Virus record (IMG/VR): IMGVR_UViG_3300021964_010723
Reading direction: 5' to 3' (one strand)
DNA length: 64,000 nt
Origin: a virus
Taxonomy: Duplodnaviria; Caudoviricetes
This document shows positions 1-64,000 of this stretch, one piece after another (position 1 is the first letter of the stretch; each line of letters begins with the position of its first letter). A program made the position numbers and the translations under genes. The notes below the pieces were generated by a model, which was not told where the DNA came from, searched no databases, and saw only the letters and a list, made by a program, of their open reading frames with translations.

Positions 1-3000
1 GTAAAAGAAACAACATTTGATGATAACAATACTATTTTCGATAATAATTTTACAAAAATATCTTATACTGTTGTTGACACAGGTGTAATCCATTTTTATT
101 CATACATTTTAGATAAATTTGTGTATAGTAATAATATATCCTATGAAGACGGTGTTAATAAAATATACCAAATAGGAGATAGTTTTATTTTGCATAATAA
201 CTCTTTATTTTTAGGGGTTAATAATTCATTAAATGGGCAGTCCATTGGCAATGTGATCCAATTTGATAAAGGAACTAATGATTTATATAATGTTCTTAGA
301 GAAATAAAACCTCCTGTCGATGTTAGTAAAATTAAGAAGATTACACTATATGATAAGAGAAAAAATAAAGTAATAACAAATTTAGATTTTATAGATCCAT
401 TGCAAGGAAAAATACCTGGACCTGCAGAACAAAATATTACCTATAAACTTTTGTATGACCCTGCAATTTATAATGTAGGAAATCTAAATATAGACCAAAC
501 AATGGCTTGGAATAAAGATCAAGTTGGACACTTATGGTGGGATTTAAGTAATGTAAAATATTATTATCCATATGTAGGAGATGTTGAATTTTCAGCAAAT
601 TATTGGGGTAAACTTTTTCCTACTCATTCAATAGATATTTATGAATGGGTTGAGTCAGATGTGTTGCCTGAGGTTTGGGATGAATTGACAGGAACTGTTG
701 ATGGTATAGCTGTTGGTATTTCTGGCACAACAAAATATGGTAGTAGTTCATATTCTACAGGAAGGGTGTATGATAATGTGGCTGGGGCTTTTTTTAATCA
801 ATACTTTTTTTGGGTAAAAAATAAAACATCTATACCGCAGCTAGATAATAGAAGTTTAAGTTCAGTACAAGTGTCTAATCTTATTAAAGATCCACTCGGA
901 CAGGACTATCCTTTCATTAGTTTTATTAGTGAAAATGCATTTTCTTGTTATAATTTAGAAAAATATTTAAATGATGACAATGTAATAATTAGCTTCCAAA
1001 TTTACAACGATGCTAAGGTCAAAGATATAAATCAGCATTTACAGTATAAGCTAATTACTGAAAATGATGCACTAAGCTTGCCGAATACACAGATAGAGCA
1101 AAAATGGATTGATAGTTTAGTTGGTTATGATCTATATGGTAGATCTGTTCCAGATCCTTCAGTAAGTGTAAAATATAGATATGGGGTTTTAGATAATCCA
1201 AGGCAAGGAATGTTCAAAAATAGACAAGAAGCATTAAAACAATATATTGAATATATTAATTTAAAATTAAAGTCTACTTTGATAAAAGATAACAAGAATT
1301 TAATAAATTTATATTCTGCTGATGAATATCCAGCAGAAATGCTTAATTTATATGATATTGCAGTAGATTTGCGTACTGATTTAGATAACATAGGTATAGC
1401 TAAGGCAGAGCAAGCTGAAATATCCTTAAAAATTGTAAACGGGATTGTGATAGATTTTACTATTCTACAAGCTGGTAGAGGGTATTTAGTAAAACCTACT
1501 TACGTAGTTATTGGTAAAGGTGAAGGATTAGAAATAGATTATGATTTAAATTCTTTGGGAGGTATTACAAATTTTAGAATTATTAGTGGAGGTGTAAATT
1601 ATAATGAAGGTACATACATAATAATTAGAAAATTTACTGCACTAGTTAAAACTGATGAATCTATACTAGGTAAATGGGCGCTTTATGAAAGAAATTATAA
1701 AGATAACGATTGGGTAAGGATACAAAGCCAAGGATATAATACTTCTTTATATTGGAATTTTATAGATTGGTACGCCAACGGCTTTAGTTCTGATACCAGA
1801 ATAAATTACGCAATAGATTATGCATATGAACTTACTTCTTTGACGGATAATATTAATGATATAATAAAAATTTCAAATATTGGAGATGGTGGTTGGTTGT
1901 TGCTCCGAAAAATTAACAATTTAAATGATGTTGATTATACCGTCAACTATGAAACAGTTGGTCGACAAAACGGAACAATACAGTTTTCTAGAAGATTGTA
2001 TGATCCTAATGTTGCATTTATTAATTTTGATCTAATCAGTTACGATACGAATTTTTATGATAGTATACCAAGTTTAGAAATTAGAGAAATTGCTAAAGCA
2101 ATTAAAAATGATATTTTTATAGATGATTTAGCAATAGAATATAATAAATTGTTTTTTACAACATTGAGATATGTACTAAGCGAACAATTAAATGTTGATT
2201 GGCTATTCAAAACTAATTTTTTAAAAATAGTACATAATGTAGGAGAGTTAAAACAAGAAATAAATTTTAAAAATGATAATTTAGAAAGTTATGAAGACTA
2301 TGTAAAAGAAGTTAAGCCTTACAAAGTAAAAATTAGAGAATTTGTAAGTTCATATGAAAAGGTAGATGATGTATTTGGAAAAATAGAAGATTTTGATTTA
2401 CCTCCGAGGTATGATAGTGTAGAAAACAAAATAGTACCTTGGAAAATTACTGCTTTCTCAGACGGGTTGTATAATGACGGAATTATAAAAACAAATCCAT
2501 ATAAAAGTTGGTTAGATAATTGCACTTATGAAGTGGTTGCTATAGAAATACACGACGGAGGTTTTGGATATAGTATTCCTCCTGTGTTAAGGTTTGAAGG
2601 AGGCGGCGGCAATGGATGTATTGCAAAAGCTAGAATTGGAGATAATGGTTCTTTAGTAACGGTTGATATAATTAATAAAGGATCTGGGTATTTTTCAGCG
2701 CCTAAATTAATTATAGACGGATCTATAGGAGAAACAGGTCGTCATGCTAGAGCAAGTGTAATTTTAGGTAATGGCTTACCTAGATCAATCTTTACCAATA
2801 TTAAATTTGATAGAAATTCAAAAAAGTATGAAATTTTATCTTTACAAACTACAGAAAGCTTTATAGGAACAGGATCAAAATATATTTTTGATTTATTATG
2901 GCCGTTATCACTAAACAGTAAAAACATTAAAGTCATTGTTGATGGTCAAACTTTGTTAAAAAGTGAATACACTTATCAAAATATATTAAATAACAAAAAA

Positions 3001-6000
3001 AAGTATGTTGGACAAATTATTTTTACATATCCATTAGCAAATTATAGTATTATTCAAATTAATTATTTTAAAGACGCAATGTTGCTTAAAGCACAAGATA
3101 GGATAAACCTTTTGTATACTGCTTCACAAGGACAGTACGGTAATGATTTAGCTTTACTTATGGACGGTGTAGATTACGGGGGAGTAGAAGTAAAAAGTTT
3201 TGAATTTGGAACATATAGCGGTTGGGATACTAGTGGTTATCTAGCAAATACTTATGATACATATGATGAGAATTATAATGATACATTTTATCGTATTCCT
3301 GTACATTTGTTAGATATAGATGTGATAGATTATAAAGTTCATGTCAATTTTATTAATATTGCAAATGCAATTAACGCAATAGTCAAGGGCGATAGCACAG
3401 CAATTTTAAAATATCAAAGATTTATAGAAATTTTTAGTGTAGATCAATTAGGTAATGCACTTGATGATTATTTAGACGGTAGCAGTATTTTAAATATTTT
3501 AGATGAATTAGTAGAAGTAATAGACGAAGATGGAAATATTAATTTAGTTTCCGCATTGACTTTCAAAAGTGCAGATCAATTCCAAAAATATGCAATAGGA
3601 ACAGCAGATAGTCTTACAGCAATAACTAATATAGAATTGCAAATTATACCTAAATTAGTGACATTATCGTTAGTTGATGTAAATCAATTGTTAGTAGAAG
3701 GTATTTTAGAAAATTTAATTGTTAAATTTGCGAAACCGTTAGAAAATAATATTTCGTATAATATTTACTATAATAATATACGAATAGATGATCCTAATTA
3801 CATTGATGATCTTACACCTGTTGATAATCCTAATGCTACAATGGCAACTATTATTGGAGATGGAATAACACAATCTGTCAATGTAGAAAATTTAAATATA
3901 GTTCCTAATACAGATGACATTATTATTATTAGGAGCGCATATAGCGATGGTAGTTTTTTACCTACTGATTTAGATTATGATACTTTATTATTAGGCGGAA
4001 ATACTGATTACAGTAATGCTAAAGGTATTAATGCTGAAGATATTATTGTTGACGGAGATAATTTTGTTACACCATTAAATTCAAAAGGTCCTGAAGAGCT
4101 TGTGCCTGGATTAATTAAAGATTCGGTTAGTATAACAGTATATGAAAGACCCACAGCAGGTACAAGCAACATTGTAAGTAGAAACTATATTGGAAATGGG
4201 AACACAACATTGTTTTCTATAGATTTTAGCCCAATAACTGAGTTAACTGTTTTTGTAAAAGTTAATAGAGAACTTAAAAAAATAAATGAAGATTATACAG
4301 TTGATTTTAGGAATCAAAACATATTATTTATAACTGCTCCTCCTGCACATTCTAAAATTAATATTACAACTTTAGACTATAGTGGCTCTAATATTTTAGA
4401 TGTTGATACAATTACAATAGAAGAAAGTTTAGGAACATTTATTGTAAATGCAAGATGGGAAGAAAATCTAAGTAGTCAAGTATCTGTTAACGGACAATTT
4501 TTACCATATGAGCTTGTCAAGGCAGATACAGAATTTTACGATAGTTCAAATAATATTTTAATTAAATTTGCAAATCCTTTACCAGTGGGTTCAGTCTTGC
4601 AATATTTGATTTTATCAGGAGAAGAACAAAGTTACAGTACAGTTTATGTAGATGAATTTATTGCAGATGGTAGTACAAATACTTTTACTTTAGCACAAGC
4701 TCCTTTTAGGCAAAGACCATTAGAATGGCATACAATGGTAATTGTTAATGATAAATTGCTAAATCCTGGTTATGTGGAAACTTTTATTACTACAGATAAT
4801 TTAGAGTATAAATTAAAATTGTATCAAGTTCCAGTTGCTTCAGTAAGTTCTAAGAACATTAGAGTCTTTTTAAATGGTAGTGAATTAGAGTTATTAACAG
4901 AATGGACATTCCTAGCAGCTGATTCATATGACTTGTTATTAGATGCTGATGAACAATTTGGTAGTGCTGTTTTAATCAAAAGAGGAGTAAGTCAACCTGG
5001 AGATATTTTAAAAGTTTATATAAATGCGTGGGATGATAGCACTGATTCAGGCGGAGACTACAAATTTGGGTATTATGAAGATGAAATTTTTGTAGAAACT
5101 CCTGATACTGTAACTATAAATTTCGATTTGAATATTAGCGATAAAGTTAAAATTTATCAATTTAGTAATCATAATACACAAGACATCGATTGGCAAAGTT
5201 TTGATGTAACAGAAAGAACAAGATTAAGTCCTGGAGTTAACCAAATATCTGCAATTAGGCGGGTCACAAGTACATTTGTTTTAGAATTAGATTTTGAACT
5301 TAATGCAAATCTTTATTATGCTGTTTATAGAAATGGCACAAGAATAGATGACAAAGAATATGGCACACCTAACGCTACAAATCCAAATGCAGAAATTCAA
5401 ACTCTGACAGGCAATGCTACATATACATTAAATTTATTTGATTATGGTATACAGGCAAATGAAGGAGATGTGTTTAAAATAGTTGAATTAGGAAGTAGTA
5501 TTACATTGGATACAGGAGCGGCAGATTGGTATGAACTTAGACAGTTAAGAAATGGCATTATACCACTAAACAAAACAGCAATTGATGATCAATTTGTCTG
5601 GGTAGCAATAAATGGAGTATTGTTGGATCCTAGTGTAGATTATTACGTTATGCAAGATAATATGCATGTAAGATTAAACAATCCTTTACAAGAAAATGAT
5701 AATATCCAAGTAGTACATTTTAGTAATAGTTTACAAAAAAATAAATTTGGGTGGATTCAGTTTAATGATATATTAAATAAAACACATTATTTTTCATTAG
5801 ATGGCAAGCAAAATATTAAATTAGCTAAAGATTTGTATTGGTATGATAAAATAATTGAGGTAGTTGACGGCAGTCTTTTACCTCAGCCTGAAACAAATAG
5901 TAAATATCCCGGTGTTGTGCTGATTCAAGGAGAAAGAATTGAGTTTCGTTTGAGAAACGGTAATATTTTAAGTCAATTAAAAAGAGGAACATTAGGCACT

Positions 6001-6438
6001 GGAGTAAAGGATGTGTATCCCGCTGGTTTAGAAATTTATAATCAAAGTGTAGATATGGTTTTGCCTTATAAAGATGAAACGCTTATTACTAGTTTTATAA
6101 GTGATGGGCAAACAAAAGATTTTAATTTAGATTTTGTAGCTAATAGTATAAATGAATTTGAAGTATTTGTAGCCGGTAGAAGGTTAAGAAAAACAGAAAT
6201 ACCGCAATATAACATAGAATTAGGACAAAATTCGCCCAATGCAGATGTTTTAATACCTGCAGAATTTGCATTAGATAACAATATGTTAAATTTATTGGAA
6301 ATACCACCAATAAATCAAAAAATAATGGTTGTAAGAAAAATAGGTAAATTATGGACTGACCCAGGTGTAAGATTAAGTGATAGTGGTAATAATATATCTA
6401 AAAAAATACAATCTGTGCAGGCAGACTTGCCAAGATAA
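1..6438 (+). CDS. Very large virion structural protein (baseplate/tail-associated), 5'-truncated
   Basis: Frame is open from base 1 (VKETTFDDNN...), so the gene begins upstream of the window. Beta-rich repeated modules (F-x-G-D-G-x-T-x-x-F type); sits next to fibre genes. Confidence 0.7.
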   Translation, partial: VKETTFDDNNTIFDNNFTKISYTVVDTGVIHFYSYILDKFVYSNNISYEDGVNKIYQIGDSFILHNNSLFLGVNNSLNGQSIGNVIQFDKGTNDLYNVLREIKPPVDVSKIKKITLYDKRKNKVITNLDFIDPLQGKIPGPAEQNITYKLLYDPAIYNVGNLNIDQTMAWNKDQVGHLWWDLSNVKYYYPYVGDVEFSANYWGKLFPTHSIDIYEWVESDVLPEVWDELTGTVDGIAVGISGTTKYGSSSYSTGRVYDNVAGAFFNQYFFWVKNKTSIPQLDNRSLSSVQVSNLIKDPLGQDYPFISFISENAFSCYNLEKYLNDDNVIISFQIYNDAKVKDINQHLQYKLITENDALSLPNTQIEQKWIDSLVGYDLYGRSVPDPSVSVKYRYGVLDNPRQGMFKNRQEALKQYIEYINLKLKSTLIKDNKNLINLYSADEYPAEMLNLYDIAVDLRTDLDNIGIAKAEQAEISLKIVNGIVIDFTILQAGRGYLVKPTYVVIGKGEGLEIDYDLNSLGGITNFRIISGGVNYNEGTYIIIRKFTALVKTDESILGKWALYERNYKDNDWVRIQSQGYNTSLYWNFIDWYANGFSSDTRINYAIDYAYELTSLTDNINDIIKISNIGDGGWLLLRKINNLNDVDYTVNYETVGRQNGTIQFSRRLYDPNVAFINFDLISYDTNFYDSIPSLEIREIAKAIKNDIFIDDLAIEYNKLFFTTLRYVLSEQLNVDWLFKTNFLKIVHNVGELKQEINFKNDNLESYEDYVKEVKPYKVKIREFVSSYEKVDDVFGKIEDFDLPPRYDSVENKIVPWKITAFSDGLYNDGIIKTNPYKSWLDNCTYEVVAIEIHDGGFGYSIPPVLRFEGGGGNGCIAKARIGDNGSLVTVDIINKGSGYFSAPKLIIDGSIGETGRHARASVILGNGLPRSIFTNIKFDRNSKKYEILSLQTTESFIGTGSKYIFDLLWPLSLNSKNIKVIVDGQTLLKSEYTYQNILNNKKKYVGQIIFTYPLANYSIIQINYFKDAMLLKAQDRINLLYTASQGQYGNDLALLMDGVDYGGVEVKSFEFGTYSGWDTSGYLANTYDTYDENYNDTFYRIPVHLLDIDVIDYKVHVNFINIANAINAIVKGDSTAILKYQRFIEIFSVDQLGNALDDYLDGSSILNILDELVEVIDEDGNINLVSALTFKSADQFQKYAIGTADSLTAITNIELQIIPKLVTLSLVDVNQLLVEGILENLIVKFAKPLENNISYNIYYNNIRIDDPNYIDDLTPVDNPNATMATIIGDGITQSVNVENLNIVPNTDDIIIIRSAYSDGSFLPTDLDYDTLLLGGNTDYSNAKGINAEDIIVDGDNFVTPLNSKGPEELVPGLIKDSVSITVYERPTAGTSNIVSRNYIGNGNTTLFSIDFSPITELTVFVKVNRELKKINEDYTVDFRNQNILFITAPPAHSKINITTLDYSGSNILDVDTITIEESLGTFIVNARWEENLSSQVSVNGQFLPYELVKADTEFYDSSNNILIKFANPLPVGSVLQYLILSGEEQSYSTVYVDEFIADGSTNTFTLAQAPFRQRPLEWHTMVIVNDKLLNPGYVETFITTDNLEYKLKLYQVPVASVSSKNIRVFLNGSELELLTEWTFLAADSYDLLLDADEQFGSAVLIKRGVSQPGDILKVYINAWDDSTDSGGDYKFGYYEDEIFVETPDTVTINFDLNISDKVKIYQFSNHNTQDIDWQSFDVTERTRLSPGVNQISAIRRVTSTFVLELDFELNANLYYAVYRNGTRIDDKEYGTPNATNPNAEIQTLTGNATYTLNLFDYGIQANEGDVFKIVELGSSITLDTGAADWYELRQLRNGIIPLNKTAIDDQFVWVAINGVLLDPSVDYYVMQDNMHVRLNNPLQENDNIQVVHFSNSLQKNKFGWIQFNDILNKTHYFSLDGKQNIKLAKDLYWYDKIIEVVDGSLLPQPETNSKYPGVVLIQGERIEFRLRNGNILSQLKRGTLGTGVKDVYPAGLEIYNQSVDMVLPYKDETLITSFISDGQTKDFNLDFVANSINEFEVFVAGRRLRKTEIPQYNIELGQNSPNADVLIPAEFALDNNMLNLLEIPPINQKIMVVRKIGKLWTDPGVRLSDSGNNISKKIQSVQADLPR

Positions 6439-6441
6439 ATA
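6434..6441 (+). promoter_or_regulatory. Putative T4-like late promoter (GATAAATA)
   Basis: TAAATA core overlapping the upstream stop, 17 nt before ATG 6459; resembles T4 TATAAATA. Confidence 0.45.
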
Positions 6442-6458
6442 ACTTAGTAGGATAAAAT

Positions 6459-7073
6459 ATGATTGATAAAATTAATGATAAAAGTGGAACTTTAATACAA
6501 GGGCATATAAAAATATTTGACCCTGAGACGCATAAAATTTTTGTTAATAAACGAAATGCTATACATTATGAAAATATGAGTATAGCAATGGCGCAGTCGT
6601 TAAGCAATTCAGGTACTGGATTTATTTACTCAATGGGGTTTGGTAATGGCGGGACAAGTGTTGATCCTACAGGTATAATTACATATTTGAGTCCAAATAG
6701 TACAGGAATAAATGCAAGTTTATATAATCAAACTTTTGAAAAGATAGTAGATGATCGCAATGTAAATAATGTTGATCCATTTAGAAATAAAACTGAAGTA
6801 AGGCATGTAAGTGGGACTAATTACACAGATATACTTGTGACATGTTTGTTAGATTATGGAGAGCCTGCAGGACAAGATGCTTTTGACACCGCATTAAGTA
6901 CAGAGGATTTATATGTTTTTGATGAGTTAGGATTAAAAAGTTATGATACAAACCAAGAAACTATGTTATTAACACATGTTTTATTCCATCCTGTGCAAAA
7001 AAGTTTAAATAGACTAATTCAAATAGATTATACAGTAAGAATACAAAGCCTGTCCGGCGTTCTTGGAGAATAA
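6459..7073 (+). CDS. Phage structural protein (baseplate/tail-fibre associated)
   Basis: 204 aa ORF between structural genes; GNGG turn and ELGL motif resemble tail-fibre-associated proteins. Confidence 0.55.
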   Translation: MIDKINDKSGTLIQGHIKIFDPETHKIFVNKRNAIHYENMSIAMAQSLSNSGTGFIYSMGFGNGGTSVDPTGIITYLSPNSTGINASLYNQTFEKIVDDRNVNNVDPFRNKTEVRHVSGTNYTDILVTCLLDYGEPAGQDAFDTALSTEDLYVFDELGLKSYDTNQETMLLTHVLFHPVQKSLNRLIQIDYTVRIQSLSGVLGE

Positions 7074-7076
7074 TAA

Positions 7077-9176
7077 ATGCCTTATCAAATAAATTTTACA
7101 GATGTAGATAATAAATTAGGTATTGTAATAGAAGATGCTACTATTAATCAAGAAACGTCTTTAAAATTACCTGGAAAAAATACAACTGCGTATGGTACTA
7201 TTATAGCAGAAAATTTTTTACACTTACTAGAAAATTTTGCAGCGACATCTGCTCCGTCTACCCCAGTTGAAGGTCAAATATGGTATGATTCTAACCCTGA
7301 CATAGAACAATTAATGGTATATAATGGTGTAAATTGGATACCAGTTAATGGTGTTAATAAATCTATTAATGCTCCGACACTAAAACAAGAAGGAGATTTA
7401 TGGATTGACAGAGAAAATTTACAATTATATATGTATACAGATGCAGGTGGTTGGATTCTAATTGGGCCAGAATACAGTGGAGGAGTTATAACTGGTGCCA
7501 CTCCTAAGGTTGTATTAGGTATAGATGACAAAACTTATAATATATTACAAATAGATGTAAATGGTATACCTGCAGCTTGTATATCAAATAAAGAATTTAC
7601 GCCAAAAGCAAGAATTGATGGATTTGTAACTTTAAAACCTGGAATAAATTTAAGCACAGCAGCGTTACCGGGAGAAAATAAATTAAAATATAACGGCGTT
7701 GCAGAAAAAGCAGAAAATTTAATTATTGGACAAGAAGTTATTGAAGCAGCTAACTTTTTAAGAGGAAACGCAGTAAGTTCAACTAGTTATAAATTAAATG
7801 TTTTAAATAATGATGGTATTGCTTATGGCAGGAATTCAGAATTAACAATTGGTATAGAAGGAACAATAGGGATAATAAAGCATAATGTGGCAGGATCTGC
7901 TATAGATGTCAAAGTTAAAAATGAAGGTATCTTTAAAACTTTGATGCGTTATGATAGTTCTATGAAAGTTGGAATAGGTAAAGATAACCCTGATACAGAA
8001 TTAGATGTTAATGGTGATGTAACTATTACAGTTCCGGTAGACGATGCTTCTAAAGGTAAATTTATTGTCACTAGCACACACGATAGCACACAGATAAGTA
8101 ACGGATCAATAGTTACTGCTGGAGGAATCGGAATTGCGTTAAATGCATCAATCGGTGGCAATTTATACATGAATACCAGCAATAGTAGTACGATTGTAGT
8201 TGATAAAATTTTACCTAATACAGATGCAGATGACATTATCGGTACTGAAAGCACTTATATAGGACAACCTAGTCTACGGTATGAAGGTATTTATTCAAAG
8301 AGATTTTATGGAGATTTAACTGGGACTGTTACAGGATCTGTAACAGGTAGATCAGGTTCAGCAAATAAATTAGCTAAAGCGTCTAGTTTTAAATTTATAG
8401 GCGATGTAGGATTATTAAACAGTACTGCTGTTGAAGAAGGCGTTATAAATTTTACAGGTCAAGGCGAGTTAATCGAATTTGTAACAGAACTAAATCGTGA
8501 TGTTGTAAATGCAAAAAATGAAGTTATAACAACTCAAGTTGATGACGAATTGTTATTGGCTAGGGTTAGAGATGACATTGGTTTGAAAAAAATTACAGTA
8601 GGAAATTTATTATCAAGTGTTCCTGTTATGCCAATTGGCACAGTTGTTCCATATGCAGGAGATGTTGCTCCTACAGGATGGTTGTTGTGTAACGGGCAAG
8701 AAGTTCAAACAGTTGATTACCAAGAATTGTATAGCATAATAGGTTATAGATATAAAGCTGTTGAACTTGTAAAGGTAGGGTTTTTTGCAGTTCCTGACTT
8801 GCGAGGTAGAGTTGCTTTAGGTTTGCATAATATGGGTAATTTAGAGCCTAATGAGATTGTAACAGATGATCCTAATGCTGCAGTTTTAGGAGGAAAAGGT
8901 GGTGCTGATGAAGTTGTATTACAAGAATTAAATCTTCCAGATCACAAGCACGACTTATATTATAATGATACACAATTTTATGCAACAGCCCGTAAAGAGT
9001 TTGAAATTATAGATGAGCAAGTAGAAAATTATCATTTCTATGAACAACAAACAGAGTTTACAGGAGTCGCATTGAAAAATACACAAGGTGTTAAAACTGA
9101 AAACATTCTTAGCACTCCGGTGGATATTTTAAATCCATTCTTAACTTTAAATTATATTATATATGCAGGAAATTAA
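7077..9176 (+). CDS. Tail fibre protein with tail-collar domain
   Basis: MPIGTVVPYAGDVAPTGWLLCNGQ...PDLRGRVALG (~8628-8823) is the tail collar signature. N-terminal domain shared with the next two ORFs. Confidence 0.8.
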   Translation: MPYQINFTDVDNKLGIVIEDATINQETSLKLPGKNTTAYGTIIAENFLHLLENFAATSAPSTPVEGQIWYDSNPDIEQLMVYNGVNWIPVNGVNKSINAPTLKQEGDLWIDRENLQLYMYTDAGGWILIGPEYSGGVITGATPKVVLGIDDKTYNILQIDVNGIPAACISNKEFTPKARIDGFVTLKPGINLSTAALPGENKLKYNGVAEKAENLIIGQEVIEAANFLRGNAVSSTSYKLNVLNNDGIAYGRNSELTIGIEGTIGIIKHNVAGSAIDVKVKNEGIFKTLMRYDSSMKVGIGKDNPDTELDVNGDVTITVPVDDASKGKFIVTSTHDSTQISNGSIVTAGGIGIALNASIGGNLYMNTSNSSTIVVDKILPNTDADDIIGTESTYIGQPSLRYEGIYSKRFYGDLTGTVTGSVTGRSGSANKLAKASSFKFIGDVGLLNSTAVEEGVINFTGQGELIEFVTELNRDVVNAKNEVITTQVDDELLLARVRDDIGLKKITVGNLLSSVPVMPIGTVVPYAGDVAPTGWLLCNGQEVQTVDYQELYSIIGYRYKAVELVKVGFFAVPDLRGRVALGLHNMGNLEPNEIVTDDPNAAVLGGKGGADEVVLQELNLPDHKHDLYYNDTQFYATARKEFEIIDEQVENYHFYEQQTEFTGVALKNTQGVKTENILSTPVDILNPFLTLNYIIYAGN

Positions 9177-11207
9177 ATGAGTTATCGGATCAATCGTACA
9201 GATGGAGAATTATTAGTAGATCTTATTGACGGCGTCATAGATACTAGTTCAACAGATATTACATTAATTGGAAGAAATTATAAAGGATTTGGTGAGTGGA
9301 TAAACGAAAACTTTGTTAAAATTTTAGAAAATTTTGCAAGCACAAATTCTCCGCCGCATCCGTTGACAGGGCAATTATGGTACGACAAACAGGATGAAAG
9401 ACTAAAAATTTTTAACGGTACAACGTTCCGTTCTGCTACTGGTACTATAGTAAATAGTTTACAACCTACTAATCTAGTTGCTGGAGATATTTGGATTGAT
9501 AATGAAAATAACAGATTGTATTTGTATGATGGTAGCGAATTAACTCTAGTAGGCCCTACATATGATGCAGGGCAAGGTAAAACTGGATTTGAATCAGTAA
9601 GTCAAGTTGATATTAATAATATTACAAGAACAATATTAAAATTATTTCTAGGAGGTGTTCTTGTTGGTATATATTCTCCTGCAGAATTTATTGTTCCAAT
9701 TTCTTTTGCTATTCCAGGCTTTAATGTTTGGAGTGAAGATACACAAACACCTAAAAGGCAAAAATTATATAAAGGTTTTAATATAGCAAATACAGATGCC
9801 GAAACTGGAACAAATGGATTTTGGTATAGAGGAACGAGTGTTAATTCAAAATATTTGCTAGATGATTCGGGGGTTCAAAAAAGTGTAGTAAATTTCCTGC
9901 CTACTGATAATAATGGCGTAACTACTGGATATATTAACATTAAAAATAGTCAAGGATTAATTATAGGAGTTGGAGATAGACCCTTTATTAATACAAAAAT
10001 ATTAGGCTCGACTACTACTATGGACAATTTAGAAGTTGACGCTAATTTTGGTATACGAGTAAAAACGTCTCAATATGCAAATAGTTTTGTAAGTGCTATG
10101 TTTATAGATAGTTCAACGTATACATTAAAGTTTTGGTCAAATCTTCCCCCTTTTGATACAGTAGGTGCTCCTAGACCTAATATTACGTCTCATTCTGATA
10201 TGACTTTAGATGGTAATATGACCATAGGTGGCAAACTTACTGTTGGTGGTGAAGTTACTTATGTCAGTTCTGAAGATCTACGAATAAAAGATAAAACAAT
10301 AGAGCTTGCAATTAGTGAAAATGCTGTTATTGGAGATGATTCGGCAATAGTAGGCGGTGGAATTATTCTTAGAAGTTCCGACGGAGATAAAGAATTTCTG
10401 TTTCAATTAGATGGTAATAGTGGACACGGATCATGGACAATAAACCAAAATTTAGAGTTAACAAGCACAGTAGCTAATTCTAATCCATCTTATAAGATAG
10501 ATGGAAAACTTGTTTTGTCTAATGACGAGCTGCATCCTGTTGTTACAAAAGCGTCTGGTTTAAATGAAATCGGAACATTGATTGAGTTAAACGTAGATAA
10601 TGTTAATATTGACAGTGCAACTATAAGTAGGCAAAATGGCATTGGTCTTGTTATAGATGCAAATGGAACTGCCCAAACTGCTGGAACGGTAAGCTTTGCA
10701 ACTCATAATAGATTAACAGATTTGGCTGATCCTGTTAATTTAAAGGACGGTGCTAATAAAGAATATGTTGATAGGGCAGTCGATGGTAAAGAAATACTTT
10801 TATCCTTAGATATCAACGGATTAATAGCTGCAGGTGATCCTGATTATACACCTTTTTACGCAGCAACTATTGATAATGTACGGACAGTTTTAGAATACAT
10901 GGTGCCTATAGAAGAATCGTTGCCAGGACAAAATGTTAAGATAATGGCTACACGAATTAGAGAGATAGTAGCGGTATTTCCAATTACAGTGTCTGAAGAA
11001 GAGACTGCTGTATTACAAAAATCACGAGTTACTGTAAGGAATTTTGATAATTCTGGCACGGTTGCAGTTGTGCAAGATATTGTAGCTAATCCTGCATATT
11101 CAGGTTCTACAACTAATATAGAATTTACTGTAGATCGATTTGTTTATAAATTTCAAAGTGACGGAAGTTATTGGAATAGCACAGGAGTAGATAGGATAGT
11201 TGTGTGA
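9177..11207 (+). CDS. Tail fibre-like protein (paralog)
   Basis: N-terminal LIGRNYKGFGEWINENFVKILENFAS...GQLWYD matches 7077 and 11248; Gly/Thr-rich beta body. Confidence 0.65.
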   Translation: MSYRINRTDGELLVDLIDGVIDTSSTDITLIGRNYKGFGEWINENFVKILENFASTNSPPHPLTGQLWYDKQDERLKIFNGTTFRSATGTIVNSLQPTNLVAGDIWIDNENNRLYLYDGSELTLVGPTYDAGQGKTGFESVSQVDINNITRTILKLFLGGVLVGIYSPAEFIVPISFAIPGFNVWSEDTQTPKRQKLYKGFNIANTDAETGTNGFWYRGTSVNSKYLLDDSGVQKSVVNFLPTDNNGVTTGYINIKNSQGLIIGVGDRPFINTKILGSTTTMDNLEVDANFGIRVKTSQYANSFVSAMFIDSSTYTLKFWSNLPPFDTVGAPRPNITSHSDMTLDGNMTIGGKLTVGGEVTYVSSEDLRIKDKTIELAISENAVIGDDSAIVGGGIILRSSDGDKEFLFQLDGNSGHGSWTINQNLELTSTVANSNPSYKIDGKLVLSNDELHPVVTKASGLNEIGTLIELNVDNVNIDSATISRQNGIGLVIDANGTAQTAGTVSFATHNRLTDLADPVNLKDGANKEYVDRAVDGKEILLSLDINGLIAAGDPDYTPFYAATIDNVRTVLEYMVPIEESLPGQNVKIMATRIREIVAVFPITVSEEETAVLQKSRVTVRNFDNSGTVAVVQDIVANPAYSGSTTNIEFTVDRFVYKFQSDGSYWNSTGVDRIVV

Positions 11208-11212
11208 AATAC

Positions 11213-11220
11213 GGTAAATA
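11213..11220 (+). promoter_or_regulatory. Putative late promoter (GGTAAATA)
   Basis: TAAATA core in the 40-nt gap, followed by AGGGGTG SD-like site and ATG 11248. Confidence 0.45.
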
Positions 11221-11247
11221 CAACTAACACATTTAGGGGTGATATGA

Positions 11248-12819
11248 ATGGCATATATAATTAATACTTACAATACTGCTCAATTGACAGTAGTTGAAGA
11301 TGGAACAATTGATCAGACTACTGATTTAAAATTAGTAGGAAAAAATTATGCAGGATATGGTGAAATACAGAACGAAAATTTTGTATTTTTACTTGAAAAT
11401 TTTGCAGGCGCAAATGAACCACCGAAAGCCTTACCAGGACAAGCTTGGTTCGATACTAGCGATAGCAAGTTTAAGTTTTATGACGGAAGCAAGTGGAGAA
11501 CTGCTGGTGGTTCTGAAACAGGAGGACAAGCTCCTGCAGGTCTTACCACAGGAGATTTTTGGTGGGATACAACTAACGAGCAACTATACGCCTACAACGG
11601 AACTGAATGGATATTGATAGGACCACAAACAGCAGGAGAGGGCGTAACGCAGTTTCAAAGTAAGGCAATTCAAGATGCAAACGGTGTTAGTCAGTATGTT
11701 ATAGCAAGTGTTGTAAATGATGAAATAATCCATATTATAAGTGGTAGAGATTTTACAATAGGTGAAAACGATCAGGCAAAATATATTGGATTTGATAAAA
11801 TCCATGCAGGTCTTACTTTAAAAAATACTACAAATGCAACTGGGGGAGTAACAAGCACTGAACATCGATGGTGGGGAACAGCTACTAATGCAGACAGATT
11901 AGGAGGTTTAACTCTTGATAAGTTTGTACAATTTGACGAAAACTTAACATTTTCTAGTCAAGTTGGATTTGGAGATACAGGATTAGCTGTAGGCGACAGT
12001 AATGATTTACGTTTAAGAATTATAAACGATAATCAAGCAGTAATAGGAAATGAACAAGGGTATGATGTCTTTTTCCAAGTAAGAGATACTGATAATCAGG
12101 TAAGAATGCCTTTAAGATTAACGCATGATAAAGTATTACCTGGATATCAAACAGTTATAAATCCAGCTAGCACTTCTTACAACACAAATGCGGCTGGTGT
12201 AAGAATAGTTGATATAGGAAGTTCTACGGCAAGTTTTCAAAATGTTTATGCTGATAGATTCATTGGTACAGCAGATAAGGCAGATCAATTAGAAGTTTCA
12301 TACCTTACGGCAGGCAGTACTTTACAAACTGGTTATTTTACAGCAGACACTAGAGCAACGTCTGGTGTGTCTATATGTGTAAGAGATATTACTGGAGATA
12401 TACATGCAAATGTTTTTAGGGGTACAGCAACTGCAGCACAATACGCAGATTTAGCTGAGATGTATTTAAGTGATGTTGAATATGAACCTGGTACAGTCTT
12501 AGTGATAGGGGGTGAAGCAGAAGTGACTCAATCTACTTCTGATTTTGATCACAAAGTAGTCGGAGTAGTATCTACAAATCCAGCTCATGTAATGAACAGT
12601 GAATTAGAAGGGTGTACTGTTGCAGTAGCATTAAGGGGAAGGGTGCCTTGTAAGGTAGTAGGACCTGTATCTAAAGGTGATCTGTTAGTAACTTCTGCTG
12701 TAAGAGGAACAGCGAAAGCAGCTAAAGATTTAGAAAATATTAGTAATTCCTGTATTGTTGGAAAAAGTTTAGAAGATTTTTCATCAGAATCAGTTGGAAT
12801 TGTAGAAATTATTGTATAA
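11248..12819 (+). CDS. Tail fibre/appendage protein with C-terminal intramolecular chaperone (peptidase G2-like)
   Basis: Shared N-terminal domain. C-terminal ADLAEMY...VVGVVSTNPAHVMN...VALRGRVPCKVVGPVSKGDLLVTS. Confidence 0.7.
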   Translation: MAYIINTYNTAQLTVVEDGTIDQTTDLKLVGKNYAGYGEIQNENFVFLLENFAGANEPPKALPGQAWFDTSDSKFKFYDGSKWRTAGGSETGGQAPAGLTTGDFWWDTTNEQLYAYNGTEWILIGPQTAGEGVTQFQSKAIQDANGVSQYVIASVVNDEIIHIISGRDFTIGENDQAKYIGFDKIHAGLTLKNTTNATGGVTSTEHRWWGTATNADRLGGLTLDKFVQFDENLTFSSQVGFGDTGLAVGDSNDLRLRIINDNQAVIGNEQGYDVFFQVRDTDNQVRMPLRLTHDKVLPGYQTVINPASTSYNTNAAGVRIVDIGSSTASFQNVYADRFIGTADKADQLEVSYLTAGSTLQTGYFTADTRATSGVSICVRDITGDIHANVFRGTATAAQYADLAEMYLSDVEYEPGTVLVIGGEAEVTQSTSDFDHKVVGVVSTNPAHVMNSELEGCTVAVALRGRVPCKVVGPVSKGDLLVTSAVRGTAKAAKDLENISNSCIVGKSLEDFSSESVGIVEIIV

Positions 12820-12822
12820 ATA
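12815..12822 (+). promoter_or_regulatory. T4-type late promoter TATAAATA
   Basis: Exact T4 late consensus overlapping the stop of 11248, upstream of GGAG SD and ATG 12850. Confidence 0.6.
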
Positions 12823-12849
12823 AAGCTAGTAGTTTACACGGAGTTAAGT

Positions 12850-13806
12850 ATGGTATCAACAGTTTCGCAAGCTGGATCAATTAATGCACAGGATTATAAT
12901 AACCTGCATAATAAGGTTAATGAGATTTTAGGTCAAGGTTCAGGAGATTATGGTTATGGACAAACGGTAACCAGTAGCCCTGTAACAGCAACAAATTATC
13001 CAACTGTAGACGGGGATTTAGTTACTGCAACACAGTTAGATGCGTTACGGACTGATATAGAGAAATGTTGGAAGCACCAAACAAGTGCTTCTTTTACATT
13101 AGGAGACATAGCTGTTGGAGATGAAATTACAGCAGGTGCAACTACAGGTGCAGATAATAAAACTCATAATCAATATGTAAAGTATGTTAACGATATTGAT
13201 GCAAATAGGCTTAGCATAGATGCAGCAAACCAGTCTACTACTTCATTAGGTAACTCGGCTCAATACACCGCAACATGGGGTGTTGGAGCAGCTGGTAGTG
13301 CAGCAGCCCAAATTAGATATACTGCTAATGTGTCATGGAGTAGTGCAACAGCTAGAAGGCATTATTTCAATGCGGGAGGTCAGATTACAATAGATGCTTC
13401 AATGAACACATCTGAAGGAACAGGCACTAAAAATGGAAATTGGAAAGATTTGCTTAATAGGGCCGGGTTTAATTATGATAAAACAGCTGAGAATACACAG
13501 ACAACAAGCGCAATATTAAGGCAAACTACTTATGGTTCTGCTGGAGTTTACAGCGATAACTACGCAAGAATTTATACAAAAAATCTTAGCAGTACACAAC
13601 TGCAGTGTGTAATAGAATTTATAGATGGTGATATAGGTGACGATACAACTCCAAGCGATGGTTGGAATTACAGGGTAGACGAAGCGGTTACAGGAGATAT
13701 TACTGCAAGTTTAACAGACAGAACAGCTAGCGGATCATTTGTTGCAGTTACTAAACCAACCTATGCTTTTGTAGGATTTTCAACTTTTACTGGCACTTAT
13801 ACTTAA
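12850..13806 (+). CDS. Virion structural protein (fibre/collar-like)
   Basis: 318 aa, Thr/Gly/Ala-rich, follows a late promoter in the structural cluster. Confidence 0.55.
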   Translation: MVSTVSQAGSINAQDYNNLHNKVNEILGQGSGDYGYGQTVTSSPVTATNYPTVDGDLVTATQLDALRTDIEKCWKHQTSASFTLGDIAVGDEITAGATTGADNKTHNQYVKYVNDIDANRLSIDAANQSTTSLGNSAQYTATWGVGAAGSAAAQIRYTANVSWSSATARRHYFNAGGQITIDASMNTSEGTGTKNGNWKDLLNRAGFNYDKTAENTQTTSAILRQTTYGSAGVYSDNYARIYTKNLSSTQLQCVIEFIDGDIGDDTTPSDGWNYRVDEAVTGDITASLTDRTASGSFVAVTKPTYAFVGFSTFTGTYT

Positions 13807-13818
13807 AAAATAGAATTT

Positions 13819-14172
13819 ATGGATTCTAGATTAATAGATGCACTCGATTTTTCTAATTATCTCTTTTCTTTAACTAAACAAAAAGAATTAGCATTACACA
13901 AATTTGAAGAAAATTTAATTTTCTACAATAACGGCGGAACTTTTGTTATTACTTTAGATCTTATTAATTATTGTCAATTGTTAATAAGTAATGATCAAAA
14001 ACAAATCGTACTAATAGATAAAAATTCTATTCCAATCTTAATTAGTGATTTAACAAACTTTTTTGCAAAATTAGTGCAGCAGTACGAAAGAGCAAAAGAA
14101 AATTATTTTGAAGAATATTCAAAAATTATTAAATCTAGAGCCATAGAACAGATAATAGGTTTAGATGAATAA
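13819..14172 (+). CDS. Hypothetical protein (possible fibre assembly factor)
   Basis: 117 aa ORF overlapping the next gene by 8 nt; function inferred from position only. Confidence 0.5.
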   Translation: MDSRLIDALDFSNYLFSLTKQKELALHKFEENLIFYNNGGTFVITLDLINYCQLLISNDQKQIVLIDKNSIPILISDLTNFFAKLVQQYERAKENYFEEYSKIIKSRAIEQIIGLDE

Positions 14173-14986
14173 AGGTATTTTAGTTTTTGCTAAAAACAAT
14201 AATTCCATCAATTATGTAAATCAAGCTAAATTTTTAGCAAAACAATCACAAAAATATTTAGATTTACCCGTTTCAATTGTTACAGACAATCCAATAGATA
14301 ATAATGTTTGGTTTGATAAAGTAATTTTATACGATAATTATGCAAAGCAATACAAAAAGTATAATGATGGACATTTAGAAGGAAAAGTTGATTATTTTTT
14401 TAATTCTGCTAGACAATTTGCTTTTGAGTTATCTCCATATGATCAAACTTTGATGTTAGATACTGACATTGTTATAATGAATGACAAATATTTACAATGT
14501 TTTGAACAAAGTGATGATTTTTTGATTTATCATGATGCAGTAGATATTGCAAATTCAAGAGATTATTATGAATTTACATACATTTCTGAAGAAAGTATAA
14601 AATTTTATTGGGCTACTGCGGTTTATTTTACAAAATCTAAAAAAAATCAAATTTTCTTTAACTTACTTCAACATATATATGAAAATTGGAATCATTATAG
14701 TTTGATGTTTAAAATTAAACAAAAATATTTTAGAAATGATCATGCTTTTAGTATTGCAATTCATTTATTACATAGCTATACTAAAAGCAGTGTAAAATCT
14801 ATGCCTGGAAAATTATTTTATACTATCGATAAAGATATTTGTGTAAGTATTAATGAAAATAAAATTTTTCTTTTATTAGAAAAATCAAACGAACCTATAA
14901 ATTATTATCCTGTTTCTGTAGGTAATTTAAATTTACATATAATGAACAAGTTTAGTTTAGATAAATGTATTGCTAATATGATATGA
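14165..14986 (+). CDS. Glycosyltransferase-like protein (GT-A fold)
   Basis: LPVSIVTD and SPYDQTLMLDTDIVI (DxD) are typical of GT8-like nucleotide-diphospho-sugar transferases. Confidence 0.65.
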   Translation: MNKGILVFAKNNNSINYVNQAKFLAKQSQKYLDLPVSIVTDNPIDNNVWFDKVILYDNYAKQYKKYNDGHLEGKVDYFFNSARQFAFELSPYDQTLMLDTDIVIMNDKYLQCFEQSDDFLIYHDAVDIANSRDYYEFTYISEESIKFYWATAVYFTKSKKNQIFFNLLQHIYENWNHYSLMFKIKQKYFRNDHAFSIAIHLLHSYTKSSVKSMPGKLFYTIDKDICVSINENKIFLLLEKSNEPINYYPVSVGNLNLHIMNKFSLDKCIANMI

Positions 14987-15801
14987 AATTAGGTATTGTA
15001 ATTTGTGCATTTGGAAAAGATTATATAACGCAAGCAGAATTATTTGTTCTTAGCTTAAAATCTTGTAATGTAACTCTTCCTGTTACTTTAATTACTTCTT
15101 GTAAAGAAAATATATCTTTAGATTATTTTTTTGATAATATAATTGAAATTCCTAACAATATAGAGGACACATTTTATCATGTAGATATAAGGTCTAATAT
15201 ATATTTTTTATCTCCTTATGATTTTACTTTTGTCTTTGATACAGATATATTAATTTTAGAGAATTTATATGATAATTTAGTCAACCTTTCTAATAAAGTT
15301 GATATGTTTTATACATCAAAGGTTTTTACCTACAGAGGAGATGAAATAATTAAAGATTGTTACTACCGTTCCGTTTTTTTAGATAATAATCTACCTAATA
15401 TATATAACGGGTTCTCTGCTTTTAAAAAAACAAATAGCAATGATATATTTTTTTCTTTACTTAAGAAAATTAATAAAAATTGGCAAGTTGTATATAAAAT
15501 GTTTTGCCCATTAAATACACCTAAGAATGCAAGTATGGATGTGTCTACTGCAATTGTATGCAAAATATTAGATATTAATCCAATCTATAAATTTAATGCT
15601 AAATTTGTTCATATGAAAGCTAAAAATCAAAATTGGAAAACTAATCCTTATTATTGGCAAGATAAAGTGCAAACATTTTTAACACCAAATTTAGATTTTT
15701 ATGTAGAAACTTTTAAACAAAAAGGAATTTTTCATTATACTGAAAATGCTTTTTGTAACGAAAATATGGTTAATACATATAAAAGTTATTTAAGTTTATG
15801 A
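14983..15801 (+). CDS. Glycosyltransferase-like protein (GT-A fold), paralog
   Basis: LPVTLIT and SPYDFTFVFDTDILI (DxD); ATGA overlap with the previous gene. Confidence 0.65.
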   Translation: MKLGIVICAFGKDYITQAELFVLSLKSCNVTLPVTLITSCKENISLDYFFDNIIEIPNNIEDTFYHVDIRSNIYFLSPYDFTFVFDTDILILENLYDNLVNLSNKVDMFYTSKVFTYRGDEIIKDCYYRSVFLDNNLPNIYNGFSAFKKTNSNDIFFSLLKKINKNWQVVYKMFCPLNTPKNASMDVSTAIVCKILDINPIYKFNAKFVHMKAKNQNWKTNPYYWQDKVQTFLTPNLDFYVETFKQKGIFHYTENAFCNENMVNTYKSYLSL

Positions 15802-16349
15802 ATTATATATCATTTACTCCGGATAATGGAGAAATTTATAAAATTGCTCCGCATGCACCTTTACAAAAAGAAACATATATATGTGTAAAAACTAGTGAAG
15901 TTGTTCCTATTTTAACAGCTAAGTATCCTGTTTTATATAATTATCATGTTGTATATGATGAAAAGTCCTTTCAATATGTTTTAAAAAAGAAAGATGCAGA
16001 GATTGCAAAAGATAAAAGTCTAGGTAAATTATTTAATATACCTAATAAAAATAGCAATGCTAGCGTACAGATAACTGTAGATAAAGTTTCTAAACAATAC
16101 ATTGTAAAGATAAGTAAAACTGACGCAATAAAAATTTATGAAAAAAAATTATTGTTAAGTAAAACCTTTAGTGTTACAGAAGAAAATAATCCATTTATTC
16201 TTTACGAATCATTTACAGTTTATTTCAATCAAGACAAATTACAAAATACTTATAAAATACCTATTACTAATTTAGATGTATATACAAAGAAAAATTTTAG
16301 TATTTTTACAAAAAAACAATTTAGTTCATATTCTTATAAAATAAAATGA
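15798..16349 (+). CDS. Hypothetical protein
   Basis: 183 aa, 4-nt overlaps on both sides. Confidence 0.6.
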   Translation: MNYISFTPDNGEIYKIAPHAPLQKETYICVKTSEVVPILTAKYPVLYNYHVVYDEKSFQYVLKKKDAEIAKDKSLGKLFNIPNKNSNASVQITVDKVSKQYIVKISKTDAIKIYEKKLLLSKTFSVTEENNPFILYESFTVYFNQDKLQNTYKIPITNLDVYTKKNFSIFTKKQFSSYSYKIK

Positions 16350-18835
16350 AAAATATACTACGTGTAATCGATAATGACGTAATTTTTTTGTCTTACGATG
16401 AACCAAATGCTGAAAAGAACTATGCAGATTTATTAACAAAAATACCCTGGGCTAAACGAATACACGGTGTGCATGGTTCTGATTCTGCACATAAAGAATG
16501 TGCAAAGATAAGCGAAACAGAAAGATTGATAGTTATAGATGGTGACAATATTGTTGACGAAAATTTTGTAAACGAAGAAATAAATTTTATAAAGAATGTT
16601 GATATAACAAAAAATGTAATTAGTTGGCCAGGAAGGAATATTATAAATGGCTTAATTTATGGCAATGGCGGTATTAAATGTTGGGACAAGCAAACTTTGC
16701 TTGATATAAAAACGCACGAAAATGCCGATCCAAATAATATACATGCACAAGTTGATTTTTGTTGGGATATAGAATATATTACAATGCAAAAGTCAATGAG
16801 TGTTGTAGAAAATAACTTTACACCTCAACAAGCATGGCGAGCTGGGTTCCGAGAAGGTGTTAAAATGTGCTTGTTAGAAGGTGTTAAACCGTCTATAGAA
16901 GAATTTAATAAAATACATTGGAAAAATTTGCATAGATTGTACATATGGTGTATGACAGGACAAGATGTGAAAAATGGAATATATGCTATATTAGGCGCTA
17001 GGCAAGGTTTCTACAAAACTATGTGTACTGACTGGGATTTTATAAATGTTAGAGATTTTGCTTATTTAAATACTTTATGGAATGATGAATTAGAAGGTGT
17101 AGATGAAAATAGTGCTGCTGATCTTGCACAACAGTTTGGAGATAAAATTAAACAGCAGTTAGATATACCTATTTCTAGTTTACCATTAAGCATAGATCAA
17201 AGTAAATTCCATAAAACTACATTTACAAATAGCATTAGACCAAAGCATCCTTTGTTAGCTGCGGACAAAGAAACAGCAAGTTATGATATTGTAATGATAA
17301 CATACAACGAATTGAATGGCACAGAAAATTACAATAGATTAAAAGACAGATTTACAAATGTAAAAAGGATTCATAAAGTAAAAGGAATACATCAAGCCCA
17401 TATAGCAGCCGCAGAGATATGTGAGACTGATATGATGTGGGTAGTAGACGGTGATGCAGAAATTGTAGAAGATTTTTGTTTTGATTATATAGTTCCTAAC
17501 AATGAAAAACAGTTTGTACATGTTTGGCGCAGCAAAAATCCTATAAATGATTTAGAATATGGCTATGGAGGTGTAAAATTATTACCTACAGATATGACAC
17601 GTAATATGGATTTATCAAAACCAGACATGACCACAAGCATAAGTAGACATTTTAAGAAAATGGATCAGGTTAGTAATTATACACGATTTAACGTAGATAA
17701 GTTTACTACCTGGCGTAGTGCATTTAGAGAGTGTTGTAAATTAGCAAGTTCGGTAATTGATAGACAAAAACAGCAAGAAACAGATGAAAGATTAGAACGT
17801 TGGTGCAGTGATTATGGAAAAGATAGGCCATTTGGCGAATATGCAATATTAGGTGCAAATGAAGGCAAAGTATATGGTATCGAAAATGCTGGTAATTATG
17901 ATATGCTTGCTAAAATAAATGATTTTGATTGGCTTCTTTCTACATTTAATAATGAGGATACAAGTAATTTAATTAATCAAAATGAAAAAGATTTTGATTA
18001 TGATAAAGTTAATAATATAGAATTTATTCATGGTTTGCATGAATATGCAGTATATAAATCTGAAAAAAATGTAGCAGAAAATTTAGATAATATTTTGAAA
18101 ATACTATATTCTGACAATATTTCTAAACATTTAATTTTAGATGTTTTAATGAATAGTTCAGGTGAGAATACAAGGTATTTTAGATTTGTGAGAGATTTTG
18201 TAAAAAAAGGTAAAAATTTAAAAATTTTGTCCGATGCATTTAGTCGTAGTCAAATGCGTAGTAAAATTTGGTTAGTTGATGAATTAGCTAAAATAATGCC
18301 TAATCCACGTAATGTTGTATTAATGGCAGGATGGTATGGACAGTTAATTGATTTGTTTGGTGACAAAGATATAGATAAAATAACCTTTAGGAAATTTAGA
18401 AATATAGAGATAGATAAAGAATGTTGTATAGAAAGTGATTATAATTTTAATTTACGTAGACTAGAAGAGCATAAAGTTAAAGCAGTAAAAGCAGATATTA
18501 ATAATCTCACCCTACATGAAAATGGATACGAATGGGAAGTGGAAACTTTTAAAACTGGAGAAAAATATGTAGAAAAATTCTTACCAGATTTAATTATTAA
18601 TACAAGTTCTGAACATATGACAACCGAATGGTTTAATCAAATACGTTTTAAAAAATGGATAAAAAAACCTTTGGTTGTAATTCAAAATAATAATTTTTTT
18701 GGAATACCCGAACATGTAAATTGTGTGCATAGTGTTGATCATATGAAAAAAGTATTTCCTATGGAAGAAATATTATTTGAAGGAGAATTACAGCTTAAAG
18801 GTTATAAACGTGTAATGTTAATAGGGTATGCATGA
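16346..18835 (+). CDS. Tandem glycosyltransferase-like domains fused to a class I SAM methyltransferase-like domain
   Basis: Two similar domains (..SY(D/N)E..KRIH.V.G...AH...VIDGD / VVDGD...GG(I/V)K...WR..FRE..K). C-terminal DAFSRSQ..KIWL..VVLMAGWYG...INTSSEHM. Confidence 0.65.
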   Translation: MKNILRVIDNDVIFLSYDEPNAEKNYADLLTKIPWAKRIHGVHGSDSAHKECAKISETERLIVIDGDNIVDENFVNEEINFIKNVDITKNVISWPGRNIINGLIYGNGGIKCWDKQTLLDIKTHENADPNNIHAQVDFCWDIEYITMQKSMSVVENNFTPQQAWRAGFREGVKMCLLEGVKPSIEEFNKIHWKNLHRLYIWCMTGQDVKNGIYAILGARQGFYKTMCTDWDFINVRDFAYLNTLWNDELEGVDENSAADLAQQFGDKIKQQLDIPISSLPLSIDQSKFHKTTFTNSIRPKHPLLAADKETASYDIVMITYNELNGTENYNRLKDRFTNVKRIHKVKGIHQAHIAAAEICETDMMWVVDGDAEIVEDFCFDYIVPNNEKQFVHVWRSKNPINDLEYGYGGVKLLPTDMTRNMDLSKPDMTTSISRHFKKMDQVSNYTRFNVDKFTTWRSAFRECCKLASSVIDRQKQQETDERLERWCSDYGKDRPFGEYAILGANEGKVYGIENAGNYDMLAKINDFDWLLSTFNNEDTSNLINQNEKDFDYDKVNNIEFIHGLHEYAVYKSEKNVAENLDNILKILYSDNISKHLILDVLMNSSGENTRYFRFVRDFVKKGKNLKILSDAFSRSQMRSKIWLVDELAKIMPNPRNVVLMAGWYGQLIDLFGDKDIDKITFRKFRNIEIDKECCIESDYNFNLRRLEEHKVKAVKADINNLTLHENGYEWEVETFKTGEKYVEKFLPDLIINTSSEHMTTEWFNQIRFKKWIKKPLVVIQNNNFFGIPEHVNCVHSVDHMKKVFPMEEILFEGELQLKGYKRVMLIGYA

Positions 18836-19050
18836 ATTTAGAAAATTTTAGTCTAAGAAAGCTACAAAAAGAAAGTGCTCGTGCATTAGCTACAATAGAA
18901 GCTACAAACGATAGAATATATCAATTTAATAAGCAAGCGCATCATGACAGTCAAAATTGGTACAAAACTGTTATAACCTGGTATGTAGGTAAATATAATG
19001 GTCTTCCAAGTGAGATAGGTCCAGGAAAGGATATTAAGATAATATGTTAA
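18832..19050 (+). CDS. Small hypothetical protein
   Basis: 72 aa, overlaps both neighbours. Confidence 0.55.
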   Translation: MNLENFSLRKLQKESARALATIEATNDRIYQFNKQAHHDSQNWYKTVITWYVGKYNGLPSEIGPGKDIKIIC

Positions 19051-19781
19051 ATAAAGTCCCAAACATAATTGTTATAGGCTGTAGTTGGTCTAAATGGGGA
19101 GACAACGATTTTTTCAGCAATTCATCTTTAAAAAAAGATAGTGTAAGTAGTTGGCCATTATTGCTGAGTGAGCAATATGATTGTAATGTTGAAAATTTCT
19201 CGCTATTAGGTAACAGTATAGCTTTTCAGTTTTATACTTTTTTAGAAATTCTAAAAAATTACAAATTAGAAGAAATTGATTTAATAATTTTACAAATAAC
19301 ATCTTTTTATAGGCAATCTTTTAAAATATCAAATAGTAAGTTTCAAAAGACGAATATTAAAGAAGATTTAAAGATTATTACACCTAAATATAGAAGTTTA
19401 AAATGTGATAGAATTGAACATCATAATCCTTATGCTCCGGCAAAATTTTTTAATCTTGGTAATAAGTCATTTTTTAGAAGATTATGTACAATGAATGCAA
19501 AATATTCTATTAATGCTGCTATAGAATTTGAAATAGCATGGATTGATAAAATATTAATTTTATGTAAAGAAAAAAATATACCTTGTCTTCCTTGGCAATA
19601 TAGCAATGGAAATAACTTTTGGGAATATGAAAAAGCTGAGTTTATTCTTGAAAAAGAATTATCTAATAAATTATGGCAAAAGTTTATAGTAGATGAAGGA
19701 AAACATTTTAACACAAAAGGACAACAATATATATTAGATCATTTTTTGTTAGACAGAATACGTAAATATGTACAATTATGA
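19044..19781 (+). CDS. SGNH/GDSL hydrolase-like protein
   Basis: IIVIGCSWS (block I), LLGNS (block II), DEGKHFN (block V). Confidence 0.55.
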   Translation: MLNKVPNIIVIGCSWSKWGDNDFFSNSSLKKDSVSSWPLLLSEQYDCNVENFSLLGNSIAFQFYTFLEILKNYKLEEIDLIILQITSFYRQSFKISNSKFQKTNIKEDLKIITPKYRSLKCDRIEHHNPYAPAKFFNLGNKSFFRRLCTMNAKYSINAAIEFEIAWIDKILILCKEKNIPCLPWQYSNGNNFWEYEKAEFILEKELSNKLWQKFIVDEGKHFNTKGQQYILDHFLLDRIRKYVQL

Positions 19782-20841
19782 AGATATAAAAACAATTCAT
19801 TTAGAAATAACACAAAATTGTCAAGCTTCATGTCCTATGTGTGATAGGAATCAAAATGGCGGCGCATTAAATCCTCATATTAATTTAGATGAATTAACAA
19901 TAGATGATGTAAAAAATATATTCACAGCAGATTTTATTTCGCAATTATCTACTATGTATATGTGTGGTAATTTAGGCGATCCTATTGTTGCTCGTGATAC
20001 TTTAGAAGTTTTTGAATATTTTAGGAGTAATAATTCTAAAATGTGGTTGAGTATGAATACAAATGCAGGTGCTAGAGATGAGAATTGGTGGCAAGAACTT
20101 GCTAAAATTTATGGCAGGATGGGTGCTGTTATTTTTAGTGTAGATGGATTGCAAGATACAAATCATATTTATAGGCAAGGTGTAGTTTGGGAAAATGTAG
20201 AACGGTCTATGCGTAGTTTTACAGGTGCAGGAGGTAGAGGCCGCTGGGATTTTTTAATTTTTGATCATAACCAACATCAAGTAGAAGAAGCAGAACGGTT
20301 AAGTAAAGAATGGGGTTTTGAAAAATTTATTAAGAAAAAAACTGGACGGTTTGTAACAGCAAATGTTGAAGCAAAGGACACACATCAAGCAGTCAACAAA
20401 AAAGGTAAAAAGACTGCAGAGATAGCAAAACCTAAAGATGAATTTCAAAATATTGCAATTAAAAATTTACCAATATTATTAGAAAAATATGGCACTATGC
20501 ATAATTATTATAATAAAGTACCAATTTTTTGTAAAGTAAAAAAAGATGGTAGTTTATTCATTACTGCAGAAGGCTTAGCATTACCTTGTTGTTGGACAGC
20601 CGGCCGTATGTATAAATGGTGGCATGAAGACCCTAAAATAGAACAAATATGGAGTTTTATTGATAACAAATCTAAAATTAATGCAAAGAATGGGTTACAT
20701 CAAGTATTTGCCAGTGGAATTTTTGAAACTATAGAACAAAGTTGGAAGAAAACTTCTTGTGATAATGGAAGATTAAAAGTTTGTGCAATGAAATGTGGAG
20801 TAGAATTTGATCCTTTTTCCGCTCAATTTATAAAAAGTTAA
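19768..20841 (+). CDS. Radical SAM protein with C-terminal twitch/SPASM-like domain
   Basis: CQASCPMC cluster motif, GNLGDP, C-terminal PCCW...CAMKC. Confidence 0.85.
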   Translation: MYNYEDIKTIHLEITQNCQASCPMCDRNQNGGALNPHINLDELTIDDVKNIFTADFISQLSTMYMCGNLGDPIVARDTLEVFEYFRSNNSKMWLSMNTNAGARDENWWQELAKIYGRMGAVIFSVDGLQDTNHIYRQGVVWENVERSMRSFTGAGGRGRWDFLIFDHNQHQVEEAERLSKEWGFEKFIKKKTGRFVTANVEAKDTHQAVNKKGKKTAEIAKPKDEFQNIAIKNLPILLEKYGTMHNYYNKVPIFCKVKKDGSLFITAEGLALPCCWTAGRMYKWWHEDPKIEQIWSFIDNKSKINAKNGLHQVFASGIFETIEQSWKKTSCDNGRLKVCAMKCGVEFDPFSAQFIKS

Positions 20842-20857
20842 TATGGGAAAAAAATAA

Positions 20858-22264
20858 ATGACAAATATATCTAAAACATTTTGTGTTTTACCTTGGATAC
20901 ATTTAAGCAGTCGGCCAGATGGTAAAATGCGAACTTGTTGCACGTCTAACGCAAGTTCAGTGCAAAGTTCTGACAGTAGTAAGAAAATTGGAGGAGGAGA
21001 AGTAGGAGTAGTAAAAAATGACGACGGTATACCTGCAAATTTTAATCATACTTCTTTAGAAAATGCATGGAATTCTTCTTATATGCGTAATGTTAGAAAA
21101 AAAATGCTTGCAGGAGAAAAACCTGACAGTTGTTTGAAATGTTACAAAGAAGAAGATGCAGGACATTTAAGTAAAAGAAATTGGGAAACTGAATATTGGA
21201 GTCATAGATATGATATTGGCAAGCTAATCAAGGATACTAATGCTGACGGAACCATACCTACAAAAATTAGATATATTGATTTACGTATGGGTTCAAAATG
21301 TCAACTTGCTTGTGTTATGTGCTCTCCGCATGATAGCTCTGGATGGATAACTGATTGGCAATCAATATATCCTAAAATAGAAAATAAAAAATTAAAAAAT
21401 ACAAGTCAATGGAAAAATAAAGGACAAGTTCACGGCGCAAGTTATAATTGGCATAAAAACAATCCTAAATTTTGGAAAGAATTAATGGAACAAGTTCCTA
21501 ATATGTATCAGTTGTATTTTGCAGGGGGCGAAAGTTTAATAATTGATGAGCATTATGAGCTATTAGAAGAATGTATTAAAAGAAATTATGCAAAAAACAT
21601 TGAATTAAGATATAATTCTAATGCAGTAGAATGGAGAGAAGATTTATTTGATTTGTGGAAGGAATTCAAAAGAGTTAGATTTCATTATAGCATAGACGCA
21701 CATGGAGAGCAAAATGATTACATACGATTTCCTAGTAATTGGACGCATCAAGAGAAAGTGTTTCATTTATTAGATAATTCTCCAGATCAAGTTGAAGTTA
21801 CCACAGCTACTACAATATTAGCTTTAAATATTGCTTATATTCCAGAATTTGTAAAATGGAAAGTTTCTCAAGGATTTAAAAAAATCAATCAATGGCCATT
21901 AGGTGCAGGAGGAATAAATATGCATTTTGCTTATTGGCCTCCTCAATTAAATGTTAAAGTTTTACCAAAAAATATTAAAAAACAAATAACTGAAAAATAT
22001 GAGAAAGAATTTTATCCGTGGATAGATGAAAATTGGAATAAATTTACTGGAGTAGCAGAAAACAATATTTCTTATGATGAATTTCAAAATGCACCATACG
22101 GTAAAAAAAGATTCAAAGGAATTATAAATTTTATGAATGCTGAAGATTGGAGTGAAAGGCTACCTGAAACAAAAGAATATTTAAATTTAGTTAACGAACA
22201 AAGAGGATGGACTAACAAATTTTTACAAGTATTTCCTATTTTTGAGGAGATAATATATGGGTAA
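20858..22264 (+). CDS. Radical SAM protein with N-terminal twitch-like domain
   Basis: FCVLPW..TCC..CLKC, then CQLACVMC and AGGES. Confidence 0.85.
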   Translation: MTNISKTFCVLPWIHLSSRPDGKMRTCCTSNASSVQSSDSSKKIGGGEVGVVKNDDGIPANFNHTSLENAWNSSYMRNVRKKMLAGEKPDSCLKCYKEEDAGHLSKRNWETEYWSHRYDIGKLIKDTNADGTIPTKIRYIDLRMGSKCQLACVMCSPHDSSGWITDWQSIYPKIENKKLKNTSQWKNKGQVHGASYNWHKNNPKFWKELMEQVPNMYQLYFAGGESLIIDEHYELLEECIKRNYAKNIELRYNSNAVEWREDLFDLWKEFKRVRFHYSIDAHGEQNDYIRFPSNWTHQEKVFHLLDNSPDQVEVTTATTILALNIAYIPEFVKWKVSQGFKKINQWPLGAGGINMHFAYWPPQLNVKVLPKNIKKQITEKYEKEFYPWIDENWNKFTGVAENNISYDEFQNAPYGKKRFKGIINFMNAEDWSERLPETKEYLNLVNEQRGWTNKFLQVFPIFEEIIYG

Positions 22265-23435
22265 GGATATTTGCTCTGCAGTTCATCATGGTTTATGTAT
22301 CACTGCTTACGGCGCAGTAAATCCTTGTTGTGCTACAACACAAGATTTTTCTAATTTAGAAAATACTTCAAATCTTGTTGATTATTTTTATAATGATGTA
22401 GAATTAGAAAAAGCTAGGAAAATAGAAATCGAAACCGAAGAATGGTTAGAAGCTTGTAAAGGTTGCGAAATAAAATCAAAATCTGGGCTAGTATCTCGAA
22501 AAGATAAATTTTCTAATTGGTACAGATTCGTAAATCCTAAATGGACAGCAGAAAACAAACATGAGATACTTCATATGGATATAAGTTTTGGAAATTCTTG
22601 TAACCAAAAATGTATTATGTGCAATAGCAACTTTTCAAGTCAATGGTTAGATGATGATTTAGAAATGAAAGAAACTGCTCCATATATAAGGAATTGGAAT
22701 GGACTTAAATTAAAAAATTGGAGTTTGACATATGAGTATTTAGATCAAATTGCACTATTAGTAACAGATAAAACGCAAAAAATAGAAATTAAGGGCGGGG
22801 AACCTTTATATGATAAGAGATTTGAATATTTTGTATTAAAAGTTTTAGAGGTTAATGAGAATGTTATGTTTAATGTTAATACAAATGGTACACATTTTAG
22901 TATGAAAAATATAGAAATGCTGAATAAAATTAAAAATATTAACATTGATATTAGTTTTGACGGTATAAACAAAATATATGAATGGATAAGGGGGACTGAA
23001 TGGAAAAGGTCAGAAGAAAATTTCCAAACATACCTGCAACATTGTAAACATTCTTGCAACTTAAATTATACCACTAGTATGTATAATATAGATCATTTTG
23101 AAATTTTTTACAATTGGGCAGCAGATTTATCCGAAAAATATAAAAAAGCTGTTCCTTGTCTTTTTACCCAAGTAGTTATGACTCCATCTTTTCAACAAAT
23201 TATGTACGCTGATAAAAGAAGAATACATCAAGGCTTAGAGCAGATAGAGCGTATTAAATACGATCCTCGAGGAACGCAATCAAGTACTAATTTATTTAGA
23301 CCAAGATTAGAAATTATTCAAAAATATTTAGAAAATCAATTATCTAAAACTGCTGATATTAACATATTTGAAAAAGCACATAATCATTTTGTAAAAATTA
23401 GGGGCTGGGATATAAGAGATTATGTTAACTTGTAA
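22257..23435 (+). CDS. Radical SAM protein with N-terminal twitch-like domain
   Basis: C..PCC..CKGC, then CNQKCIMC and GGEP. Confidence 0.85.
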   Translation: MGKDICSAVHHGLCITAYGAVNPCCATTQDFSNLENTSNLVDYFYNDVELEKARKIEIETEEWLEACKGCEIKSKSGLVSRKDKFSNWYRFVNPKWTAENKHEILHMDISFGNSCNQKCIMCNSNFSSQWLDDDLEMKETAPYIRNWNGLKLKNWSLTYEYLDQIALLVTDKTQKIEIKGGEPLYDKRFEYFVLKVLEVNENVMFNVNTNGTHFSMKNIEMLNKIKNINIDISFDGINKIYEWIRGTEWKRSEENFQTYLQHCKHSCNLNYTTSMYNIDHFEIFYNWAADLSEKYKKAVPCLFTQVVMTPSFQQIMYADKRRIHQGLEQIERIKYDPRGTQSSTNLFRPRLEIIQKYLENQLSKTADINIFEKAHNHFVKIRGWDIRDYVNL

Positions 23436-24582
23436 GGTACCTTGGATCTCAATTACATTAAGCGGTAATGGAGACATTAAGCCGTGTTGTGTGTTTAAAG
23501 GAGGAGAGCATAGTATTCATAAAGGAGATACGCTTGACTCGACGTGGAAAGATTTTGATAAACTTCGTGAACAATTTATTAAAGGATATAAACCTGATAA
23601 ATGTAATCAATGTTGGAAAAGAGAAGAAACATTAGGATACAGTAGAAGAACATGGTATGATGATAAAATAAAAATTTGGCCAGAAACTTTTGATTTAAAT
23701 CCTACAATGGAATTACGACATATGGATTTAAATTTTGGAAATACTTGTAATTTAAAATGTCGTATGTGTGGTAGTTGGGGCAGTACTGCATGGTTTAAAG
23801 AAGAAGAAAAACTAATGTCTTGTAATCCTGCATTACAAAGAGGAGTATCAAATCTTAAACCTACAATAATACCTGCTGATTATTGGGCTGATAAAAAAAC
23901 GATGTTTCGATTTTTAGAACGAATAGATTTTAAGGGCGGAGAACCGATGATGCAAGAAGGTATGTATGATTTCCTTGAGTATCTTGTTTCATGGGGATAT
24001 GCATCTAACATAACTATTGCTTATACAACAAATGGTACTAAAACTCCTGAAAGGTTAAAAGAGCTTTGGCCAAAGTTTAAGAAAGTAAAATTAGTAATAA
24101 GTGTCGAAGCAACTGGTAAATTGTATGAATATATTAGAGGCGGCGACGTTCAATCTATAGATTCCTTAAAAGATAACATACATTGGTTTGATCAATTTAA
24201 TAATTTAAATGGTAGTTTTAACAGTGCTATACAAATTTATAATATATTTGCTTTACCAAAATTACTTGAATGGTTTAGAGATACTGTAAATGCTAGCAAA
24301 AAATGGCACACAGATCCAAATACTTTTAAATTTGATTGTTTAGTAGTTAATCCGCCGTATTTAGATATAAACATTATGCCAAACAGTTTAAAGAACAAAG
24401 CTATCTCAATAATAGAAGAAAAGAATTATAAAAGCCTTGGTGTTATAAAAAGTGCATTACAGAAAAAAAATACTTTTAATGATTATAACTGGAAATTGTT
24501 TATAGATTTTACCAAACAATTAGATAAAATGCGGCATACAGATATTAAAGAAGTTGTTCCTGAGTTACAGGAGTATTTTTAA
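23422..24582 (+). CDS. Radical SAM protein with N-terminal twitch-like domain
   Basis: CKVPW..PCC..CNQC, then CNLKCRMC and GGEP. Confidence 0.85.
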   Translation: MLTCKVPWISITLSGNGDIKPCCVFKGGEHSIHKGDTLDSTWKDFDKLREQFIKGYKPDKCNQCWKREETLGYSRRTWYDDKIKIWPETFDLNPTMELRHMDLNFGNTCNLKCRMCGSWGSTAWFKEEEKLMSCNPALQRGVSNLKPTIIPADYWADKKTMFRFLERIDFKGGEPMMQEGMYDFLEYLVSWGYASNITIAYTTNGTKTPERLKELWPKFKKVKLVISVEATGKLYEYIRGGDVQSIDSLKDNIHWFDQFNNLNGSFNSAIQIYNIFALPKLLEWFRDTVNASKKWHTDPNTFKFDCLVVNPPYLDINIMPNSLKNKAISIIEEKNYKSLGVIKSALQKKNTFNDYNWKLFIDFTKQLDKMRHTDIKEVVPELQEYF

Positions 24583-25796
24583 TGTTTACTTTGAAAAATA
24601 GCTGTGTTTATATGAATAATTTTCCTTTCATTAATAATAAAGGACAATTAAAGCTTTGTTGTAAAAATAATACGTATACAATGGAAGGAAATATCAAAAC
24701 TCATTCGTTAAAAGAAATGTATTTTAGTTCTTTATACAATGAGTTAAGGGATAAAATGTTAGCAGAAAAGGTTATAGAAGGATGTGATATTTGTTATTCA
24801 CAAGAAGCTCGTAACGAAGATAGTTTTAGAATTAGAGCTTTGACAAATATTACTAGAGAAGATAGAGATAAGATAGTTCCCTTTCCAAAAGTAAAGATAC
24901 AAAATTTAGATCTAAGGATAGGTTCTACTTGTAATTTAATGTGTTCAATGTGTCATCCTACAGATAGTAGTAAATGGTATGCAAATTATGAAACATTTGC
25001 AAAAGAAGTTCATAATAAAAGTGACAATCATGTGAACATTATTAAATCAACAAATATTCCAACTGATTTAAATTGGGCAACATATGACGAAAGTTGGGAT
25101 AATATTTTTAAAAGTATTGATGATGAATTAAATTTTGTTTACATTGCGGGAGGAGAGCCTTTTTATATTAAAAAATTTCCTGAGTATTTAACACATTTAA
25201 TTGAAAAATCTCCTAATGCAATAATTGAAATAAACACCAATTCAACTGCTGCTATTCCAGAAAAGTATTTAGATAAATTAAAAGGAAAGTTACAATTACG
25301 TATTAGTATAGATGGTTTTAGAAAAACAGAAGAATATCAACGTGCAGGTACAAATTGGAATGAGAAAATTAAGATAATTGATTCATATTCAAAATATTTT
25401 GAAATTAAATGTTTTGATATTACTCTAACAAGTTTTACTATTAGATCTTTGCCTTCTCTTGTAAGTTTTTTAGAAAATAGATATCCAAAAGTTCGTTTTT
25501 TATTTAGACCTGTTGTAAATAGGCAAGGTCAAGATATTAGAAGTGTACCTAAAAAATTTTTAAGTCATGTAAAAACATTTTGTAAGGAAAAACAAGAAAT
25601 AATTAATGAAAATAAGGAAATGCGCTGGCATTATAACAATATTAATCAAATTTTAAATTTTTTAAATCAAGATTATATTGATGAAAAAGAAACATTACAA
25701 AAACTTGTAAAATATTGGGATGATTTAACAGGAATACATTTTAAATCTTTTGATACAGAATTTGGAAATTGGATAAATGAAAACCATAGCAGTTGA
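24582..25796 (+). CDS. Radical SAM protein with N-terminal twitch-like domain
   Basis: C..LCC..CDIC, then CNLMCSMC and GGEP. Confidence 0.85.
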   Translation: MFTLKNSCVYMNNFPFINNKGQLKLCCKNNTYTMEGNIKTHSLKEMYFSSLYNELRDKMLAEKVIEGCDICYSQEARNEDSFRIRALTNITREDRDKIVPFPKVKIQNLDLRIGSTCNLMCSMCHPTDSSKWYANYETFAKEVHNKSDNHVNIIKSTNIPTDLNWATYDESWDNIFKSIDDELNFVYIAGGEPFYIKKFPEYLTHLIEKSPNAIIEINTNSTAAIPEKYLDKLKGKLQLRISIDGFRKTEEYQRAGTNWNEKIKIIDSYSKYFEIKCFDITLTSFTIRSLPSLVSFLENRYPKVRFLFRPVVNRQGQDIRSVPKKFLSHVKTFCKEKQEIINENKEMRWHYNNINQILNFLNQDYIDEKETLQKLVKYWDDLTGIHFKSFDTEFGNWINENHSS

Positions 25797-26523
25797 GCAT
25801 AGTAGTCCTAATCAAAGTAAAATTTTTAAAATAGAATGGAATTTAGGAAAACGTTGTAATTTTAATTGTAGCTATTGTGATGAATATACTCATGATAATT
25901 ATAGTAAGCATATACCTTTTGATATAGCAAAAAAAACTATAGATAAAATTATGGCTAAAACGCAAAATAAAAAAATTAAAATAAATTTAACAGGCGGAGA
26001 ACCTACGGTAAATCCTGATATTGAAGAAATAATTTCTTATATGTATGATAATAATATAGATATAGGAATAACAACAAATGGAAGTAGGAAGCTAAATTTT
26101 TATCAAAAAATACTGCCAAAATTAGCAAGCTTAATATTTAGTTATCATATGGAATATCATGCAAGAGAAGTCCTTCCGGAAAATATTGTTGAAATATATA
26201 ATCTTGCTCAACAACAAAAAAAATATATTCACGTGCATGTTCATATGATGATGCTACCTACAAAATTTGATGAAGCAATTAATGCGTTTGATTTTTTTAA
26301 ACAGAATTCAGTTCCTGTTGTCATGCGCCGAATTAGACCAGCTTACAAAAAGGATAATGATGCAATTTATGAAAATAAAAAACTTATAGCTGGTAATATT
26401 GCAAGGCCTTTTTATGACGGTGTTGTTACATTGAAAATGACCCCAAATGGACCAGATTATTCAGGTGCTGATGATTATTATAGTAATGATGAGATAACAT
26501 ATTTAGAAAATAACAATGTATAA
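25777..26523 (+). CDS. Radical SAM core domain (N-terminal half of a split gene)
   Basis: WNLGKRCNFNCSYC and GGEPT; aligns by eye with the N-terminal part of 36635..37750. Confidence 0.8.
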   Translation: MKTIAVEHSSPNQSKIFKIEWNLGKRCNFNCSYCDEYTHDNYSKHIPFDIAKKTIDKIMAKTQNKKIKINLTGGEPTVNPDIEEIISYMYDNNIDIGITTNGSRKLNFYQKILPKLASLIFSYHMEYHAREVLPENIVEIYNLAQQQKKYIHVHVHMMMLPTKFDEAINAFDFFKQNSVPVVMRRIRPAYKKDNDAIYENKKLIAGNIARPFYDGVVTLKMTPNGPDYSGADDYYSNDEITYLENNNV

Positions 26524-26905
26524 AATACTTAAAAATCAAAATAAAGCAGGTAGTTTTACGAATGTCGCTACTATAAGAAAAGATGGAAATGATATTTTTT
26601 ATGTAGAAGAAAATGTAAATGATATCACTGTAAGGCGAGAAAATCAGTATAAAGGTTGGTTGTGCTGGTCAGGTATCGAAAGTTTAATGATAGATGCAGA
26701 CGGAAATGTTTTTACTGCAACTTGTAGGACAAAAAAGTTAGGCAACATATATACCGAGTTTACTCTACCCGATGAACCCATTATATGTACAAAAAATTGG
26801 TGTGCTTGTGCAGCCGATTTAAATACAAGTAAAGCAATTGATATAGAATCAGCAAAATTATTAAGGAGGGCTAATAATGCATATTCTCGAACGTTGGGAA
26901 GCTAG
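26516..26905 (+). CDS. Stand-alone SPASM/twitch-like Fe-S domain (C-terminal half of a split gene)
   Basis: YKGWLCWSGIESL..DG..C...LGNI..ICTKNWCACAAD matches FKGWSCNAG..DG..SC..LGNI..C...C...AD at the end of 36635..37750. Confidence 0.7.
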   Translation: MYKILKNQNKAGSFTNVATIRKDGNDIFYVEENVNDITVRRENQYKGWLCWSGIESLMIDADGNVFTATCRTKKLGNIYTEFTLPDEPIICTKNWCACAADLNTSKAIDIESAKLLRRANNAYSRTLGS

Positions 26906-27482
26906 AAGAACAGAACGATGGTTTTCAGATACACCTATAGAAGAAGAAAAAATTAAAATATTATGTAATATTATACCGTGTATTCCCGCTCAACAAGGAG
27001 AAGCAGATCATTTTTGGTTTTGTATTTCACGTAAAGAAATAAGACTTAGAACTTTTATTTCCGTTAATGTCTTTCAAAATAATAACGAAGATGGAAATTT
27101 TGGTTTTGGATCTGTTTATTCAGCTCCTTTTATGTTTCTCTCATGTGATAATCAAGCCAGTAGTTGTAATAATGCTTGTTTAAATATAGGGCTGCATACA
27201 GGCGTATTGCTTTCTGTTGCGCTTGAGCTAGGTTTAGATGTTGCTACAATAGGATGCACGGCTGGTTTTAATATAGATAAAGTTTCAGAGTTTAATACAC
27301 TCATAAGGCAACGTAGATCTATACCCGGAGCTAAAGAATTATATCCTGTTACAGCAGTTTGTGTTGGTTATAAAGATAGGAAATATGCTAATAGAAATTA
27401 TATTCAGATACATGGAAAATATGTTGCAACACAGTTATCTAAGCCCTATCGAAGGAAACCTAACAATTTTATAGGAAAATAA
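26877..27482 (+). CDS. Nitroreductase-family protein
   Basis: RRTERWFSDTPIEEEKI (FMN-binding N-terminus), AL.LGL.VATIG, C-terminal VCVGY. Confidence 0.6.
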   Translation: MHILERWEARRTERWFSDTPIEEEKIKILCNIIPCIPAQQGEADHFWFCISRKEIRLRTFISVNVFQNNNEDGNFGFGSVYSAPFMFLSCDNQASSCNNACLNIGLHTGVLLSVALELGLDVATIGCTAGFNIDKVSEFNTLIRQRRSIPGAKELYPVTAVCVGYKDRKYANRNYIQIHGKYVATQLSKPYRRKPNNFIGK

Positions 27483-27483
27483 A

Positions 27484-28773
27484 ATGGATTATAAAGAAAA
27501 AGCATTGTCTAGTAGTACATTTTGTCTATTGCCTTTTATACATATGGCAACAAAAACTGACGGGGACTTAAAGTTATGTTGTAGAAGTTGGCCAATTGGT
27601 AATATATCTAAACAAAGTATAAAAAGTTTATGGAATGGTAATACATACAAAAGGGTAAGGATGCAAATGTTAAACAGTCAACGCCCTCCAGAATGTGATG
27701 CATGTTGGCGTCATGAAGACATAGGTGTCAGAAGTATGCGACAAAGATACAATAAATCAAGATCAGAGCAATACCTAAATACCTTAGATAATTTGTCAGA
27801 TAATTATACAATGCCTTTACAAATTCCTATAATAGAAGCCAAATTAAGTAACTTTTGTAATTTAAAATGTAGAATGTGTCATCCATTAGACAGTACAAGT
27901 TGGAGTAAGGATTGGAAAGCAATTGAGCATTTGATGAAGGATGCAAATGAAAGCACATATAAAAAAGTTATAGAATATGATTTAACAGAAAAACCTTATA
28001 TAAATGCTTATGAAAATAATAATGAATTTTGGAGTGAATTTAAAGAAATTGCTCCGTTTTTAGATAGGATAGAATTTGCAGGGGGAGAACCACTTATTGA
28101 TCCCGTGCATTATAAAATTTTACATATACTTAAAGATTATGGAGATAATATAGAAATTAAGTATTCTACAAATTTAACTAGATTGAATTACAAGAAAGAT
28201 GATGTAGAAGTGCTTTGGAATTACTTTAAATGTATTGATTTAAATATTAGTATTGACGGTATATATGATGTTTATAATTACATAAGACAGTTAGGTGATT
28301 ATAATATTGTAAAAGAAAATATAAAAAAAATATCTAATCATAAAAAATTGCGTTATATAGGCGCAGCTATTACTTTACAAATTTATAATAGTTTTCAAAT
28401 ACCTGCCATGTTTGACGAATTTGTAGAGGAATGTAATATTGACATACATACTCATAGAGTAAATTATCCTAAATTTTTAGATGCAAGGGTTATACCACAA
28501 GATATACGAAATAGTATTATAAAAGATCTAGAAAAATATATACATACTGTATCACAAAAAACCCATACAAATTGGACAAAAGAAAGGAAAAATAAGGCTA
28601 TATCTCATTTAGAGGACGCAATAGCTATGTTTAAAGGAGGAGATATGTCAGCGCAAATAAACAATTTTATAGAATTTAGCGATATATTAGATAAAAAACA
28701 AGAGGTTAAAAAGACGTGGAGAGAATTGCTGCCAATATTAGTAAAAGGTATTAATAAAAATGATCACAGCTAA
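27484..28773 (+). CDS. Radical SAM protein with N-terminal twitch-like domain
   Basis: FCLLPF..LCC..CDAC, then CNLKCRMC and GGEP. Confidence 0.85.
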   Translation: MDYKEKALSSSTFCLLPFIHMATKTDGDLKLCCRSWPIGNISKQSIKSLWNGNTYKRVRMQMLNSQRPPECDACWRHEDIGVRSMRQRYNKSRSEQYLNTLDNLSDNYTMPLQIPIIEAKLSNFCNLKCRMCHPLDSTSWSKDWKAIEHLMKDANESTYKKVIEYDLTEKPYINAYENNNEFWSEFKEIAPFLDRIEFAGGEPLIDPVHYKILHILKDYGDNIEIKYSTNLTRLNYKKDDVEVLWNYFKCIDLNISIDGIYDVYNYIRQLGDYNIVKENIKKISNHKKLRYIGAAITLQIYNSFQIPAMFDEFVEECNIDIHTHRVNYPKFLDARVIPQDIRNSIIKDLEKYIHTVSQKTHTNWTKERKNKAISHLEDAIAMFKGGDMSAQINNFIEFSDILDKKQEVKKTWRELLPILVKGINKNDHS

Positions 28774-30124
28774 ACAACAAAGAGAAATTTTGCAATTTGG
28801 TTCTGTTGCTGTAACCTATGTTGCAGAAAAAGAACATAGATACAGTGATAAAGTTTTTGCCAGACTTTGTAAAAATGTGGCAGAATATGATGTTATTCAT
28901 CTTATAAAAAATGGAATTGCAGCGTCTATAGAAAACAGTTTAGTAGATAGTCTAAAATTTGCAAAAGCATATGACAAAAAATTTCTTTTATATTGCCAAG
29001 TAGGAAATTTAATTATTTGGGAAGAGATTGCAGAGCATTTAAAAGAAATTTTATTATTAAATCCTACGGTAAAATTTATAGGACATATTTTACAGCATAA
29101 TAATAAAAGTTTTTATATTCATCCTCAATTTTTTTTAATAGATGTGAAATGGGCTATTAGTAACAAATGCGTTACCATTTGTAATGAGCATTCGGATATT
29201 AAGTGGGAAGGCCCGTTATTAAGCAGGAGTAAAGAAAATTTTCATGATAATTACACTCCTATTTGGGTGCAGGCTACAGGTAAATATAAAAATTTTGTTG
29301 GAAGAGGTAAAGGAGCAAATATTATTGATATATTGGCACGATCTGCTGCAGATTTTATGCCTTGGCAAGTGAATGTTAGAAAAAATAAAAAATTTTTGTA
29401 TCCTACAGTAAAACAAGAATTAATTAAACAAAAAAATGAGATTTTTGAGGAAATGTTGTTTACTAGACCGTATGTTGCTAATACAGAAAATATTACACCT
29501 AAAGCAATGTTATCAAACATAAATCCAAAAATAAAGTTTAATATATCTTTTTCTCCTGCTAGTGGAATATTTTGGTTTTTATTACCTTATTACTTAAAGG
29601 TCACGTCGTTTGTTTATGATTCGTCGCCATATGCACTACGTATGGTTGAAAAAATTAGAATGGATTGGAATGGTAGGAATTATAAAGAGTTTGTAATTAA
29701 AAATTTTTTAAACGAAAGTCCTAATATAGGTTTGTATGCCGCTCATACAGGACCATTTTTAGATCAAGCAAATGATCTGATTGATTCTTTAGGGGAGGAT
29801 TTTGTTAGATGGTGGCATAAAAATAATAAAGGTCCTTTACGACAAGTTAATTTATGTAATTTTTCTAATTTTCAAAGATTATTAGTAGATGATCATAAAA
29901 ATTTAAATGTTTTTTTTAATTTTTCTAATATTTTTCATTTTAGACCAGTAGCTGTTTTTAATAGTTTACAAGAAAGGGTTAATTTGCTGAAGGAGATAAG
30001 AAATTTTATGTTAGAAAATTATAAATTTGTACATTTTCTTGGTACATCTCCTATTGGAAAAGACAAGATAGATGGAGATATAATTGATGGAAAATTAGTT
30101 TGCCCCCTAAAATTATTCGAATAA
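28760..30124 (+). CDS. Hypothetical protein (possible transferase)
   Basis: 454 aa ORF overlapping the upstream gene; no confidently recognised motif. Confidence 0.55.
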   Translation: MITAKQQREILQFGSVAVTYVAEKEHRYSDKVFARLCKNVAEYDVIHLIKNGIAASIENSLVDSLKFAKAYDKKFLLYCQVGNLIIWEEIAEHLKEILLLNPTVKFIGHILQHNNKSFYIHPQFFLIDVKWAISNKCVTICNEHSDIKWEGPLLSRSKENFHDNYTPIWVQATGKYKNFVGRGKGANIIDILARSAADFMPWQVNVRKNKKFLYPTVKQELIKQKNEIFEEMLFTRPYVANTENITPKAMLSNINPKIKFNISFSPASGIFWFLLPYYLKVTSFVYDSSPYALRMVEKIRMDWNGRNYKEFVIKNFLNESPNIGLYAAHTGPFLDQANDLIDSLGEDFVRWWHKNNKGPLRQVNLCNFSNFQRLLVDDHKNLNVFFNFSNIFHFRPVAVFNSLQERVNLLKEIRNFMLENYKFVHFLGTSPIGKDKIDGDIIDGKLVCPLKLFE

Positions 30125-30133
30125 ATAAAATAT

Positions 30134-30853
30134 ATGGATAAAAATATAATAGATTTATTTGAAAAGAACAAATCAATTGGTCATTATTCTAAAGGTGTGC
30201 CTGCCTTGCCAAAAGAAATGATTCCTTGGCAAGGCAATTATGATCAAGCTGCAATGTGGATATTAAAAAATAGTTATCTACCTACTTTACTTTTAGATTT
30301 AGAAATCCCATTTAATGAAATGCTTGCAGAATCTGTAACCAATGACGAATATTACGTAAAACATAGAGGTAATAGATCACCTGGGTGGTATAGCATGGCC
30401 ATACATGGAACTGCAGTTAACCATACCCAACCTGCAGAATATTATTACAAAAAAAATAAACCTAAATATGATTGGACTGATTTAGCAGAAAAATGTCCTA
30501 TTACAAAAGATTGGTTAAAAAGTTTAGAATTTGAATCTTTTAGTAGGGTTAGATTTATGAAATTATCTCCAGGAGGATGGATAGAACCACATCAAGATAC
30601 ACATATTGCAGGAATTCAGGCATGGAATGTTGCTTTGAATCATCCCCCAGGACATGAATTTGTAATGGACAATTATGGATTGGTTCCTTGGCAAGAAGGG
30701 CAAGTTAGAGGAATAGATATTAGTTCTTTGCACAGTGTAAGAAATGTAGGAAAAAAGGATAGAATACATATAATTATTCATGGCAGTATTGGAGATAAAT
30801 TTAAAAAGATAATTTGTAAAAGTTATTTAGATCTGTATGAAAAAACCTATTGA
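30134..30853 (+). CDS. AspH-like 2OG-Fe(II) oxygenase
   Basis: RVRFMKLSPGGWIEPHQD (HxD), HSVRN, DRIHIII. Confidence 0.8.
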   Translation: MDKNIIDLFEKNKSIGHYSKGVPALPKEMIPWQGNYDQAAMWILKNSYLPTLLLDLEIPFNEMLAESVTNDEYYVKHRGNRSPGWYSMAIHGTAVNHTQPAEYYYKKNKPKYDWTDLAEKCPITKDWLKSLEFESFSRVRFMKLSPGGWIEPHQDTHIAGIQAWNVALNHPPGHEFVMDNYGLVPWQEGQVRGIDISSLHSVRNVGKKDRIHIIIHGSIGDKFKKIICKSYLDLYEKTY

Positions 30854-32324
30854 TATTGTGTTGTTAAGCACACCAGTAATGGAAACAAGAGTGCCTGCGC
30901 CTGCAATTTATTATCTAAAAGGCGCATTAAATCCGCATGGATTTAAATCTCGTTGTTTTGACTTAGTAAGAGATAGTGAAGAAAAATTTGGTGTAGAAGA
31001 CAATAAGAAAATAAACAGTTTTTTGTTAGCTAATTGGCATGCTGGAATGCTTGTTGATGAAGATGATAGAAGTATTTATAATAAAATTTTTCAATATTAT
31101 AGAGAATATGTAAAAGAAAAAATATTATGTTTAAATCCTAAATACATTGGTGTGAGCGTTTTCAGTCAAAATAGTCAAAAATCAAGTCACATATTATGTA
31201 AAGCTTTGAAAGAATTTTTACCGCATACTAAAATTATTTTAGGAGGAACTGGGTTAGGTATTTCTATGGGCGGAAAAAAAGAGTTTGGATCTAATTTAAT
31301 CGATCAAGGCTTAGCTGATTATTTTATTGACGGAGAAGGCGAAATTGCTTTAGTTGAACTATTAAAAGGTAATTTAAACTATCCGGGAATAAATTCTACA
31401 GTCTATAAACAAATTGATAACATAAATGATTTGCCTTTTCCTGATTATAGTGATTACATGCAAGATTACGGTAATATTAATAAAATTACTTTGACAGGAT
31501 CTAGAGGGTGCGTAAGGCGTTGTAGTTTTTGTGATATAGGAGCATTTTGGAAAAAATTTAGATATAGATCTGGTGAAAATATTGCTGAAGAAATTATTAG
31601 AAATAAAGAATTGTATAAATCCCGAACGCACTTTTTTTCAGACAGTCTTATAAATGGAAGCATGAAAGCATTTAGAGATTTTTGTAATGTTATGGCAGAT
31701 TATCATAAAAAGTATCCAAGAGGGAAGGACCGAATTAGATGGGGAGGACAGTTCATAATAAGGAGTGAAATGCAGAGTCCTGCAGAAGATTATGAATTAA
31801 TGCGTAGAGCAGGTATGTCTTGGGCTAGCATAGGAATAGAGAGTGCAAGTGAAAAAGTTAGAGATCATATGGATAAACAATTTAGTAATACAGATATGTA
31901 TTTTAGTATTGATAGATTAATAGAGAATGACATACCTGTTACTGCTATGTTTATAGTAGGCTATCCTACAGAGACTGAGGAAGAATTTAAAGAAAATATA
32001 AAATGGCTACAGTATTATGCAGATAGAAATAGCAGTAAAGTAAAACAGGAATGGAAAGGGCAAATTAAAGATATAAATTTAGGACAAACCTTAGGTGTCT
32101 TATCGGATAGTCCGTTAGGAAACATGGACATTTTTGAGGGAAAAGATACGTGGGTGTCAAAAGTTGTACCTGGTTTGGATTTTGAAGAACGGGTAAATAG
32201 ACGTAAATTGTTATCAAAAATTGCTAATGACTTAGGCTACACAGTAAGGTGGGACGAAAAACAATTACATTTTTTAAATAAAAAATTAGAAAGATGGCAG
32301 AGTAAAGGACGTCCTATAACATGA
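30837..32324 (+). CDS. Cobalamin-binding radical SAM protein
   Basis: N-terminal B12-binding-like region (IGVSVF, ILGG, GEGE); SRGCVRRCSFCD; GIES. Confidence 0.85.
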   Translation: MKKPIDIVLLSTPVMETRVPAPAIYYLKGALNPHGFKSRCFDLVRDSEEKFGVEDNKKINSFLLANWHAGMLVDEDDRSIYNKIFQYYREYVKEKILCLNPKYIGVSVFSQNSQKSSHILCKALKEFLPHTKIILGGTGLGISMGGKKEFGSNLIDQGLADYFIDGEGEIALVELLKGNLNYPGINSTVYKQIDNINDLPFPDYSDYMQDYGNINKITLTGSRGCVRRCSFCDIGAFWKKFRYRSGENIAEEIIRNKELYKSRTHFFSDSLINGSMKAFRDFCNVMADYHKKYPRGKDRIRWGGQFIIRSEMQSPAEDYELMRRAGMSWASIGIESASEKVRDHMDKQFSNTDMYFSIDRLIENDIPVTAMFIVGYPTETEEEFKENIKWLQYYADRNSSKVKQEWKGQIKDINLGQTLGVLSDSPLGNMDIFEGKDTWVSKVVPGLDFEERVNRRKLLSKIANDLGYTVRWDEKQLHFLNKKLERWQSKGRPIT

Positions 32325-33484
32325 ATACTAAAACGTTTTGTATATTGCCGTGGATGCATCTTGCAACTAATGCTAGTGGGAATTTACGAGTATGCTGCAA
32401 TTCGCTTCCTGGAAAAAATTTTGTAACAAAAGATAATGGTCAACCTTATAAAATTTATAAAGATAACTTAATTGAAGCATGGAATAGTGATGTTTACACT
32501 AAAATAAGGGAAGAAATGTTAAATGGTATAAGACCTGAAATGTGCACCCGTTGTTTTAGAGAAGAAGATACTGGAATAAAAAGTTCTAGGCAGGCCTGGA
32601 ATGAAAAATGGATGGAAAATAAAATTTACAGTAAGAATCCTGATTTTGAAATTAAATATGTAGATCTAAGATTAGGCAATTTATGTAATTTAAAATGTAG
32701 GATGTGTAATCCTTATGCAAGTAATCAATGGGTAAAGGAATGGAATTTAGTAGAAGAAGCTCTGTCGCCAAGTGAATATGATAGGTTAAGTAATATGAAT
32801 TGGCCTTCTGCAGAAAAAACTTGGATAAATTTATTTGCGATAGCAGAAACAGTTGATGAAATATATCTTACAGGAGGCGAACCTACTATTATTAAAGAAC
32901 AGCATAGATTATTAGATTATTTTATTGATAATAATATTTCTCATAAAATCAAATTAAAATATAATACAAATTTAACAAATATTCCTGCAAAGCTTATAGA
33001 AAAATGGAAAAAATTTAAAACAGTCCAATTAAATTGTAGTATTGATGCAGTAGGTGATTTAGATAGATACATACGTTTTCCTAGTAATTGGAATCAAATA
33101 CAAGAGAATTTTAATCAGGTTAGACTGTTAAAAAATGTAAATATAGAAATACATTGTACAGTACAAATGTATAACATTTTGCGATTAGATGAATTTTTAG
33201 ATTGGGCAGGACCTTATAATAATAAAATTTATTTAAACATATTGAATCATCCTGAATATCTTAATATAAGGGTTTTACCTGTAGAGTTAAAATTTATTGT
33301 AGAAAAAAAATTAAAAAAGTATTTACATTTTCCTAAAGTTAAAGGGGTTATTGATTATATGTTAGCTGAAGACTGGGTTGACCAATACAAAAATTTTGTT
33401 GATTATACGTGTAAAATTGATAAATCAAGAGAGCAAAATTTTGCAAACTTTGTACCTGAATTTCATTTAGAGAAATATGTATAA
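32321..33484 (+). CDS. Radical SAM protein with N-terminal twitch-like domain
   Basis: FCILPW..VCC..CTRC, then CNLKCRMC and GGEP. Confidence 0.85.
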   Translation: MNTKTFCILPWMHLATNASGNLRVCCNSLPGKNFVTKDNGQPYKIYKDNLIEAWNSDVYTKIREEMLNGIRPEMCTRCFREEDTGIKSSRQAWNEKWMENKIYSKNPDFEIKYVDLRLGNLCNLKCRMCNPYASNQWVKEWNLVEEALSPSEYDRLSNMNWPSAEKTWINLFAIAETVDEIYLTGGEPTIIKEQHRLLDYFIDNNISHKIKLKYNTNLTNIPAKLIEKWKKFKTVQLNCSIDAVGDLDRYIRFPSNWNQIQENFNQVRLLKNVNIEIHCTVQMYNILRLDEFLDWAGPYNNKIYLNILNHPEYLNIRVLPVELKFIVEKKLKKYLHFPKVKGVIDYMLAEDWVDQYKNFVDYTCKIDKSREQNFANFVPEFHLEKYV

Positions 33485-34706
33485 TAAAAAAACATATTGT
33501 CCTATGCCTTTTGTGACAATGACTGTGAATCCAGGAAATTACATTTCACGATGTATGATGAGTCATAAATCAATGGGAGAAATACAATCAAAAACTTTGC
33601 AAAATTTAGCGTTTGAAACGCTTAGATCTAATATGCTAAATGGAGTTTGGGATAAAGAAGGTTGTAAAGTTTGTTATAATAGAGAAAATGCAAATTTAGA
33701 TAGTCAAAGGTTAAAATGGTTAAAAAATGAAAAAATATATTTAGATGAAGAAGGTATATATGAAAAAAATATTAATTTAAGCAGAAATAAAATTTATCAT
33801 TTATATTTAAATTTTAGTAATATTTGTAATTTTAAATGTAGAATGTGCGGACCGCATTTTAGTAATGCATGGTTAAGTGACCATAGGAAATTGTTAGAGA
33901 AAGGAATATATAAAGAAATTTATAATACATCTTTTATTATTCCACCTAAAAGTCAAGTAGATATAGATAAATTTTTATTAGAATTTGGTAATGATTTACA
34001 AAATTTACGGCAAATTTGGATCACAGGAGGAGAACCGTTTATTGATAATAAATTATTTGATTTCTTTGAAAAGCTAGGAAGTTATGCAGATTTAAAAAAT
34101 ATAAAGGTAAGTATAAACACAAATGGTAGCAAGTTAGATGTTAATAAATTGAAAATTTTAAGGAATTTAAAACAAATTGTAATTAATTTTAGTGTAGACG
34201 CTGTAGGTGATTTGTATAAGTACATGCGTGGTTATAATTATGATTTTAAAGAAATTGATAAAAAGATAAACAATTGTTTAAAATTACAGAATGAGCAAAA
34301 TAATTTAAATATTGCTGTAAATGGAACTTATCAATTATATAATATTTTGAATGTAGAAGATTTTTGGCTATGGGGTAAAAAAGTCGCTAATTCTAAAAAA
34401 GGAAATTGGATAGAATATAGAACACTTTCTGGTCCAAATTTTCTTGCTGCTCGTCATGCACCTTTAACAGTAAAAAATAAAGCAGTAAAAATTTTGCAAA
34501 AACTAATAGATGACGATAAAGATTTTAGTCATAATCATTATTTGCAACAGGCTATTTGTGAATGTAAATTAAATGCTGTACCAGAGTATATAAAAAAATT
34601 TGTTAATTTTAATAACGCACTTGATAATATAAGGAATGAAAAGTTAAATGATTATTGCGAGTTTTTATTAAAAGGCTGGAGTGAAGAAGGTAATTTAGAT
34701 GAATAG
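33477..34706 (+). CDS. Radical SAM protein with N-terminal twitch-like domain
   Basis: YCPMPF..RC..CKVC, then CNFKCRMC and GGEP. Confidence 0.85.
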   Translation: MYNKKTYCPMPFVTMTVNPGNYISRCMMSHKSMGEIQSKTLQNLAFETLRSNMLNGVWDKEGCKVCYNRENANLDSQRLKWLKNEKIYLDEEGIYEKNINLSRNKIYHLYLNFSNICNFKCRMCGPHFSNAWLSDHRKLLEKGIYKEIYNTSFIIPPKSQVDIDKFLLEFGNDLQNLRQIWITGGEPFIDNKLFDFFEKLGSYADLKNIKVSINTNGSKLDVNKLKILRNLKQIVINFSVDAVGDLYKYMRGYNYDFKEIDKKINNCLKLQNEQNNLNIAVNGTYQLYNILNVEDFWLWGKKVANSKKGNWIEYRTLSGPNFLAARHAPLTVKNKAVKILQKLIDDDKDFSHNHYLQQAICECKLNAVPEYIKKFVNFNNALDNIRNEKLNDYCEFLLKGWSEEGNLDE

Positions 34707-35754
34707 GTATTGCGAAGCAGGCAAAAATCATGTATGGATACGGTCTATGGATGCAGGACCAATCGCTCAATTGTGTTGTAGTTTAGACAGGAGTAATATA
34801 CATAGATATCCATTAGATAAGGTATCTGATTTTTTAACATTGTTAGATTCTGCAGAATGGAAAAAAAAGTATGATGTGCTTGAAAAAGAAAGATTAGACG
34901 AATGTAGTAATTGCTATAAAGATGATCAACAAAAAAAATATAGTCAAAGAAGAAAAATAAATAGTCTTTGTAGAAATGGCAAGTTTTTTTTAAAAATTGA
35001 TTTTAGTAATAAATGTAATTTAAAATGTTTAATGTGTAGCAGTGCTAGAAGCACATCTTGGATTAAAGATGAATACCAATTAAAAAAAGATTTAGATTGG
35101 TGGACTTGGGGGCCTATAAAGTATTCTACATTGGGAGACGATTGGTGGCATAATTTATCAAACTTGTTTTGGAATAGTGTAGGCACAGTTGAAATTTCAG
35201 GAGGCGAACCGTTATATCAAGAAGATGCAATTGCTTTTTTAGAGTTTTTTGCTCATTCTTATCCAAATATCACAATAAGAATAATAACAAATGCAACTTT
35301 GTTAAATGACAATGTTAAAAAAATTTTTACAAAAATAAAAACATTAGATGTTTTAACAAGTATAGATGCATGGGAAGATGAAATTTATAGATATAGTAGA
35401 GGCGGAGTACATTCGTTAGATAAAATAAAAGAAAATCTTAAAATAATTAATTCTATTGTTACAAGGCATGCTGTTGTAGATACCTTACATCCAGTAAACT
35501 ACGATCAATCTCTTATTGGAAAGCAATGGCTTAGGCAAAATGGTTTAAAAGTTGATTATCATGCTTCGTATGTGTTTTCGCCAGATTTTTTAGATCCAAG
35601 AAAAGTATTACCTGCTAATTTATTGCCCGGAAAAAAAGATTATAAATTAATGAAAAGATTTAAAGAATTTATTTTAGCATTAGATAAAATACGAAATACA
35701 AATATTTTTGATATAAGACCAGAATTTGAAAAATGGTTTAAGGAGATAGGATGA
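34699..35754 (+). CDS. Radical SAM protein with N-terminal twitch-like domain
   Basis: YC..LCC..CSNC, then CNLKCLMC and GGEP. Confidence 0.85.
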   Translation: MNRYCEAGKNHVWIRSMDAGPIAQLCCSLDRSNIHRYPLDKVSDFLTLLDSAEWKKKYDVLEKERLDECSNCYKDDQQKKYSQRRKINSLCRNGKFFLKIDFSNKCNLKCLMCSSARSTSWIKDEYQLKKDLDWWTWGPIKYSTLGDDWWHNLSNLFWNSVGTVEISGGEPLYQEDAIAFLEFFAHSYPNITIRIITNATLLNDNVKKIFTKIKTLDVLTSIDAWEDEIYRYSRGGVHSLDKIKENLKIINSIVTRHAVVDTLHPVNYDQSLIGKQWLRQNGLKVDYHASYVFSPDFLDPRKVLPANLLPGKKDYKLMKRFKEFILALDKIRNTNIFDIRPEFEKWFKEIG

Positions 35755-36635
35755 AAATAGGAATTTTTGGAGATAGTTTTGCAGAAAAAGTTAATCCTGT
35801 ATTGTGGATTTGTTCAACCTTAAAGGAAAACAAGTATACAAATTACTTAAGAGAAAAAATAAGGGAAGATACTTATATTTGGCATGATTATTTTGCTGAA
35901 CAGGGGCATACAGTGCATGATTATGGTAGGGGTGGTACCGATATCTATTATTCCTATTATCAGTGGCTGCATAATCATGAAAAATATGATTGTTGCATAT
36001 TTCTTGTATCAGGTTTTCGTAGGCTCTCGGTAAGGCACAAGGACTTTAATGCAAAACATGAACAAGATCTTTGGTATTCTGTTGTAAATGTGCAAGATGC
36101 GTTACGCAAATCAAATCCAAATAAAAGTCTATTTAAAGGAAGCAAGAATAAAAAAAATGTCTATTATAATAACTTTGCAAAAGCTGCAATATATTATTAT
36201 AAAAGTATTGATGGCTACGATCCTTTTAGGCATATACATTTTTGTGAGTTAATGTTGAAAGAAATACAACAAAAGAGGCCTGATACGTTATTTGTACCAG
36301 CAGTATATAATGATCCTTTAAAAAATTCACCTACTTTAACAGACATTTATTTTATGGAAACAGCAGCAATGGGAGAAGTATATCAGAAAGAGTTAGAAAA
36401 CAATACATGTTTTATTGTTGAAGGTAACGGATTTGCTGATATAAGAGTTGCTCATTTAAGTAAGAAAAATCATGAAATACTAGGAAAAAAGATATATGAT
36501 AGTATTATGAATAAGGTAACAAATTTTAAAATAATTATTGAAGATTATATAATGGAATTTTCTCAAGACGAAATAGACAAATGTTGGATTTCGAAACAAG
36601 AATACAAGAATATAATTGAAAAAAGATATGCATAA
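35751..36635 (+). CDS. SGNH/GDSL hydrolase-like protein
   Basis: IGIFGDSFA, YGRGGT, late HLS..NH. Confidence 0.6.
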   Translation: MKIGIFGDSFAEKVNPVLWICSTLKENKYTNYLREKIREDTYIWHDYFAEQGHTVHDYGRGGTDIYYSYYQWLHNHEKYDCCIFLVSGFRRLSVRHKDFNAKHEQDLWYSVVNVQDALRKSNPNKSLFKGSKNKKNVYYNNFAKAAIYYYKSIDGYDPFRHIHFCELMLKEIQQKRPDTLFVPAVYNDPLKNSPTLTDIYFMETAAMGEVYQKELENNTCFIVEGNGFADIRVAHLSKKNHEILGKKIYDSIMNKVTNFKIIIEDYIMEFSQDEIDKCWISKQEYKNIIEKRYA

Positions 36636-37750
36636 TGAATACAGATTTAAAATATAGTAATTATGATTTTACAAAAATACCTTTTAAAGATTTAGTACAA
36701 GTTGGTCAACGAACTTTATTATATAGAGATATTTTTACAGTATCTTGGTTACTAGGTAGATATTGTAATTATCGTTGCTCATACTGTTGGCCGTATGCTA
36801 GATCTAATTCAAAAGATCATCGACCTACAAAATTATGTCTATTGACCATAGATGAAATAAAGAGGCAAGCAAGGACTAACGGATTTAATAGTTTCCATTT
36901 TAGCTTGTCAGGAGGTGAGCCGACATTTCATCCTGGATACTTAGATATCTTAAAATATCTGGCAGATGATGTTCCTAACACGAATTATACAAGCATACAC
37001 ATGACTAGTAATTGTTCTAGACCATTAGAATGGTTTAAACAATATGTTGAATATGCAAAACCATTTCATAGGGCAAGTATTACAGCGAGTTTACATACAG
37101 AACATGTATGCACAAAAGATCAAATGCAAGATTTCGCGGATAAATTAATCCTATGTCAAGAAAACGATGTTCAAATTACAATAAATCAAGTTATGGTACC
37201 TGAATGGTTTGACAGAGATTGGGAGAATGCTTTATTTTTCCATGAACAAGGAATAAATGTAACACTAAAACCGCAAAGTGATCCTACTGCTAGTCGTGTT
37301 GTTGATGGGTATACAGATGAACAATTAACAAAATTATGGAATGGGATGCCACAGCGTGCCTATACAGAATCTAAACGTAAATGGGATGATAGACCAAAGC
37401 CGTCTTATGATATCAATCCAGGAATAATGGGTAAAAATGATGCGAGTGTGCCTTGGCATATGCAAGTAGAGTTTACTGATAAAGATGGAAAAAAATGGTA
37501 TATAGATCAGGCGGAAAGATTTAATGCTTTTAATTTTAATAAATTTAAAGGATGGAGCTGTAATGCAGGATTTCAGGGTATAATTATTAGAGAACCAGAT
37601 GGAAGTGTAAAAAGAAGTTATAGCTGTCATGATGTGCCTTTAGGAAATATTGAAACAGGTTTTAATTTGTTTAAAAAACCGGAATTTTGTATAACTGATA
37701 GTTGTGTGTCAAGTGCTGACAGCAAAATTCCAAAAAGGAAAGTTTTATGA
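36635..37750 (+). CDS. Radical SAM protein with C-terminal SPASM/twitch-like domain
   Basis: WLLGRYCNYRCSYC and GGEPT; C-terminal GWSCNAG...SC...C...C. Confidence 0.85.
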   Translation: MNTDLKYSNYDFTKIPFKDLVQVGQRTLLYRDIFTVSWLLGRYCNYRCSYCWPYARSNSKDHRPTKLCLLTIDEIKRQARTNGFNSFHFSLSGGEPTFHPGYLDILKYLADDVPNTNYTSIHMTSNCSRPLEWFKQYVEYAKPFHRASITASLHTEHVCTKDQMQDFADKLILCQENDVQITINQVMVPEWFDRDWENALFFHEQGINVTLKPQSDPTASRVVDGYTDEQLTKLWNGMPQRAYTESKRKWDDRPKPSYDINPGIMGKNDASVPWHMQVEFTDKDGKKWYIDQAERFNAFNFNKFKGWSCNAGFQGIIIREPDGSVKRSYSCHDVPLGNIETGFNLFKKPEFCITDSCVSSADSKIPKRKVL

Positions 37751-38172
37751 AATTTTACATTACAGGAGTAAGAAGAGGTTTAGGAAAAGCGTTAAGTACT
37801 AAATATGGAAATTGTGGTTCTTTAGAAGAATGTGATATCTTTATTAATTGTAAGCACGATGGATTTCAACAGGTTGAAATGCTGTACAAGGCAGCAGAAT
37901 TAGGTAAACGTATTATTAACATTGGATCACACGCAAGCGACTATACATACTTAATGAAATATTCTGTTGAAAAGAAGGCATTACGCGAAGCAAACCATCA
38001 TTTATTCACTACTGGAGTTAATACGACATGTGTAAACTTCGGATATATAGATACTGAAAGTCAAGCACATAAAGATGTTTCTAAAATGAGTGTGGATTAC
38101 TGTGTTGGCGTAATAGATTGGGTGCTAAGCCAGCCATATCGGATTAAAGACATTACAGTAACGCCTACGTAA
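37747..38172 (+). CDS. Minimal short-chain dehydrogenase/reductase
   Basis: TGVRRGLG (TGxxxGxG), INIGS, YSVEK (YxxxK); only 141 aa. Confidence 0.7.
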   Translation: MKFYITGVRRGLGKALSTKYGNCGSLEECDIFINCKHDGFQQVEMLYKAAELGKRIINIGSHASDYTYLMKYSVEKKALREANHHLFTTGVNTTCVNFGYIDTESQAHKDVSKMSVDYCVGVIDWVLSQPYRIKDITVTPT

Positions 38173-38199
38173 TGTCTAACTTATGGACAATTTTTACTA

Positions 38200-40026
38200 A
38201 TGAAAAAAAATGTTTTATTATGTACTTTTAGTATTCAATTTCAAGATTGGTTGCCTTATGCTGTAGGGTGCCTTATATCTTACTGCAAAAGAAATGCTAA
38301 AATAAATGAACAATTTAATTTTTTAGAACCAGAATTTTTACAGAGATCTGTTTTTGATACACAAATGACTAAAAAGTTACAAAAAACAAATATTTTAGGA
38401 CTTACTTGTTATATATGGAACCAAGAAATAAATGATAGGTTAGCAAAAAGATTTAAAAAAATTAATCCAAATGGTTTAGTAGTGTATGGAGGACCACAAA
38501 TACCAGAAGATAAAGAAGAGGCACAAGAATATTGTAAAGAAAGACAATATGTTGATATATGTTTTGTTGGACCAGCTGAAGAAAATTTCAAACAATTTTT
38601 ACTTAAACTAGATGATCCTATAGATAGTCATGAAGGCACTGTTGGTATAGGATGGAATAATGTAAATGTTGACAGAAAATTGTATAAAGTAAATTATACT
38701 CCTACACCTTATACTGATGGAACGTTAACTAAAATGTTTTTCCTTACAGGAGATAATTATGTCATACCTATGGAAACAAACAGGGGGTGTCCGTATGCTT
38801 GTGCATTTTGTGATTGGGGAAGTGTAATAAAAAGTAAAATAACAAGATTTGATAAAGATGTTATTATGAAAGTTTTTGAACTAGCATTTAAGGGTAACAT
38901 TAATAGAATCGAATTTATAGATGCAAATTATGGTGTTTTTCCTGTAGATTTGGATTATGTAAATGAAATGATACGATTGAAATACGAGTATAAAAAAAAC
39001 GATATGAAAGTAACGTTTTGTGGACTTGCTAAAAACGGAAGTAAATACCTTGCTGAAATAATGACAAAAGTACAAAAAGAGTTTGAAGAGAATAATAATA
39101 CTATGAAATTAAGTATACAAACTCATACAAAAGAAGCTTTAGAAGTCGCAAGTAGGCAAAACATCAGTAATGAAAAAATGTTAGAAATTTATAACAATGT
39201 AAAAAAACAAGGATATGAAATTAATAGTGAATTAATTATAGGTATGCCAGGCGAAACAGATGAAACGTGGTTAGATGTTTTACAAAAAGATATCGATAAT
39301 GGTTGTAAATTTAACAGATGCTATCCGTTAAGTGTAATGCCTAATACTACATATTATTCAAAAGAATTTAGAAAAAAATATAATGCAAATTTAATAAAAA
39401 TTTTTGCACCAAAAGACCTTTTGAATATGAAATTAACCGATTATCATAAAAATCGACAAAATGCTCGATTTATTAAAACTAATGTTAGCATGACAGATAC
39501 ATTACAATGGCGCAGTATGACTATGTTTAATTGGTGTTACAGTTATACGAATGAACAATTAGAAAAAATGTACATGTATTGGTGGTGGTTCAGTACTTTG
39601 TTTAATACAGGATTTGCTAGAAAGTTTATGTTAATTTCTAAAAAATCGATTCGTTATCAAGCTTATGATTTTTTTGATAAAATTGATAAAATGCCGTTAT
39701 TTAAATCATTTTTTGATGATCAGCAGTATGCCTTTAAACAAAATTTAAGCACTAAGGAGGAAATTGTATATTTGACTGATCTATTGAGTGTCCAGTATAT
39801 TATTAAAAATCATATGCGGCTTAGAGAAGTAGTTGATATTTATGATAATTTAGATATAGCAGCAAATGAAATTCGTTTAGTTTATAAAGATTTTACGTTA
39901 GATCATATTGATAATTTTTTAACAAAAAGACATTATTATAAATTATATTCTGCAGACGGAAATATGGAAAAAAAATATGCCAACAGTTTTGTATCAGACA
40001 CCACCGTTGATTTACTTGCGAACTAA
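38200..40026 (+). CDS. Cobalamin-binding radical SAM protein
   Basis: LGLTCYIWN, VYGGPQ (B12-binding-like); ETNRGCPYACAFCDWG; IIGMPGET. Confidence 0.85.
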   Translation: MKKNVLLCTFSIQFQDWLPYAVGCLISYCKRNAKINEQFNFLEPEFLQRSVFDTQMTKKLQKTNILGLTCYIWNQEINDRLAKRFKKINPNGLVVYGGPQIPEDKEEAQEYCKERQYVDICFVGPAEENFKQFLLKLDDPIDSHEGTVGIGWNNVNVDRKLYKVNYTPTPYTDGTLTKMFFLTGDNYVIPMETNRGCPYACAFCDWGSVIKSKITRFDKDVIMKVFELAFKGNINRIEFIDANYGVFPVDLDYVNEMIRLKYEYKKNDMKVTFCGLAKNGSKYLAEIMTKVQKEFEENNNTMKLSIQTHTKEALEVASRQNISNEKMLEIYNNVKKQGYEINSELIIGMPGETDETWLDVLQKDIDNGCKFNRCYPLSVMPNTTYYSKEFRKKYNANLIKIFAPKDLLNMKLTDYHKNRQNARFIKTNVSMTDTLQWRSMTMFNWCYSYTNEQLEKMYMYWWWFSTLFNTGFARKFMLISKKSIRYQAYDFFDKIDKMPLFKSFFDDQQYAFKQNLSTKEEIVYLTDLLSVQYIIKNHMRLREVVDIYDNLDIAANEIRLVYKDFTLDHIDNFLTKRHYYKLYSADGNMEKKYANSFVSDTTVDLLAN

Positions 40027-40597
40027 AAAAACAGGAAGTTTTTCTTTAAAATTTTGTATGAGAGAATATGCATATAATAATCAAATCACTATTTTAGATG
40101 TTAAAAGTAAATATACTGATACGCTAGACACGCATAAGTTTATAAGTCATATGCCGGCTAAAGATTTAAGTAAAAGACTTGATGTATGGAATAGTGCTTA
40201 CAAATTTACGTTTGTTCGTAATCCATGGAAAGTAATATATAGTTATTATATTTATATAAAATACACATTACCAATGTATAATTATCAAGTAAAAGAATCT
40301 TATTGTGTTAATAATTTAAATGACTTTGTGCTAAGTTTGCAAGACATACACGGAACAATAAATTTTAATAGAGAAATTTATACAATTGATAATCAAGTTT
40401 GTGCAAATGTTTTTGATATATCAAGTATTCCTATAGTTATGAAAAAACTATTTATGATAGACAATGTTCCGTGTAAAAATACACAAAAATATAATTTTAA
40501 TATAAATGAGTTTACATCAAGATTAGATAACTATGTTTATAATGATTATGAATGGGAAATAAATGAGTTTGCTTACACAAAACCTACCTTGGATTGA
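39977..40597 (+). CDS. Sulfotransferase family protein
   Basis: YLRTKKTGSFS (5'-PAPS-binding-like) and FTFVRNPW..YSYY (3'-PAPS-binding-like). Confidence 0.6.
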   Translation: MPTVLYQTPPLIYLRTKKTGSFSLKFCMREYAYNNQITILDVKSKYTDTLDTHKFISHMPAKDLSKRLDVWNSAYKFTFVRNPWKVIYSYYIYIKYTLPMYNYQVKESYCVNNLNDFVLSLQDIHGTINFNREIYTIDNQVCANVFDISSIPIVMKKLFMIDNVPCKNTQKYNFNINEFTSRLDNYVYNDYEWEINEFAYTKPTLD

Positions 40598-41165
40598 TGT
40601 TGACTATGACATTCCTAATAAAAAAGAATTATTAAGGTTAATCAAAACAGTTGAGTTTGTATTAGCTGACAACAAAGTTGACGAATCGTACGACGGCATT
40701 TATCGCCGAGCTCATAATCTTACTATTGGTAAACTATGGGATCAGCAAAATATTAATGCTGAAGGCTATGACATGAAGCCATTACCTGATCAAAAACCTT
40801 ATAAAGAACTGCTAGAACTTACTTACGAAACTTCAGTTAAGGTCAAAAAAGATTTAGACTTACCAGAAAAATTACTTTACCATTGTGGGCTATTTATATT
40901 TGTTCCTAAGCAGACTAGAATAGCATATCATGTTGATAGTTTTAGAAACTGCAATGTAAGTATGCCATTAGCAAATGAAGGTTCTTATACTCGTTGGAAA
41001 TTGCCAAATGGTGAAATAGTAGAAACTTTATATGCCCGAACAGCAGTACTAGACACACATACACCGCATTGTGTTGATAATAAATCAGATAACGATCGTT
41101 ATAACTATCAGTTGACATTTCACGCAGATGTATATATTAACGACATACGGAGTTTGTTTAGATGA
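40563..41165 (+). CDS. 2OG-Fe(II) oxygenase (AspH-like)
   Basis: YHVD, HCVDN, RYNYQLTF. Confidence 0.7.
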   Translation: MSLLTQNLPWIDVDYDIPNKKELLRLIKTVEFVLADNKVDESYDGIYRRAHNLTIGKLWDQQNINAEGYDMKPLPDQKPYKELLELTYETSVKVKKDLDLPEKLLYHCGLFIFVPKQTRIAYHVDSFRNCNVSMPLANEGSYTRWKLPNGEIVETLYARTAVLDTHTPHCVDNKSDNDRYNYQLTFHADVYINDIRSLFR

Positions 41166-41227
41166 ATCCGTGGAATCAAATACACACACTGCCGCAAGTC
41201 GATGTTTTAATTGAACAAACGAAATAA
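41162..41227 (+). CDS. Unannotated 21-aa ORF MNPWNQIHTLPQVDVLIEQTK
   Basis: ATG overlaps the upstream TGA (ATGA) and it fills the 41166-41257 gap; below the ORF-track size cut-off. Confidence 0.4.
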   Translation: MNPWNQIHTLPQVDVLIEQTK

Positions 41228-41257
41228 AAGATAAATGGTTAGAGGAGATTAGTACAT

Positions 41258-41917
41258 ATGAGTATGCTTGAAAGACAGATAAATTATGCTGCTATAGTTA
41301 GCTGCGGCGACTTTCTCGAAACATTATATCCTAAATTCGATTATGAAACTGTTGCCCGTATTGTATTTGAATATGGAGATAAACACGGTTGGTATGAGCG
41401 TGGAAATCACGGAGTTAGTGGATTATCTATAGTTAATAAAGATGGAAATACAATTAGTCCAGCAGTTGATAGTATACGTAGTTATAATAAAGAAAACAAC
41501 ACAAATTGGATAGAAACAGACTTTAGACAAAAAACAGAGTTGTATAACGCAGTTGTAGAGCATATACCTTTGTTAAAGGATGCAGAACCTTTTCTATGTC
41601 GTAGCCACTTTATTAAGATGTCTCAGGGTGGAATATTTCCACCGCATCATGATGGCTTAGATGCTATTAGAATTGCAATTCCTATTTGGAATTGTGGAAC
41701 AGATGACTTTAAGTGGGGATACGAAGATAGGATCCTTCAAATGAAAGAAGGTCTTTGTTATTATATGAACACATTAAAAAAACATTGGGTTGCTAGTTTT
41801 ACTGACGATTGTTTGTTTTTACTTTTAAATATAGAACCTACCCCAGAAGCATGTTACTGGTTATGGGATACAGCACTAGGAGGATGTAATGCACCGAAGC
41901 GAAGAACTAGGCCTTAG
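41258..41917 (+). CDS. 2OG-Fe(II) oxygenase (AspH-like)
   Basis: RSHFIKMSQGGIFPPHHD, HWV; GAGGAG SD upstream. Confidence 0.7.
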   Translation: MSMLERQINYAAIVSCGDFLETLYPKFDYETVARIVFEYGDKHGWYERGNHGVSGLSIVNKDGNTISPAVDSIRSYNKENNTNWIETDFRQKTELYNAVVEHIPLLKDAEPFLCRSHFIKMSQGGIFPPHHDGLDAIRIAIPIWNCGTDDFKWGYEDRILQMKEGLCYYMNTLKKHWVASFTDDCLFLLLNIEPTPEACYWLWDTALGGCNAPKRRTRP

Positions 41918-42605
41918 TCGAGTTGTTGATGCTGGAATGACTGAAGAATGGTATAATGATATAGTAAGTGATCTACAACCTGCAATAGACTTAATAGAAA
42001 AGCACCTTAATAGTGGTTACGATAATCCAGGAGGAGAATACTTTAATTTAAGTTGGCCACTTGGCCATACTCCTTATATGCCTGCAGAACAAAAGAAGGA
42101 ACGCACAGAGCAAGGCCTGTATGAAGAAATTGAATTTGATGATTATGTACTAAATTGTAATTACTTCCGAAAAGGTACACCTGAAGAATATATTGTGCAT
42201 GGTATACGCCCAAAGTATACTAGTTTTGCAGTAGGTAAACATGTAAAAAGATATATCGATACAATTGCAGAAATAGACGGCCATCAAGACAGAAATAAAG
42301 TTATGTTAGTTATGTACAAAGGTCCTAACTTTAGTATGCAATGGCATAACGATAGTTACACATACAATAGATATCAGCTTCCAATTACTACTACACCGTT
42401 TGGACAGTTTGGCTGGCAGTATACACACAATGATGGATCTGTTGAAGAAACTTGGTTAAGTTTAGATAAGGGTGTTACATATTGGGTAGACACACAAACT
42501 ACACATATATTTGATAACAGTCGTCCGGGCTGTACTGGACGTATACACTTTATGGTAGACTACTTAGATTGGAAACCACATTACGAAAACGGATTTAAAC
42601 CATGA
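41889..42605 (+). CDS. 2OG-Fe(II) oxygenase (AspH-like)
   Basis: MQWHND, RYQLPI, HIFDN, RIHFMVD. Confidence 0.7.
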   Translation: MHRSEELGLSRVVDAGMTEEWYNDIVSDLQPAIDLIEKHLNSGYDNPGGEYFNLSWPLGHTPYMPAEQKKERTEQGLYEEIEFDDYVLNCNYFRKGTPEEYIVHGIRPKYTSFAVGKHVKRYIDTIAEIDGHQDRNKVMLVMYKGPNFSMQWHNDSYTYNRYQLPITTTPFGQFGWQYTHNDGSVEETWLSLDKGVTYWVDTQTTHIFDNSRPGCTGRIHFMVDYLDWKPHYENGFKP

Positions 42606-43495
42606 AGATAATAGACGAATCTACAATACATCCTAACTTACAAGTTCCTTGGAAAAGCCAAGAAGATGAATTCGTACCTGACTTTGATAAAAAAGTTGAT
42701 TTAGATGAAAAGCAAAGATACGAATCACAAGTTGCAAGATATGAACAAGAAAATCCAGTTAGCACTACTATTAAAGAAATACCTCATCTAAAATTAAAAT
42801 TGCCGCTTTTTAATTATGAACAGGCATGGAATGAAGTACAGCAGTTAGATGATGAAACATTTAGCCGTTGTAATCTACGTAATTATAAAGAAACGCAGGA
42901 AAAAGGGCCGATTTTGCATCCACACTGGTATAGTAAGACAATAGTAAATTATACTCCGCATAGTTATACAGGGCAAGGTAAACAAGCTAAAGAAGAAGCA
43001 GCCTGGGCATATCCAGAGTATCAAAAATATGCTGCTAGCATAGTAGATAACGTTCCTCGCTTAAACAGTGAAGATATGGAATTTTACAAAACTGAAATTT
43101 ACGATCAGTTACCTACTATTACAAATTTTATTAATACGTATATTGCTGATACAACATATCGTATGCACGTATGGAAAATTAAAGACGGTGGTTATTTAAA
43201 TTGGCACAACCATGCACGATTACCTTGGCATAGCGATGTTATTGTTAATGATAAAGCAATTGTACATTTGCCATTGTACACACATCCTGATGTATATATG
43301 CTAGTTCGTAAGGAAGGCAAAATTTATGCTGAACATTATAATCCAGGAGAAGTATGGATATTCAATTACATATACGATCATGCTGTAGATAATCCAACAG
43401 ATGTGTTTCGCTGTCATATTGTGTTGTATGTGCCACTAACTGATAAAAAGTTTTGCAGTTTAGTAGAAAGGTCTTTAAATGATCAAAGAAATTGA
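42602..43495 (+). CDS. AspH-like oxygenase with HxH iron motif
   Basis: KIKDGGYLNWHNH, VHLPL, HAVDN, RCHIV. Confidence 0.65.
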   Translation: MKIIDESTIHPNLQVPWKSQEDEFVPDFDKKVDLDEKQRYESQVARYEQENPVSTTIKEIPHLKLKLPLFNYEQAWNEVQQLDDETFSRCNLRNYKETQEKGPILHPHWYSKTIVNYTPHSYTGQGKQAKEEAAWAYPEYQKYAASIVDNVPRLNSEDMEFYKTEIYDQLPTITNFINTYIADTTYRMHVWKIKDGGYLNWHNHARLPWHSDVIVNDKAIVHLPLYTHPDVYMLVRKEGKIYAEHYNPGEVWIFNYIYDHAVDNPTDVFRCHIVLYVPLTDKKFCSLVERSLNDQRN

Positions 43496-44009
43496 TACGT
43501 GCGATTATAATATTTTACAAGATGTTAATTTTATAGTAAAGGATGCCGAGTATCTAGCAAATATTATAAAAAAACCGTGTAGAATAACTTTTTATATTTC
43601 GGAACATCGAAATTGGAATCAAATGCAGTCATTACCTGTCTTTGAAGATAACGAAAGATTTACATGTTTAGGTCCAAAACCAATGATTGAAATTTATCAT
43701 TGTAAATATAAAAACAATTTAGAGTTAGATTTTTTAAAAGATATTAAAAAAAAATATAATATTACAGACTTTGTTGTTGCTTGTATGAGTCCAAATTTTA
43801 TAATGAATTGGCACACAGATTGGTTCGGCGGCAAACGTTTGCATATTCCAATTGTAACAAATGATCAGTGCTTTCTTGAAACAGAAGAATTAAAAGTAAA
43901 TTGTCAAACTAATAAAGTTTATATTTTAGATACCGAAGTTGAACATACAGCATGTAATCTTGGAAATTCAAATAGATTACATTTAATAGGCGATTTAAAT
44001 GCAATGTAA
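43479..44009 (+). CDS. 2OG-Fe(II) oxygenase (AspH-like)
   Basis: WHTD, RLHIPIVTN, HTACN, RLHLIGD. Confidence 0.75.
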   Translation: MIKEIDTCDYNILQDVNFIVKDAEYLANIIKKPCRITFYISEHRNWNQMQSLPVFEDNERFTCLGPKPMIEIYHCKYKNNLELDFLKDIKKKYNITDFVVACMSPNFIMNWHTDWFGGKRLHIPIVTNDQCFLETEELKVNCQTNKVYILDTEVEHTACNLGNSNRLHLIGDLNAM

Positions 44010-44589
44010 AAAAATTGATATTAATATCGACATAAATACACTAAAAGATATATTAAGCCCTTATTGCAATAATTTACATAACATTGCAAAACAATATCCA
44101 GACGATATTGTAAGAGTAATGACTAATTATCCTGCAGGGTTAGGGCATTACACAATGAATAAACGCTTAGACGAAAATTGGCAAGTAATTGAAACTGATG
44201 AATATTTTCTATATACAATGATTAACAAATTTAGTACACGTATGATAAGTGTTTACTATAAAGAGTCTGCCGATATTGACAATTATATACAAGAAATTAT
44301 AAACAAAATACAATCTGTAGAAAATATAAAAGATAAAACTCCTGTAGTTGCATTAGTATATGCTGGTCCTAAGTTTAGATTAGAGAAACATATCGATAGT
44401 AAAGGGTTAGTAAGGTATCATATTCCGCTAGAAACTACTGAACACAGTTATTTTGTAACTTATGATCCTAAAACTAAGTGGTGGCCAAAAGAAGGCGACG
44501 TATGGCGTTTAGAGACTGAGAAATATCATGCAGCAATGAACGATAGTGAAACAGAAACAAGAATACATATGATAGTGGATTTTATCTAA
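43999..44589 (+). CDS. 2OG-Fe(II) oxygenase (AspH-like)
   Basis: KHID, RYHIPLET, HAAMN, RIHMIVD. Confidence 0.75.
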   Translation: MQCKKIDINIDINTLKDILSPYCNNLHNIAKQYPDDIVRVMTNYPAGLGHYTMNKRLDENWQVIETDEYFLYTMINKFSTRMISVYYKESADIDNYIQEIINKIQSVENIKDKTPVVALVYAGPKFRLEKHIDSKGLVRYHIPLETTEHSYFVTYDPKTKWWPKEGDVWRLETEKYHAAMNDSETETRIHMIVDFI

Positions 44590-45218
44590 TGACTAATGTA
44601 ACGCTATTAGACACAAATTTTAAAGATATGTTAACTGAGTTAAAAACTGAGCTAGCGCCTTATCTTGCAGCAATGCAAGATTATGAGCAACATTTAGATT
44701 TTAGTAAATACCCAAATAGAGTAGCAATTGTATACCCTGTAGGCAATACACAAAAAAGTTTATATGCAAGCAGAAATCTTGATAAAAAGAAACCAGTTCA
44801 CAGAGATTTTGAAACATACAAAAGTTTGCAATTATTTTTCCCCGGACATCAAACTTTAAACCATACGCTCCAACTTAAAGGAGGAAAATATCCTGTTGAT
44901 ATAATTAATAAAATAAAGTTTATTATTTTTAAAGAAACTGGATATGATGTATTAGAGTGCGAAGCAGCAATTGCAACAAAGTATAAAAACTACACATTGC
45001 AGCCGCACATTGACGGTGATAAGGAAGAAAGTGGAGTAACGAACAGAATTCATTTGGTATTAGAGTCTAGTGAAACAAATTACTTTGAAGATGAAAATAA
45101 AATGAGATACAACCTTAAAGAAGGAGAAGTTTGGGATCTAGATGTTACACGTACACATGGTACTGGAAACTTTTCAGATGCTAGAGCTACTCATCTAGTT
45201 CTCGATTACAAAGGATGA
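44589..45218 (+). CDS. 2OG-Fe(II) oxygenase (AspH-like)
   Basis: PHID, RIHLVL, HGTGN, RATHLVLD. Confidence 0.7.
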   Translation: MTNVTLLDTNFKDMLTELKTELAPYLAAMQDYEQHLDFSKYPNRVAIVYPVGNTQKSLYASRNLDKKKPVHRDFETYKSLQLFFPGHQTLNHTLQLKGGKYPVDIINKIKFIIFKETGYDVLECEAAIATKYKNYTLQPHIDGDKEESGVTNRIHLVLESSETNYFEDENKMRYNLKEGEVWDLDVTRTHGTGNFSDARATHLVLDYKG

Positions 45219-46774
45219 AACTTTTACTATGTACTATACCTAAAAATGGAGTCAATACTCCTAGTCTAGCAATCGGATACCTTCAAGCGGCTTGTAAGCA
45301 GCAAGGCATAGCCGTAGAAGTAAGAGATTTTAACTGGGACCTCTGGAATGCTACTATACATACGGACTGGTGGGAAATATGGAAAGAGTCTAACACAGAT
45401 TTATACAAAGGTAATCGATTTAATCAGTTTGTCAATGAAGTATACGACAACTTTCTTGATAAGTGGGCAGAAGAAATAGCAAACAACAATGCTGAATGGA
45501 TCGGCATCAGTTGTTTTAGCTATCGTAGTTTGCCTAGTTTGAAACTTCTGGCTCCTAAAATCCGCAAACTTGCTCCTACTAAAAAGATAATTGTCGGCGG
45601 CGCTCCTATAGCAACATATGCAAATTGGATTATAGCAAATAATATAGCAGATTATGCAGTTGAAAGCGAAGGCGATGTTGTGCTTCCTAAAATACTTAAA
45701 GGAGAGATACAGCCCGGAATTGTTAAATCTATACAAATTGATGACCTTAACTCCTTACCGCCAGCAGATTATACAGGACTAGATTTTTCTAAATATATCC
45801 CAGGAGATCCAGGCGGACTACGAGTACATCATAATTCAGCCTGGACTAGTAATAGAGTTGAAGCAGGAATAATGGGTAGTAGAGGATGCGTTCGTAAATG
45901 TACATTTTGTGATGTAGAACAGTATTGGCCTAAATTTAGATGGCGCAGTGCCGAAAGCATTTATGACGAAATGCTAATGCTATACAACAAAGGCATAAAC
46001 GAAATATATTTTTACGATAGTTTAATAAATGGTAATCAAAGCGAGTTTGAAAAGTTGCTAGATTTAATTATCGCAGATGGTTCTAAGTTTAGAAGTATCA
46101 AAGGTTTAGCAATTTTTAAATTTCAGCCTGAAAGGTTGTATGAAAAAATGTCTAAAGCAAATGTGAAACAACTAAGTATCGGGGTAGAAAGTTTCTCAGA
46201 AGAAATTCGTACACAGATGCGTAAAAAGTTTAGCAATGCTACTATGGAAGAAAATCTTGAAATGTACAAAAAGTACAAAATAAGAGTAGTACTGCTAATG
46301 GTAATAGGGTATCCTAGTGAACGAGAAAAACATCATAAAGAAAATCTTAAATGGATAAGAGAACATGCCAGCATGGCACAAGGAAAACCAATTAGTAGAA
46401 TTGAAATAGGCGGAACAATGATTATACTACCTGGAGCTCCTGTGTTCAAAGATCATATGTTTGATTATTATATTGACAAAAAAAATGAATGGATTTCACT
46501 AAATGGTAGAGAATCTAATACGATGGATGTTAGAGTGAGACGTAGAGAAGAAACTGAAGACTATTGTGCTCGTTACGGATTTGCTACTGGAAGTGTATAT
46601 GGAGAAGGAGGAATTGTTTTAGGTGATCATGAAAAAAATAATGCTGCTGACTATAAACGCCCGCAAGATAGTCTGACACCATTAACAAATATTAATAAGT
46701 TAAATTTTGAAGAAGACGGCATTGTATTAGGATGGGAAAGTGATCCAACTCGACCATTACATCAAAATTCGTAG
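45215..46774 (+). CDS. Cobalamin-binding radical SAM protein
   Basis: IGISCF, IVGG, ESEG; SRGCVRKCTFCD; GVES; paralog of 30837. Confidence 0.85.
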   Translation: MKLLLCTIPKNGVNTPSLAIGYLQAACKQQGIAVEVRDFNWDLWNATIHTDWWEIWKESNTDLYKGNRFNQFVNEVYDNFLDKWAEEIANNNAEWIGISCFSYRSLPSLKLLAPKIRKLAPTKKIIVGGAPIATYANWIIANNIADYAVESEGDVVLPKILKGEIQPGIVKSIQIDDLNSLPPADYTGLDFSKYIPGDPGGLRVHHNSAWTSNRVEAGIMGSRGCVRKCTFCDVEQYWPKFRWRSAESIYDEMLMLYNKGINEIYFYDSLINGNQSEFEKLLDLIIADGSKFRSIKGLAIFKFQPERLYEKMSKANVKQLSIGVESFSEEIRTQMRKKFSNATMEENLEMYKKYKIRVVLLMVIGYPSEREKHHKENLKWIREHASMAQGKPISRIEIGGTMIILPGAPVFKDHMFDYYIDKKNEWISLNGRESNTMDVRVRRREETEDYCARYGFATGSVYGEGGIVLGDHEKNNAADYKRPQDSLTPLTNINKLNFEEDGIVLGWESDPTRPLHQNS

Positions 46775-47388
46775 TCAAATAGTTTTATTTCGTATGCAAA
46801 ATCTTTTAAGATTTGGTCGTGCATCCAATCTTTGTATAACGTTTTATATGTAGCCTTGCTGTGTGTACCTGTGTTTAAAACTGGTAAATCTGGTAATATA
46901 TATCCGCTAAAGATACTATTTAAATAATTACGTAAATGTTCTATAGGAAGGATGTGTTTGGCTACTATAGTTCCGTCTAATGTGTAGTAATCTTTACCTG
47001 GATTCAATGTGCCACGTAGTTCTAAAAGTCCTTGACAGAAGCGGTTAAATGTGTCTGTAGGTACTTGTGTAACTCCTAGCTTTTTCATATGATAAAATTT
47101 ACTTGCTAATAAATTCCATGGGTTGCGGACAGTAACTATTATTTCCATTTTATTCCACCACTGTGGAAATGTTTCTTTGGCTCTCGCCGCAGTCATGTGA
47201 TGCGTAATTATAGTGTCTTGTTCAATGTCAACATTAAAGTTGCTTTGTTTATAATTTAAACTTGTTAAATAGGGACGATGATTAATTTTAGCAAACTCTA
47301 CAAGCCAGTGTGTCATGCTAAGACTTGCACTTTTTGGCTGGCGTAAGTAACAAATAAATTTTCCAGGCGGAAAGATTATACTAGTCAC
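46762..47388 (-). CDS. Sulfotransferase family protein
   Basis: YLRQPKSASLS and VTVRNPW..LASKF. Start proposed at GTG 47388 (GTGA overlap with the upstream stop) rather than ATG 47448. Confidence 0.6.
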   Translation of the reverse strand: MTSIIFPPGKFICYLRQPKSASLSMTHWLVEFAKINHRPYLTSLNYKQSNFNVDIEQDTIITHHMTAARAKETFPQWWNKMEIIVTVRNPWNLLASKFYHMKKLGVTQVPTDTFNRFCQGLLELRGTLNPGKDYYTLDGTIVAKHILPIEHLRNYLNSIFSGYILPDLPVLNTGTHSKATYKTLYKDWMHDQILKDFAYEIKLFDYEF

Positions 47389-47849
47389 ATTATTCTCATA
47401 ATAAATTGATGTCCGCCATAGTGCAATTGTTCGTGTGAAATATTCCAAAGGTATTTTGAGAATTTAGCAAAATATTCAAATAGTTTAGGACTTTCCTCTC
47501 TACTTAGCCAGATACTGGTATAGCCTAGGGCTAATGCATACTTTGTACTAAGATCCAAAGTTTCTAATCCTCTTGCTAAATCATTAGACTTAGTGCCAAA
47601 ATTGTAAGTTCTTTCTCGAGTATGTCGGCTCATAATTCTTATTGATTTATTATATTCTGGTCTTTCTATTCCAGCACTATAATAAATTAGTTCTCCATTA
47701 TAGTATGCCATTCTAGCAAATTTAGTGTATTCAAATAAAGGCCATTTTAAGTAATTATCTGCGTGTCTGTGAGTAGAATTTTTTTCAAATAGAGTTTTTA
47801 TTGCATTTAAATGGCTGTCTATAGGCTCTAAATACCATTTTAGGTGCAT
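47385..47849 (-). CDS. Hypothetical protein (possible GNAT-like fold)
   Basis: 154 aa; alpha/beta pattern with 'YALALGYTSIWLS' reminiscent of GNAT motif B; weak. Confidence 0.45.
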   Translation of the reverse strand: MHLKWYLEPIDSHLNAIKTLFEKNSTHRHADNYLKWPLFEYTKFARMAYYNGELIYYSAGIERPEYNKSIRIMSRHTRERTYNFGTKSNDLARGLETLDLSTKYALALGYTSIWLSREESPKLFEYFAKFSKYLWNISHEQLHYGGHQFIMRIM

Positions 47850-48472
47850 AAATTATTCTGCAAGAAATTTAAATCTTCAGTGCCTTTTAATGAAAACATC
47901 AAAGCAGTCCTATCATTTAGACTATCATTTACAACAGAATGTGGAAAACCTACATTTAAAAAATAAATTTTTCCAGCTTTTAAATTGTATTCTTCAATCT
48001 TGTTTTTTCTTTTAAAAAGATTTTTTACATTTTTATCTGTTTCAATGGGATAGATACATCTTACAGCATAATCTACGTTATAATCTACATGGAAAGGAAT
48101 AGTTTTTCCTGCTGACAATTTTGTTATACGTATGCGACTTACAGGAGCTTTAAAAAGTTTTTTTAAATTATTTTCTAGCCAAGTATCTTTGAAAAAAGGT
48201 GTAGCTACATTGTACAAATGTTCTTCTTGTCTTTTCAATCTTTCTTTAATATTTTCTGTGTAAGGCAAAATTTCTGAAGGGTTAGTTAAATTTATTTGTT
48301 CAAAGTTGTCATATACATTTTTAACTAATTCCATGTGATTGTCACATAGCATCGGATTAGCAGACCTAACATCGATAAATTTGTCTTTTATGGTTAAAAA
48401 ATATTCATTGACTTTATTAAAATCAATAGTAAATGGAAATTCTGCAACGTTAGGTAATACATGTTTATTCAT
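47840..48472 (-). CDS. 2OG-Fe(II) oxygenase (AspH-like)
   Basis: SRIRITKLSAGKTIPFHVD, HSVVN, DRTALMFS. Confidence 0.8.
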   Translation of the reverse strand: MNKHVLPNVAEFPFTIDFNKVNEYFLTIKDKFIDVRSANPMLCDNHMELVKNVYDNFEQINLTNPSEILPYTENIKERLKRQEEHLYNVATPFFKDTWLENNLKKLFKAPVSRIRITKLSAGKTIPFHVDYNVDYAVRCIYPIETDKNVKNLFKRKNKIEEYNLKAGKIYFLNVGFPHSVVNDSLNDRTALMFSLKGTEDLNFLQNNLCT

Positions 48473-49241
48473 TATATTCTGCCATTAATGGTGATAAGCT
48501 AATTCTATTTATGTTGTTTGTACGTTTGAATTTATTGTAAATTGGATTAGTTGATGTTGCAAGCCAAACCGAATCGCTAGGTGTTAAATCTAATTTATCA
48601 CAAATTTTGTATTGTAAGTTGTTAAGTCGGTTGTATACATAGTTAATATCAAATGTTTTTATAATTTCTTCAGATGCATTATGAGCAATATAATTATAAT
48701 ATTTTGCACTGTTTATTAGGTTTTCTAATTTATTATCTTGTGTCCTAGAAAAAAACCATCCTGTTCTAATGTTTCTAATGCCAAATGATTTACTTAAACT
48801 ATAAAATACATATTCGATATTATCACTATTTTTTATTTCAATAATTTTGGTACTACCTATATATGCTAAGTCTAAAGCAACAGGAATATCAGTAGGAATG
48901 TTTCTATAATTACCATGTATACTACTAGGACAACTTATATAATGGATATATGAATCATGTATTGTAGCTGTTTTTGGAACCCATTGATAATCGCCGTCGT
49001 CTAAAAAAATTTTTCGTTTTTCATTTGACAACCACCAATCTAAGCCTTGTGTAATACCATTCATTGGATAAACATAAAAATTAGATAAATCTATTATAGG
49101 ATGCAACCATTGAACTATATTTGTTTTATACGGAGTTACGTTGTCCAAATCATAAGGTATACGAGATATTGTTTTCCGAACCTCGCTAAGAACGTTTGTT
49201 CTTACTGCTGTGCTTTGAGCTAGTAATTTATTTACTTGCAT
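48465..49241 (-). CDS. PLP-dependent enzyme (fold type I, aminotransferase/decarboxylase-like)
   Basis: NGITQG, PSSIHG, DLAY, SLSKSFG..RTGW (Schiff-base Lys). Confidence 0.7.
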   Translation of the reverse strand: MQVNKLLAQSTAVRTNVLSEVRKTISRIPYDLDNVTPYKTNIVQWLHPIIDLSNFYVYPMNGITQGLDWWLSNEKRKIFLDDGDYQWVPKTATIHDSYIHYISCPSSIHGNYRNIPTDIPVALDLAYIGSTKIIEIKNSDNIEYVFYSLSKSFGIRNIRTGWFFSRTQDNKLENLINSAKYYNYIAHNASEEIIKTFDINYVYNRLNNLQYKICDKLDLTPSDSVWLATSTNPIYNKFKRTNNINRISLSPLMAEYNE

Positions 49242-49806
49242 TTATGTGATGAGTATGATGGTCCCCTTCAAAAGGAGCAATAAAACTTAACCAAAAACAA
49301 TTCTTTGCAGTGCCAGTGGAGGTATGGCCCCACAAATTTAATGCACCAAAACCTATGTATGATAATAGAGAAATTAAAGATAAAATTATTATCGAATCAA
49401 TTCCAAATAATAAAAATAGAATGAAAGCATTTACAGCATATAATAGATAGATATTTTTGTGAACAAATACAATGTATTGATTTTTTATTACATCTTTTAT
49501 AAATTTTCTAGGAATGTTTTTTACTTTCCAAAGACTGAATAAAATTACATACCATTTTAAATATTTTCTACTATGAGGATCTTTTGGAGTGTCTGAATAG
49601 GTATGATGCATTCTGTGAACACCGACCCAAGTCAAGGGAGATTTACATCCGCAGAGCATGCCACAGTATAAAATTAAAATTTCGTGGAATACACTAGTTG
49701 TAAATGTTTGATGGGCATAAAAGCGATGATAACCAAAGGTAATACCAATTGTAGAAGTAATAAAATATAAAAGATATGACAGTAATGTTAGACTTAATAC
49801 ATCCAT
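49228..49806 (-). CDS. Membrane fatty-acid desaturase (delta9-like)
   Basis: His boxes HRFYAH, HRMHH and HHTHH with hydrophobic segments. Confidence 0.85.
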   Translation of the reverse strand: MDVLSLTLLSYLLYFITSTIGITFGYHRFYAHQTFTTSVFHEILILYCGMLCGCKSPLTWVGVHRMHHTYSDTPKDPHSRKYLKWYVILFSLWKVKNIPRKFIKDVIKNQYIVFVHKNIYLLYAVNAFILFLLFGIDSIIILSLISLLSYIGFGALNLWGHTSTGTAKNCFWLSFIAPFEGDHHTHHINASK

Positions 49807-49815
49807 TATAATTTT

Positions 49816-51399
49816 TTATGATAGATTTACCCATCCGCTGCCATCATACCCTTGGAATTTTGGCACAGCAGGAGAGCCACCTTGAGATCCATCATCAAGA
49901 AGAAAAATTATCATTCCTGCAGCAGGAGAAGTAATATCTGCATCTCTTGCAGTGCTGTCAGCATAAGTACCTAAGTTAACAGGCCCACCAAATGCAGCGT
50001 CACCGTCTACAGTTAATCTAGCAGTAGCAATGTCTGTTCCTATTGATAAGGACCCGTCTTCTTGTATGTAAACTCTAGCTGTTGCAGGAAAATTTTGTAT
50101 CGGTCCTCGACAGAAAAATTTAAATCCATCTGTTCCGCCTTTGATAAAAGCATCTGTTATATCTTCTCCATTAAGATCTGATCGGGTGAAATCTAATCTG
50201 CCATGGTCGTTACCAGCACCTGACAGATCTAGATCAGAGCGGTTATAATTCAATTGGAATCTAGTTTGTCCTTGTCCTCTTACTCTAATGTACCAAAAAC
50301 CGTTTACTCCGGTTGAATCTACTATTTCTAAATTTTTAGCTGGAACAGCGATAAGTTGAGTGGTTAAAGAGTCTGATGTTACAATACTGGCAATTACATT
50401 ACCAGTCAAATTACCACTAACATTCCCTGACACGTCTCCAGTCAAGTCACCAGTAACATTCCCGAACACGTCTCCAGTCAAGTCACCAGTAACATTCCCG
50501 AACACGTCTCCAGTAACATTTCCGATCACGTCTCCAATAACATCACCTTGTATATCAATATAACCTATTCCTGTTACGTGATCAATCAACACACTAGAAT
50601 CTGTACCTATTAGGCTTGCTTCTATTGTCAATGCTTCTATGAAAGGAGTGTGTATCGTGGTATTTACCTCTAAGGTGTCTACAGTAGTATTTGTTGCAGT
50701 TAAAGTATCAATAGTTGCAGTGTCAGAGATCGTTATGGTACTCAAAGTTAAAACATTTGGAACTACAGGTCCAGGAATCCATTTGTTTGTTGAGCTGTCC
50801 CATTTTAATACATCTCCAGGATATATAGTGCCAGGATAAGAAATATCCTTTAAATCCTCAATAGAATTATTGCCTAAATATACATTTTCGCTAGTTCTGC
50901 TAACTAAGACTTGACCATTGACACCTTGTATAGATGCTGTAATACTGTTTGTTGGTATCCAAGTACTTGAGGATGCTGAATACCTAAGTACATCATCGTT
51001 AGCTGGATTCTCTGCATCTACATCAGGAAGATCAGAAAGCACATTATTATCTAGTACTAGTTTGCTGTTTGCTCCGTCAACTAATGGCTGGGAATCGTCG
51101 CCAAAAATACTACCCGTTACATCTGTTATAATGGTAGGAATGGTAAGTGTTCCTGTCGCTGAAATATCTCCGCTAATGTTGATATTACCAAAACCTACAA
51201 TATCTTGTCCATTTAAGTCTATATCGGCACCTAATTGTGGAGATGTGTCATTTATCAAATCTGAAACGCTCACACCACCTGCAGTAACTCCGTCCCCTAT
51301 ATATAATCTTTTTGTATCAGTTGAGTAAACTAGCTCACCTTCTACGAAAACAATGCCAATGCGCTCTAAGTCTGTTCCTCTACGTATTCGTAACGCCAT
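49816..51399 (-). CDS. Tail fibre-like virion protein
   Basis: N-terminal MALRIRRGT...EGELVYSTDTKRLYIGDG, GxVx repeats, D.L.W....W fibre modules; TATAAATA promoter and AGGAG SD upstream. Confidence 0.7.
   Translation of the reverse strand: MALRIRRGTDLERIGIVFVEGELVYSTDTKRLYIGDGVTAGGVSVSDLINDTSPQLGADIDLNGQDIVGFGNINISGDISATGTLTIPTIITDVTGSIFGDDSQPLVDGANSKLVLDNNVLSDLPDVDAENPANDDVLRYSASSSTWIPTNSITASIQGVNGQVLVSRTSENVYLGNNSIEDLKDISYPGTIYPGDVLKWDSSTNKWIPGPVVPNVLTLSTITISDTATIDTLTATNTTVDTLEVNTTIHTPFIEALTIEASLIGTDSSVLIDHVTGIGYIDIQGDVIGDVIGNVTGDVFGNVTGDLTGDVFGNVTGDLTGDVSGNVSGNLTGNVIASIVTSDSLTTQLIAVPAKNLEIVDSTGVNGFWYIRVRGQGQTRFQLNYNRSDLDLSGAGNDHGRLDFTRSDLNGEDITDAFIKGGTDGFKFFCRGPIQNFPATARVYIQEDGSLSIGTDIATARLTVDGDAAFGGPVNLGTYADSTARDADITSPAAGMIIFLLDDGSQGGSPAVPKFQGYDGSGWVNLS
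50431..50502. repeat. Exact 36-nt tandem repeat (2 copies plus degenerate flanks) in the fibre gene
   Basis: cacgtctccagtcaagtcaccagtaacattcccgaa at 50431-50466 and 50467-50502; one unit encodes FGNVTGDLTGDV on the - strand. Confidence 0.9.
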
Positions 51400-51431
51400 G
51401 TCTTATAACTCCTAATATTCCTTGCTTTATA

Positions 51432-51439
51432 TATTTATA
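51432..51439 (-). promoter_or_regulatory. T4-type late promoter TATAAATA
   Basis: Exact consensus on the - strand, 32 nt upstream of ATG 51399. Confidence 0.6.
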
Positions 51440-51446
51440 TAAAATT

Positions 51447-51731
51447 CTATTTTCTTTTTTTTAGAAAAGTAGTAGTTTTTTTTTGGATATCTTTTTTAAT
51501 TTTTTTTGTGTCTAATCTAAAATCAATATCTTGGATAGTGTCTTCGTATTCTTCAAAAAGCTTATATAATGATTCTTCTATATTTGTGTTATCATTATTT
51601 AGTTTACTTTTTTTTACATCTATATCCCAAATTTTATTATCGTTAAATGTTATTCTAACAGAATGCAAATATTTAATAGGTATAGTTGTAAGTTCTAAAT
51701 TCTTAAAAATTTCAACCCATTGATCATCCAT
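51447..51731 (-). CDS. Hypothetical protein
   Basis: 94 aa, tightly packed in the operon. Confidence 0.6.
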   Translation of the reverse strand: MDDQWVEIFKNLELTTIPIKYLHSVRITFNDNKIWDIDVKKSKLNNDNTNIEESLYKLFEEYEDTIQDIDFRLDTKKIKKDIQKKTTTFLKKRK

Positions 51732-51732
51732 T

Positions 51733-52338
51733 TTAAGACTCTAGAATTTTTTTTACTGTTTTCTTTTTAGTTGGGTGTAGTTTTTCAGCCTCTTCTCTTA
51801 ATCTTTTTGCTTCTTTAAACATTGTATCAGCTTGTGATCTATAGTTTGCAGCTAATGCTTCGTCAGTTAGTGCCTCATTATCAGTTGTAGGTAAATTATC
51901 CTGTATGTCTATTGATTTAGAATTGGCTTTTTTTGATTGAGTAGGTTCTTGATTATCGGCTGTTAGTGCTAAATCGTCTATAGTAACACCTTTTTGCTCT
52001 GCAATTATTTTGTTTAATTCATCTAAAGATATTGAGTTGTTGGTATCAGGAGTCATTTCTACTTCATTTGTTTTGACTTTGATCATTTTTCCAGTAGTAT
52101 GAAATCTAGCAAGCATGTTGCTACCATCAGATAATGTACCTCTTGCCATTACTTGGGCAAATTCATATGAATTTTGCCCAGCATTTGATTCTACTAGTTT
52201 TATTAAACTGTCGTGATCTGCTGCTTCTAAATTTTCTGTAGAAACACATACACATGAAGAAGAATCTCCTGGTAATGTTCGATATGCAACTACTACCTTC
52301 CTTTTAGATTTTTTAAGTCTACCAATGTGTTTAAGCAT
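51733..52338 (-). CDS. Hypothetical protein with C-terminal coiled coil
   Basis: Start moved to ATG 52338 (GGAGG SD; ATGCTTAA overlap with the upstream stop). Confidence 0.65.
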   Translation of the reverse strand: MLKHIGRLKKSKRKVVVAYRTLPGDSSSCVCVSTENLEAADHDSLIKLVESNAGQNSYEFAQVMARGTLSDGSNMLARFHTTGKMIKVKTNEVEMTPDTNNSISLDELNKIIAEQKGVTIDDLALTADNQEPTQSKKANSKSIDIQDNLPTTDNEALTDEALAANYRSQADTMFKEAKRLREEAEKLHPTKKKTVKKILES

Positions 52339-52564
52339 CCTGTCCTCCGGCTGCTTGTTGTTGAGCAGCAACAGCACTTAAAAAAGTTTCTAATTTTGTG
52401 TAAACTGTACCAATAGTAGTCATTTCATTTGGTTTAAAAGCTCCTCTGCTACTAGCAACATCAATAATTTGCTTCAACGCATTTAAGTCATTTACAGTTA
52501 ACTCTACATTTTGATCGCTTTCTTGCGCATCTGCTTTTTGTTCTTCTACTTGTTTTTCTGGCAT
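52331..52564 (-). CDS. Small hypothetical protein
   Basis: Start at ATG 52564 (AAGGA SD); TAAATA at 52594-52599. Confidence 0.6.
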   Translation of the reverse strand: MPEKQVEEQKADAQESDQNVELTVNDLNALKQIIDVASSRGAFKPNEMTTIGTVYTKLETFLSAVAAQQQAAGGQDA

Positions 52565-52596
52565 AATAATTCCTTTAAAAAAAATGTGTGTTATAT

Positions 52597-52884
52597 TTAA
52601 TAATATTTCAAATGAGGACAAGCCAATGTGAAATAAGAAAGTTCTTTTGGATCTTCAAATCCTATTTGTAGGCATTCTTCAATTTTTTTATTGTTTGTAT
52701 ACATTAATGAATTTGAAACATAGAACCTACCTTTTAAATTATTTAATATCCATCTCGAAATTGTTTCTTTCAAATTATATTGTAATGGAATATAGATGTA
52801 TTCAAAATATGACGGAGCAGTATTTGGTTGCCTTACATTATATATGTTAAGATGATTAGGTCTTTTTATTTTAAGCATTGTCAT
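52597..52884 (-). CDS. Hypothetical protein
   Basis: 95 aa, overlaps the VWA gene stop. Confidence 0.55.
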   Translation of the reverse strand: MTMLKIKRPNHLNIYNVRQPNTAPSYFEYIYIPLQYNLKETISRWILNNLKGRFYVSNSLMYTNNKKIEECLQIGFEDPKELSYFTLACPHLKYY

Positions 52885-54154
52885 AATGCGTTGTTAATCC
52901 AAATGGTGCTTGAAAGTTTTTGTCATGATAATCATGTATCATAAAAATTGTATCACAGTAATCCTCGTCGCCCCAACTATCCCAAGGATAGCCATCTGTA
53001 AACATAATGAATTTCTTAGGCTCAATGTCATTCTGTTTCATATACTCCCAATTGCACATAAAATCTGTGCCCCCGCCGCCTTTTGGTTCATATGTATTTA
53101 CATCATCTCCATTATCAGATGAAAAATCTTGTTCGTTATAAACTTGTGTGTCAAAGCACCAAACTTTAATTCTATAATCTTTATATTGTTGCATAATACC
53201 TTGTAGCTCGCTGAGCATGTCACGAGCTTGATCCTGTCCAATAGATCCGCTCATATCAAGTGCAACACATACATCAATTGTATCCTCAAAGTTCATTCCT
53301 GGCAATACTGCACCGGTATGCCAACCTTTTCTACTTGGGCGAGCAAATGTATAATCATTACGTATAGTAGATTGGATTTGGGTTTGGATAATCTCACGCC
53401 AGTTCATCTTAGGCTCGGTAAGTTCTTGTATCATGCGTTTAATTTCGCCTGGAACATTACCTGCACCTGCAGCTTGTGCAGCCTGCAACATACCTTCTTT
53501 TACTTCGTCTTTGATTGCTTTGATCTCTTCTGCTGTTAGTTTGCGTGGTCTGCCATTTTCAGAGTCATCATCTCCTGCTCCGGATCCTTGCCCTTCTTGT
53601 TCGGGGCCTTCGGACCAGTCCATATGCTCGTCTAGTAAATCTCCTAACTCCTTAATAAATTCTTCACCCTTTTCATCTGCTTCTTTTTTCAATTCGTCAT
53701 AGACTTCTTCACTAGTCCAGCCATCATACTTGTAGTCTTGGAAAATAGGAATCTGTGTGACTTTCTCGCCAATGCGTTCACGTAATAATAGATTGTTTAC
53801 AAGATAGTCACAGGCAACGTTGTACAGCATAGGATTGCGATCATCTCTGCGACTCATATGATCATATACACAATGGAGGATTTCGTGTGCAATAACAAAT
53901 TCGATCTGTTTTTCTGTAAGTTCGTTAAAGAATTGTGTATTGTAGTAGAGGTGTCTGCCGTCAGTTGCAGCAGTAGGACACCACGCATCGCAGGATTTGA
54001 TTTTAAGACGAGTTGCCATATTGCCGAAAAATGAATGGCGTAGCAAAAGACCTACACGAGCAACAATAATTTTGTCTTCGACCTCCTTGCTCATCTTAGC
54101 AAGTTCTTCTGGAGATAAATCTTTTGGCTGGAATTCTTTTGTGTCAACTGTCAT
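52871..54154 (-). CDS. Metallopeptidase-like (HExxH) plus VWA domain protein (DUF2201 type)
   Basis: CPTAATDG, AHEILH, acidic Gly-rich linker, DMSGS MIDAS motif, GGGTDF, FTDG. Confidence 0.85.
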   Translation of the reverse strand: MTVDTKEFQPKDLSPEELAKMSKEVEDKIIVARVGLLLRHSFFGNMATRLKIKSCDAWCPTAATDGRHLYYNTQFFNELTEKQIEFVIAHEILHCVYDHMSRRDDRNPMLYNVACDYLVNNLLLRERIGEKVTQIPIFQDYKYDGWTSEEVYDELKKEADEKGEEFIKELGDLLDEHMDWSEGPEQEGQGSGAGDDDSENGRPRKLTAEEIKAIKDEVKEGMLQAAQAAGAGNVPGEIKRMIQELTEPKMNWREIIQTQIQSTIRNDYTFARPSRKGWHTGAVLPGMNFEDTIDVCVALDMSGSIGQDQARDMLSELQGIMQQYKDYRIKVWCFDTQVYNEQDFSSDNGDDVNTYEPKGGGGTDFMCNWEYMKQNDIEPKKFIMFTDGYPWDSWGDEDYCDTIFMIHDYHDKNFQAPFGLTTHYDNA

Positions 54155-54183
54155 AAAGTCTCCTATGATGTAATTATACTTAT

Positions 54184-54212
54184 ATTATATGAGAATGCGG
54201 GTAAGAAGTCAA
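54184..54212 (-). promoter_or_regulatory. sigma70-type promoter
   Basis: TTGACT (54207-54212), 17 nt, TATAAT (54184-54189); AGGAG SD before ATG 54154. Confidence 0.75.
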
Positions 54213-54214
54213 GG

Positions 54215-54238
54215 AAAAAATGGGCGCACTTGGCGCCC
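54215..54238 (-). terminator. Rho-independent terminator after the MoxR gene
   Basis: GGGCGC-CAAGT-GCGCCC-ATTTTTT on the - strand, just after the stop at 54246. Confidence 0.8.
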
Positions 54239-54245
54239 GGTAGGA

Positions 54246-55325
54246 TTAAGCTTGTTGAGCTTTTGTAATGTAACGTCCGAAACGCTCGTGGAATTCATCA
54301 AAGCACTCAATTTCGTCCGGATCGATTGGGAGCTGATATTGTGTAAGTGCAAGTTTTACACCCATAACAACAAGTTCAGTTTCAAAATTATCCATCATAA
54401 AACGTAAAAACTTGTCAACTTTAGAGTCAAACTTCTTGTCACCTTTGTCACATGCTTCTTTCAGTTCGTAGCACAGTGAAACAGTAAGTGAGTACATTGC
54501 AGAGATCTCTTTTGATTTGATCTCTTTAATCTTACCTTCGAGGATGTCAGTTGGATTAGGCATGCTTGCAGCAACTTTGCGATGTGCAACGAACTTAATA
54601 GCAAGACCCTCTCCGACACACCCTGATACAAGATCAGTTGTAGTTTCGTCGTCGAGATTGTCTTCGAGCAATTCGCTTACAAAACTCCAACTGCGGGGAG
54701 TAGCAAATGAACGATTGGGACTCTTAGGATCAAAATCATACAAATCACGCTTGGCAAACTGTAAAAAGCCTACAACATCCTTGTGGATTTTATTGTCAAC
54801 AGCCCAGTTAAACCAGTCGTCGAAGCTTACAGCAAGTTCCAAGTGAACAAAGCGATTAGCAAGCGGAGCAGGCATGCGATAAGTAACACCTTTGTCAGTT
54901 TCTCTGTTACCTGCAGCAACAATATAAACGTTGTCTGGTAGTTCGTAAGCGCCTACACGACGATTAAGGATAAGCTGATATGCAGCAGCCTGTACAGCAG
55001 GTGCAGCAGAATTCATCTCATCTAAGAATAAGATAATAGCTTTGTGTTGTGAAGCCATAGCAGCGTCGGGCAACTCGACTGGAGGAGCCCAGCTCATCTT
55101 GTTGTCTTCTGCAGAGTAATAAGGAATACCTTTGATGTCAGTTGGCTCCCACAAGCTCAATCGGACATCAATCACATGAGCATCAAGTGCATCACCGATC
55201 TGATGCACAATGTCACTCTTGCCAATGCCTGGAGGCCCCCAAATGAATACTGGACGCTTCTTAGTGATAGCATGTGAAATACGTGACTTGGCTTTGTTTG
55301 GGGAAAGTGTTCGTGCAGTATCCAT
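54246..55325 (-). CDS. MoxR-like AAA+ ATPase
   Basis: Walker A GPPGIGKS, Walker B LFLDEMN, AAGN, PLANRF. Confidence 0.85.
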   Translation of the reverse strand: MDTARTLSPNKAKSRISHAITKKRPVFIWGPPGIGKSDIVHQIGDALDAHVIDVRLSLWEPTDIKGIPYYSAEDNKMSWAPPVELPDAAMASQHKAIILFLDEMNSAAPAVQAAAYQLILNRRVGAYELPDNVYIVAAGNRETDKGVTYRMPAPLANRFVHLELAVSFDDWFNWAVDNKIHKDVVGFLQFAKRDLYDFDPKSPNRSFATPRSWSFVSELLEDNLDDETTTDLVSGCVGEGLAIKFVAHRKVAASMPNPTDILEGKIKEIKSKEISAMYSLTVSLCYELKEACDKGDKKFDSKVDKFLRFMMDNFETELVVMGVKLALTQYQLPIDPDEIECFDEFHERFGRYITKAQQA

Positions 55326-55381
55326 TTAGTATCTCCTGGTAGGGTTAAAATGCGCTGCGCTCTGTTACGCAACATAATAAT

Positions 55382-55409
55382 AGTATAGCAGGTGTGTAGG
55401 GAAGGTCAA
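55382..55409 (-). promoter_or_regulatory. sigma70-type promoter with extended -10
   Basis: TTGACC (55404-55409), 16 nt ending TGC, TATACT (55382-55387). Confidence 0.65.
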
Positions 55410-55651
55410 GAGTTTTTTTGAGAATTTTTTGATAAAATTTCATTAACAAGCTCAGTTTCTATGTCCCATTGCAAGTCTTCTAGCATTATGTCTAGCTTTT
55501 CAAAATTTTCTTTGGCCTGTTTAATTTGTTCGCCTAATTCTCGCTTAAGATCTGAATCGGACATATTTTTGTATGTTTCTATAGCAGTTTTGAAGGTAGA
55601 TGGACTATCCGAAAGTTCAGCTAGTATGTCCTGCAACTCTTTATCAGTCAT
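55406..55651 (-). CDS. Hypothetical protein
   Basis: 81 aa helical acidic ORF overlapping the upstream stop. Confidence 0.55.
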   Translation of the reverse strand: MTDKELQDILAELSDSPSTFKTAIETYKNMSDSDLKRELGEQIKQAKENFEKLDIMLEDLQWDIETELVNEILSKNSQKNS

Positions 55652-56024
55652 ATCTACTCATCGCCTTTGTTAACCCATATTTTTCTAAATCACCACTAAA
55701 AAGATGTAGTTCCATAGATTTCTTTTCATCTGTCACAAAAATACTACTTTGCTCTAGGAAGTAAGGACAAGTTATAAATTGATCAAGGAAAATAATAGTT
55801 TGTGTGGTCAACTTGAGTGTCCTAGGCAACGGTATTTCGTAAAATCTTAAATCTATTTGATTGCTTAGAAAATTAAATCCTTCTTCGGTTAAACGCAGGC
55901 CGCCTTTATCTTTATCTCTAGTATTTTGCCACCATTTTCTTGTATAAAGTTTTAAGGTTGGAGGAGATATAGCTATATCAGCTTGTTTTAAAAAAATTTT
56001 TGTAAATATTTCTTTATTAGTCAT
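55644..56024 (-). CDS. Hypothetical phage protein
   Basis: 126 aa, coupled to its neighbours. Confidence 0.6.
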   Translation of the reverse strand: MTNKEIFTKIFLKQADIAISPPTLKLYTRKWWQNTRDKDKGGLRLTEEGFNFLSNQIDLRFYEIPLPRTLKLTTQTIIFLDQFITCPYFLEQSSIFVTDEKKSMELHLFSGDLEKYGLTKAMSRYD

Positions 56025-56298
56025 TTGTAAAATCTACAATCTTTTTTACAGAAAAATCATTTGTTTCAAATAATGAATTTAATTTTTTGGCAAGGTTATA
56101 AGCATGTCCAGGATTAGTAAAACTTGTTTTTTTATATTTTGGTCCGGGATGACTTAACAAGCTATGTCCACTTCTAAGATTAAATGGTTTGTTTTTATAT
56201 ACAACCATCCATACAGCTTCTGCATCTAATATTTGTTCAACTCTATAATTTACTTTATTGGTATGCTCAAGTAATATATTTGGTTTTGGTCTACTCAT
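56017..56298 (-). CDS. Hypothetical phage protein
   Basis: Start proposed at ATG 56298 (MSRPKP), 5 nt after a TAAATA motif; ATG 56313 is the alternative. Confidence 0.6.
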   Translation of the reverse strand: MSRPKPNILLEHTNKVNYRVEQILDAEAVWMVVYKNKPFNLRSGHSLLSHPGPKYKKTSFTNPGHAYNLAKKLNSLFETNDFSVKKIVDFTND

Positions 56299-56306
56299 AA
56301 GTGTAT

Positions 56307-56540
56307 TTACCATCCTTTACCACCGTCTACAGTTATTGATATTATTTCTTCTTGTGTTGACTCCTTATCCTTTATTTTTTTATTATATAAATCTGCCAGT
56401 AATAATGTTAAAACATACGTCAAATTCTTTGCATCTTGTATAGAAAGTCTAATTTCTCTGTCGCGTTTTGCATCTGCTGCTTTTATTAATTTTATAAAAT
56501 TTTCTATTGGTATTGTATTTAAAGGTGTATTATTTTGCAT
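56307..56540 (-). CDS. Hypothetical protein
   Basis: 77 aa, overlaps the upstream gene. Confidence 0.55.
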   Translation of the reverse strand: MQNNTPLNTIPIENFIKLIKAADAKRDREIRLSIQDAKNLTYVLTLLLADLYNKKIKDKESTQEEIISITVDGGKGW

Positions 56541-56997
56541 TTTTGTTAGCCAACGCAGATCTCATTTCGATTTTATTTTTAAAAGGTCCTTCGTACTGAT
56601 ATTTTTCTATTGTAATTAATTTAGGACAATAACTTTTAACCCATCCTTTATCAAACTTTATAATATAGTATCCTGCACAATAAATACTTTTTGAATTTTT
56701 ACTTTTTGTGAACAAAGGTAATTTTTTTTGTATATTATACATTGCATTAAATGGTTTAACAGACGCTTGATAACCATGTACTTCATTAAAGTGATGTTCG
56801 ACAATTTCTAAATTTTCCCAAACAATTTGTTTCCCAAAATCTGTTTCTACAGAAACAGTGTTATCAAAAAATCTAGTGCCTTTACGATCAGCTAATAAAA
56901 ATTTGTCATCTGCTAAAGAAAGAGTGGCTACTTTTTCACCTTCGTCTTCTAAAATCCAAAATTTACCATTTATGATTTCTTTCGCGTGAACTGTCAT
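56530..56997 (-). CDS. Hypothetical phage protein
   Basis: 155 aa, GGAG SD, ATGA overlap with the exonuclease stop. Confidence 0.6.
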   Translation of the reverse strand: MTVHAKEIINGKFWILEDEGEKVATLSLADDKFLLADRKGTRFFDNTVSVETDFGKQIVWENLEIVEHHFNEVHGYQASVKPFNAMYNIQKKLPLFTKSKNSKSIYCAGYYIIKFDKGWVKSYCPKLITIEKYQYEGPFKNKIEMRSALANKNAK

Positions 56998-57986
56998 TGT
57001 GTGTCTCCGTTATAGCTAGAGTTTATAATTTTTGCATATGCATCAGCTTGTTCAGATAATCTATTTAATTCGTGTTTTGCACAGAATTTCATAAATTTGA
57101 TTCCTACTTGTCCTACAGATTTACTAGGTGCATCTAGTATTTTGTTTCTAATTATTTCTTTAATTTCTTGCGGTTGTGCTGTAAGATCACATAGCATAAC
57201 ATTTCTATTGTAATCATCCAGTACACGATGTTCAACACCTTCGTGATCAACCCAGCGTTGCAGCATAAGATTGTTCCAATTAAAACCTTTTGACTTTTTA
57301 TCGTCAAATGCTTCGAGCAATCCTACTTTATTTTTTGTACCTTTCTTACGGACGCCTGGATATGCACTGAACACATTATCACTAGTGTCTCCTCGCATAC
57401 ATTTTTCAAATAGCAGCCATTCTGGATTGGGTGCAGGTTTAGGTTTTCCTGTTTTGCGATCTTTTACAGGATTACCTTTTTCTGTTAGATATCCATCTAT
57501 TGTCGTAGTTTGATTTGTCACACCGTTATACTGTTTAACATTAGGCGATATGAGTTGAGCAAAGTCTCCGTCAGTTGAAATAATTACGTGTTGGTCGCTA
57601 GGATGCTGCTGAATCCAACCTGCGATTAGATCGTCTGCTTCTAGCTGCGGGTCGTGTAATACTGTACAATTAGTTTTTTCTATTATGAAGTCTTTGAATT
57701 GATCAAATGTTTCCCAAAATGCTTTGTCTTCTTTTGCTTCACGTTCAGTAAGTGCATCACGAGATTCTTGTCTGTTACGCTTGTAAGGAGCGTAAAAATC
57801 TTTACGCCAGCTACGACCTTCTAAACAAAATACTACATGATCGCCGTTAAAATCCTGCCAAGCCTTTTTAACAGAACTTAATGTGACATGTAGCGCCATG
57901 CCTGTTTTCGTTTCAATGTCGCCACGTACAACATGGCGAGCACGGAAGAATGTGTTTGCACTATCAACTAGAATATAAGTTGCCAT
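56994..57986 (-). CDS. rnh: 5'-3' exonuclease / T4 RNase H-like flap nuclease
   Basis: ILVDS.N, YKRNR, EADD, ISTDGD, GDTSDNV..YPG. Confidence 0.85.
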   Translation of the reverse strand: MATYILVDSANTFFRARHVVRGDIETKTGMALHVTLSSVKKAWQDFNGDHVVFCLEGRSWRKDFYAPYKRNRQESRDALTEREAKEDKAFWETFDQFKDFIIEKTNCTVLHDPQLEADDLIAGWIQQHPSDQHVIISTDGDFAQLISPNVKQYNGVTNQTTTIDGYLTEKGNPVKDRKTGKPKPAPNPEWLLFEKCMRGDTSDNVFSAYPGVRKKGTKNKVGLLEAFDDKKSKGFNWNNLMLQRWVDHEGVEHRVLDDYNRNVMLCDLTAQPQEIKEIIRNKILDAPSKSVGQVGIKFMKFCAKHELNRLSEQADAYAKIINSSYNGDTQ

Positions 57987-58006
57987 ATCTATTTAGATTA
58001 GAATGT

Positions 58007-58336
58007 TTATACTTTAATATACCCGATTCCGCGGTCGTTGTCAACCCCTTGCTCATTTAATATTTGTGTAGCAATAGTCCTGAACCATTGATCGACTAAT
58101 TCTTCATTTGTTTCGCCTGTGTAGCCTGCATCAATTAGTTCTTCAATAAATTGATTGTTCCAATCTAATTCAAAGAATCCATTGCGAATATTTTCCGGAT
58201 TAACTTGGGTGTCAAGCACTGCCACCCACGCTAGACCTTTTTTTGAAGCAATTTCTTTTTCTTTTGCAAGGATAGATCTACGCTCTTCTTCAGGTGATAT
58301 ATGAGTTTTTTGTTTGTTTTTAAACCAGTTTAACAT
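58007..58336 (-). CDS. Hypothetical phage protein
   Basis: Start at ATG 58336 (TAATG overlap with the queE stop). Confidence 0.6.
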   Translation of the reverse strand: MLNWFKNKQKTHISPEEERRSILAKEKEIASKKGLAWVAVLDTQVNPENIRNGFFELDWNNQFIEELIDAGYTGETNEELVDQWFRTIATQILNEQGVDNDRGIGYIKV

Positions 58337-59208
58337 TATGTACCCCAACTATTTCCGAATAAATCTACTTGCAGCCTAGGACTATACCTCCAGCCTTTTT
58401 CGAGTGCTAGTGCAGCTACATTTATTTTATTTGCACCATATTCTTCTTTGCACCCACCTACTGGCATAACATATACAGGAACATTTACTGTACCTTCTAT
58501 ATATTGATCAACAGCTTTTTTAACATCTTCTATATCAGTTTCGTCTGCTACTACAAATTTAAGATACATTTTACTGTTACGTACATTCAAATATTGACAA
58601 GCTATTTGAGGCTTAATTGCATCACTCCATTTCTCCCCACTTACAGTTAATTTAGGACTACAAGCCCATGTAACTTTGAATTGCTCTTGTTCAGATAAAA
58701 ACGAGAAAAATTTATTGTTAAGCGGTTGTGTTGTATTTGTTTCAATTGTAAGATTCTTAAGATCTGCCATGCCCGGATGCTTGAATAATTCAATCCAAAA
58801 TCTCTGCCAAAGTAAAGGCTCGCCGCCTGTTAGTATAAAGTGTATATCTTGTCCATTATCCATCTGCCACTTTCCTTCTGGTGTTAAACTAAGCAAATGT
58901 TCTACAACTTCATCTACAGTCTTATCCATCATATACTTTTTAAATTCTGGATAGATGCTTGCGTATGTATCGCATCCTGTCCTAACCATAGGTAAATCTT
59001 CAAAGCGATGCACATTTTCCAAAACACCGTCGTCTAAGAACGCACGTACTTCGTCGCTGTACTTTTTCCTTTTTACACCCCTAGGCAGTCCAAAACCTTG
59101 ACAACGGAAGTTACAGCCAAAGCTCCTTAAAAATACGCTAGGAGTACCAATAAAATTGCCCTCGCCTTGTACTGAGTAGAATGCTTCTGAATATCTTAAT
59201 GTCTTCAT
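58336..59208 (-). CDS. queE: 7-carboxy-7-deazaguanine synthase (radical SAM)
   Basis: YSVQGEG..G.PSVFLR..GCNFRC...GCDT, LTGGEP, ETN, SPK, RLQV. Confidence 0.9.
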   Translation of the reverse strand: MKTLRYSEAFYSVQGEGNFIGTPSVFLRSFGCNFRCQGFGLPRGVKRKKYSDEVRAFLDDGVLENVHRFEDLPMVRTGCDTYASIYPEFKKYMMDKTVDEVVEHLLSLTPEGKWQMDNGQDIHFILTGGEPLLWQRFWIELFKHPGMADLKNLTIETNTTQPLNNKFFSFLSEQEQFKVTWACSPKLTVSGEKWSDAIKPQIACQYLNVRNSKMYLKFVVADETDIEDVKKAVDQYIEGTVNVPVYVMPVGGCKEEYGANKINVAALALEKGWRYSPRLQVDLFGNSWGT

Positions 59209-59876
59209 CGGTGTCCTTTCATACTAAGGCATATGTCATAAAATTCTTGCTTTAGATATGGATCGGATTGGAAAGCACCTAGCATGATTGCGGTAGTCAT
59301 GTCACTTTCATGTTCACGAACACCTCTGTGTGTCATGCAGTGATGTTCTGCTTTAACTACAACAGCAACATTAGGAGTCTTTGCATATTCAGATAATGCC
59401 TTTGCAATCTGTGTAGTCATTTCTTCTTGTATCTGCGGACGCTCTGCAATGTGATGTACAAGCCTGTTAAACTTGCTTAATCCAATTACTTCATCTTCTG
59501 GTACAATACCTACCCAACACTTGCCTACGATATTTTGGAAATGATGGGCACAGGTACTACGGATTGATATAGGTCCGCTAGTGTATAGGCTTTTGTACCC
59601 CATGTTAGGAAATGCGGTAATTTTAGGAACAGGTTTATATCTTCCGCCGAAGATTTCCTGCACATACATTTTCGCTACACGTTTTGCAGTTTCGTTTGTG
59701 TTGTGATCGTTTTCAGTGTCAATTACTAGGCTGTCTAGTACTGCTTTAAATTTTTGTTCTACTTCTTCTTGTAGCAGTTCTATTTCGTATGGGGCAATAT
59801 GTTCGCTAATATTGTCGTTGCTGTGGAATCTTACGTTTCGTTCTTTTAGTCTTTGTTTTATTTCATCGCTTATCAT
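59205..59876 (-). CDS. folE: GTP cyclohydrolase I
   Basis: TAKRVAK, STCAHH, GLSKFNR, RPQIQE, AEHHCMTHRGV. Confidence 0.95.
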   Translation of the reverse strand: MISDEIKQRLKERNVRFHSNDNISEHIAPYEIELLQEEVEQKFKAVLDSLVIDTENDHNTNETAKRVAKMYVQEIFGGRYKPVPKITAFPNMGYKSLYTSGPISIRSTCAHHFQNIVGKCWVGIVPEDEVIGLSKFNRLVHHIAERPQIQEEMTTQIAKALSEYAKTPNVAVVVKAEHHCMTHRGVREHESDMTTAIMLGAFQSDPYLKQEFYDICLSMKGHR

Positions 59877-59915
59877 TTATTTCTCCGAGTTTGAGACGAG
59901 GATGTCTAATAGTTA

Positions 59916-59944
59916 ATTGTATATGTATTTAGAAAATTTGTCAA
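59916..59944 (-). promoter_or_regulatory. sigma70-type promoter for folE-queE, with embedded TAAATA
   Basis: TTGACA (59939-59944), 17 nt, TACAAT (59916-59921); CTAAATA lies in the spacer. Confidence 0.75.
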
Positions 59945-60576
59945 GTTTTTAATTCTTGTATCGCTTTTTTATAATCTGTTTTTTTAAAGACACTACTACC
60001 AGCAACCGCAACATCTGCACCAGCTTCAGCAATCTCTTTTATATTATTACAGTTAATACCACCATCTACAACTATCTTAATATCTTTATTTTGTACAATA
60101 GACTTAATATTTTTAATTTTTTCTAATTGGTCATGTATAAAAAATTGGCCTCCGAATCCAGGATTTACAGTCATAATTAATATAATATCAATATCATTTA
60201 ATATATAATTTAAAACACTTTCATTCGTTGCTGGATTCAAACTTACTCCTGCTTTTTTACCAGCATTTTTAATAGTTTGAATTCCTCTATGTAAATGATT
60301 ACCTGCTTCTGCGTGAATTGTAATATGGTCAGCACCAGCCTCTGCAAAGGAAATTATATAATTTTCATAAGGCTCTATCATTAGATGCACATCAAATGGT
60401 ATTGATGTGCAATGTCTTACAGATTTCATAACATCAGGACCAAATGATATGTTAGGTACATAATGACCATCCATAATATCAATATGAATCCAATCAGCGC
60501 CTGCTTGACTCACATCTACAATTTCTTGTCCTAATTTACTAAAGTCTGCTGCTAAAATACTGGGGGCAATTAACAT
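59941..60576 (-). CDS. rpe: Ribulose-phosphate 3-epimerase
   Basis: [47 protein letters not shown]. Confidence 0.95.
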
Positions 60577-60592
60577 ATATATCCTAAATTGA

Positions 60593-61432
60593 TTAATAAC
60601 TTTGGTTTAATCTCCAAACCAAATATTCTTTTGCGCCTATTGTTTCGTACTTTTGTTCTCCAACAAGACTGTCAACTTGGACATCATCGCAGGGATGTAC
60701 AAAATGAGCGAAACTGTAACGGCTAGTATTGAGGTTAGTATTAACAACACGATGAGGAGTAGAAACATAACAGTCGTTAGTCCAACGTTGTAATAAGTCG
60801 CCAACGTTGACAATACAGGTATTTGGTATGTATGGCGCATCGATCCATTCATTAGTATTCCTAGGTTTAATTTGCAGTCCAGGATTTTCATCTGTAAATA
60901 ATATTGTTACAGTGCCGTAATCAGTATGTTCTCCGCCTCGCATTTGATTTTCCTGTATACTGTCATTCCATTTAGGATAATGTAAAATCCGTGTTGTAGT
61001 TGATTTAGATTTGTTATGTTTTGAAATTAGCTCTAGTTCTGGTAAATCTAATGCTAGTTCTATTAATCTCAGCACTCGATTTGTTAAAACAAATAACTGC
61101 CTATTCCAACTTAAACAGGTATATTTTTGTTCTTGGTTATACCATTGATTATCATTTCTGTGTTCACACCAATTAAAAGCTTCTTTTAAATCTACAGGTG
61201 TACCTGGAGTTAAACTTTCTATCATACCTTGATAGCCTGTATTGGTTTCAGTAGATTTGTAAGCTATTTTATTCTTTTTTGTTTTACTTAATGAGAAAAA
61301 CTCTTGTGCATGTTTTAAAATATTAGAAATGTTAGTATCTGTTTTAAGATAAGCAAACCCTGTGTCTTTAAAGGCTGCATCTAATTTAAGGTGGGCGTTT
61401 TGATCTTGATAATTTATAACTGGAATTTTCAT
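60593..61432 (-). CDS. Isopenicillin-N-synthase-family 2OG-Fe(II) dioxygenase
   Basis: [41 protein letters not shown]. Confidence 0.9.
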
Positions 61433-61440
61433 AGTTAGTA

Positions 61441-61463
61441 GGGGCTAGTAGCCCCCCTTTTTT
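61441..61463. other. GC-rich hairpin GGGGCT-AGT-AGCCCC with a T-tract on the + strand
   Basis: Inverted repeat between the BMP and dioxygenase genes; the U-tract faces the antisense direction. Confidence 0.55.
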
Positions 61464-61468
61464 AATTG

Positions 61469-62521
61469 TTATTGCATTTCAGTAATTACACCGTCTACGT
61501 AATAGCTCATAGAATCAATATCAGTTCTAGTTTGTCCCGGAGGAACTACTGTACCGTCTTGCTTTGTATATCCAGCTGAAAAAGGATAAGCAGCATCATA
61601 TTCTTCTGTTTCGAACCGTTGCTTTTCTCTTTCAATAATTTGTACAACTTCTTCAGGCACATTTGGTCCCCACGGACTAAGACCGACACAACCCTTTTCC
61701 ATACCCCAAAATGGTGTGTCAACTTCCCACGTTCCATCCTCTACTGATTTCATCACATGCTTGTAATATACATCCCAATTAAACATTGGTCCGGTTGCAT
61801 AACGGTCAGGTCCAAAATCGTTCATTGGAGCATCATTGCCCATGCCCCAAAGTGGTTTCTCCGGAGTTGACATTTTTTGAGCAAGCATTACTACAGATGG
61901 TGAATCTGTTGTTGTAAAGAATACATCCACTCCAGCTGAATGAAGAGCATCTGCTGCTGCTGTATCTTTTGCAGGATCAAACCATGAATTAATCCAAACA
62001 ATTTGGACTGTAATATCAGGGTTTACACTCTTAGCACCAAGTGTTGCTGCATTAATGTTTGAAATGATTTCTGGAATTGGATGCGAGCCTACAAATCCAA
62101 TCTTGTTTGTTTTTGTAAGCAAACCTGCAGCCATACCAGCTAGGTATCGTGCTTGGAATAATCTGCAATTATAGTTATTAAGATTATCTGCAGTTTTAAA
62201 TCCTGTGGCATGCATAAATTTAACATCTGGAAATTTCTTTGCAGCACTGACCATTGGTTCCATGTAACCAAAAGATGTGCCAAACACCACGTCATGTTTA
62301 CGAGCTAAACGGGTAAATACTCTTTCTGAATCTGCTTCTGGCACAGCTTCTACATAATCAAATTCATAACCAGACTCTACCATTCCTTGATAGTGTCTCA
62401 TACTCCAGCCACCATCACTTTTTGGACCAACTAACACCAATCCTGCAGTTGGCTTTTCTGCTGCATTTGCAACTGTTGCAAATGCAATTAAAGTAATTAA
62501 TATACTAATAATTTTCTTCAT
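61469..62521 (-). CDS. BMP-family ABC transporter substrate-binding protein (purine/nucleoside type)
   Basis: Signal peptide ending VANA, GPKSDGGW, FGTSFGY, FMHATG, YLAG, GA..VNP, WFDP..D. Confidence 0.85.
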   Translation of the reverse strand: MKKIISILITLIAFATVANAAEKPTAGLVLVGPKSDGGWSMRHYQGMVESGYEFDYVEAVPEADSERVFTRLARKHDVVFGTSFGYMEPMVSAAKKFPDVKFMHATGFKTADNLNNYNCRLFQARYLAGMAAGLLTKTNKIGFVGSHPIPEIISNINAATLGAKSVNPDITVQIVWINSWFDPAKDTAAADALHSAGVDVFFTTTDSPSVVMLAQKMSTPEKPLWGMGNDAPMNDFGPDRYATGPMFNWDVYYKHVMKSVEDGTWEVDTPFWGMEKGCVGLSPWGPNVPEEVVQIIEREKQRFETEEYDAAYPFSAGYTKQDGTVVPPGQTRTDIDSMSYYVDGVITEMQ

Positions 62522-62553
62522 TTATTTCCTTTTATATATAGGGTTTAAAAAAT

Positions 62554-63102
62554 TTAAGCAACTTCGTCAAATAGACTATCAAAATGTTCCTTGTCAGGAC
62601 CACCAAGGTTTCTTTTGCACGGATTTTGAATATTTCCAAACGGCAATCTTTTATATGTATCTATAAAATCTCGGACTAATTTTTTTTCCGTTTCGGCAGT
62701 TGGACTACTTGCAAATTTAGTCCTCTCCATTTTAGTAGTATCCCAAACATGAGCAACAATATCAGTCCTATGAACATAAATGTTGTCATGCATAGCTTTT
62801 ACTGCAGGAATCACTATGTCTTCCATATCTTTTCCATTAGTTGTCCTAGATTTGTCAATACCAAAGCCGGGGATATAAAGCAATTTTCTATATAATCGAC
62901 TGTCCATGCCTGTAGACATTCCTATGTTAAAGATTTTACAATCTTCAGGAATTGTAAGTAGCTCAAAGGCGTAACAAAAATTTATAATACCTAAGTCTTT
63001 TTGCATAATCATTAGGATATCATACGGTTTTTTAATATACTTTAATTCGAATTTGTAGTCTGCGTTGAAAAGGGATACGTTATTAGGATTATTTGCTGCC
63101 AT
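62554..63102 (-). CDS. Hypothetical protein (possible degenerate GIY-YIG-like fold)
   Basis: CYAF...IFNIGMS...SRL pattern; own promoter and AAGGAG SD. Confidence 0.45.
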   Translation of the reverse strand: MAANNPNNVSLFNADYKFELKYIKKPYDILMIMQKDLGIINFCYAFELLTIPEDCKIFNIGMSTGMDSRLYRKLLYIPGFGIDKSRTTNGKDMEDIVIPAVKAMHDNIYVHRTDIVAHVWDTTKMERTKFASSPTAETEKKLVRDFIDTYKRLPFGNIQNPCKRNLGGPDKEHFDSLFDEVA

Positions 63103-63126
63103 AAAAAAACTCCTTGTAAAAGTTTT

Positions 63127-63155
63127 ATGATACTTTAATATTATCTTTTTGTCAA
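63127..63155 (-). promoter_or_regulatory. sigma70-type promoter
   Basis: TTGACA (63150-63155), 17 nt, TATCAT (63127-63132). Confidence 0.7.
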
Positions 63156-63158
63156 TGA

Positions 63159-64000
63159 TTATTTAAATTGTTTCTCAAATTCACGCAAACGCTTGTAAAC
63201 ACTCATTAGCTCTACAATTTGTAACCATGAACGGATTATAAATTGCAAACTCTCTGCTACTTTCCCAAATGCTCTAGTGGTTTGACTTACAACTCCTAAT
63301 GTAATTCCGCCTGCAATAATACTAGGGCCTAATGCTACATATGGTACAATTACCATACCTTGTAAATAACTCCACTTGGCAATGTTAAAGTAAAAATAAT
63401 GTAAGTAAGATCTAAAATGGATTTTCCTTACATTTGCAAATAATAACTCAACATCTGTTATATTTGCACGGTACTGGTTGTCTTCTCCGTGGACAAGTTC
63501 TTTGCGGTATGCCGCTTCTTCTTTCTGTATATCGTATTCAATACCTGGAAGTTTACTACCTACTAAACTCAGTATCACAGTACCACCTAGTGCAGTAATT
63601 AAAACAGCCCATACAAGTCCATGATCAACATGTCCAAAGATAGGAAACTCTGTTACTGCTTTACTTAGTCCGTAAAGGATTGGTACAAATGCAATCAGCA
63701 TGAGTACGCTTTCTAATAATCCTACTCCTAAGTTTTCTGTTAAACGGGCAAACTTTAGTGTATCTTCTTGTACACGTTGACTTGCTCCTTCTATATGACG
63801 GACACGTTGCCAGTTATCGTGATAATAATCTGCCATACTTTGCCGCCAACGGAACGTCCAATGATTAACAAGGAAGCCGTTAAATATTACATTAACAATA
63901 ATATAGATACCTGCAATGCTGAAAAACTCAAACATGTATCCATAATATTCTTCACTGCTAACAGATCCGGGTTGTGATAATGCACGTTGCAGAGCATCGT
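63159..64000 (-). CDS. sbmA: SbmA/BacA-like peptide transporter, 5' end outside the window
   Basis: Frame stays open to the window edge (DALQRALSQPGSV...). FRWR..M..YY, IEGASQRVQEDT, F.P.L..LS, EAAYRKELVHGED, V..S.Q. Confidence 0.85.
   Translation of the reverse strand, partial: DALQRALSQPGSVSSEEYYGYMFEFFSIAGIYIIVNVIFNGFLVNHWTFRWRQSMADYYHDNWQRVRHIEGASQRVQEDTLKFARLTENLGVGLLESVLMLIAFVPILYGLSKAVTEFPIFGHVDHGLVWAVLITALGGTVILSLVGSKLPGIEYDIQKEEAAYRKELVHGEDNQYRANITDVELLFANVRKIHFRSYLHYFYFNIAKWSYLQGMVIVPYVALGPSIIAGGITLGVVSQTTRAFGKVAESLQFIIRSWLQIVELMSVYKRLREFEKQFK

Follow-up and report, generated by a model that had tools for sequence, protein, structure and literature searches.

What an uncultured estuarine/marine jumbo phage does with the soluble tailoring enzymes encoded by a 38-kb block inside its tail-fibre gene module is the question raised by this locus. 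The block carries 14 radical SAM (rSAM) enzymes, eight or nine AspH-like oxygenases, four glycosyltransferase (GT) domains and one methyltransferase, and was analysed in a window of 64,000 nucleotides, the whole stretch of DNA available (Table 1; genes are named here by their lower coordinate). We tentatively propose, with somewhat less than even confidence, that the island's enzymes act late, in the cytoplasm, to tailor fibre or virion proteins that the phage itself encodes.

Table 1 Features of the island and its structural neighbours.
Feature	Coordinates	Strand	Basis or remark
Giant acidic structural protein, >2145 aa, 5'-open	1..6438	+	Upstream of fibre genes
Three tandem fibre paralogues, 699/676/523 aa	7077..12819	+	Common N-terminal domain
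Late promoter motif TATAAATA	12815..12822	+	Window's sole + strand copy
P0002, 318 aa, first gene of + unit	12850..13806	+	Fibre-like composition
Conserved protein, 117 aa	13819..14172	+	39% to RsoM2USA ORF354; 43% to G002
Two GT8-like (glycogenin-like GT-A) glycosyltransferases, 273/272 aa	14165..15801	+	LDTD, FDTD motifs
183-aa protein	15798..16349	+	No Pfam/PHROG match
P0001, 829 aa, GT-A/GT-A/class I SAM methyltransferase	16346..18835	+	
72-aa ORF and 245-aa protein with GCSWS motif	18832..19781	+	245-aa gene starts 19044
Core rSAM, 357 aa	19768..20841	+	Pfam Radical_SAM
Core N-terminal-twitch rSAM, 468 aa	20858..22264	+	NF033640 E 7.8e-124
Three N-terminal-twitch rSAM paralogues, 392/386/404 aa	22257..25796	+	Pfam, NF033640
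Split rSAM, 248-aa core and 129-aa Cys-rich C-terminal piece	25777..26905	+	Pfam, sequence
Weak nitroreductase-like protein, 201 aa	26877..27482	+	PF00881 E 3e-3, under cut-off
N-terminal-twitch rSAM, 429 aa	27484..28773	+	NF033640 E 1.8e-98
Virus-only family protein, 454 aa	28760..30124	+	
AspH-like 2OG oxygenase	30134..30853	+	PF05118 E 1.6e-12
B12-binding rSAM, methyltransferase class	30837..32324	+	Pfam
Three N-terminal-twitch rSAM paralogues, 387/409/351 aa	32321..35754	+	Pfam, NF033640
294-aa protein	35751..36635	+	No Pfam/PHROG match
Core rSAM, 371 aa	36635..37750	+	Pfam; G002-G004 77-84% identity
Weak SDR-like fragment, 141 aa	37747..38172	+	PF00106 E 6e-4, under cut-off
B12-binding rSAM, 608 aa	38200..40026	+	Pfam
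206-aa protein	39977..40597	+	
Seven-member AspH-like 2OG oxygenase array	40563..45218	+	Pfam, in-window HMM, HxD...H
B12-binding rSAM, 519 aa, last gene of + unit	45215..46774	+	
Weak sulfotransferase-like protein, last gene of - unit	46762..47448	-	PF00685 E 3e-4, under cut-off
154-aa protein	47385..47849	-	
AspH-like 2OG oxygenase	47840..48472	-	PF05118 E 6.5e-7
Truncated aminotransferase class I/II-like (PLP-fold) protein, 258 aa	48465..49241	-	Weak match
Fatty-acid-desaturase-like protein	49228..49806	-	PF00487 E 1.4e-7
Fibre, 527 aa, Mtd_N domain	49816..51399	-	PF18454 E 7.9e-8
Late promoter motif, T4-type	51432..51439	-	Heads - unit, before fibre gene 51399-49816

Two converging units make up the island. 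The + strand unit runs from the ATG at 12850 to the stop at 46774 and holds 36 ORFs, the 72-aa ORF at 18832-19050 included; as an earlier note on this DNA had described, most of its genes overlap (29 of 35 junctions), and the sole true gap is 41166-41257. The - strand unit runs from 51399 down to 46762, its final gene sharing 13 nt with the final + strand gene. At the head of each unit is the T4-type late promoter motif TATAAATA, which is about threefold depleted in the window (7 copies in 64 kb against 21.4 +/- 5 expected) and occurs intergenically in sense orientation only at these two places, the pair on which the earlier claim of late-type promoters was based. The copy at 12815 lies 28 nt upstream of the ATG and overlaps the stop codon of the fibre gene before it; the counterpart of the 51432 copy is found at position 79881 of the relative G001. 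Because the conserved motif heads the island here and precedes the orthologous first gene in the relatives G001 and G002, and because relatives encode a homologue of the T4 gp55-type sigma factor, the island is probably expressed late. A 34-kb transcript from one promoter is assumed; metatranscriptome contigs indicate presence in an RNA library only.

The four GT-like domains listed in the earlier note were all recovered. A joint profile of the GT8-like pair 14165 and 14983 (alignment A6, with an aligned DxD region) matches glycogenin-1/2 (GT8; E 1.7e-4 to 2.6e-3), and the other two domains belong to P0001. The second of these (residues 305-545, VDGDA motif) is predicted to adopt a GT-A fold (pLDDT 89.8), with every Foldseek match a GT-A enzyme and the protein- or peptide-directed transferases ppGalNAcT and SunS among them; the first (residues ~1-300, IDGDN motif) is assigned to GT-A, residues 1-290 being 29% identical to the family of the second. 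Residues 600-829 form the methyltransferase-like domain that had been noted, with a class I SAM-MTase fold (model pLDDT 81.3, at least 500 class I MTase matches). In relatives, the P0001 domains are separate genes.

A similar architecture is found in chlorovirus PBCV-1 A064R, likewise a single soluble virus-encoded polypeptide in which a GT-A domain is followed by another GT and, at the C-terminus, by a class I SAM methyltransferase, and which builds the glycan of the virus's own structural (capsid) protein (PMC9614988). Sequence similarity between the two is not detectable, and A064R differs in coming from a eukaryotic virus, in its early expression and in its second domain, a new non-GT-A family; the PBCV-1 capsid glycosylation machinery, unlike the island, is without rSAM or 2OG enzymes.

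Pfam Radical_SAM matches exactly 14 ORFs, the number counted earlier, and CxxxCxxC is present in 14 of 14. Eight match NCBIfam NF033640 (N_Twi_rSAM, N-terminal twitch domain) over the full model length (175-414 bits against a cut-off of 170) and carry a twitch-type cysteine pattern, C-x17-C ... C-x2-C, ahead of the CxxxCxxC core; both elements are retained in the paralogues at 22257..25796 (alignment A3). As no experimentally characterised member of NF033640 was found, the match denotes an architecture, not a reaction. Three of the 14 are B12-dependent: the best NCBIfam matches of 30837 are the PhpK and RiPP C-methyltransferase families and that of 45215 (Pfam Radical_SAM E 4.8e-20, B12-binding E 3.5e-10) is TIGR03975, RiPP C-methyltransferase, all under their cut-offs. 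The two pieces of the split rSAM are fused in a single 396-aa ORF in Bdellovibrionales L101.

The eight AspH-like oxygenases reported before comprise six found by Pfam and two by an in-window HMM (41258, E 4e-8; 41889, E 1e-9), to which a marginal ninth, 40563, can be added; HxD...H is retained in all. The array consists of 40563, 41258, 41889, 42602, 43479, 43999 and 44589. The desaturase assigned to the - strand unit is borne out by the FA_desaturase match of 49228, whose three hydrophobic segments make it the sole island protein with predicted membrane segments. The nitroreductase (26877), SDR (37747), sulfotransferase (46762) and PLP enzyme (48465) each have a domain match, but with scores under curated cut-offs; none of the listed items was refuted. 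Neither the 72-aa ORF 18832 nor the 245-aa protein 19044 has a family match in Pfam or PHROG. The two SGNH proteins of the earlier note (19044 shows just a GCSWS motif), its possible GNAT (47385) and its + strand sulfotransferase stay putative.

Flanking the enzymes are structural genes. The giant protein is 42% identical to its counterpart in G002 over half of its length and weakly matches RsoM2USA ORF361, an MS-confirmed virion protein that adjoins the baseplate wedge (PMC8504454). The first fibre paralogue has a Phage Tail Collar domain (Pfam Collar E 1.2e-16) and the 523-aa paralogue has PHROG tail fibre matches. The fibre gene proposed for the - strand unit was confirmed by the Mtd_N match at 49816; its N-terminus is conserved and the remainder variable, G002 matching the first 82 residues only (56%). 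P0002, rich in Thr (14%), Ala, Gly and Ser, has no match in Pfam or PHROG and a 31% identical orthologue in G002; it may be an acceptor of tailoring.

Judged by genome comparison, the island is real and a lineage trait. The phage is a jumbo phage of roughly 330 kb with RsoM2USA and PA5oct/Rak2-type phages among its relations. In a 330-kb relative the island keeps its place between the giant baseplate/fibre genes and the Mtd_N fibre with MoxR/VWA genes, and in G001 and G002 it is likewise found between giant baseplate/fibre genes and the Mtd_N fibre, so that the fibre-gene synteny whose absence the earlier note would have counted against fibre decoration is present. One GT-A domain and rSAM 19768, 20858 and 36635 form a conserved core (64-84% identity across relatives). 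Orthologues of 19768 occur in 79 of 80 IMG/VR loci (median 68% identity; 64-71% in G002-G004), and 20858 has 282 IMG/VR relatives at 68-82%. For 32321 there are ~1900 metagenomic homologues (E <= 1e-10), the best 120 listed being at 66-75% identity apart from one at 95%.

RsoM2USA, a cultured Ralstonia phage from soil with a beta-proteobacterial host, serves as a small-scale counterpart: it carries a mini-version of the island after its fibre genes. Its ORF347-354 (MG752970.1), all annotated hypothetical, likewise come after the genes for a giant virion protein and a fibre-like protein, and in matching order: a 117-aa protein, two GT8-like transferases (ORF353/352, orthologues of the pair here), GT-A, N-twitch rSAM, GT-A and MTase, at 24-41% identity. 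Unlike the island, it has one rSAM gene and no AspH array. Virion proteins of RsoM2USA have been confirmed by MS (PMC8504454).

Tailoring of virion proteins would proceed from this probably late-transcribed set of soluble enzymes, which a jumbo phage of the T4-gp55 type carries within its tail-fibre module. A lineage core (the two GT8-like transferases, the GT-A/GT-A/methyltransferase protein and rSAM 19768, 20858 and 36635) would be joined by a strain-shuffled periphery of N-terminal-twitch rSAM paralogues, B12-rSAM methyltransferase-type enzymes, AspH-like 2OG oxygenases and a few others. Made in the cytoplasm while virions assemble, these enzymes would covalently modify structural proteins made late, namely the fibres, the Thr/Ser-rich P0002 or both. 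Glycosylation with O-methylation of the sugars would be combined with hydroxylation of the Asp/Asn type and with radical chemistry at C-H bonds, for example oxidation, C-methylation or cross-linking. Protein Asp/Asn is the target of hydroxylation by AspH-family enzymes, the substrates of SPASM/twitch rSAM enzymes are mostly peptides or proteins, and the families of the soluble island enzymes mostly act on proteins or peptides. Fibre decoration, as the earlier note put it, keeps its real island, fibre synteny, soluble enzymes and probable lateness; against it, the core rSAM enzymes (64-84% identity) outconserve the fibres (32-41% to relatives; 32-40% for the three tandem paralogues against G002), and a fibre target must therefore be a conserved part, or the target is another protein. 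Also against it, the comparable cellular arrays of Bdellovibrionales, described next, adjoin neither fibre nor GT genes.

Doubtful, by our estimate, but still in contention is that the island makes a free product, either a RiPP-like heavily modified peptide or a small metabolite or cofactor from an rSAM/2OG/PLP pathway common to Bdellovibrionales, which would serve the infection, for instance by countering competitors or defences, or be packaged in the virion. Among housekeeping genes of Bdellovibrionales are rSAM/AspH/PLP-like arrays, with up to seven N-twitch rSAM genes in tandem and with relatives of 19768, 25777/26516, the AspH-like and SDR-like genes and 48465, the last repeatedly adjoining N-twitch rSAM genes. 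As these arrays have no adjoining GT or fibre genes, they would agree no less well with a free metabolite or peptide. Proteusin/polytheonamide-type RiPP pathways direct an rSAM epimerase, B12-rSAM C-methyltransferases and an Fe/2OG hydroxylase to one polypeptide, the same mixture of enzyme classes as here, and the B12-rSAM matches to RiPP C-methyltransferase and PhpK families point the same way. All matches to characterised maturases (NCBIfam), however, are far under cut-offs, and the single rSAM gene of RsoM2USA is flanked by GT genes. The island, unlike proteusin pathways, is without a precursor gene or nitrile-hydratase-like leader: none of its 72-, 117-, 129- and 154-aa ORFs is rich in Cys/Gly or contains repeated cores. 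Nor did Pfam find an RRE/PqqD domain, leader protease or exporter in it, and the RiPP-like maturation offered earlier as an alternative loses ground with both precursor and RRE absent.

We regard as unlikely, though likewise still in contention, a remodelling of the host surface late in infection, in which LPS, O-antigen, capsule or lipids would be altered, for example blocking superinfection or preventing progeny from re-adsorbing to lysing cells. The synthesis of LPS and teichoic acids also draws on GT8 and GT2-like enzymes, folds of both kinds are present here, one island protein is a desaturase-like membrane protein, and the cassette-like variability is akin to that of O-antigen loci. A precedent is the host recognition cluster (HRC) of pelagimyophages and cyanomyophages, a hypervariable 34-45-kb region inside the structural module of low-GC marine phages where tail-fibre genes are mixed with GT8, AspH-type hydroxylases and rSAM cassettes that vary among close genomes, and for which O-chain modification was proposed in pelagimyophages (PMC7029224). 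HRCs belong to T4-like myophages of 140-190 kb, as against a roughly 330-kb jumbo phage here, and the island has a far larger, NF033640-dominated rSAM complement and a strongly conserved core (PMC7029224 for the HRC). The island lacks a flippase, polymerase, polyprenyl-phosphate transferase or other membrane component, all but one of its enzymes are soluble, its AspH-like proteins are without the LpxO membrane anchor, and surface turnover would have little time if expression is late. To our knowledge, LPS pathways offer no precedent for fourteen rSAM enzymes.

Hypermodification of DNA, or chemistry directed at nucleotides such as the making of viperin-like analogues for counter-defence, is very improbable: glycosyltransferases do act on DNA in T4-type phages, but the weak rSAM matches to viperin, QueE and MoaA models are generic and far under cut-offs, the promoters are late, the island sits within a fibre module, and it has no nucleotide-metabolism or DNA-binding genes. 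Together with LpxO-type lipid A hydroxylation, it is the least supported of the earlier alternatives.

Tailoring of virion proteins, if true, could let virion surface chemistry vary among strains with fibre sequence unchanged. Outside the core, the rSAM and AspH genes behave, by sequence comparison, as cassettes shuffled between strains, and relatives carry up to ~20 rSAM genes against 14 here. The AspH array is a micro-diversity hot spot: its nucleotide identity to G001 is 82-93%, with ~0.9 kb replaced, whereas the rSAM array reaches 98-100%. When two near-identical strains are compared, divergence is concentrated in the fibres, the island's GT head and the AspH array, a pattern suggestive of virion-protein tailoring.

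The window has a G+C content of ~30% and derives from an uncultured phage. Its nearest record is IMGVR_UViG_3300021425_004041 (G001, 86 kb), which is collinear with it and encodes proteins mostly 90–100% identical; further off are G002 (330 kb, CheckV completeness 93%), G003 (307 kb) and G004. The flanking genes for a MoxR ATPase, a VWA/metallopeptidase and a 5'-3' exonuclease share 36–44% identity with those of jumbo phages (PA5oct, Rak2-like and Vibrio jumbo phages). The lineage that carries the tailoring-enzyme island comprises hundreds of IMG/VR contigs, and metagenomes of estuaries, salt marshes and the sea, drawn from at least 18 studies, contain near-identical island DNA. Among 50,697 phage records, no match was found to 24 kb of the island by megablast or to the radical SAM protein 36635 by tblastn (ORFs are named here by a start or end coordinate).

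The island is composed of two converging units, the first of which is densely packed, with 29 of its 35 junctions overlapping and one real intergenic gap; the last gene of this plus-strand unit overlaps the minus-strand unit by 13 nt. No terminator was found between the two by a terminator scan, and generic sigma-70 promoter and terminator scans of the window performed no better than shuffles. The T4-type late promoter motif TATAAATA is rarer than expected, with seven copies in the window against 21.4 ± 5 in dinucleotide shuffles, a three-fold depletion that selection to remove spurious late promoters could explain. Five of the copies lie antisense within genes, and the other two, each just upstream of a unit's first gene, are exactly the two late-type promoters proposed in the earlier note. 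In G001 and G002 the orthologue of the first gene is likewise preceded by the motif, and each of G001, G002 and G003 has a gene for a relative of gp55, the late sigma factor of T4 (36–38% identity over ~75 residues, E ~1e-6). From the placement and depletion of the motif, its retention in these relatives and the gp55 homologues, late expression of the island can reasonably be inferred. One metatranscriptome run (X24) contained few short contigs on the island, too sparse for timing, strand or transcript ends.

Features of the island and its surroundings, in window coordinates
Feature	Coordinates	Strand	Description
Fibre paralogues	7077–12819	+	Three consecutive genes with a common N-terminal domain of ~130 residues and divergent C-terminal parts
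Plus-strand unit	12850–46774	+	First ATG to last stop
P0002	12850–13806	+	318-aa Thr-rich protein, first gene of the plus-strand unit
G+C minimum of the window	14001–16000		23% G+C, over two GT8-like genes and a 183-aa ORF; flanking core genes 35–40%
P0001	16346–18835	+	829-aa protein
72-aa ORF	18832–19050	+	Included among the overlapping genes
Two-ORF radical SAM locus	25777–26905	+	Overlapping but separate ORFs, one for the radical SAM core (248 aa) and one for a C-terminal domain rich in Cys (129 aa)
Intergenic gap	41166–41257		Sole real gap in the plus-strand unit
Minus-strand unit	51399–46762	−	Converges on the plus-strand unit
MoxR and DUF2201/VWA pair	52871–55325	−	MoxR-type AAA ATPase and DUF2201 metallopeptidase/VWA protein, directly past the island

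Exactly 14 ORFs carry a Radical_SAM domain by Pfam (PF04055, 29.5–72.8 bits, cut-off 29.5), the number counted initially from the sequence, and CxxxCxxC is present in all 14. ORF 20858 lies exactly at the PF04055 cut-off and scores 414 bits on NF033640, the NCBIfam ‘twitch domain-containing radical SAM protein’, in which an auxiliary-cluster domain precedes the core. Eight of the 14 are of this N-terminal twitch type. Full-length scans of 20858, 22257, 24582, 27484 and 33477 gave 175–414 bits (cut-off 170), and 23422, 32321 and 34699 were assigned by an alignment of the eight and by genome matches in G001, the first two also having the Pfam order SPASM then Radical_SAM; the G001 orthologue of 34699 scores 131 bits, under the 170-bit cut-off. 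Twitch cysteines C9, C27, C92 and C95 are invariant in all eight. Three further proteins are of the B12-binding type, of which 45215 passes PF02310 (40.2 bits, cut-off 32.1) and 30837 and 38200 fall under it, with all NCBIfam equivalog matches of this type far under their cut-offs. The counterpart of the two-ORF locus 25777/26516 is a single 396-aa ORF (6665–7855) in a Bdellovibrionales contig, L101, and the two phage ORFs may have arisen by a frameshift or be split naturally. A literature search found no characterization of N-terminal twitch radical SAM enzymes or of phage radical SAM arrays.

The eight AspH-like oxygenases reported in the earlier note were recovered, six by Pfam and two (41889, E 1e-9; 41258, E 4e-8) with an HMM built from those six, which also reached a marginal ninth, 40563; none of these three is reached by Pfam. 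The PF05118 cut-off of 22.6 bits is passed by 30134, 42602, 43479, 43999 and 47840, with 44589 just under it (21.0 bits). All nine proteins have the HxD...H metal site, and none has a hydrophobic segment. In LpxO, the lipid A hydroxylase, transmembrane segments tether the AspH-family domain to the inner membrane; an LpxO-type function, suggested for these proteins as an alternative before the present analysis, was rejected because this anchor is missing.

Following the first genes of the plus-strand unit is P0001, which as a whole has no family match and is composed of three domains. The model of residues 305–545 (pLDDT 89.8) has GT-A proteins as all of its top Foldseek matches, at modest TM-scores of 0.37–0.41 (WrtF, RmlT, ppGalNAc-T, SunS, ArnC, GtrB and TarS), and residues 1–290 are a copy of this domain with 29% identity; the DxD-type motifs are VDGDA and IDGDN. 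Profiled together, 14165 and 14983 match glycogenin (GT8, E 1.7e-4) in the nucleotide-binding/DxD region only. These account for the four glycosyltransferase-like domains expected, two by fold model and paralogy and two by profile, and no Pfam glycosyltransferase family is reached by any of the proteins. The expected methyltransferase-like domain is found at residues 600–829 of P0001, a putative class I SAM-dependent methyltransferase whose model (pLDDT 81.3) has at least 500 PDB matches at E ≤ 1e-3, all class I methyltransferases or spermidine synthases, and in which the motifs AGWYG and FDID are conserved.

In the minus-strand unit, cut-offs are passed by the desaturase-like protein and the Mtd_N fibre, as anticipated; matches for the nitroreductase, SDR, sulfotransferase and PLP enzyme also named in the earlier note are present but all weak and below cut-off, and its SGNH and GNAT calls were not confirmed. 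ORFs 12850, 13819, 15798, 19044, 28760, 35751, 39977 and 47385 have no Pfam or PHROGs match even at E ≤ 10. PDB sequence searches with P0001, 48465, the methyltransferase profile and 28760 were empty, and Atlas searches with P0001 and 28760 returned virus-only hypothetical clusters and nothing else. Upstream of the plus-strand unit are a giant acidic protein and the three fibre paralogues, which seem to be alternatives to one another or parts of a branched fibre; their shared N-terminal domain also occurs in ORF355 of the Ralstonia jumbo phage RsoM2USA.

Synteny with fibre genes in related phages, on which the earlier note had staked its proposal, is present, with the whole neighbourhood conserved in order in G002: the giant protein, a 204-aa protein, three fibres (32–40% identical to those of the window), the 318-aa and 117-aa proteins with two GT8-like genes, the GT-A domain, ~45 kb rich in radical SAM genes, the Mtd_N fibre (conservation limited to its first 82 residues), and VWA and MoxR (65–81%). 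IMG/VR contains 282 relatives of the N-terminal twitch protein 20858 (68–82% identity), and 36635 is 77–84% identical in G002–G004. Recurring across 80 fetched loci are one GT-A domain and the radical SAM proteins 19768 (median 68%) and 20858 (78%), with matches of only ~25% identity for the other window paralogues. Relatives carry 8–14 genes over the NF033640 cut-off plus further radical SAM genes, all clustered. Radical SAM enzymes are oxygen-sensitive, costly and rare in phages; the island places 14 of them, and up to ~20 in relatives, in a phage fibre module.

Surrounding this core, the periphery of the island looks like a pool of orthogroups dealt differently among genomes, since some window paralogues missing from G002–G004 recur in other metagenomic contigs (for example 32321, with orthologues of 66–75% identity in many of them). 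Between the window and G001, nucleotide identity is 89–97% in the backbone and fibres (91–97% in the backbone, including MoxR/VWA), 98.4–100% in the radical SAM array (19–41 kb), and 82–93% in the AspH segment (41.2–44.4 kb), the most divergent, in which ~0.9 kb is replaced. This mosaic suggests that the radical SAM block underwent a recent exchange or recombinational sweep and that the AspH paralogues turn over rapidly.

A smaller form of the island is found in RsoM2USA, the only source of P0001 relatives among the 50,697 phage records. There the module comes after ORF361, a giant virion protein, and a fibre-like gene, in the same gene order as in the window: ORF354 corresponds to the 117-aa protein (39% identity), ORF353 and ORF352 to the two GT8-like proteins (33% and 29%), ORF350 to GT-A domain 1 of P0001 (40%), ORF349 to an N-terminal twitch radical SAM protein (24–27%), ORF348 to GT-A domain 2 (41%) and ORF347 to the methyltransferase domain (24%). 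ORF347–354 are annotated as hypothetical; ORF361, ORF359 and ORF356 were detected in virions by mass spectrometry (PMC8504454).

Cellular relatives were sought in one genome per prokaryotic species with an alignment of three N-terminal twitch paralogues, a scan that gave no match with a single protein as query; a homologue search with 32321 gave phage-like metagenomic orthologues only, with no cellular context. The relatives found are overwhelmingly in Bdellovibrionales metagenome-assembled genomes (MAGs), often at several loci per genome; among cellular organisms, NF033640 seems to reside chiefly in this order. The best two matches (63–69%), in a ‘Crocinitomicaceae’ MAG (JBDNIA010000282.1) and a ‘Gammaproteobacteria’ MAG (NZGL01000008.1), share the gene order of the phage itself and probably represent phage contigs misbinned into bacterial MAGs; their phage core genes are 59–83% identical. 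Contigs that are truly bacterial carry the genes as arrays, with seven in tandem in OZ220490.1 (L113), a complete 1.9-Mb chromosome, and partners related to 19768, 25777/26516 (fused), the PLP-like 48465, and AspH-like and SDR-like proteins. Further array loci are L101 and L092 (both CBDCLX010000002.1) and L088. Neighbouring the arrays are housekeeping genes (rpoD, dnaG, aat, pdxH, phoH, and genes for a GGDEF protein and an asnB-like asparagine synthase), with no glycosyltransferase, fibre or evident precursor gene beside them and no clue to the substrate.

Among the island proteins, hydrophobic segments occur in the desaturase-like protein only, and the chemistry would therefore be cytoplasmic and its substrate soluble. 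Protein substrates are suggested by the families present (AspH, SPASM/twitch radical SAM, and glycogenin-like and ppGalNAcT/SunS-like GT-A folds), by the late promoters, by the conserved place inside the fibre module and by the fibre-like Thr-rich first gene. On these grounds the best single explanation, which we hold tentatively, is that the phage tailors its own fibre or other virion proteins: the enzymes would act late in the cytoplasm on these soluble proteins, those abundant at that stage being the virion's own. The main evidence against it is that the core radical SAM proteins are far more conserved than the fibres, and that the Bdellovibrionales arrays stand alone. Were virion proteins the substrate, the island would represent a new kind of phage surface variation, relevant to how marine viruses adsorb, which hosts they infect and how they decay.

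A more specific and rather unlikely version of this tailoring is RiPP-style chemistry on the same proteins, in which radical SAM oxidation, cross-linking and C-methylation would combine with the attachment of methylated sugars and with serial hydroxylation of Asp/Asn, and swappable cassettes would diversify a receptor-binding or protective surface while leaving fibre sequence unchanged. This would add a previously unknown layer of host-range and defence-evasion variation that the phage would have in common with Bdellovibrionales, predators in which fibre-like adhesins are also used. The lone bacterial arrays would suit a free peptide or metabolite, which would imply an undescribed natural-product pathway common to phages and Bdellovibrionales. 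We consider a free product unlikely; against a peptide, the island has no precursor-like ORF, RRE, protease or exporter, with PqqD/RRE, peptidase and ABC exporter families found by Pfam in none of its ORFs and no core-peptide features in its small ORFs; a cryptic precursor may yet be present. A classical RiPP cluster is not supported and was rejected, the precursor-like ORF and RRE being missing. The RsoM2USA module offers a cultured system for a direct test of either protein tailoring or a free product.

Remodelling of host LPS or lipid A is the reading put forward for an analogous region, the pelagimyophage ‘host recognition cluster’ (PMC7029224). Here it is weakened by the absence of any encoded flippase, polymerase or polyprenyl-linked step and of an LpxO-type membrane anchor in the AspH-like proteins, and remodelling of the host surface is judged quite unlikely. 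Chemistry on DNA or nucleotides is highly improbable.

The host recognition cluster of pelagimyophages and cyanomyophages is a hypervariable island of fibre and non-fibre genes between VrlC and the neck gene gp14; in it, fibres, GT8 enzymes, AspH and radical SAM cassettes are mixed, and such a fibre-adjacent cluster in marine T4-like myophages has been noted without functional analysis (PMC7029224). The present island likewise mixes fibres with enzymes and varies between strains. VrlC and gp14 were not identified, the giant protein having no Pfam match. New relative to those clusters are the size of the island, its occurrence in a different (jumbo) lineage, NF033640 as its dominant family and the conserved core, and also the mini-module of RsoM2USA, the counterpart arrays in Bdellovibrionales and the three-domain architecture of P0001, which resembles that of PBCV-1 A064R, an enzyme that builds and methylates a capsid-protein glycan (PMC9614988). 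The MoxR and DUF2201/VWA pair beyond the island is 65–82% identical in the relatives and occurs in 806 phage records, mostly of jumbo phages.

Follow-up and report, generated by a model that had tools for sequence, protein, structure and literature searches.

The question raised by this locus is why a phage carries a run of radical SAM paralogs whose auxiliary-cluster cysteines precede the CxxxCxxC core, what these enzymes act on, and whether they are distinct enzymes or decaying duplicates. The window analysed here is the whole stretch of 64,000 nucleotides. Its source is an uncultured marine/estuarine jumbo phage which, judged by its ATPase and large virion protein, is distantly related to PA5oct and Rak2-type phages, and related contigs reach up to 346 kb. 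The region at 19768-37750, in which the initial annotation described eleven radical SAM loci, is the core of a tailoring island of about 34-37 kb between two tail-fibre gene sets. All of the annotated ORFs were recovered at the coordinates listed below, on the + strand.

Gene content of the island

The ATG at 12850 opens a block of 35 + strand genes (12850-46774). The copy of TATAAATA at 12815 is the only sense-oriented one in this block, and with 7 occurrences versus 21 expected the motif is under-represented across the window. A sense-oriented copy precedes both the + block and the convergent - block; we infer that it acts as a putative promoter, and its placement before both blocks hints at late expression. 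The features are as follows.

7077-9176, 9177-11207 and 11248-12819, +: three tail-fibre genes, upstream island boundary (PHROG tail fibre/tail collar, E = 1e-9 to 1e-20)
12815..12822, +: TATAAATA, T4-type late-promoter consensus, 28 nt ahead of the ATG at 12850
16346..18835, +: double GT-A glycosyltransferase-like protein, 829 aa (domain, AF2 and Foldseek data below)
19044..19781, +: unassigned-family protein, 245 aa, without Pfam or NCBIfam match; first gene past the sole sizeable gap (208 nt)
19768..20841, +: radical SAM of usual order, N-terminal CxxxCxxC and Cys-rich C-terminal part (PF04055, E = 7e-7)
20858..22264, +: N_Twi_rSAM paralog, 468 aa (NF033640, 413.8 bits; orthogroup with viral and Bdellovibrionales rows)
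22257..23435, +: N_Twi_rSAM paralog, 392 aa, long orphan branch in the tree (NF033640, 174.8 bits)
23422..24582, +: N_Twi_rSAM paralog, 386 aa (NF033640, 286.7 bits)
24582..25796, +: N_Twi_rSAM paralog, 404 aa, long branch in the tree (NF033640, 197.5 bits)
25777..26905, +: split radical SAM, core (25777-26523) and Cys-rich C-terminal piece (26516-26905) (PF04055, E = 2e-14)
26877..27482, +: nitroreductase-like, weak (PF00881, E = 3e-3, under cut-off)
27484..28773, +: N_Twi_rSAM paralog, 429 aa (NF033640, 330.3 bits; SPASM, E = 8e-11, residues 14-75)
28760..30124, +: unassigned-family protein, 454 aa, no match in family searches
30134..30853, +: AspH/LpxO-type 2OG-Fe(II) hydroxylase-like (PF05118, E = 2e-12)
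30837..32324, +: class-B (B12-binding) radical SAM, methyltransferase-like (PF04055, E = 2e-19)
32321..33484, +: N_Twi_rSAM paralog, 387 aa (NF033640, 390.1 bits)
33477..34706, +: N_Twi_rSAM paralog, 409 aa, single middle Cys, viral-only orthogroup (NF033640, 233.8 bits)
34699..35754, +: N_Twi-like paralog, 351 aa, short, fast-evolving (NF033640, 137.4 bits; N-module, E = 2e-13)
35751..36635, +: unassigned-family protein, 294 aa, N-terminal GDS motif, no match in family searches
36635..37750, +: radical SAM of usual order, Cys-rich C-terminal part (PF04055, E = 4e-14)
37747..38172, +: short SDR-like protein, 141 aa (PF00106, E = 6e-4, under cut-off)
38200..40026, +: class-B radical SAM, KedN5-like (NF033712, 168.9 bits, under the cut-off of 700)
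40563..46774, +: run of short proteins (40563-45218), then the third class-B radical SAM (45215-46774; PF02310 and PF04055)
46762..51399, -: convergent block with an Mtd_N-domain fibre gene (49816-51399) and FA_desaturase-, AspH- and sulfotransferase-like genes (PF18454, E = 8e-8; PF00487, E = 1e-7; PF05118, E = 7e-7; PF00685, E = 3e-4, just below cut-off)
51432-51439: TATAAATA, 33 nt upstream of the start of the fibre gene 49816-51399

Fibre genes thus lie on both sides of the island, an arrangement also seen in TARA contig L013. The span 19768-37750 also contains the class-B (B12) radical SAM 30837, and two further radical SAMs, 38200 and 45215, lie just beyond it; the island holds in total eight N_Twi-type copies and six other radical SAM enzymes. 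As had been annotated, three loci (19768, 25777+26516 and 36635) keep the usual order: the core comes first, and a Cys-rich C-terminal part follows. The C-terminal part of 19768 gave a non-significant match to the twitch hairpin (E = 0.65), and NF033640 matches only the core of this protein (36 bits); its orthologs were found in 64 of 79 viral loci and also in Bdellovibrionales. 36635 belongs to the same family as 25777+26516, with orthologs in 60 of the 79 viral loci and a 537-bit match in Bdellovibrionales locus L027. The 26516 piece matches the C-terminus of the STM4011 family (E = 5e-6), and the two-gene split recurs in Bdellovibrionales locus L063.

Among the accessory genes, 26877 is a dispensable cassette, because in a contig of run X10 position 26914 is joined directly to 27468 and the gene is absent. 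28760 clusters with AspH-like proteins via longer Bdellovibrionales ORFs, which suggests a possible fusion, and its homolog adjoins an AspH-like gene in L063. The best NCBIfam matches of 30837 were the PhpK, ladderane-lipid and RiPP C-methyltransferase families, all far under their cut-offs. The ortholog of 35751 in L017 gave a weak DUF6270 match. In the short-protein run, AspH-type PF05118 was detected in 42602, 43479 and 43999 (E = 6e-6 to 3e-10) and just below cut-off in 44589 (E = 3e-4, 21.0 bits versus 22.6); 40563, 41258 and 41889 had no family match.

Architecture and diversity of the eight paralogs

A twitch-type cysteine module ahead of the CxxxCxxC core was confirmed in all eight ORFs for which it had been claimed, and the order is permuted relative to BtrN, anSME and SkfB; 33477 does have a single middle cysteine (RCMM). 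Pfam Radical_SAM was found in each of them. Pfam SPASM (PF13186) matched ahead of the core, at residues ~4-96, in 20858, 23422, 24582, 27484 and 32321 (E = 1e-4 to 8e-11), with a weak match in 22257; it missed 33477 and 34699. An N-module HMM trained on residues 1-100 of 68 family members recovered all eight (E = 1e-13 to 5e-40), these two included. Invariant across the eight (20858 numbering) are C9, C27, C92, C95, C148/C152/C155, S160, W163 and GGE; among 228 family members the module and core cysteines are 96-100% conserved, and conservation of GGE also holds. The motifs reported after the core (S..W) and in the tail (lD..R....P) are real, S134, D367, R370 and P379 being at least 90% conserved in 68 sequences, with the tryptophan less conserved (134 of 228 members).

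The N-module aligned with the C-terminal twitch domain of BtrN (profile 5-82 versus BtrN 163-237, E = 5e-4). By this alignment the module is homologous to the BtrN twitch domain. Its conserved cysteines, four to five in number, suffice for one [4Fe-4S] cluster and most likely bind a single auxiliary cluster of this type. The AF2 model of 32321, the only N_Twi paralog modelled, had a pLDDT of 95.9. Fold matches of its core had Z scores of 12-13.6, and the top match, BlsE (Z = 13.6, rmsd 3.6, 210 aligned), was tied with anSME, viperin and SkfB within one Z unit, all of them aligning to the core only. No solved structure aligned to residues 1-100 and the core together. The best PDB sequence matches of the core were SkfB and TigE (8vpo), then GDGT-MAS.

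This architecture is already catalogued: the N-twitch order defines the curated NCBIfam family NF033640 (N_Twi_rSAM), and seven of the eight pass its curated cut-off of 170 bits over their full length (175-414 bits, profile 1-398), 34699 falling under it. Judged by profile scores, seven of the genes belong to NF033640 and 34699 borders on the family. No tested member, paper or assigned function was found for NF033640, whose entry consists of a name only.

Pairwise identity among the eight is 17-33%, and in the tree no two are sisters or pair with each other. Four of them fall in orthogroups shared by phages and Bdellovibrionales, at 40-70% identity. The supposed expansion within one phage operon is therefore wrong, and the eight are ancient, non-redundant subfamilies rather than recent duplicates. 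Orthologs of 19768, 20858, 23422, 27484, 32321 and 36635 occur in phage contigs and on Bdellovibrionales chromosomes, which have about 13-22 copies per genome. The nearest tree rows of 23422 are viral (V_L017 and V_L129, starred), and the larger starred clade (99/91) around them also includes Bdellovibrionales rows; 27484 is sister to Bdellovibrionales rows, and 32321 has 1926 homologs at E <= 1e-10. Relatives are encoded on at least 540 IMG/VR stretches, usually in tandem sets, with two or more copies in 76 of 79 IMG/VR loci. The N_Twi genes, the 19768-type and 36635/25777-type genes and the double GT-A-like gene together make up a conserved cassette, present in many phage contigs and in Bdellovibrionales. 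Similar arrays are present in hundreds of other phage contigs and in predatory Bdellovibrio-like bacteria.

The possibility that most copies are decaying or redundant duplicates without distinct functions is largely refuted and hardly credible: all ORFs are intact in two genomes (the window and G001) with every cluster ligand and GGE retained, pooled dN/dS between these is 0.17, runs from at least 13 studies carry the array in near-identical form, and the orthologs of four paralogs are shared by phages and bacteria. In favour of decay are the long orphan branches of 22257, 24582 and 34699, which have few orthologs, and the state of 34699, which is short, under the family cut-off and carries 15 non-synonymous against 3 synonymous changes relative to G001 (Fisher P-value = 2.6e-5 against the other radical SAMs). 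Among the copies, only 34699 shows relaxed or diversifying change, and the view of the copies as distinct, intact enzymes was upheld. 33477 differs from G001 by an in-frame 15-nt indel, and 35751 has a dN/dS of 0.66.

Candidate substrates of the island

Our tentative explanation, held at slightly less than even confidence, is that the island builds a chemically edited glycan, likeliest on virion fibres or another surface structure, with both substrate and chemistry predicted. Internal duplication and domain-wise homologs indicate that 16346 has two paralogous GT-A-like domains (aa 1-250 and 300-545, with an invariant DGD) and a third domain (aa ~600-829). The top Foldseek matches of its AF2 model (pLDDT 88.7) were all GT-A transferases (WrtF, RmlT, ArnC, GtrB and PBCV-1 A64R; E = 1e-5 to 1e-3), although the TM scores are just 0.31-0.39, so the GT-A assignment is a low-TM fold match. 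Of 79 viral loci, 50 have a 16346 homolog as well as the array. In bacterial loci GT2 is the commonest non-radical-SAM neighbour (32 members, 16 loci), and GT1/28-type, methyltransferase, NodU-type carbamoyltransferase and AsnB-like genes also adjoin the arrays. The tied top fold match to BlsE, a nucleoside-sugar radical SAM, is consistent with this. A link to the fibres is suggested by the fibre genes on either side of the island, and pelagimyophage host-recognition clusters contain fibres, glycosyltransferases and "radical SAM cassettes" (PMC7029224).

In such a pathway, each enzyme would cleave SAM reductively to a 5'-deoxyadenosyl radical, and this radical would remove one specific unactivated hydrogen; the substrate would be a sugar, a nucleotide-sugar or a glycoconjugate still under construction. 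The cluster in the N-module might accept or return an electron, as in BtrN-type oxidation, or position the substrate, and the outcome could be oxidation, epimerisation, dehydration/decarboxylation or C-C bond formation. C-methyl groups would be added by the B12 radical SAM enzymes and further decoration by the AspH-type oxygenases and the sulfotransferase-like and SDR-like enzymes, and the GT-A enzymes would transfer the sugars. The end product would most likely be an extensively modified glycan, carried by the virion fibres or by some other surface structure and produced in the late phase of infection. Several observations count against a glycan: no nucleotide-sugar synthesis genes were found in the window, the association of GT2 genes with the arrays is loose in two Bdellovibrionales genomes, and the fold neighbours (BlsE, anSME, viperin and SkfB) do not discriminate between readings. 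Proteins and peptides, too, are typically modified by AspH-type oxygenases and by radical SAM enzymes of class B.

The initial annotation favoured peptide or protein maturation. In a reading of this kind, radical SAMs, AspH-type hydroxylases and B12 methyltransferases would modify tail fibres, another virion protein or a peptide site-specifically, by epimerisation, cross-links, C-methylation or hydroxylation like that of proteusin or sactipeptide maturases. SkfB and TigE lead the PDB core sequence matches, the top fold matches include CteB, SuiB and anSME, fibre genes adjoin the island, and its enzyme set presumably resembles proteusin tailoring sets. However, an RRE/PqqD domain was detected in none of the 11 radical SAM loci by Pfam/NCBIfam profiles, the array has no space for a precursor gene (gaps <= 27 nt), CHxS-tailed, HxS-repeat and Ser-tagged proteins were not found in the window, and the fibres have no collagen-like or other repeats. 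The arrays co-occur with GT-A/GT2 genes, and the Paenibacillus member stands in an ACP/ketosynthase cluster. The inference was thus unsupported, and we consider this alternative rather improbable.

In Paenibacillus a single family member lies amid CoA ligase, ACP, FabG, two ketosynthase, HpnI/CruG-like GT2, PPTase and ABC exporter genes, and therefore at least one clade acts on lipid or glycolipid. For the phage, tailoring of acyl chains or a glycolipid, such as a host or virion-associated envelope lipid, is in our estimation quite unlikely. FA_desaturase-like genes in the window and in L013, a weak LpxO likeness of 30134, the match of 30837 to the ladderane-lipid B12 radical SAM family (E = 9e-27, under cut-off) and GDGT-MAS among the core matches speak for it, but these named family matches are all far under curated cut-offs and profile searches revealed no ACP, ketosynthase or acyltransferase genes in the phage island. 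As is well established, tailed phages have no lipid envelope. A modified base or nucleotide-derived small molecule made by the radical SAM and GT enzymes is very improbable: the fold matches of the core include viperin, MoaA and QueE, 25777 has a weak QueE likeness (54.7 bits versus a cut-off of 260) and a GTP cyclohydrolase I gene lies at 59205-59876, yet the same arrays occur on bacterial chromosomes, no DpdA/Tgt, QueC or QueD genes were seen in the window, and the island lies within the fibre module rather than the replication module.

Comparison with known systems

The HXS enzymes HxsB/HxsC (TIGR03978/TIGR03977) show weak core similarity (19-30 bits) and likewise have several radical SAMs per locus, but the scores are far under the cut-offs (268-370 bits) and the window has no HxS-repeat or CHxS-tailed protein. 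Chlorovirus PBCV-1 and mycobacteriophages, in their virion glycosylation, resemble the present phage in having virus-encoded GT-A enzymes beside structural genes, and the duplicated domain of 16346 has PBCV-1 A64R as one of its fold matches, whereas the glycan of the present phage is a prediction. We know of no radical SAM enzymes in those two systems. Mycobacteriophage virion glycosylation is treated by Freeman et al. (2023), as cited in PMC12801897. The phages of the pelagimyophage/cyanomyophage host-recognition study are T4-like, with genomes of 132-164 kb, and their radical SAM genes were not analysed there (Zaragoza-Solas et al., 2020; PMC7029224), whereas the closest kin of the present phage are jumbo phages of the PA5oct/Rak2 type.

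The radical SAM core fold is shared with BtrN, anSME, SkfB, MoaA and BlsE (Z = 12-13.6). In the phage family the auxiliary module precedes the core, whereas in BtrN and other twitch/SPASM enzymes it follows. Unlike these enzymes, the phage family has no seven-Cys SPASM motif and no RRE domain, and it has a helical C-terminal region of ~130 residues with its own conserved D/R/P motif. With NF033640, seven of the genes share the N-terminal Cys module, the CxxxCxxC core and the C-terminal tail.

The N-terminal cysteine module and its family

The radical SAM superfamily is marked by the CxxxCxxC motif, the SAM-binding GGE motif and a partial TIM-barrel fold, and its Pfam domain PF04055 (Radical_SAM) is present in all 11 loci (genes are named here by their start coordinates), namely 19768, 20858, 22257, 23422, 24582, 25777, 27484, 32321, 33477, 34699 and 36635. 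The initial annotation had proposed that eight of them (20858, 22257, 23422, 24582, 27484, 32321, 33477 and 34699) place a twitch-type cysteine module before the core, and this order was confirmed by a profile of the module, by alignment and by a match to BtrN. The N-module HMM, which was built from residues 1-100 of 68 members of the family, matched all eight genes (E 1e-13 to 5e-40). In the eight-way alignment (residue numbers follow 20858), C9, C27, C92, C95, the CxxxCxxC triad, S160, W163 and GGE are invariant, and 33477 has, as annotated, one Cys at the position where the other seven have CC. Among 228 phage and bacterial members, each of the five N-terminal Cys is kept in 205 to 228 sequences (90-100%), and each of the four invariant ones in 96-100%. 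Residues 5-82 of the family profile align with residues 163-237 of BtrN, its C-terminal twitch domain (E 5e-4). The conserved ligands would be expected to bind a cluster. Pfam SPASM matches, which span only the shared hairpin and CxxC, were found at the extreme N-terminus preceding the CxxxCxxC core, above the cut-off in five genes and below it in 22257.

The three other loci (19768, 25777+26516 and 36635) keep the usual order, as had been annotated, with the core first and the Cys-rich part after it; the C-terminus of 19768 gave no significant match to the N-twitch HMM (E 0.65). At 25777-26905 the core and the Cys-rich C-terminal part are encoded by separate genes. A Bdellovibrionales locus (L063, 12423-13468) shows the same division, which marks it as a conserved two-gene form rather than a frameshift; in other phage contigs a single gene of the 25777 type encodes 323-328 aa.

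Membership of the NCBIfam family NF033640 (N_Twi_rSAM) was assigned when the whole-protein HMM score reached the curated cut-off of 170 bits. Seven genes pass, with the profile covered end to end (20858, 413.8 bits; 32321, 390.1; 27484, 330.3; 23422, 286.7; 33477, 233.8; 24582, 197.5; 22257, 174.8), and 34699 falls below (137.4 bits). NF033640 is titled 'twitch domain-containing radical SAM protein' and is a curated model of the N-terminal-twitch order, so the permuted order is already catalogued and is not new. A literature search on the family, including its Bdellovibrio and megaphage contexts, found no paper and no tested member. Homologs of a single paralog number 1926 at E<=1e-10. The eight genes, intact and well conserved, exemplify an uncharacterised family that is already known, in a kind of phage island that is known as well, and their interest lies mainly in the chemistry of this very large family. 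Abundant marine and estuarine phages devote a large share of their coding capacity to NF033640 genes. The substrate, once found, would give the chemistry for thousands of genes, would tell what phages build in fibre-associated variable islands, and could explain a trait common to two kinds of bacterial predator. The window is a good intact example for such work, with a close relative (G001) for comparison and its DNA in many public samples.

Paralogy, distribution and selection

The array had been described initially as an expansion within one phage operon, which did not survive comparison with the relatives. The eight paralogs are mutually only 17-33% identical, a 90-member maximum-likelihood tree pairs no two of them, and 20858, 32321 and 27484 each fall in a well-supported group mixing viral and Bdellovibrionales sequences. 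Their paralogy is ancient. Gene 23422 pairs with viral sequences within a wider well-supported clade that also contains Bdellovibrionales, 33477 groups with viral sequences only, and 22257, 24582 and 34699 each form a long branch on their own. A contrasting pattern was seen on the Bdellovibrionales chromosome OZ220490.1, where four adjacent N_Twi genes (L045, 8628-13958) have terminal branches of 0.15-0.20; this set is a genuine recent fourfold tandem duplication in situ, whereas the phage paralogs are ancient.

Relatives are encoded by at least 540 IMG/VR stretches according to a pattern scan, and two or more copies lie within 10 kb in 76 of the 79 retained IMG/VR loci (median 4.5, maximum 9). 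Marine contigs of 81-346 kb carry orthologs of 19768, 20858, 23422, 27484, 32321, 36635 and the 25777 type in the same order. Megablast of the array against GenBank phages gave no match, and the tblastn hits were limited to single, distantly related radical SAM genes of KVP40-like Vibrio phages and RsoM2USA. GTDB matches are overwhelmingly from Bdellovibrionales and lie on megabase chromosomal contigs, with EF-G adjoining one array; the four Bdellovibrionales genomes counted have about 13-22 above-cut-off copies apiece. Two GTDB MAGs labelled Crocinitomicaceae and Gammaproteobacteria (L018 and L019) contain a phage-type cassette with 63-69% identity to the window; the contigs probably come from phages and were binned with bacterial genomes.

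The nearest record compared, G001, is 97% identical across the window, and every gene is intact in both. The radical SAM genes are under purifying selection (pooled dN/dS against G001 of 0.17). Since the per-gene values rest on 0-18 changes per gene, weight is given only to the pooled value and to the contrast of 34699 with the other radical SAM genes (15 non-synonymous and 3 synonymous changes vs 8 and 28; Fisher P = 2.6e-5). The array is also nearly unchanged in metagenomes of at least 13 studies. That it consists mostly of decaying duplicates is hardly credible, because the genes are intact, the pooled dN/dS is low and the array persists across studies. Relaxed selection in most copies, which the initial annotation had named beforehand as evidence against its claim, was not seen; 34699 is the exception, and it retains every cluster ligand.

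Several segments vary locally. Like 34699, the adjacent gene 35751, whose protein has no family match, is rich in replacements relative to G001 (15 non-synonymous and 5 synonymous changes). The genes on either side hardly vary, which makes 34699-36635 a hot spot where change is relaxed or diversifying. A contig of X10, an independent run of marine plankton, joins 26914 straight to 27468, giving a natural variant without the nitroreductase-like gene 26877-27482 and with the remainder of the array kept. Divergence from G001 is greatest in the AspH-like run at 41257-44371, with 87% identity at 41257-43481, no alignment at 43482-44370 and 96-97% elsewhere.

An island enclosed by tail-fibre genes

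The features that delimit the island, and those beyond it, are as follows.

Window start: virion structural protein exceeding 2100 aa, then three tail-fibre genes
12815-12822, plus strand: TATAAATA, 28 nt before the ATG at 12850, first gene of the plus-strand block
51399 back to 46762, minus strand: converging block with an Mtd_N-domain fibre gene, then FA_desaturase-like, AspH-like and sulfotransferase-like genes
51432-51439, minus strand: TATAAATA, 33 nt upstream of the Mtd_N fibre gene, first of the minus-strand block
52871-54154, minus strand: 427-aa protein matching PHROG 1314 ('HNH endonuclease', E 5e-116), adjoining the conserved ATPase
56994-63935, minus strand: 5'-3' exonuclease, GTP cyclohydrolase I, ribulose-phosphate 3-epimerase, 2OG-Fe(II) oxygenase, PnrA/Bmp-type substrate-binding protein and SbmA/BacA-like membrane protein

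Fibre genes flank the tailoring genes on both sides, and the island is therefore enclosed by them; the same fibre-enclosed arrangement is found on a TARA contig (L013). On the plus strand, the 35 genes of 12850-46774 overlap or lie <=27 nt apart, bar two gaps of 208 and 92 nt. The genes from 19044 to 40026 are tightly packed, and this spacing of <=27 nt or overlap holds from 19044 to 40597. The ATPase (54246-55325) shares 50% identity with that of PA5oct, and the closest counterparts of the large structural protein are those of PA5oct and Rak2-type jumbo phages. By appearance, the genes at 56994-63935 are auxiliary genes that serve the phage in metabolism and transport. PF05118 AspH-type matches occur in six genes (40563-45218, 30134-30853 and 47840-48472), of which 44589 narrowly misses the cut-off and five exceed it; the other three short genes at 40563-42605 have no Pfam match.

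Copies of TATAAATA, the consensus of T4 late promoters, are fewer in the window than expected (7 vs 21), and only two have the sense orientation, those before the first start codons of the converging blocks. This placement hints that both blocks may be expressed late. Scans for sigma-70 promoters and terminators were uninformative in this AT-rich DNA. One metatranscriptome library yielded eight short contigs (151-230 nt, depth 2-4), seven of which lie inside the array; they may reflect transcription or DNA carry-over.

Possible substrates and known radical SAM systems

Just upstream of the array, 16346 encodes an 829-aa protein with two paralogous domains and a third domain. In the AF2 model (pLDDT 88.7) the repeated domain has the predicted Rossmann-like fold and DxD motif of GT-A enzymes. 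Its top Foldseek matches are all GT-A glycosyltransferases (E 1e-5, at a low TM of 0.31-0.39), the capsid-glycosylating A64R of chloroviruses is among its fold matches, and DGD (D69, D71) is invariant in 27 sequences. The protein has no Pfam match, and an Atlas search returned unnamed viral clusters only; homologs exist in 50 of 79 viral loci, in a family of 4210 unnamed homologs. Searches of 16346 (aa 1-300 and 590-829), 28760, 35751 and 36635 against PDB sequences gave nothing usable. The linkage to glycosyltransferases extends to bacterial loci, where GT2 is the commonest non-radical-SAM neighbour (32 members in 16 loci), although in two Bdellovibrionales genomes it is only loosely co-located with the arrays. 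Also found beside bacterial arrays are a GT1/28-type transferase, a methyltransferase, a NodU-type carbamoyltransferase and an AsnB-like amidotransferase.

The best-supported reading, which we advance tentatively, is a conserved, probably late-expressed pathway making a radical SAM-edited glycoconjugate, most likely on a virion surface structure. Non-redundant radical SAM enzymes would edit a sugar, nucleotide-sugar or glycoconjugate by radical chemistry, the GT-A enzymes would transfer the edited product, most likely onto a surface structure of the virion, and B12 radical SAM, AspH-type, sulfotransferase-like and SDR-like enzymes may add further decoration. A wider version, in which the N-terminal-twitch enzymes form a large class of C-H-functionalising radical SAM enzymes for carbohydrates (or glycoconjugates) and about 10 distinct radical reactions build an edited surface glycan, is doubtful. 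It would mean that jumbo phages abundant in the sea share one conserved set of reactions with the predatory Bdellovibrionales, and, if true, that a heavily edited glycan sits on the structures that both predators use to recognise bacterial prey.

Modification of a protein or peptide, the role first suggested by annotation as maturases, is unlikely. No RRE/PqqD-like domain (PF05402 or other RRE) was found in the 11 radical SAM proteins at E<=0.01, a search that a highly divergent RRE could evade; the gaps of <=27 nt leave no room in the array for a precursor-peptide gene, and the window has no tagged small proteins. HxS-repeat, CHxS-tailed or Ser-tagged candidate substrates were likewise not found in the window, nor were collagen-like repeats in the fibres. 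Tailoring of a lipid or glycolipid, which we consider distinctly improbable for the phage, has a bacterial setting in Paenibacillus polysaccharolyticus (L078, 8278-19745), where a single N_Twi gene lies amid a CoA ligase, ACP, FabG and two ketosynthases, with an HpnI/CruG-like GT2, a PPTase and an ABC exporter. This is a lipid or glycolipid cluster, and it offers a tractable cultured-organism context for finding the family substrate. Action on a nucleotide or DNA is very improbable.

The AlphaFold model of 32321 (pLDDT 95.9) matches solved structures only in the core, from about residue 100 onward, where BlsE (Z 13.6), anSME (13.4), viperin (13.1) and SkfB (13.0) are tied, so no function can be read from the fold; Foldseek (PDB and Swiss-Prot AFDB) and VIA-align likewise returned only a generic radical SAM core (TM about 0.4). 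The SPASM subfamily, with two auxiliary clusters, has a seven-Cys motif (CX9-15GX4C-gap-CX2CX5CX3C-gap-C) C-terminal to the core, while the eight genes have four to five conserved Cys placed before it. RiPP maturases of the SkfB, CteB, SuiB and PqqE type have an RRE/PqqD-like domain and an adjacent precursor gene, neither of which was found in the array, and against the HXS system the array genes score 19-30 bits (HxsB/HxsC cut-offs 268-370).

A parallel from the literature is the host recognition cluster (HRC) of pelagimyophages and cyanomyophages described by Zaragoza-Solas et al. (PMC7029224), who already noted radical SAM cassettes in phage host-recognition islands, those genes being left without analysis there. 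The HRC is a variable island in the structural module of T4-like myophages, between vrlC and gp14, with fibres, glycosyltransferases and radical SAM cassettes. The present island resembles it in content and in its position by the fibres, but the nearest cultured kin of this phage are of the PA5oct/Rak2 type and not T4-like; the window thus shows the logic of the HRC in a different, larger kind of phage.

Follow-up and report, generated by a model that had tools for sequence, protein, structure and literature searches.

Three radical SAM genes of an uncultured giant phage lie inside a 38-kb island of tailoring genes beside its tail-fibre genes, and on balance we think that they encode functional class-B radical SAM enzymes acting within this one late island of a jumbo phage. 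The genes are found at 30837..32324 (495 aa), 38200..40026 (608 aa) and 45215..46774 (519 aa), all on the + strand of the window, that is, the whole analysed stretch of 64,000 nucleotides. In keeping with the original reading, each carries an intact CX3CX2C motif, a Radical_SAM match and an N-terminal domain of the B12-binding type. The class-B-type architecture also holds for all three: 45215 passes the B12-binding model PF02310, 30837 follows by its homology to 45215, and 38200 by its alignment with TokK. Each enzyme would combine a cobalamin-type Rossmann domain with a [4Fe-4S]/SAM core, in two unrelated subfamilies. Most probably, 38200 would use methylcobalamin to methylate an unactivated carbon radical, once or several times, and 30837 and 45215 are most probably C-methylases likewise; a dependence on host B12 can reasonably be predicted. 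The "repeated oxidise-methylate-sulfate module" that had been proposed was not supported: the trio stands among 14 radical SAM and 9 AspH-like genes, no hydroxylase gene adjoins 38200, and the three would be part of a set of about 40 tailoring genes and not three copies of a module. The island, set in the putatively late-transcribed tail-fibre (host-recognition) region of a jumbo T4-related phage, may serve, late in infection, to make or modify a single, heavily decorated product connected with the virion fibres.

The phage and its tailoring island

That the replicon is a phage is borne out by its tail-fibre PHROGs and Mtd_N fibre, with fibre genes on the island flanks, by T4-type late promoters, and by an RNaseH that is nearest to those of the jumbo phages PA5oct and RaK2. 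The island (12815-51439) consists of a + operon and a convergent - operon, each with a T4-type late promoter at its head, an assignment based on an 8-mer. The + operon runs from 12850 to 46774; its promoter box, TATAAATA (12815..12822, +), lies 30 nt ahead of the first gene and is the only + strand match to the motif in the window, where the motif is depleted (7 found, 21 expected). The second box (51432..51439, -) precedes the - operon (51399 to 46762), whose first gene is the Mtd_N fibre gene (Mtd_N 7.9e-8). The genes of the + operon follow one another closely (-64 to +92 nt apart), and translation is coupled along the whole train, behind a single promoter.

The island holds 42 genes, among them the 14 for radical SAM enzymes, 9 for AspH-like oxygenases and 2 for putative sulfotransferases, together with SDR-like (short-chain dehydrogenase), aminotransferase-like, desaturase-like and SGNH esterase-like genes; the SDR, aminotransferase and SGNH readings are weak matches or motifs spotted by eye. 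Eleven further radical SAM genes (19768..37750, +), recognized with Pfam and NCBIfam, accompany the trio: eight of the N-terminal-twitch type (NF033640), 19768, 25777/26516 (split) and 36635. Their paralogy was shown by sequence comparison and alignment, and each of the 14 genes has one CX3CX2C motif and PF04055 above the cut-off. In record G001, whose compared B12 genes show 99% identity, all 14 are present in unchanged order, and the cassette content of the island varies between relatives. A single small ORF (72 aa, 18832-19050) is conserved over its whole length.

Proteusin clusters, for example that of polytheonamide, encode the B12 C-methylases PoyB and PoyC, the epimerase PoyD and the hydroxylase PoyI. 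The island is like the polytheonamide cluster in that several B12 radical SAM genes, further radical SAM genes and Fe/2OG hydroxylases share one operon, but no recognizable precursor peptide, of the NHLP type or any other, was found in it, LanM-like and protease genes are absent, and its enzymes are not orthologues of the Poy proteins. A second parallel comes from marine T4-like myophages, whose host-recognition cluster contains radical SAM cassettes (PMC7029224) and of which one genome carries 12 radical SAM genes (PMC5332604). This cluster, too, is hypervariable and set among fibre genes, with exchangeable radical SAM cassettes and AspH-like genes; both reports treat the radical SAM genes in passing, and in neither did we find B12-type members or a proposed chemistry (PMC7029224, PMC5332604).

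A TokK/CysS-like enzyme and the case for a glycan

The product of 38200, which is not a paralogue of 30837 and 45215, is a homologue of the cobalamin radical SAM C-methylases TokK, CysS and KedN5. Its Radical_SAM match is clear (2.8e-12), that to PF02310 is below the cut-off (0.002), and its cysteine motif reads CPYACAFC. Residues 16-396 align with TokK (7kdx) at E 4e-40 and the match to CysS reaches E 5e-24, both taking in the cobalamin domain as well as the radical SAM domain. The model of the KedN5 family (NF033712), in which TokK, ThnK and CysS are grouped here, is matched at 1.4e-49, but with 168.9 bits against a cut-off of 700, so 38200 is a homologue and not a member. In TokK, W76 is the hydrophobic residue under cobalt, and W215 the aromatic residue between cobalamin and cluster (PMC12931638). 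The equivalents of both tryptophans are retained in the alignment (CYIWN and FCDWGS), the latter within the CX3CX2C context NRGCPYxCxFCDWGS. Unlike these enzymes, 38200 has some 200 C-terminal residues that remain unmatched, and unlike the sources of TokK, CysS and KedN5, its phage is devoid of carbapenem, cystobactamid and enediyne genes.

Among possible acceptors, a sugar or glycan seems the best candidate, fibre-protein side chains a weaker one, and a free amino-acid or peptide-derived metabolite the weakest of the three. The broader proposal, that a sugar or glycan on the virion or the host envelope is the target of the island, is a tentative one. The B12 enzymes would then make C-methyl-branched sugars, like GenK, GenD1 and KedN5-type enzymes, while the oxygenases and sulfotransferases decorate the same glycan. 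KedN5 being the best family of 38200 points this way, as do the SDR-like, aminotransferase-like and SGNH-like genes and the presence of the sugar-acting AprD4 and BlsE among the structural and sequence neighbours. In two relatives (L103 and L018), a GT32 glycosyltransferase (7e-14) sits inside the orthologous module of AspH-like gene and 45215 orthologue, and pelagimyophage host-recognition clusters combine glycosyltransferases with radical SAM cassettes (PMC7029224). On the other hand, no glycosyltransferase or nucleotide-sugar enzyme was found in the window's own island, TokK and CysS themselves use non-sugar substrates, and the SDR and aminotransferase assignments are weak.

AspH-like oxygenases and the case for a fibre protein

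An AspH-like gene directly precedes both 30837 and 45215, as had been claimed. The first (30134..30853, +; PF05118 1.6e-12) is an Fe(II)/2OG oxygenase gene with an HxD...H triad and overlaps 30837 by 17 nt; the second (44589..45218, +) shares a 4-nt start/stop overlap with 45215. For 44589 the PF05118 match (3.2e-4) gives 21.0 bits against a cut-off of 22.6, and a profile of AspH-like proteins, made from the island paralogues (44589 included) and relatives in other loci, is matched at 5e-36. Six further AspH-like genes, detected with Pfam and the profile, fill 40563..44589 (+), namely 40563 (weak), 41258, 41889, 42602, 43479 and 43999, and a ninth (47840..48472, -; PF05118 6.5e-7) belongs to the convergent operon. 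Matches to PF05118 are above the cut-off in 30134, 42602, 43479, 43999 and 47840; with 41258 and its orthologues left out of the profile, 41258 still scores E 7e-13 and 40563 E 5e-6. The HxD...H iron triad is aligned in all nine paralogues and invariant in the family alignment.

Similar gene associations led Iyer et al. (2010) to predict that tail-collar and collagen-like proteins are first hydroxylated and then sulfated, in neighbourhoods where, as in the island, AspH-family oxygenases and sulfotransferases lie beside phage tail-fibre-type proteins (PMC2938197). Direct action of the enzymes on the phage's own fibre protein deserves consideration, although we regard it as doubtful. The AspH-like enzymes would hydroxylate Asp/Asn or other side chains, the B12 radical SAM enzymes would C-methylate residues in the manner of QCMT, Mmp10 and PoyB/C, and the sulfotransferases would sulfate the new hydroxyls. 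Fibre genes and late promoters bracket the island, and in relatives the Mtd_N fibre 49816, with about 13 G-[DN]-[VL]-x repeats, is conserved together with 47840, 47385, 48465 and 49228 beside the 45215 orthologue; it also adjoins other members of the 30837/45215 family. The protein methylase QCMT (9ccb, 2.8e-8) is the best PDB sequence match of 45215, and the RiPP C-methylase model TIGR03975 its best NCBIfam match (99.7 bits against a cut-off of 281.85; 77.3 bits for 30837), but both matches are weak and confined to the core. Unlike the beta-hydroxylases of the 2010 prediction, which includes no radical SAM or B12 enzymes (PMC2938197), the island oxygenases have free-amino-acid and free-proline hydroxylases, not protein hydroxylases, as the nearest solved relatives of their profile, and human AspH did not appear at E < 0.01 in the profile search. 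Further against a fibre substrate, no domain of the leader or recognition-element type came to light, and the SDR-like and aminotransferase-like genes, with the glycosyltransferase of relatives, are ill-suited to simple side-chain chemistry.

Conserved and chance neighbours

The claim that sulfotransferases adjoin 38200 and 45215 is favoured by paralogy, by motifs resembling 5'-PSB and 3'-PB, and by the fold of a model. The gene 3' of 38200 (39977..40597, +) has no Pfam match of its own and is a paralogue of 46762..47388 (-), which lies tail-to-tail with 45215 with a 13-nt overlap (25% identity, E 2e-11). The two products have LRxxKxxS (5'-PSB-like) and VRNPWxxxxS (3'-PB-like) in common, and YLRxPKxAS and VRNPWxxxxS are invariant in the sulfotransferase alignment. 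From its GTG start, the product of 46762(-) is 208 aa long, as are its homologues; it matches Sulfotransfer_1 at 3e-4 (20.7 bits, cut-off 22). For its AF2 model (pLDDT 79), Foldseek ranks 1-40 are all PAPS sulfotransferases, with a best probability of 1.0 and a TM of only about 0.5.

With 14 radical SAM, 9 AspH-like and 2 sulfotransferase genes in one island, neighbours of these types are to be expected. When the 9 AspH-like and 2 sulfotransferase genes were permuted among the 42 island genes, an AspH-like gene before two of the three B12 genes gave P = 0.11, and a sulfotransferase touching two of the three P = 0.02, both weak and post hoc. The adjacencies might then carry no functional meaning, the island being a hypervariable cassette store whose B12 enzymes all have separate substrates. 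We consider this unlikely, more so than action on a fibre protein. It is consistent with the differing cassette content of relatives and with figures for the 30837/45215 family: outside the 45215 clade, an AspH-like gene precedes the B12 gene in 5/136 cases against a background of 3.2% (142 family members), only 3 of 67 upstream neighbours match PF05118, and in other phages the family adjoins unrelated genes (gp46-like, SegE, small unknown proteins). The 45215 clade itself is different, with an AspH-like gene directly upstream in 7/9 distinct orthologue loci (52-99% identity). Conservation of adjacency in relatives, which had been proposed as a check, was upheld for this clade, and elsewhere in the family AspH-like neighbours are at chance level.

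The pair of 44589 and 45215 is a real conserved two-gene unit, so the two products are likely to hydroxylate and methylate adjacent positions of one and the same substrate. Against a mere store of cassettes speak the retention of this pair, with overlapping start and stop codons, down to 52% identity, the coupling of the whole train under one promoter, and a non-homologous Sulfotransfer_4 gene (E 9e-18) that abuts the 45215 orthologue in the same position in one other lineage (L098/L099). Sulfotransferases of the window's own type were found beside B12 genes only in the window's phage lineage; counting both types, two lineages have acquired a sulfotransferase at this position.

The 30837/45215 family

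The paralogy predicted for 30837 and 45215 is well founded, including the quoted motif: they are 29% identical (E 1e-54) over about 470 residues, N-terminal domain included, and are old paralogues. Their cysteine motifs read CVRRCSFC and CVRKCTFC, and their Radical_SAM matches are 1.5e-19 and 4.8e-20, respectively. The B12-binding match of 45215 (3.5e-10) is above the cut-off (40.2 against 32.1 bits) and that of 30837 (0.006) is below it at 16.8 bits; yet the two are homologous across this domain, and PF02310 is pre-computed on most homologues of the family. No NCBIfam model was above its cut-off for the B12-type radical SAM genes, the best for 30837 being PhpK, ladderane B12 and BchE, all far below theirs.

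The best full-length folds for the AF2 model of 45215 (pLDDT 82) are TsrM (top Foldseek match, E 1.6e-16), MiaB, QCMT, AprD4, OxsB, CysS and TokK. The two-domain architecture is common to the model and TsrM, QCMT/MgmA and OxsB, but identity to these is only 14-16% and no family model was passed. AprD4, a dehydratase with a B12-like domain and no cobalamin, matches the model just as well (TM 0.58-0.65). With AprD4 and MiaB, neither of them a user of cobalamin, among the matches, fold alone does not prove cobalamin use, and the family may not use cobalamin or may not methylate. A cofactor-free or otherwise used Rossmann module, as in AprD4, with dehydration, ring formation, C-C coupling or some other radical reaction in place of methylation, would also suit the low B12-binding score of 30837 and the non-methylating chemistry of class-B-type BchE, OxsB and lipid ring synthases (BchE and the ladderane enzyme being among the NCBIfam matches), but the above-cut-off match of 45215, PF02310 on most homologues, TsrM as the best structural match and the lack of a MiaB-type N-terminal cysteine triad among the invariant columns of the family alignment make it the least likely of the readings considered here.

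Both 30837 and 45215 belong to a large, uncharacterized family that turned up mostly in contigs of phages and metagenomes, is common in uncultured phages (more than 500 matches), and has no published description that our literature search could find. Orthologues of 45215 occur in metagenomes at 44-89% identity, and the only relative of 30837 above 40% is the near-identical record G001. Among viral stretches at least 547 carry a member, as do at least 521 from metagenomes, and its cellular loci number only 18 across 185,579 species, mostly in Bdellovibrionia MAGs.

Cobalamin-type radical SAM genes of the phage

Cobalamin-dependent radical SAM enzymes are known in cellular pathways for antibiotics, cofactors, lipids and methanogenesis. 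The window contains three radical SAM genes with an N-terminal domain of the B12-binding type, at 30837-32324, 38200-40026 and 45215-46774 (ORFs are named here by start coordinate); all three are intact, with one CX3CX2C motif apiece. The clearest case is 45215, which matches Radical_SAM (4.8e-20) and, over the Pfam cut-off, B12-binding (3.5e-10). Its AlphaFold model (pLDDT 82) matches the cobalamin radical SAM enzymes TsrM, QCMT/MgmA, OxsB, CysS and TokK over the full length, with TsrM as the best fold match (E 1.6e-16). MiaB and AprD4 also came up in the same fold search; their N-terminal domain is similar but has no cobalamin. A reading of 30837 and 45215 as MiaB-type methylthiotransferases was rejected because the conserved N-terminal cysteines of that type are absent.

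The two genes are old paralogues (29% identity, E 1e-54), and their alignment begins at residue 5, so that the N-terminal domain is covered. The third gene, 38200, shows no kinship with either beyond the superfamily. Its residues 16-396 align with TokK (E 4e-40) and CysS (5e-24), and the TokK alignment shows that it keeps tryptophans equivalent to TokK W76 and W215, which in radical methylases sit beneath the cobalt and in the space between cobalamin and cluster (2026 review, PMC12931638). None of the three passed any curated NCBIfam model; they are related to named families but do not belong to them. A requirement for cobalamin is likely in 38200 and probable in 30837 and 45215. Neither a cobalamin riboswitch nor any other Rfam family was found within the window.

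The DNA, with a G+C content of ~30%, is that of a phage. The window opens with an ORF that exceeds 2,100 aa, followed by PHROG tail-fibre and tail-collar matches (7077-12819) and, further along, an Mtd_N fibre gene (49816-51399, minus strand); its RNaseH is of the T4 type, and its closest relatives are the RNaseH proteins of two jumbo phages, PA5oct and RaK2 (~50% identity). The closest record is G001, an IMG/VR fragment of 86 kb that CheckV rates 18% complete; its B12 genes are 99% identical to those of the window, and all 14 radical SAM genes recur in it in unchanged order. One window protein is also recorded on a 245-kb contig. Single-protein scans with 45215 and with 38200 gave G001 as the sole match. 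Among phage isolates, megablast with the gene island described below found no match, and tblastn with 45215 only a weak one, to Streptomyces phage SF3.

Putative late promoters and layout of the island

The three genes lie in an island of two operons (12815-51439) bounded by the putative T4-type late promoter box TATAAATA. On the plus strand this sequence has a single match in the window, at 12815, 30 nt before ORF 12850. On the minus strand it has six, one of them at 51432, just ahead of the Mtd_N fibre gene, and the remaining five in or opposite coding sequence. The box is three-fold depleted across the window (7 found, 21 expected), and two of the seven copies stand directly upstream of an operon's first gene. 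Two convergent gene trains start at these boxes, running from 12850 to 46774 and from 51399 to 46762, with inter-gene distances of -64 to +92 nt. Scans for sigma-70 promoters and terminators gave counts near those of shuffled controls. The sole apparent gap of the plus-strand operon is occupied by a 72-aa ORF (18832-19050), start/stop coupled to both neighbours; four further phage loci (L175, L021, L065 and L162) retain it at 49-64% identity.

Fourteen radical SAM genes are encoded in the island: eight of the N-terminal-twitch type (NF033640), 19768, the split 25777/26516, 36635 and the three B12-type genes. Here 25777-26523, a radical SAM core, and 26516-26905 jointly match the full-length paralogue 36635-37750: the gene is split, or in two pieces. 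The island also carries nine oxygenases and a pair of putative sulfotransferases, one desaturase-like and one weakly nitroreductase-like gene, and genes whose SDR, aminotransferase and SGNH features are weak or were seen by eye. ORFs 12850-18835, 19044, 28760 and 35751 have no match in Pfam, NCBIfam or PHROGs, and 28760 matches only viral hypothetical-protein clusters in the Atlas. Where distant N-twitch homologues occur in KVP40 and Vibrio phage contexts, a QueC-like neighbour is the sole functional lead.

Hydroxylase and sulfotransferase neighbours

The original prediction placed each B12-type gene beside a hydroxylase or a sulfotransferase, and this observation is correct. Both 30134 and 44589 are AspH-like (Fe(II)/2-oxoglutarate oxygenases of the PF05118 type), and each overlaps the start of the B12 gene directly after it. 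An AspH-like profile was built from the paralogues in the island together with related genes from other loci; rebuilt without 41258 and its orthologues, it still scored 41258 at 7e-13 and 40563 at 5e-6, which brings the island's total of AspH-like genes to nine, and the HxD...H triad is aligned in every one. The calls of two putative sulfotransferases hold as well. ORFs 39977 and 46762 (minus strand; most likely starting at a GTG at 47388, because its homologues are 208 aa long) are paralogues that share invariant YLRxPKxxS and VRNPWxxxxS motifs, and a model of the 46762 family (pLDDT 79) returned PAPS sulfotransferases at all of ranks 1-40 (TM ~0.5).

The prediction went further, to a repeated module of oxidation, methylation and sulfation, and this is not supported. 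Matches to PF05118 were found among 3 of 67 dereplicated upstream neighbours of the 30837/45215 family; the AspH-like profile, which is more sensitive, was used for the counts that follow. Directly upstream of 45215 orthologues (52-99% identity) an AspH-like gene stands in seven of nine distinct loci, and in the other two it is two genes upstream. In a tree of 142 family members AspH is directly upstream in 11, with 6 state changes, where shuffled labels need 10-11. Among the 136 members that fall outside the 45215 clade, five have this arrangement, which matches the 3.2% background at which AspH-like genes occur in the same loci. Conserved adjacency stands for the 45215 clade but not for the rest of the family. 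For 30837, no relative above 40% identity was found other than in G001.

Sulfotransferases of the window's type beside B12 genes are confined to the window's own phage lineage. In two related loci, L098 and L099 (58% identity), a Sulfotransfer_4 protein (E 9e-18) lies tail-to-tail against the 45215 orthologue; it is non-homologous to 46762 and is a non-orthologous replacement at that position. The genes that follow 38200-like genes in other loci differ from those in the window. In permutations within the island, the AspH arrangement had a P of 0.11 and that of the sulfotransferases 0.02. What is supported is a single hydroxylase-B12 pair that is conserved and has a sulfotransferase recurring alongside, and the AspH-45215 pair offers a small, tractable two-enzyme system.

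Distribution of the 30837/45215 family

Pattern-based scans confirmed at least 547 stretches of this family in viral contigs and found at least 521 in metagenomes; among 185,579 cellular species they found 18 loci, mostly in Bdellovibrionia metagenome-assembled genomes (MAGs). Uncultured large phages commonly carry this family; cellular genomes rarely do. Roughly 45 orthologues of 45215 and roughly 20 homologues of the sulfotransferase-fold protein 46762 were identified. The Bdellovibrionia loci (L180-L194), some on contigs of 0.3-1.2 Mb, have N-twitch radical SAM and AspH-like genes near the B12-family homologues.

In most other phages (L017-L176) the family is flanked by conserved small proteins, in clusters of ~175/160 aa (~50 ORFs) and ~135 aa (17 ORFs), and gp46-like and SegE genes are frequent neighbours. 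Homologues of the small partner proteins were sought in the window and none was found. A QueC-like cluster of 28 members is another common neighbour. L017:11558-12172, directly after a 45215 orthologue, is a QueC-like PP-loop protein (E 4e-7), and L101:3027-3641 is a 204-aa ORF of the same length and position.

Possible targets and significance

Three candidate targets are considered for the island enzymes. A fibre-linked target is suggested by the late promoters and the fibre genes on the flanks, by relatives in which the Mtd_N fibre travels with the module of AspH and the 45215 orthologue (B12b), and by the prediction of Iyer et al. 2010 (PMC2938197) that tail-collar and collagen-like proteins are hydroxylated and then sulfated. 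The Mtd_N fibre (49816-51399, minus strand) contains ~13 tetrapeptides of the form G-[DN]-[VL]-x in tandem, several of them making N-x-T/S motifs, and this region is a candidate acceptor. A sugar would fit the GT32 glycosyltransferase inside the orthologous AspH/B12b module of L103 and the resemblance of 38200 to the KedN5 family. A free metabolite would fit the AspH-like profile, which is nearest to free-proline and free-amino-acid hydroxylases and not to human AspH, and the QueC-like PP-loop neighbours in relatives. Neither a glycosyltransferase nor a precursor peptide was recognisable in the window.

Earlier papers mention, in passing, that marine T4-like phages have radical SAM cassettes in their host-recognition cluster (PMC7029224) and that one T4-like genome has 12 radical SAM genes (PMC5332604). 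Our literature search found no paper on B12-type radical SAM enzymes in phages, and the 2026 review of the cobalamin class does not mention viruses (PMC12931638). Here a single phage has three B12-type genes among 14 radical SAM genes, under late promoters and beside fibre genes. Should the enzymes be active, scarce host B12, iron-sulfur clusters and SAM would be tapped for phage reproduction or virion chemistry, and the heavily alkylated, hydroxylated and sulfated product would represent new enzymology and possibly a new layer of host-range control. The fullest reading, which we regard as a long shot, is that a jumbo phage C-methylates (with host-derived cobalamin), hydroxylates and sulfates its own host-recognition apparatus, be it a fibre protein or its glycan, and that 30837/45215 represent a viral class of B12 enzymes that is large and has gone unrecognised. 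Host B12 status would then set virion surface chemistry and hence infectivity or host range.

Several genes beyond the island are worth recording. In L103 a subtilase of 798 aa (L103:2274-4670), into which a plastocyanin/azurin-type copper domain is inserted, adjoins the Mtd_N fibre gene. In the window, a MoxR-type AAA+ ATPase adjoins a DUF2201 metallopeptidase/VWA protein (52871-55325, minus strand); a CobS/CobT identity for this pair was rejected, as the NCBIfam CobS and CobT models were unmatched and the VWA protein is DUF2201-type. Finally, 61469-62521 (minus strand) is a phage-encoded ABC-transporter substrate-binding protein of the PnrA/Bmp type (E 9.5e-43).
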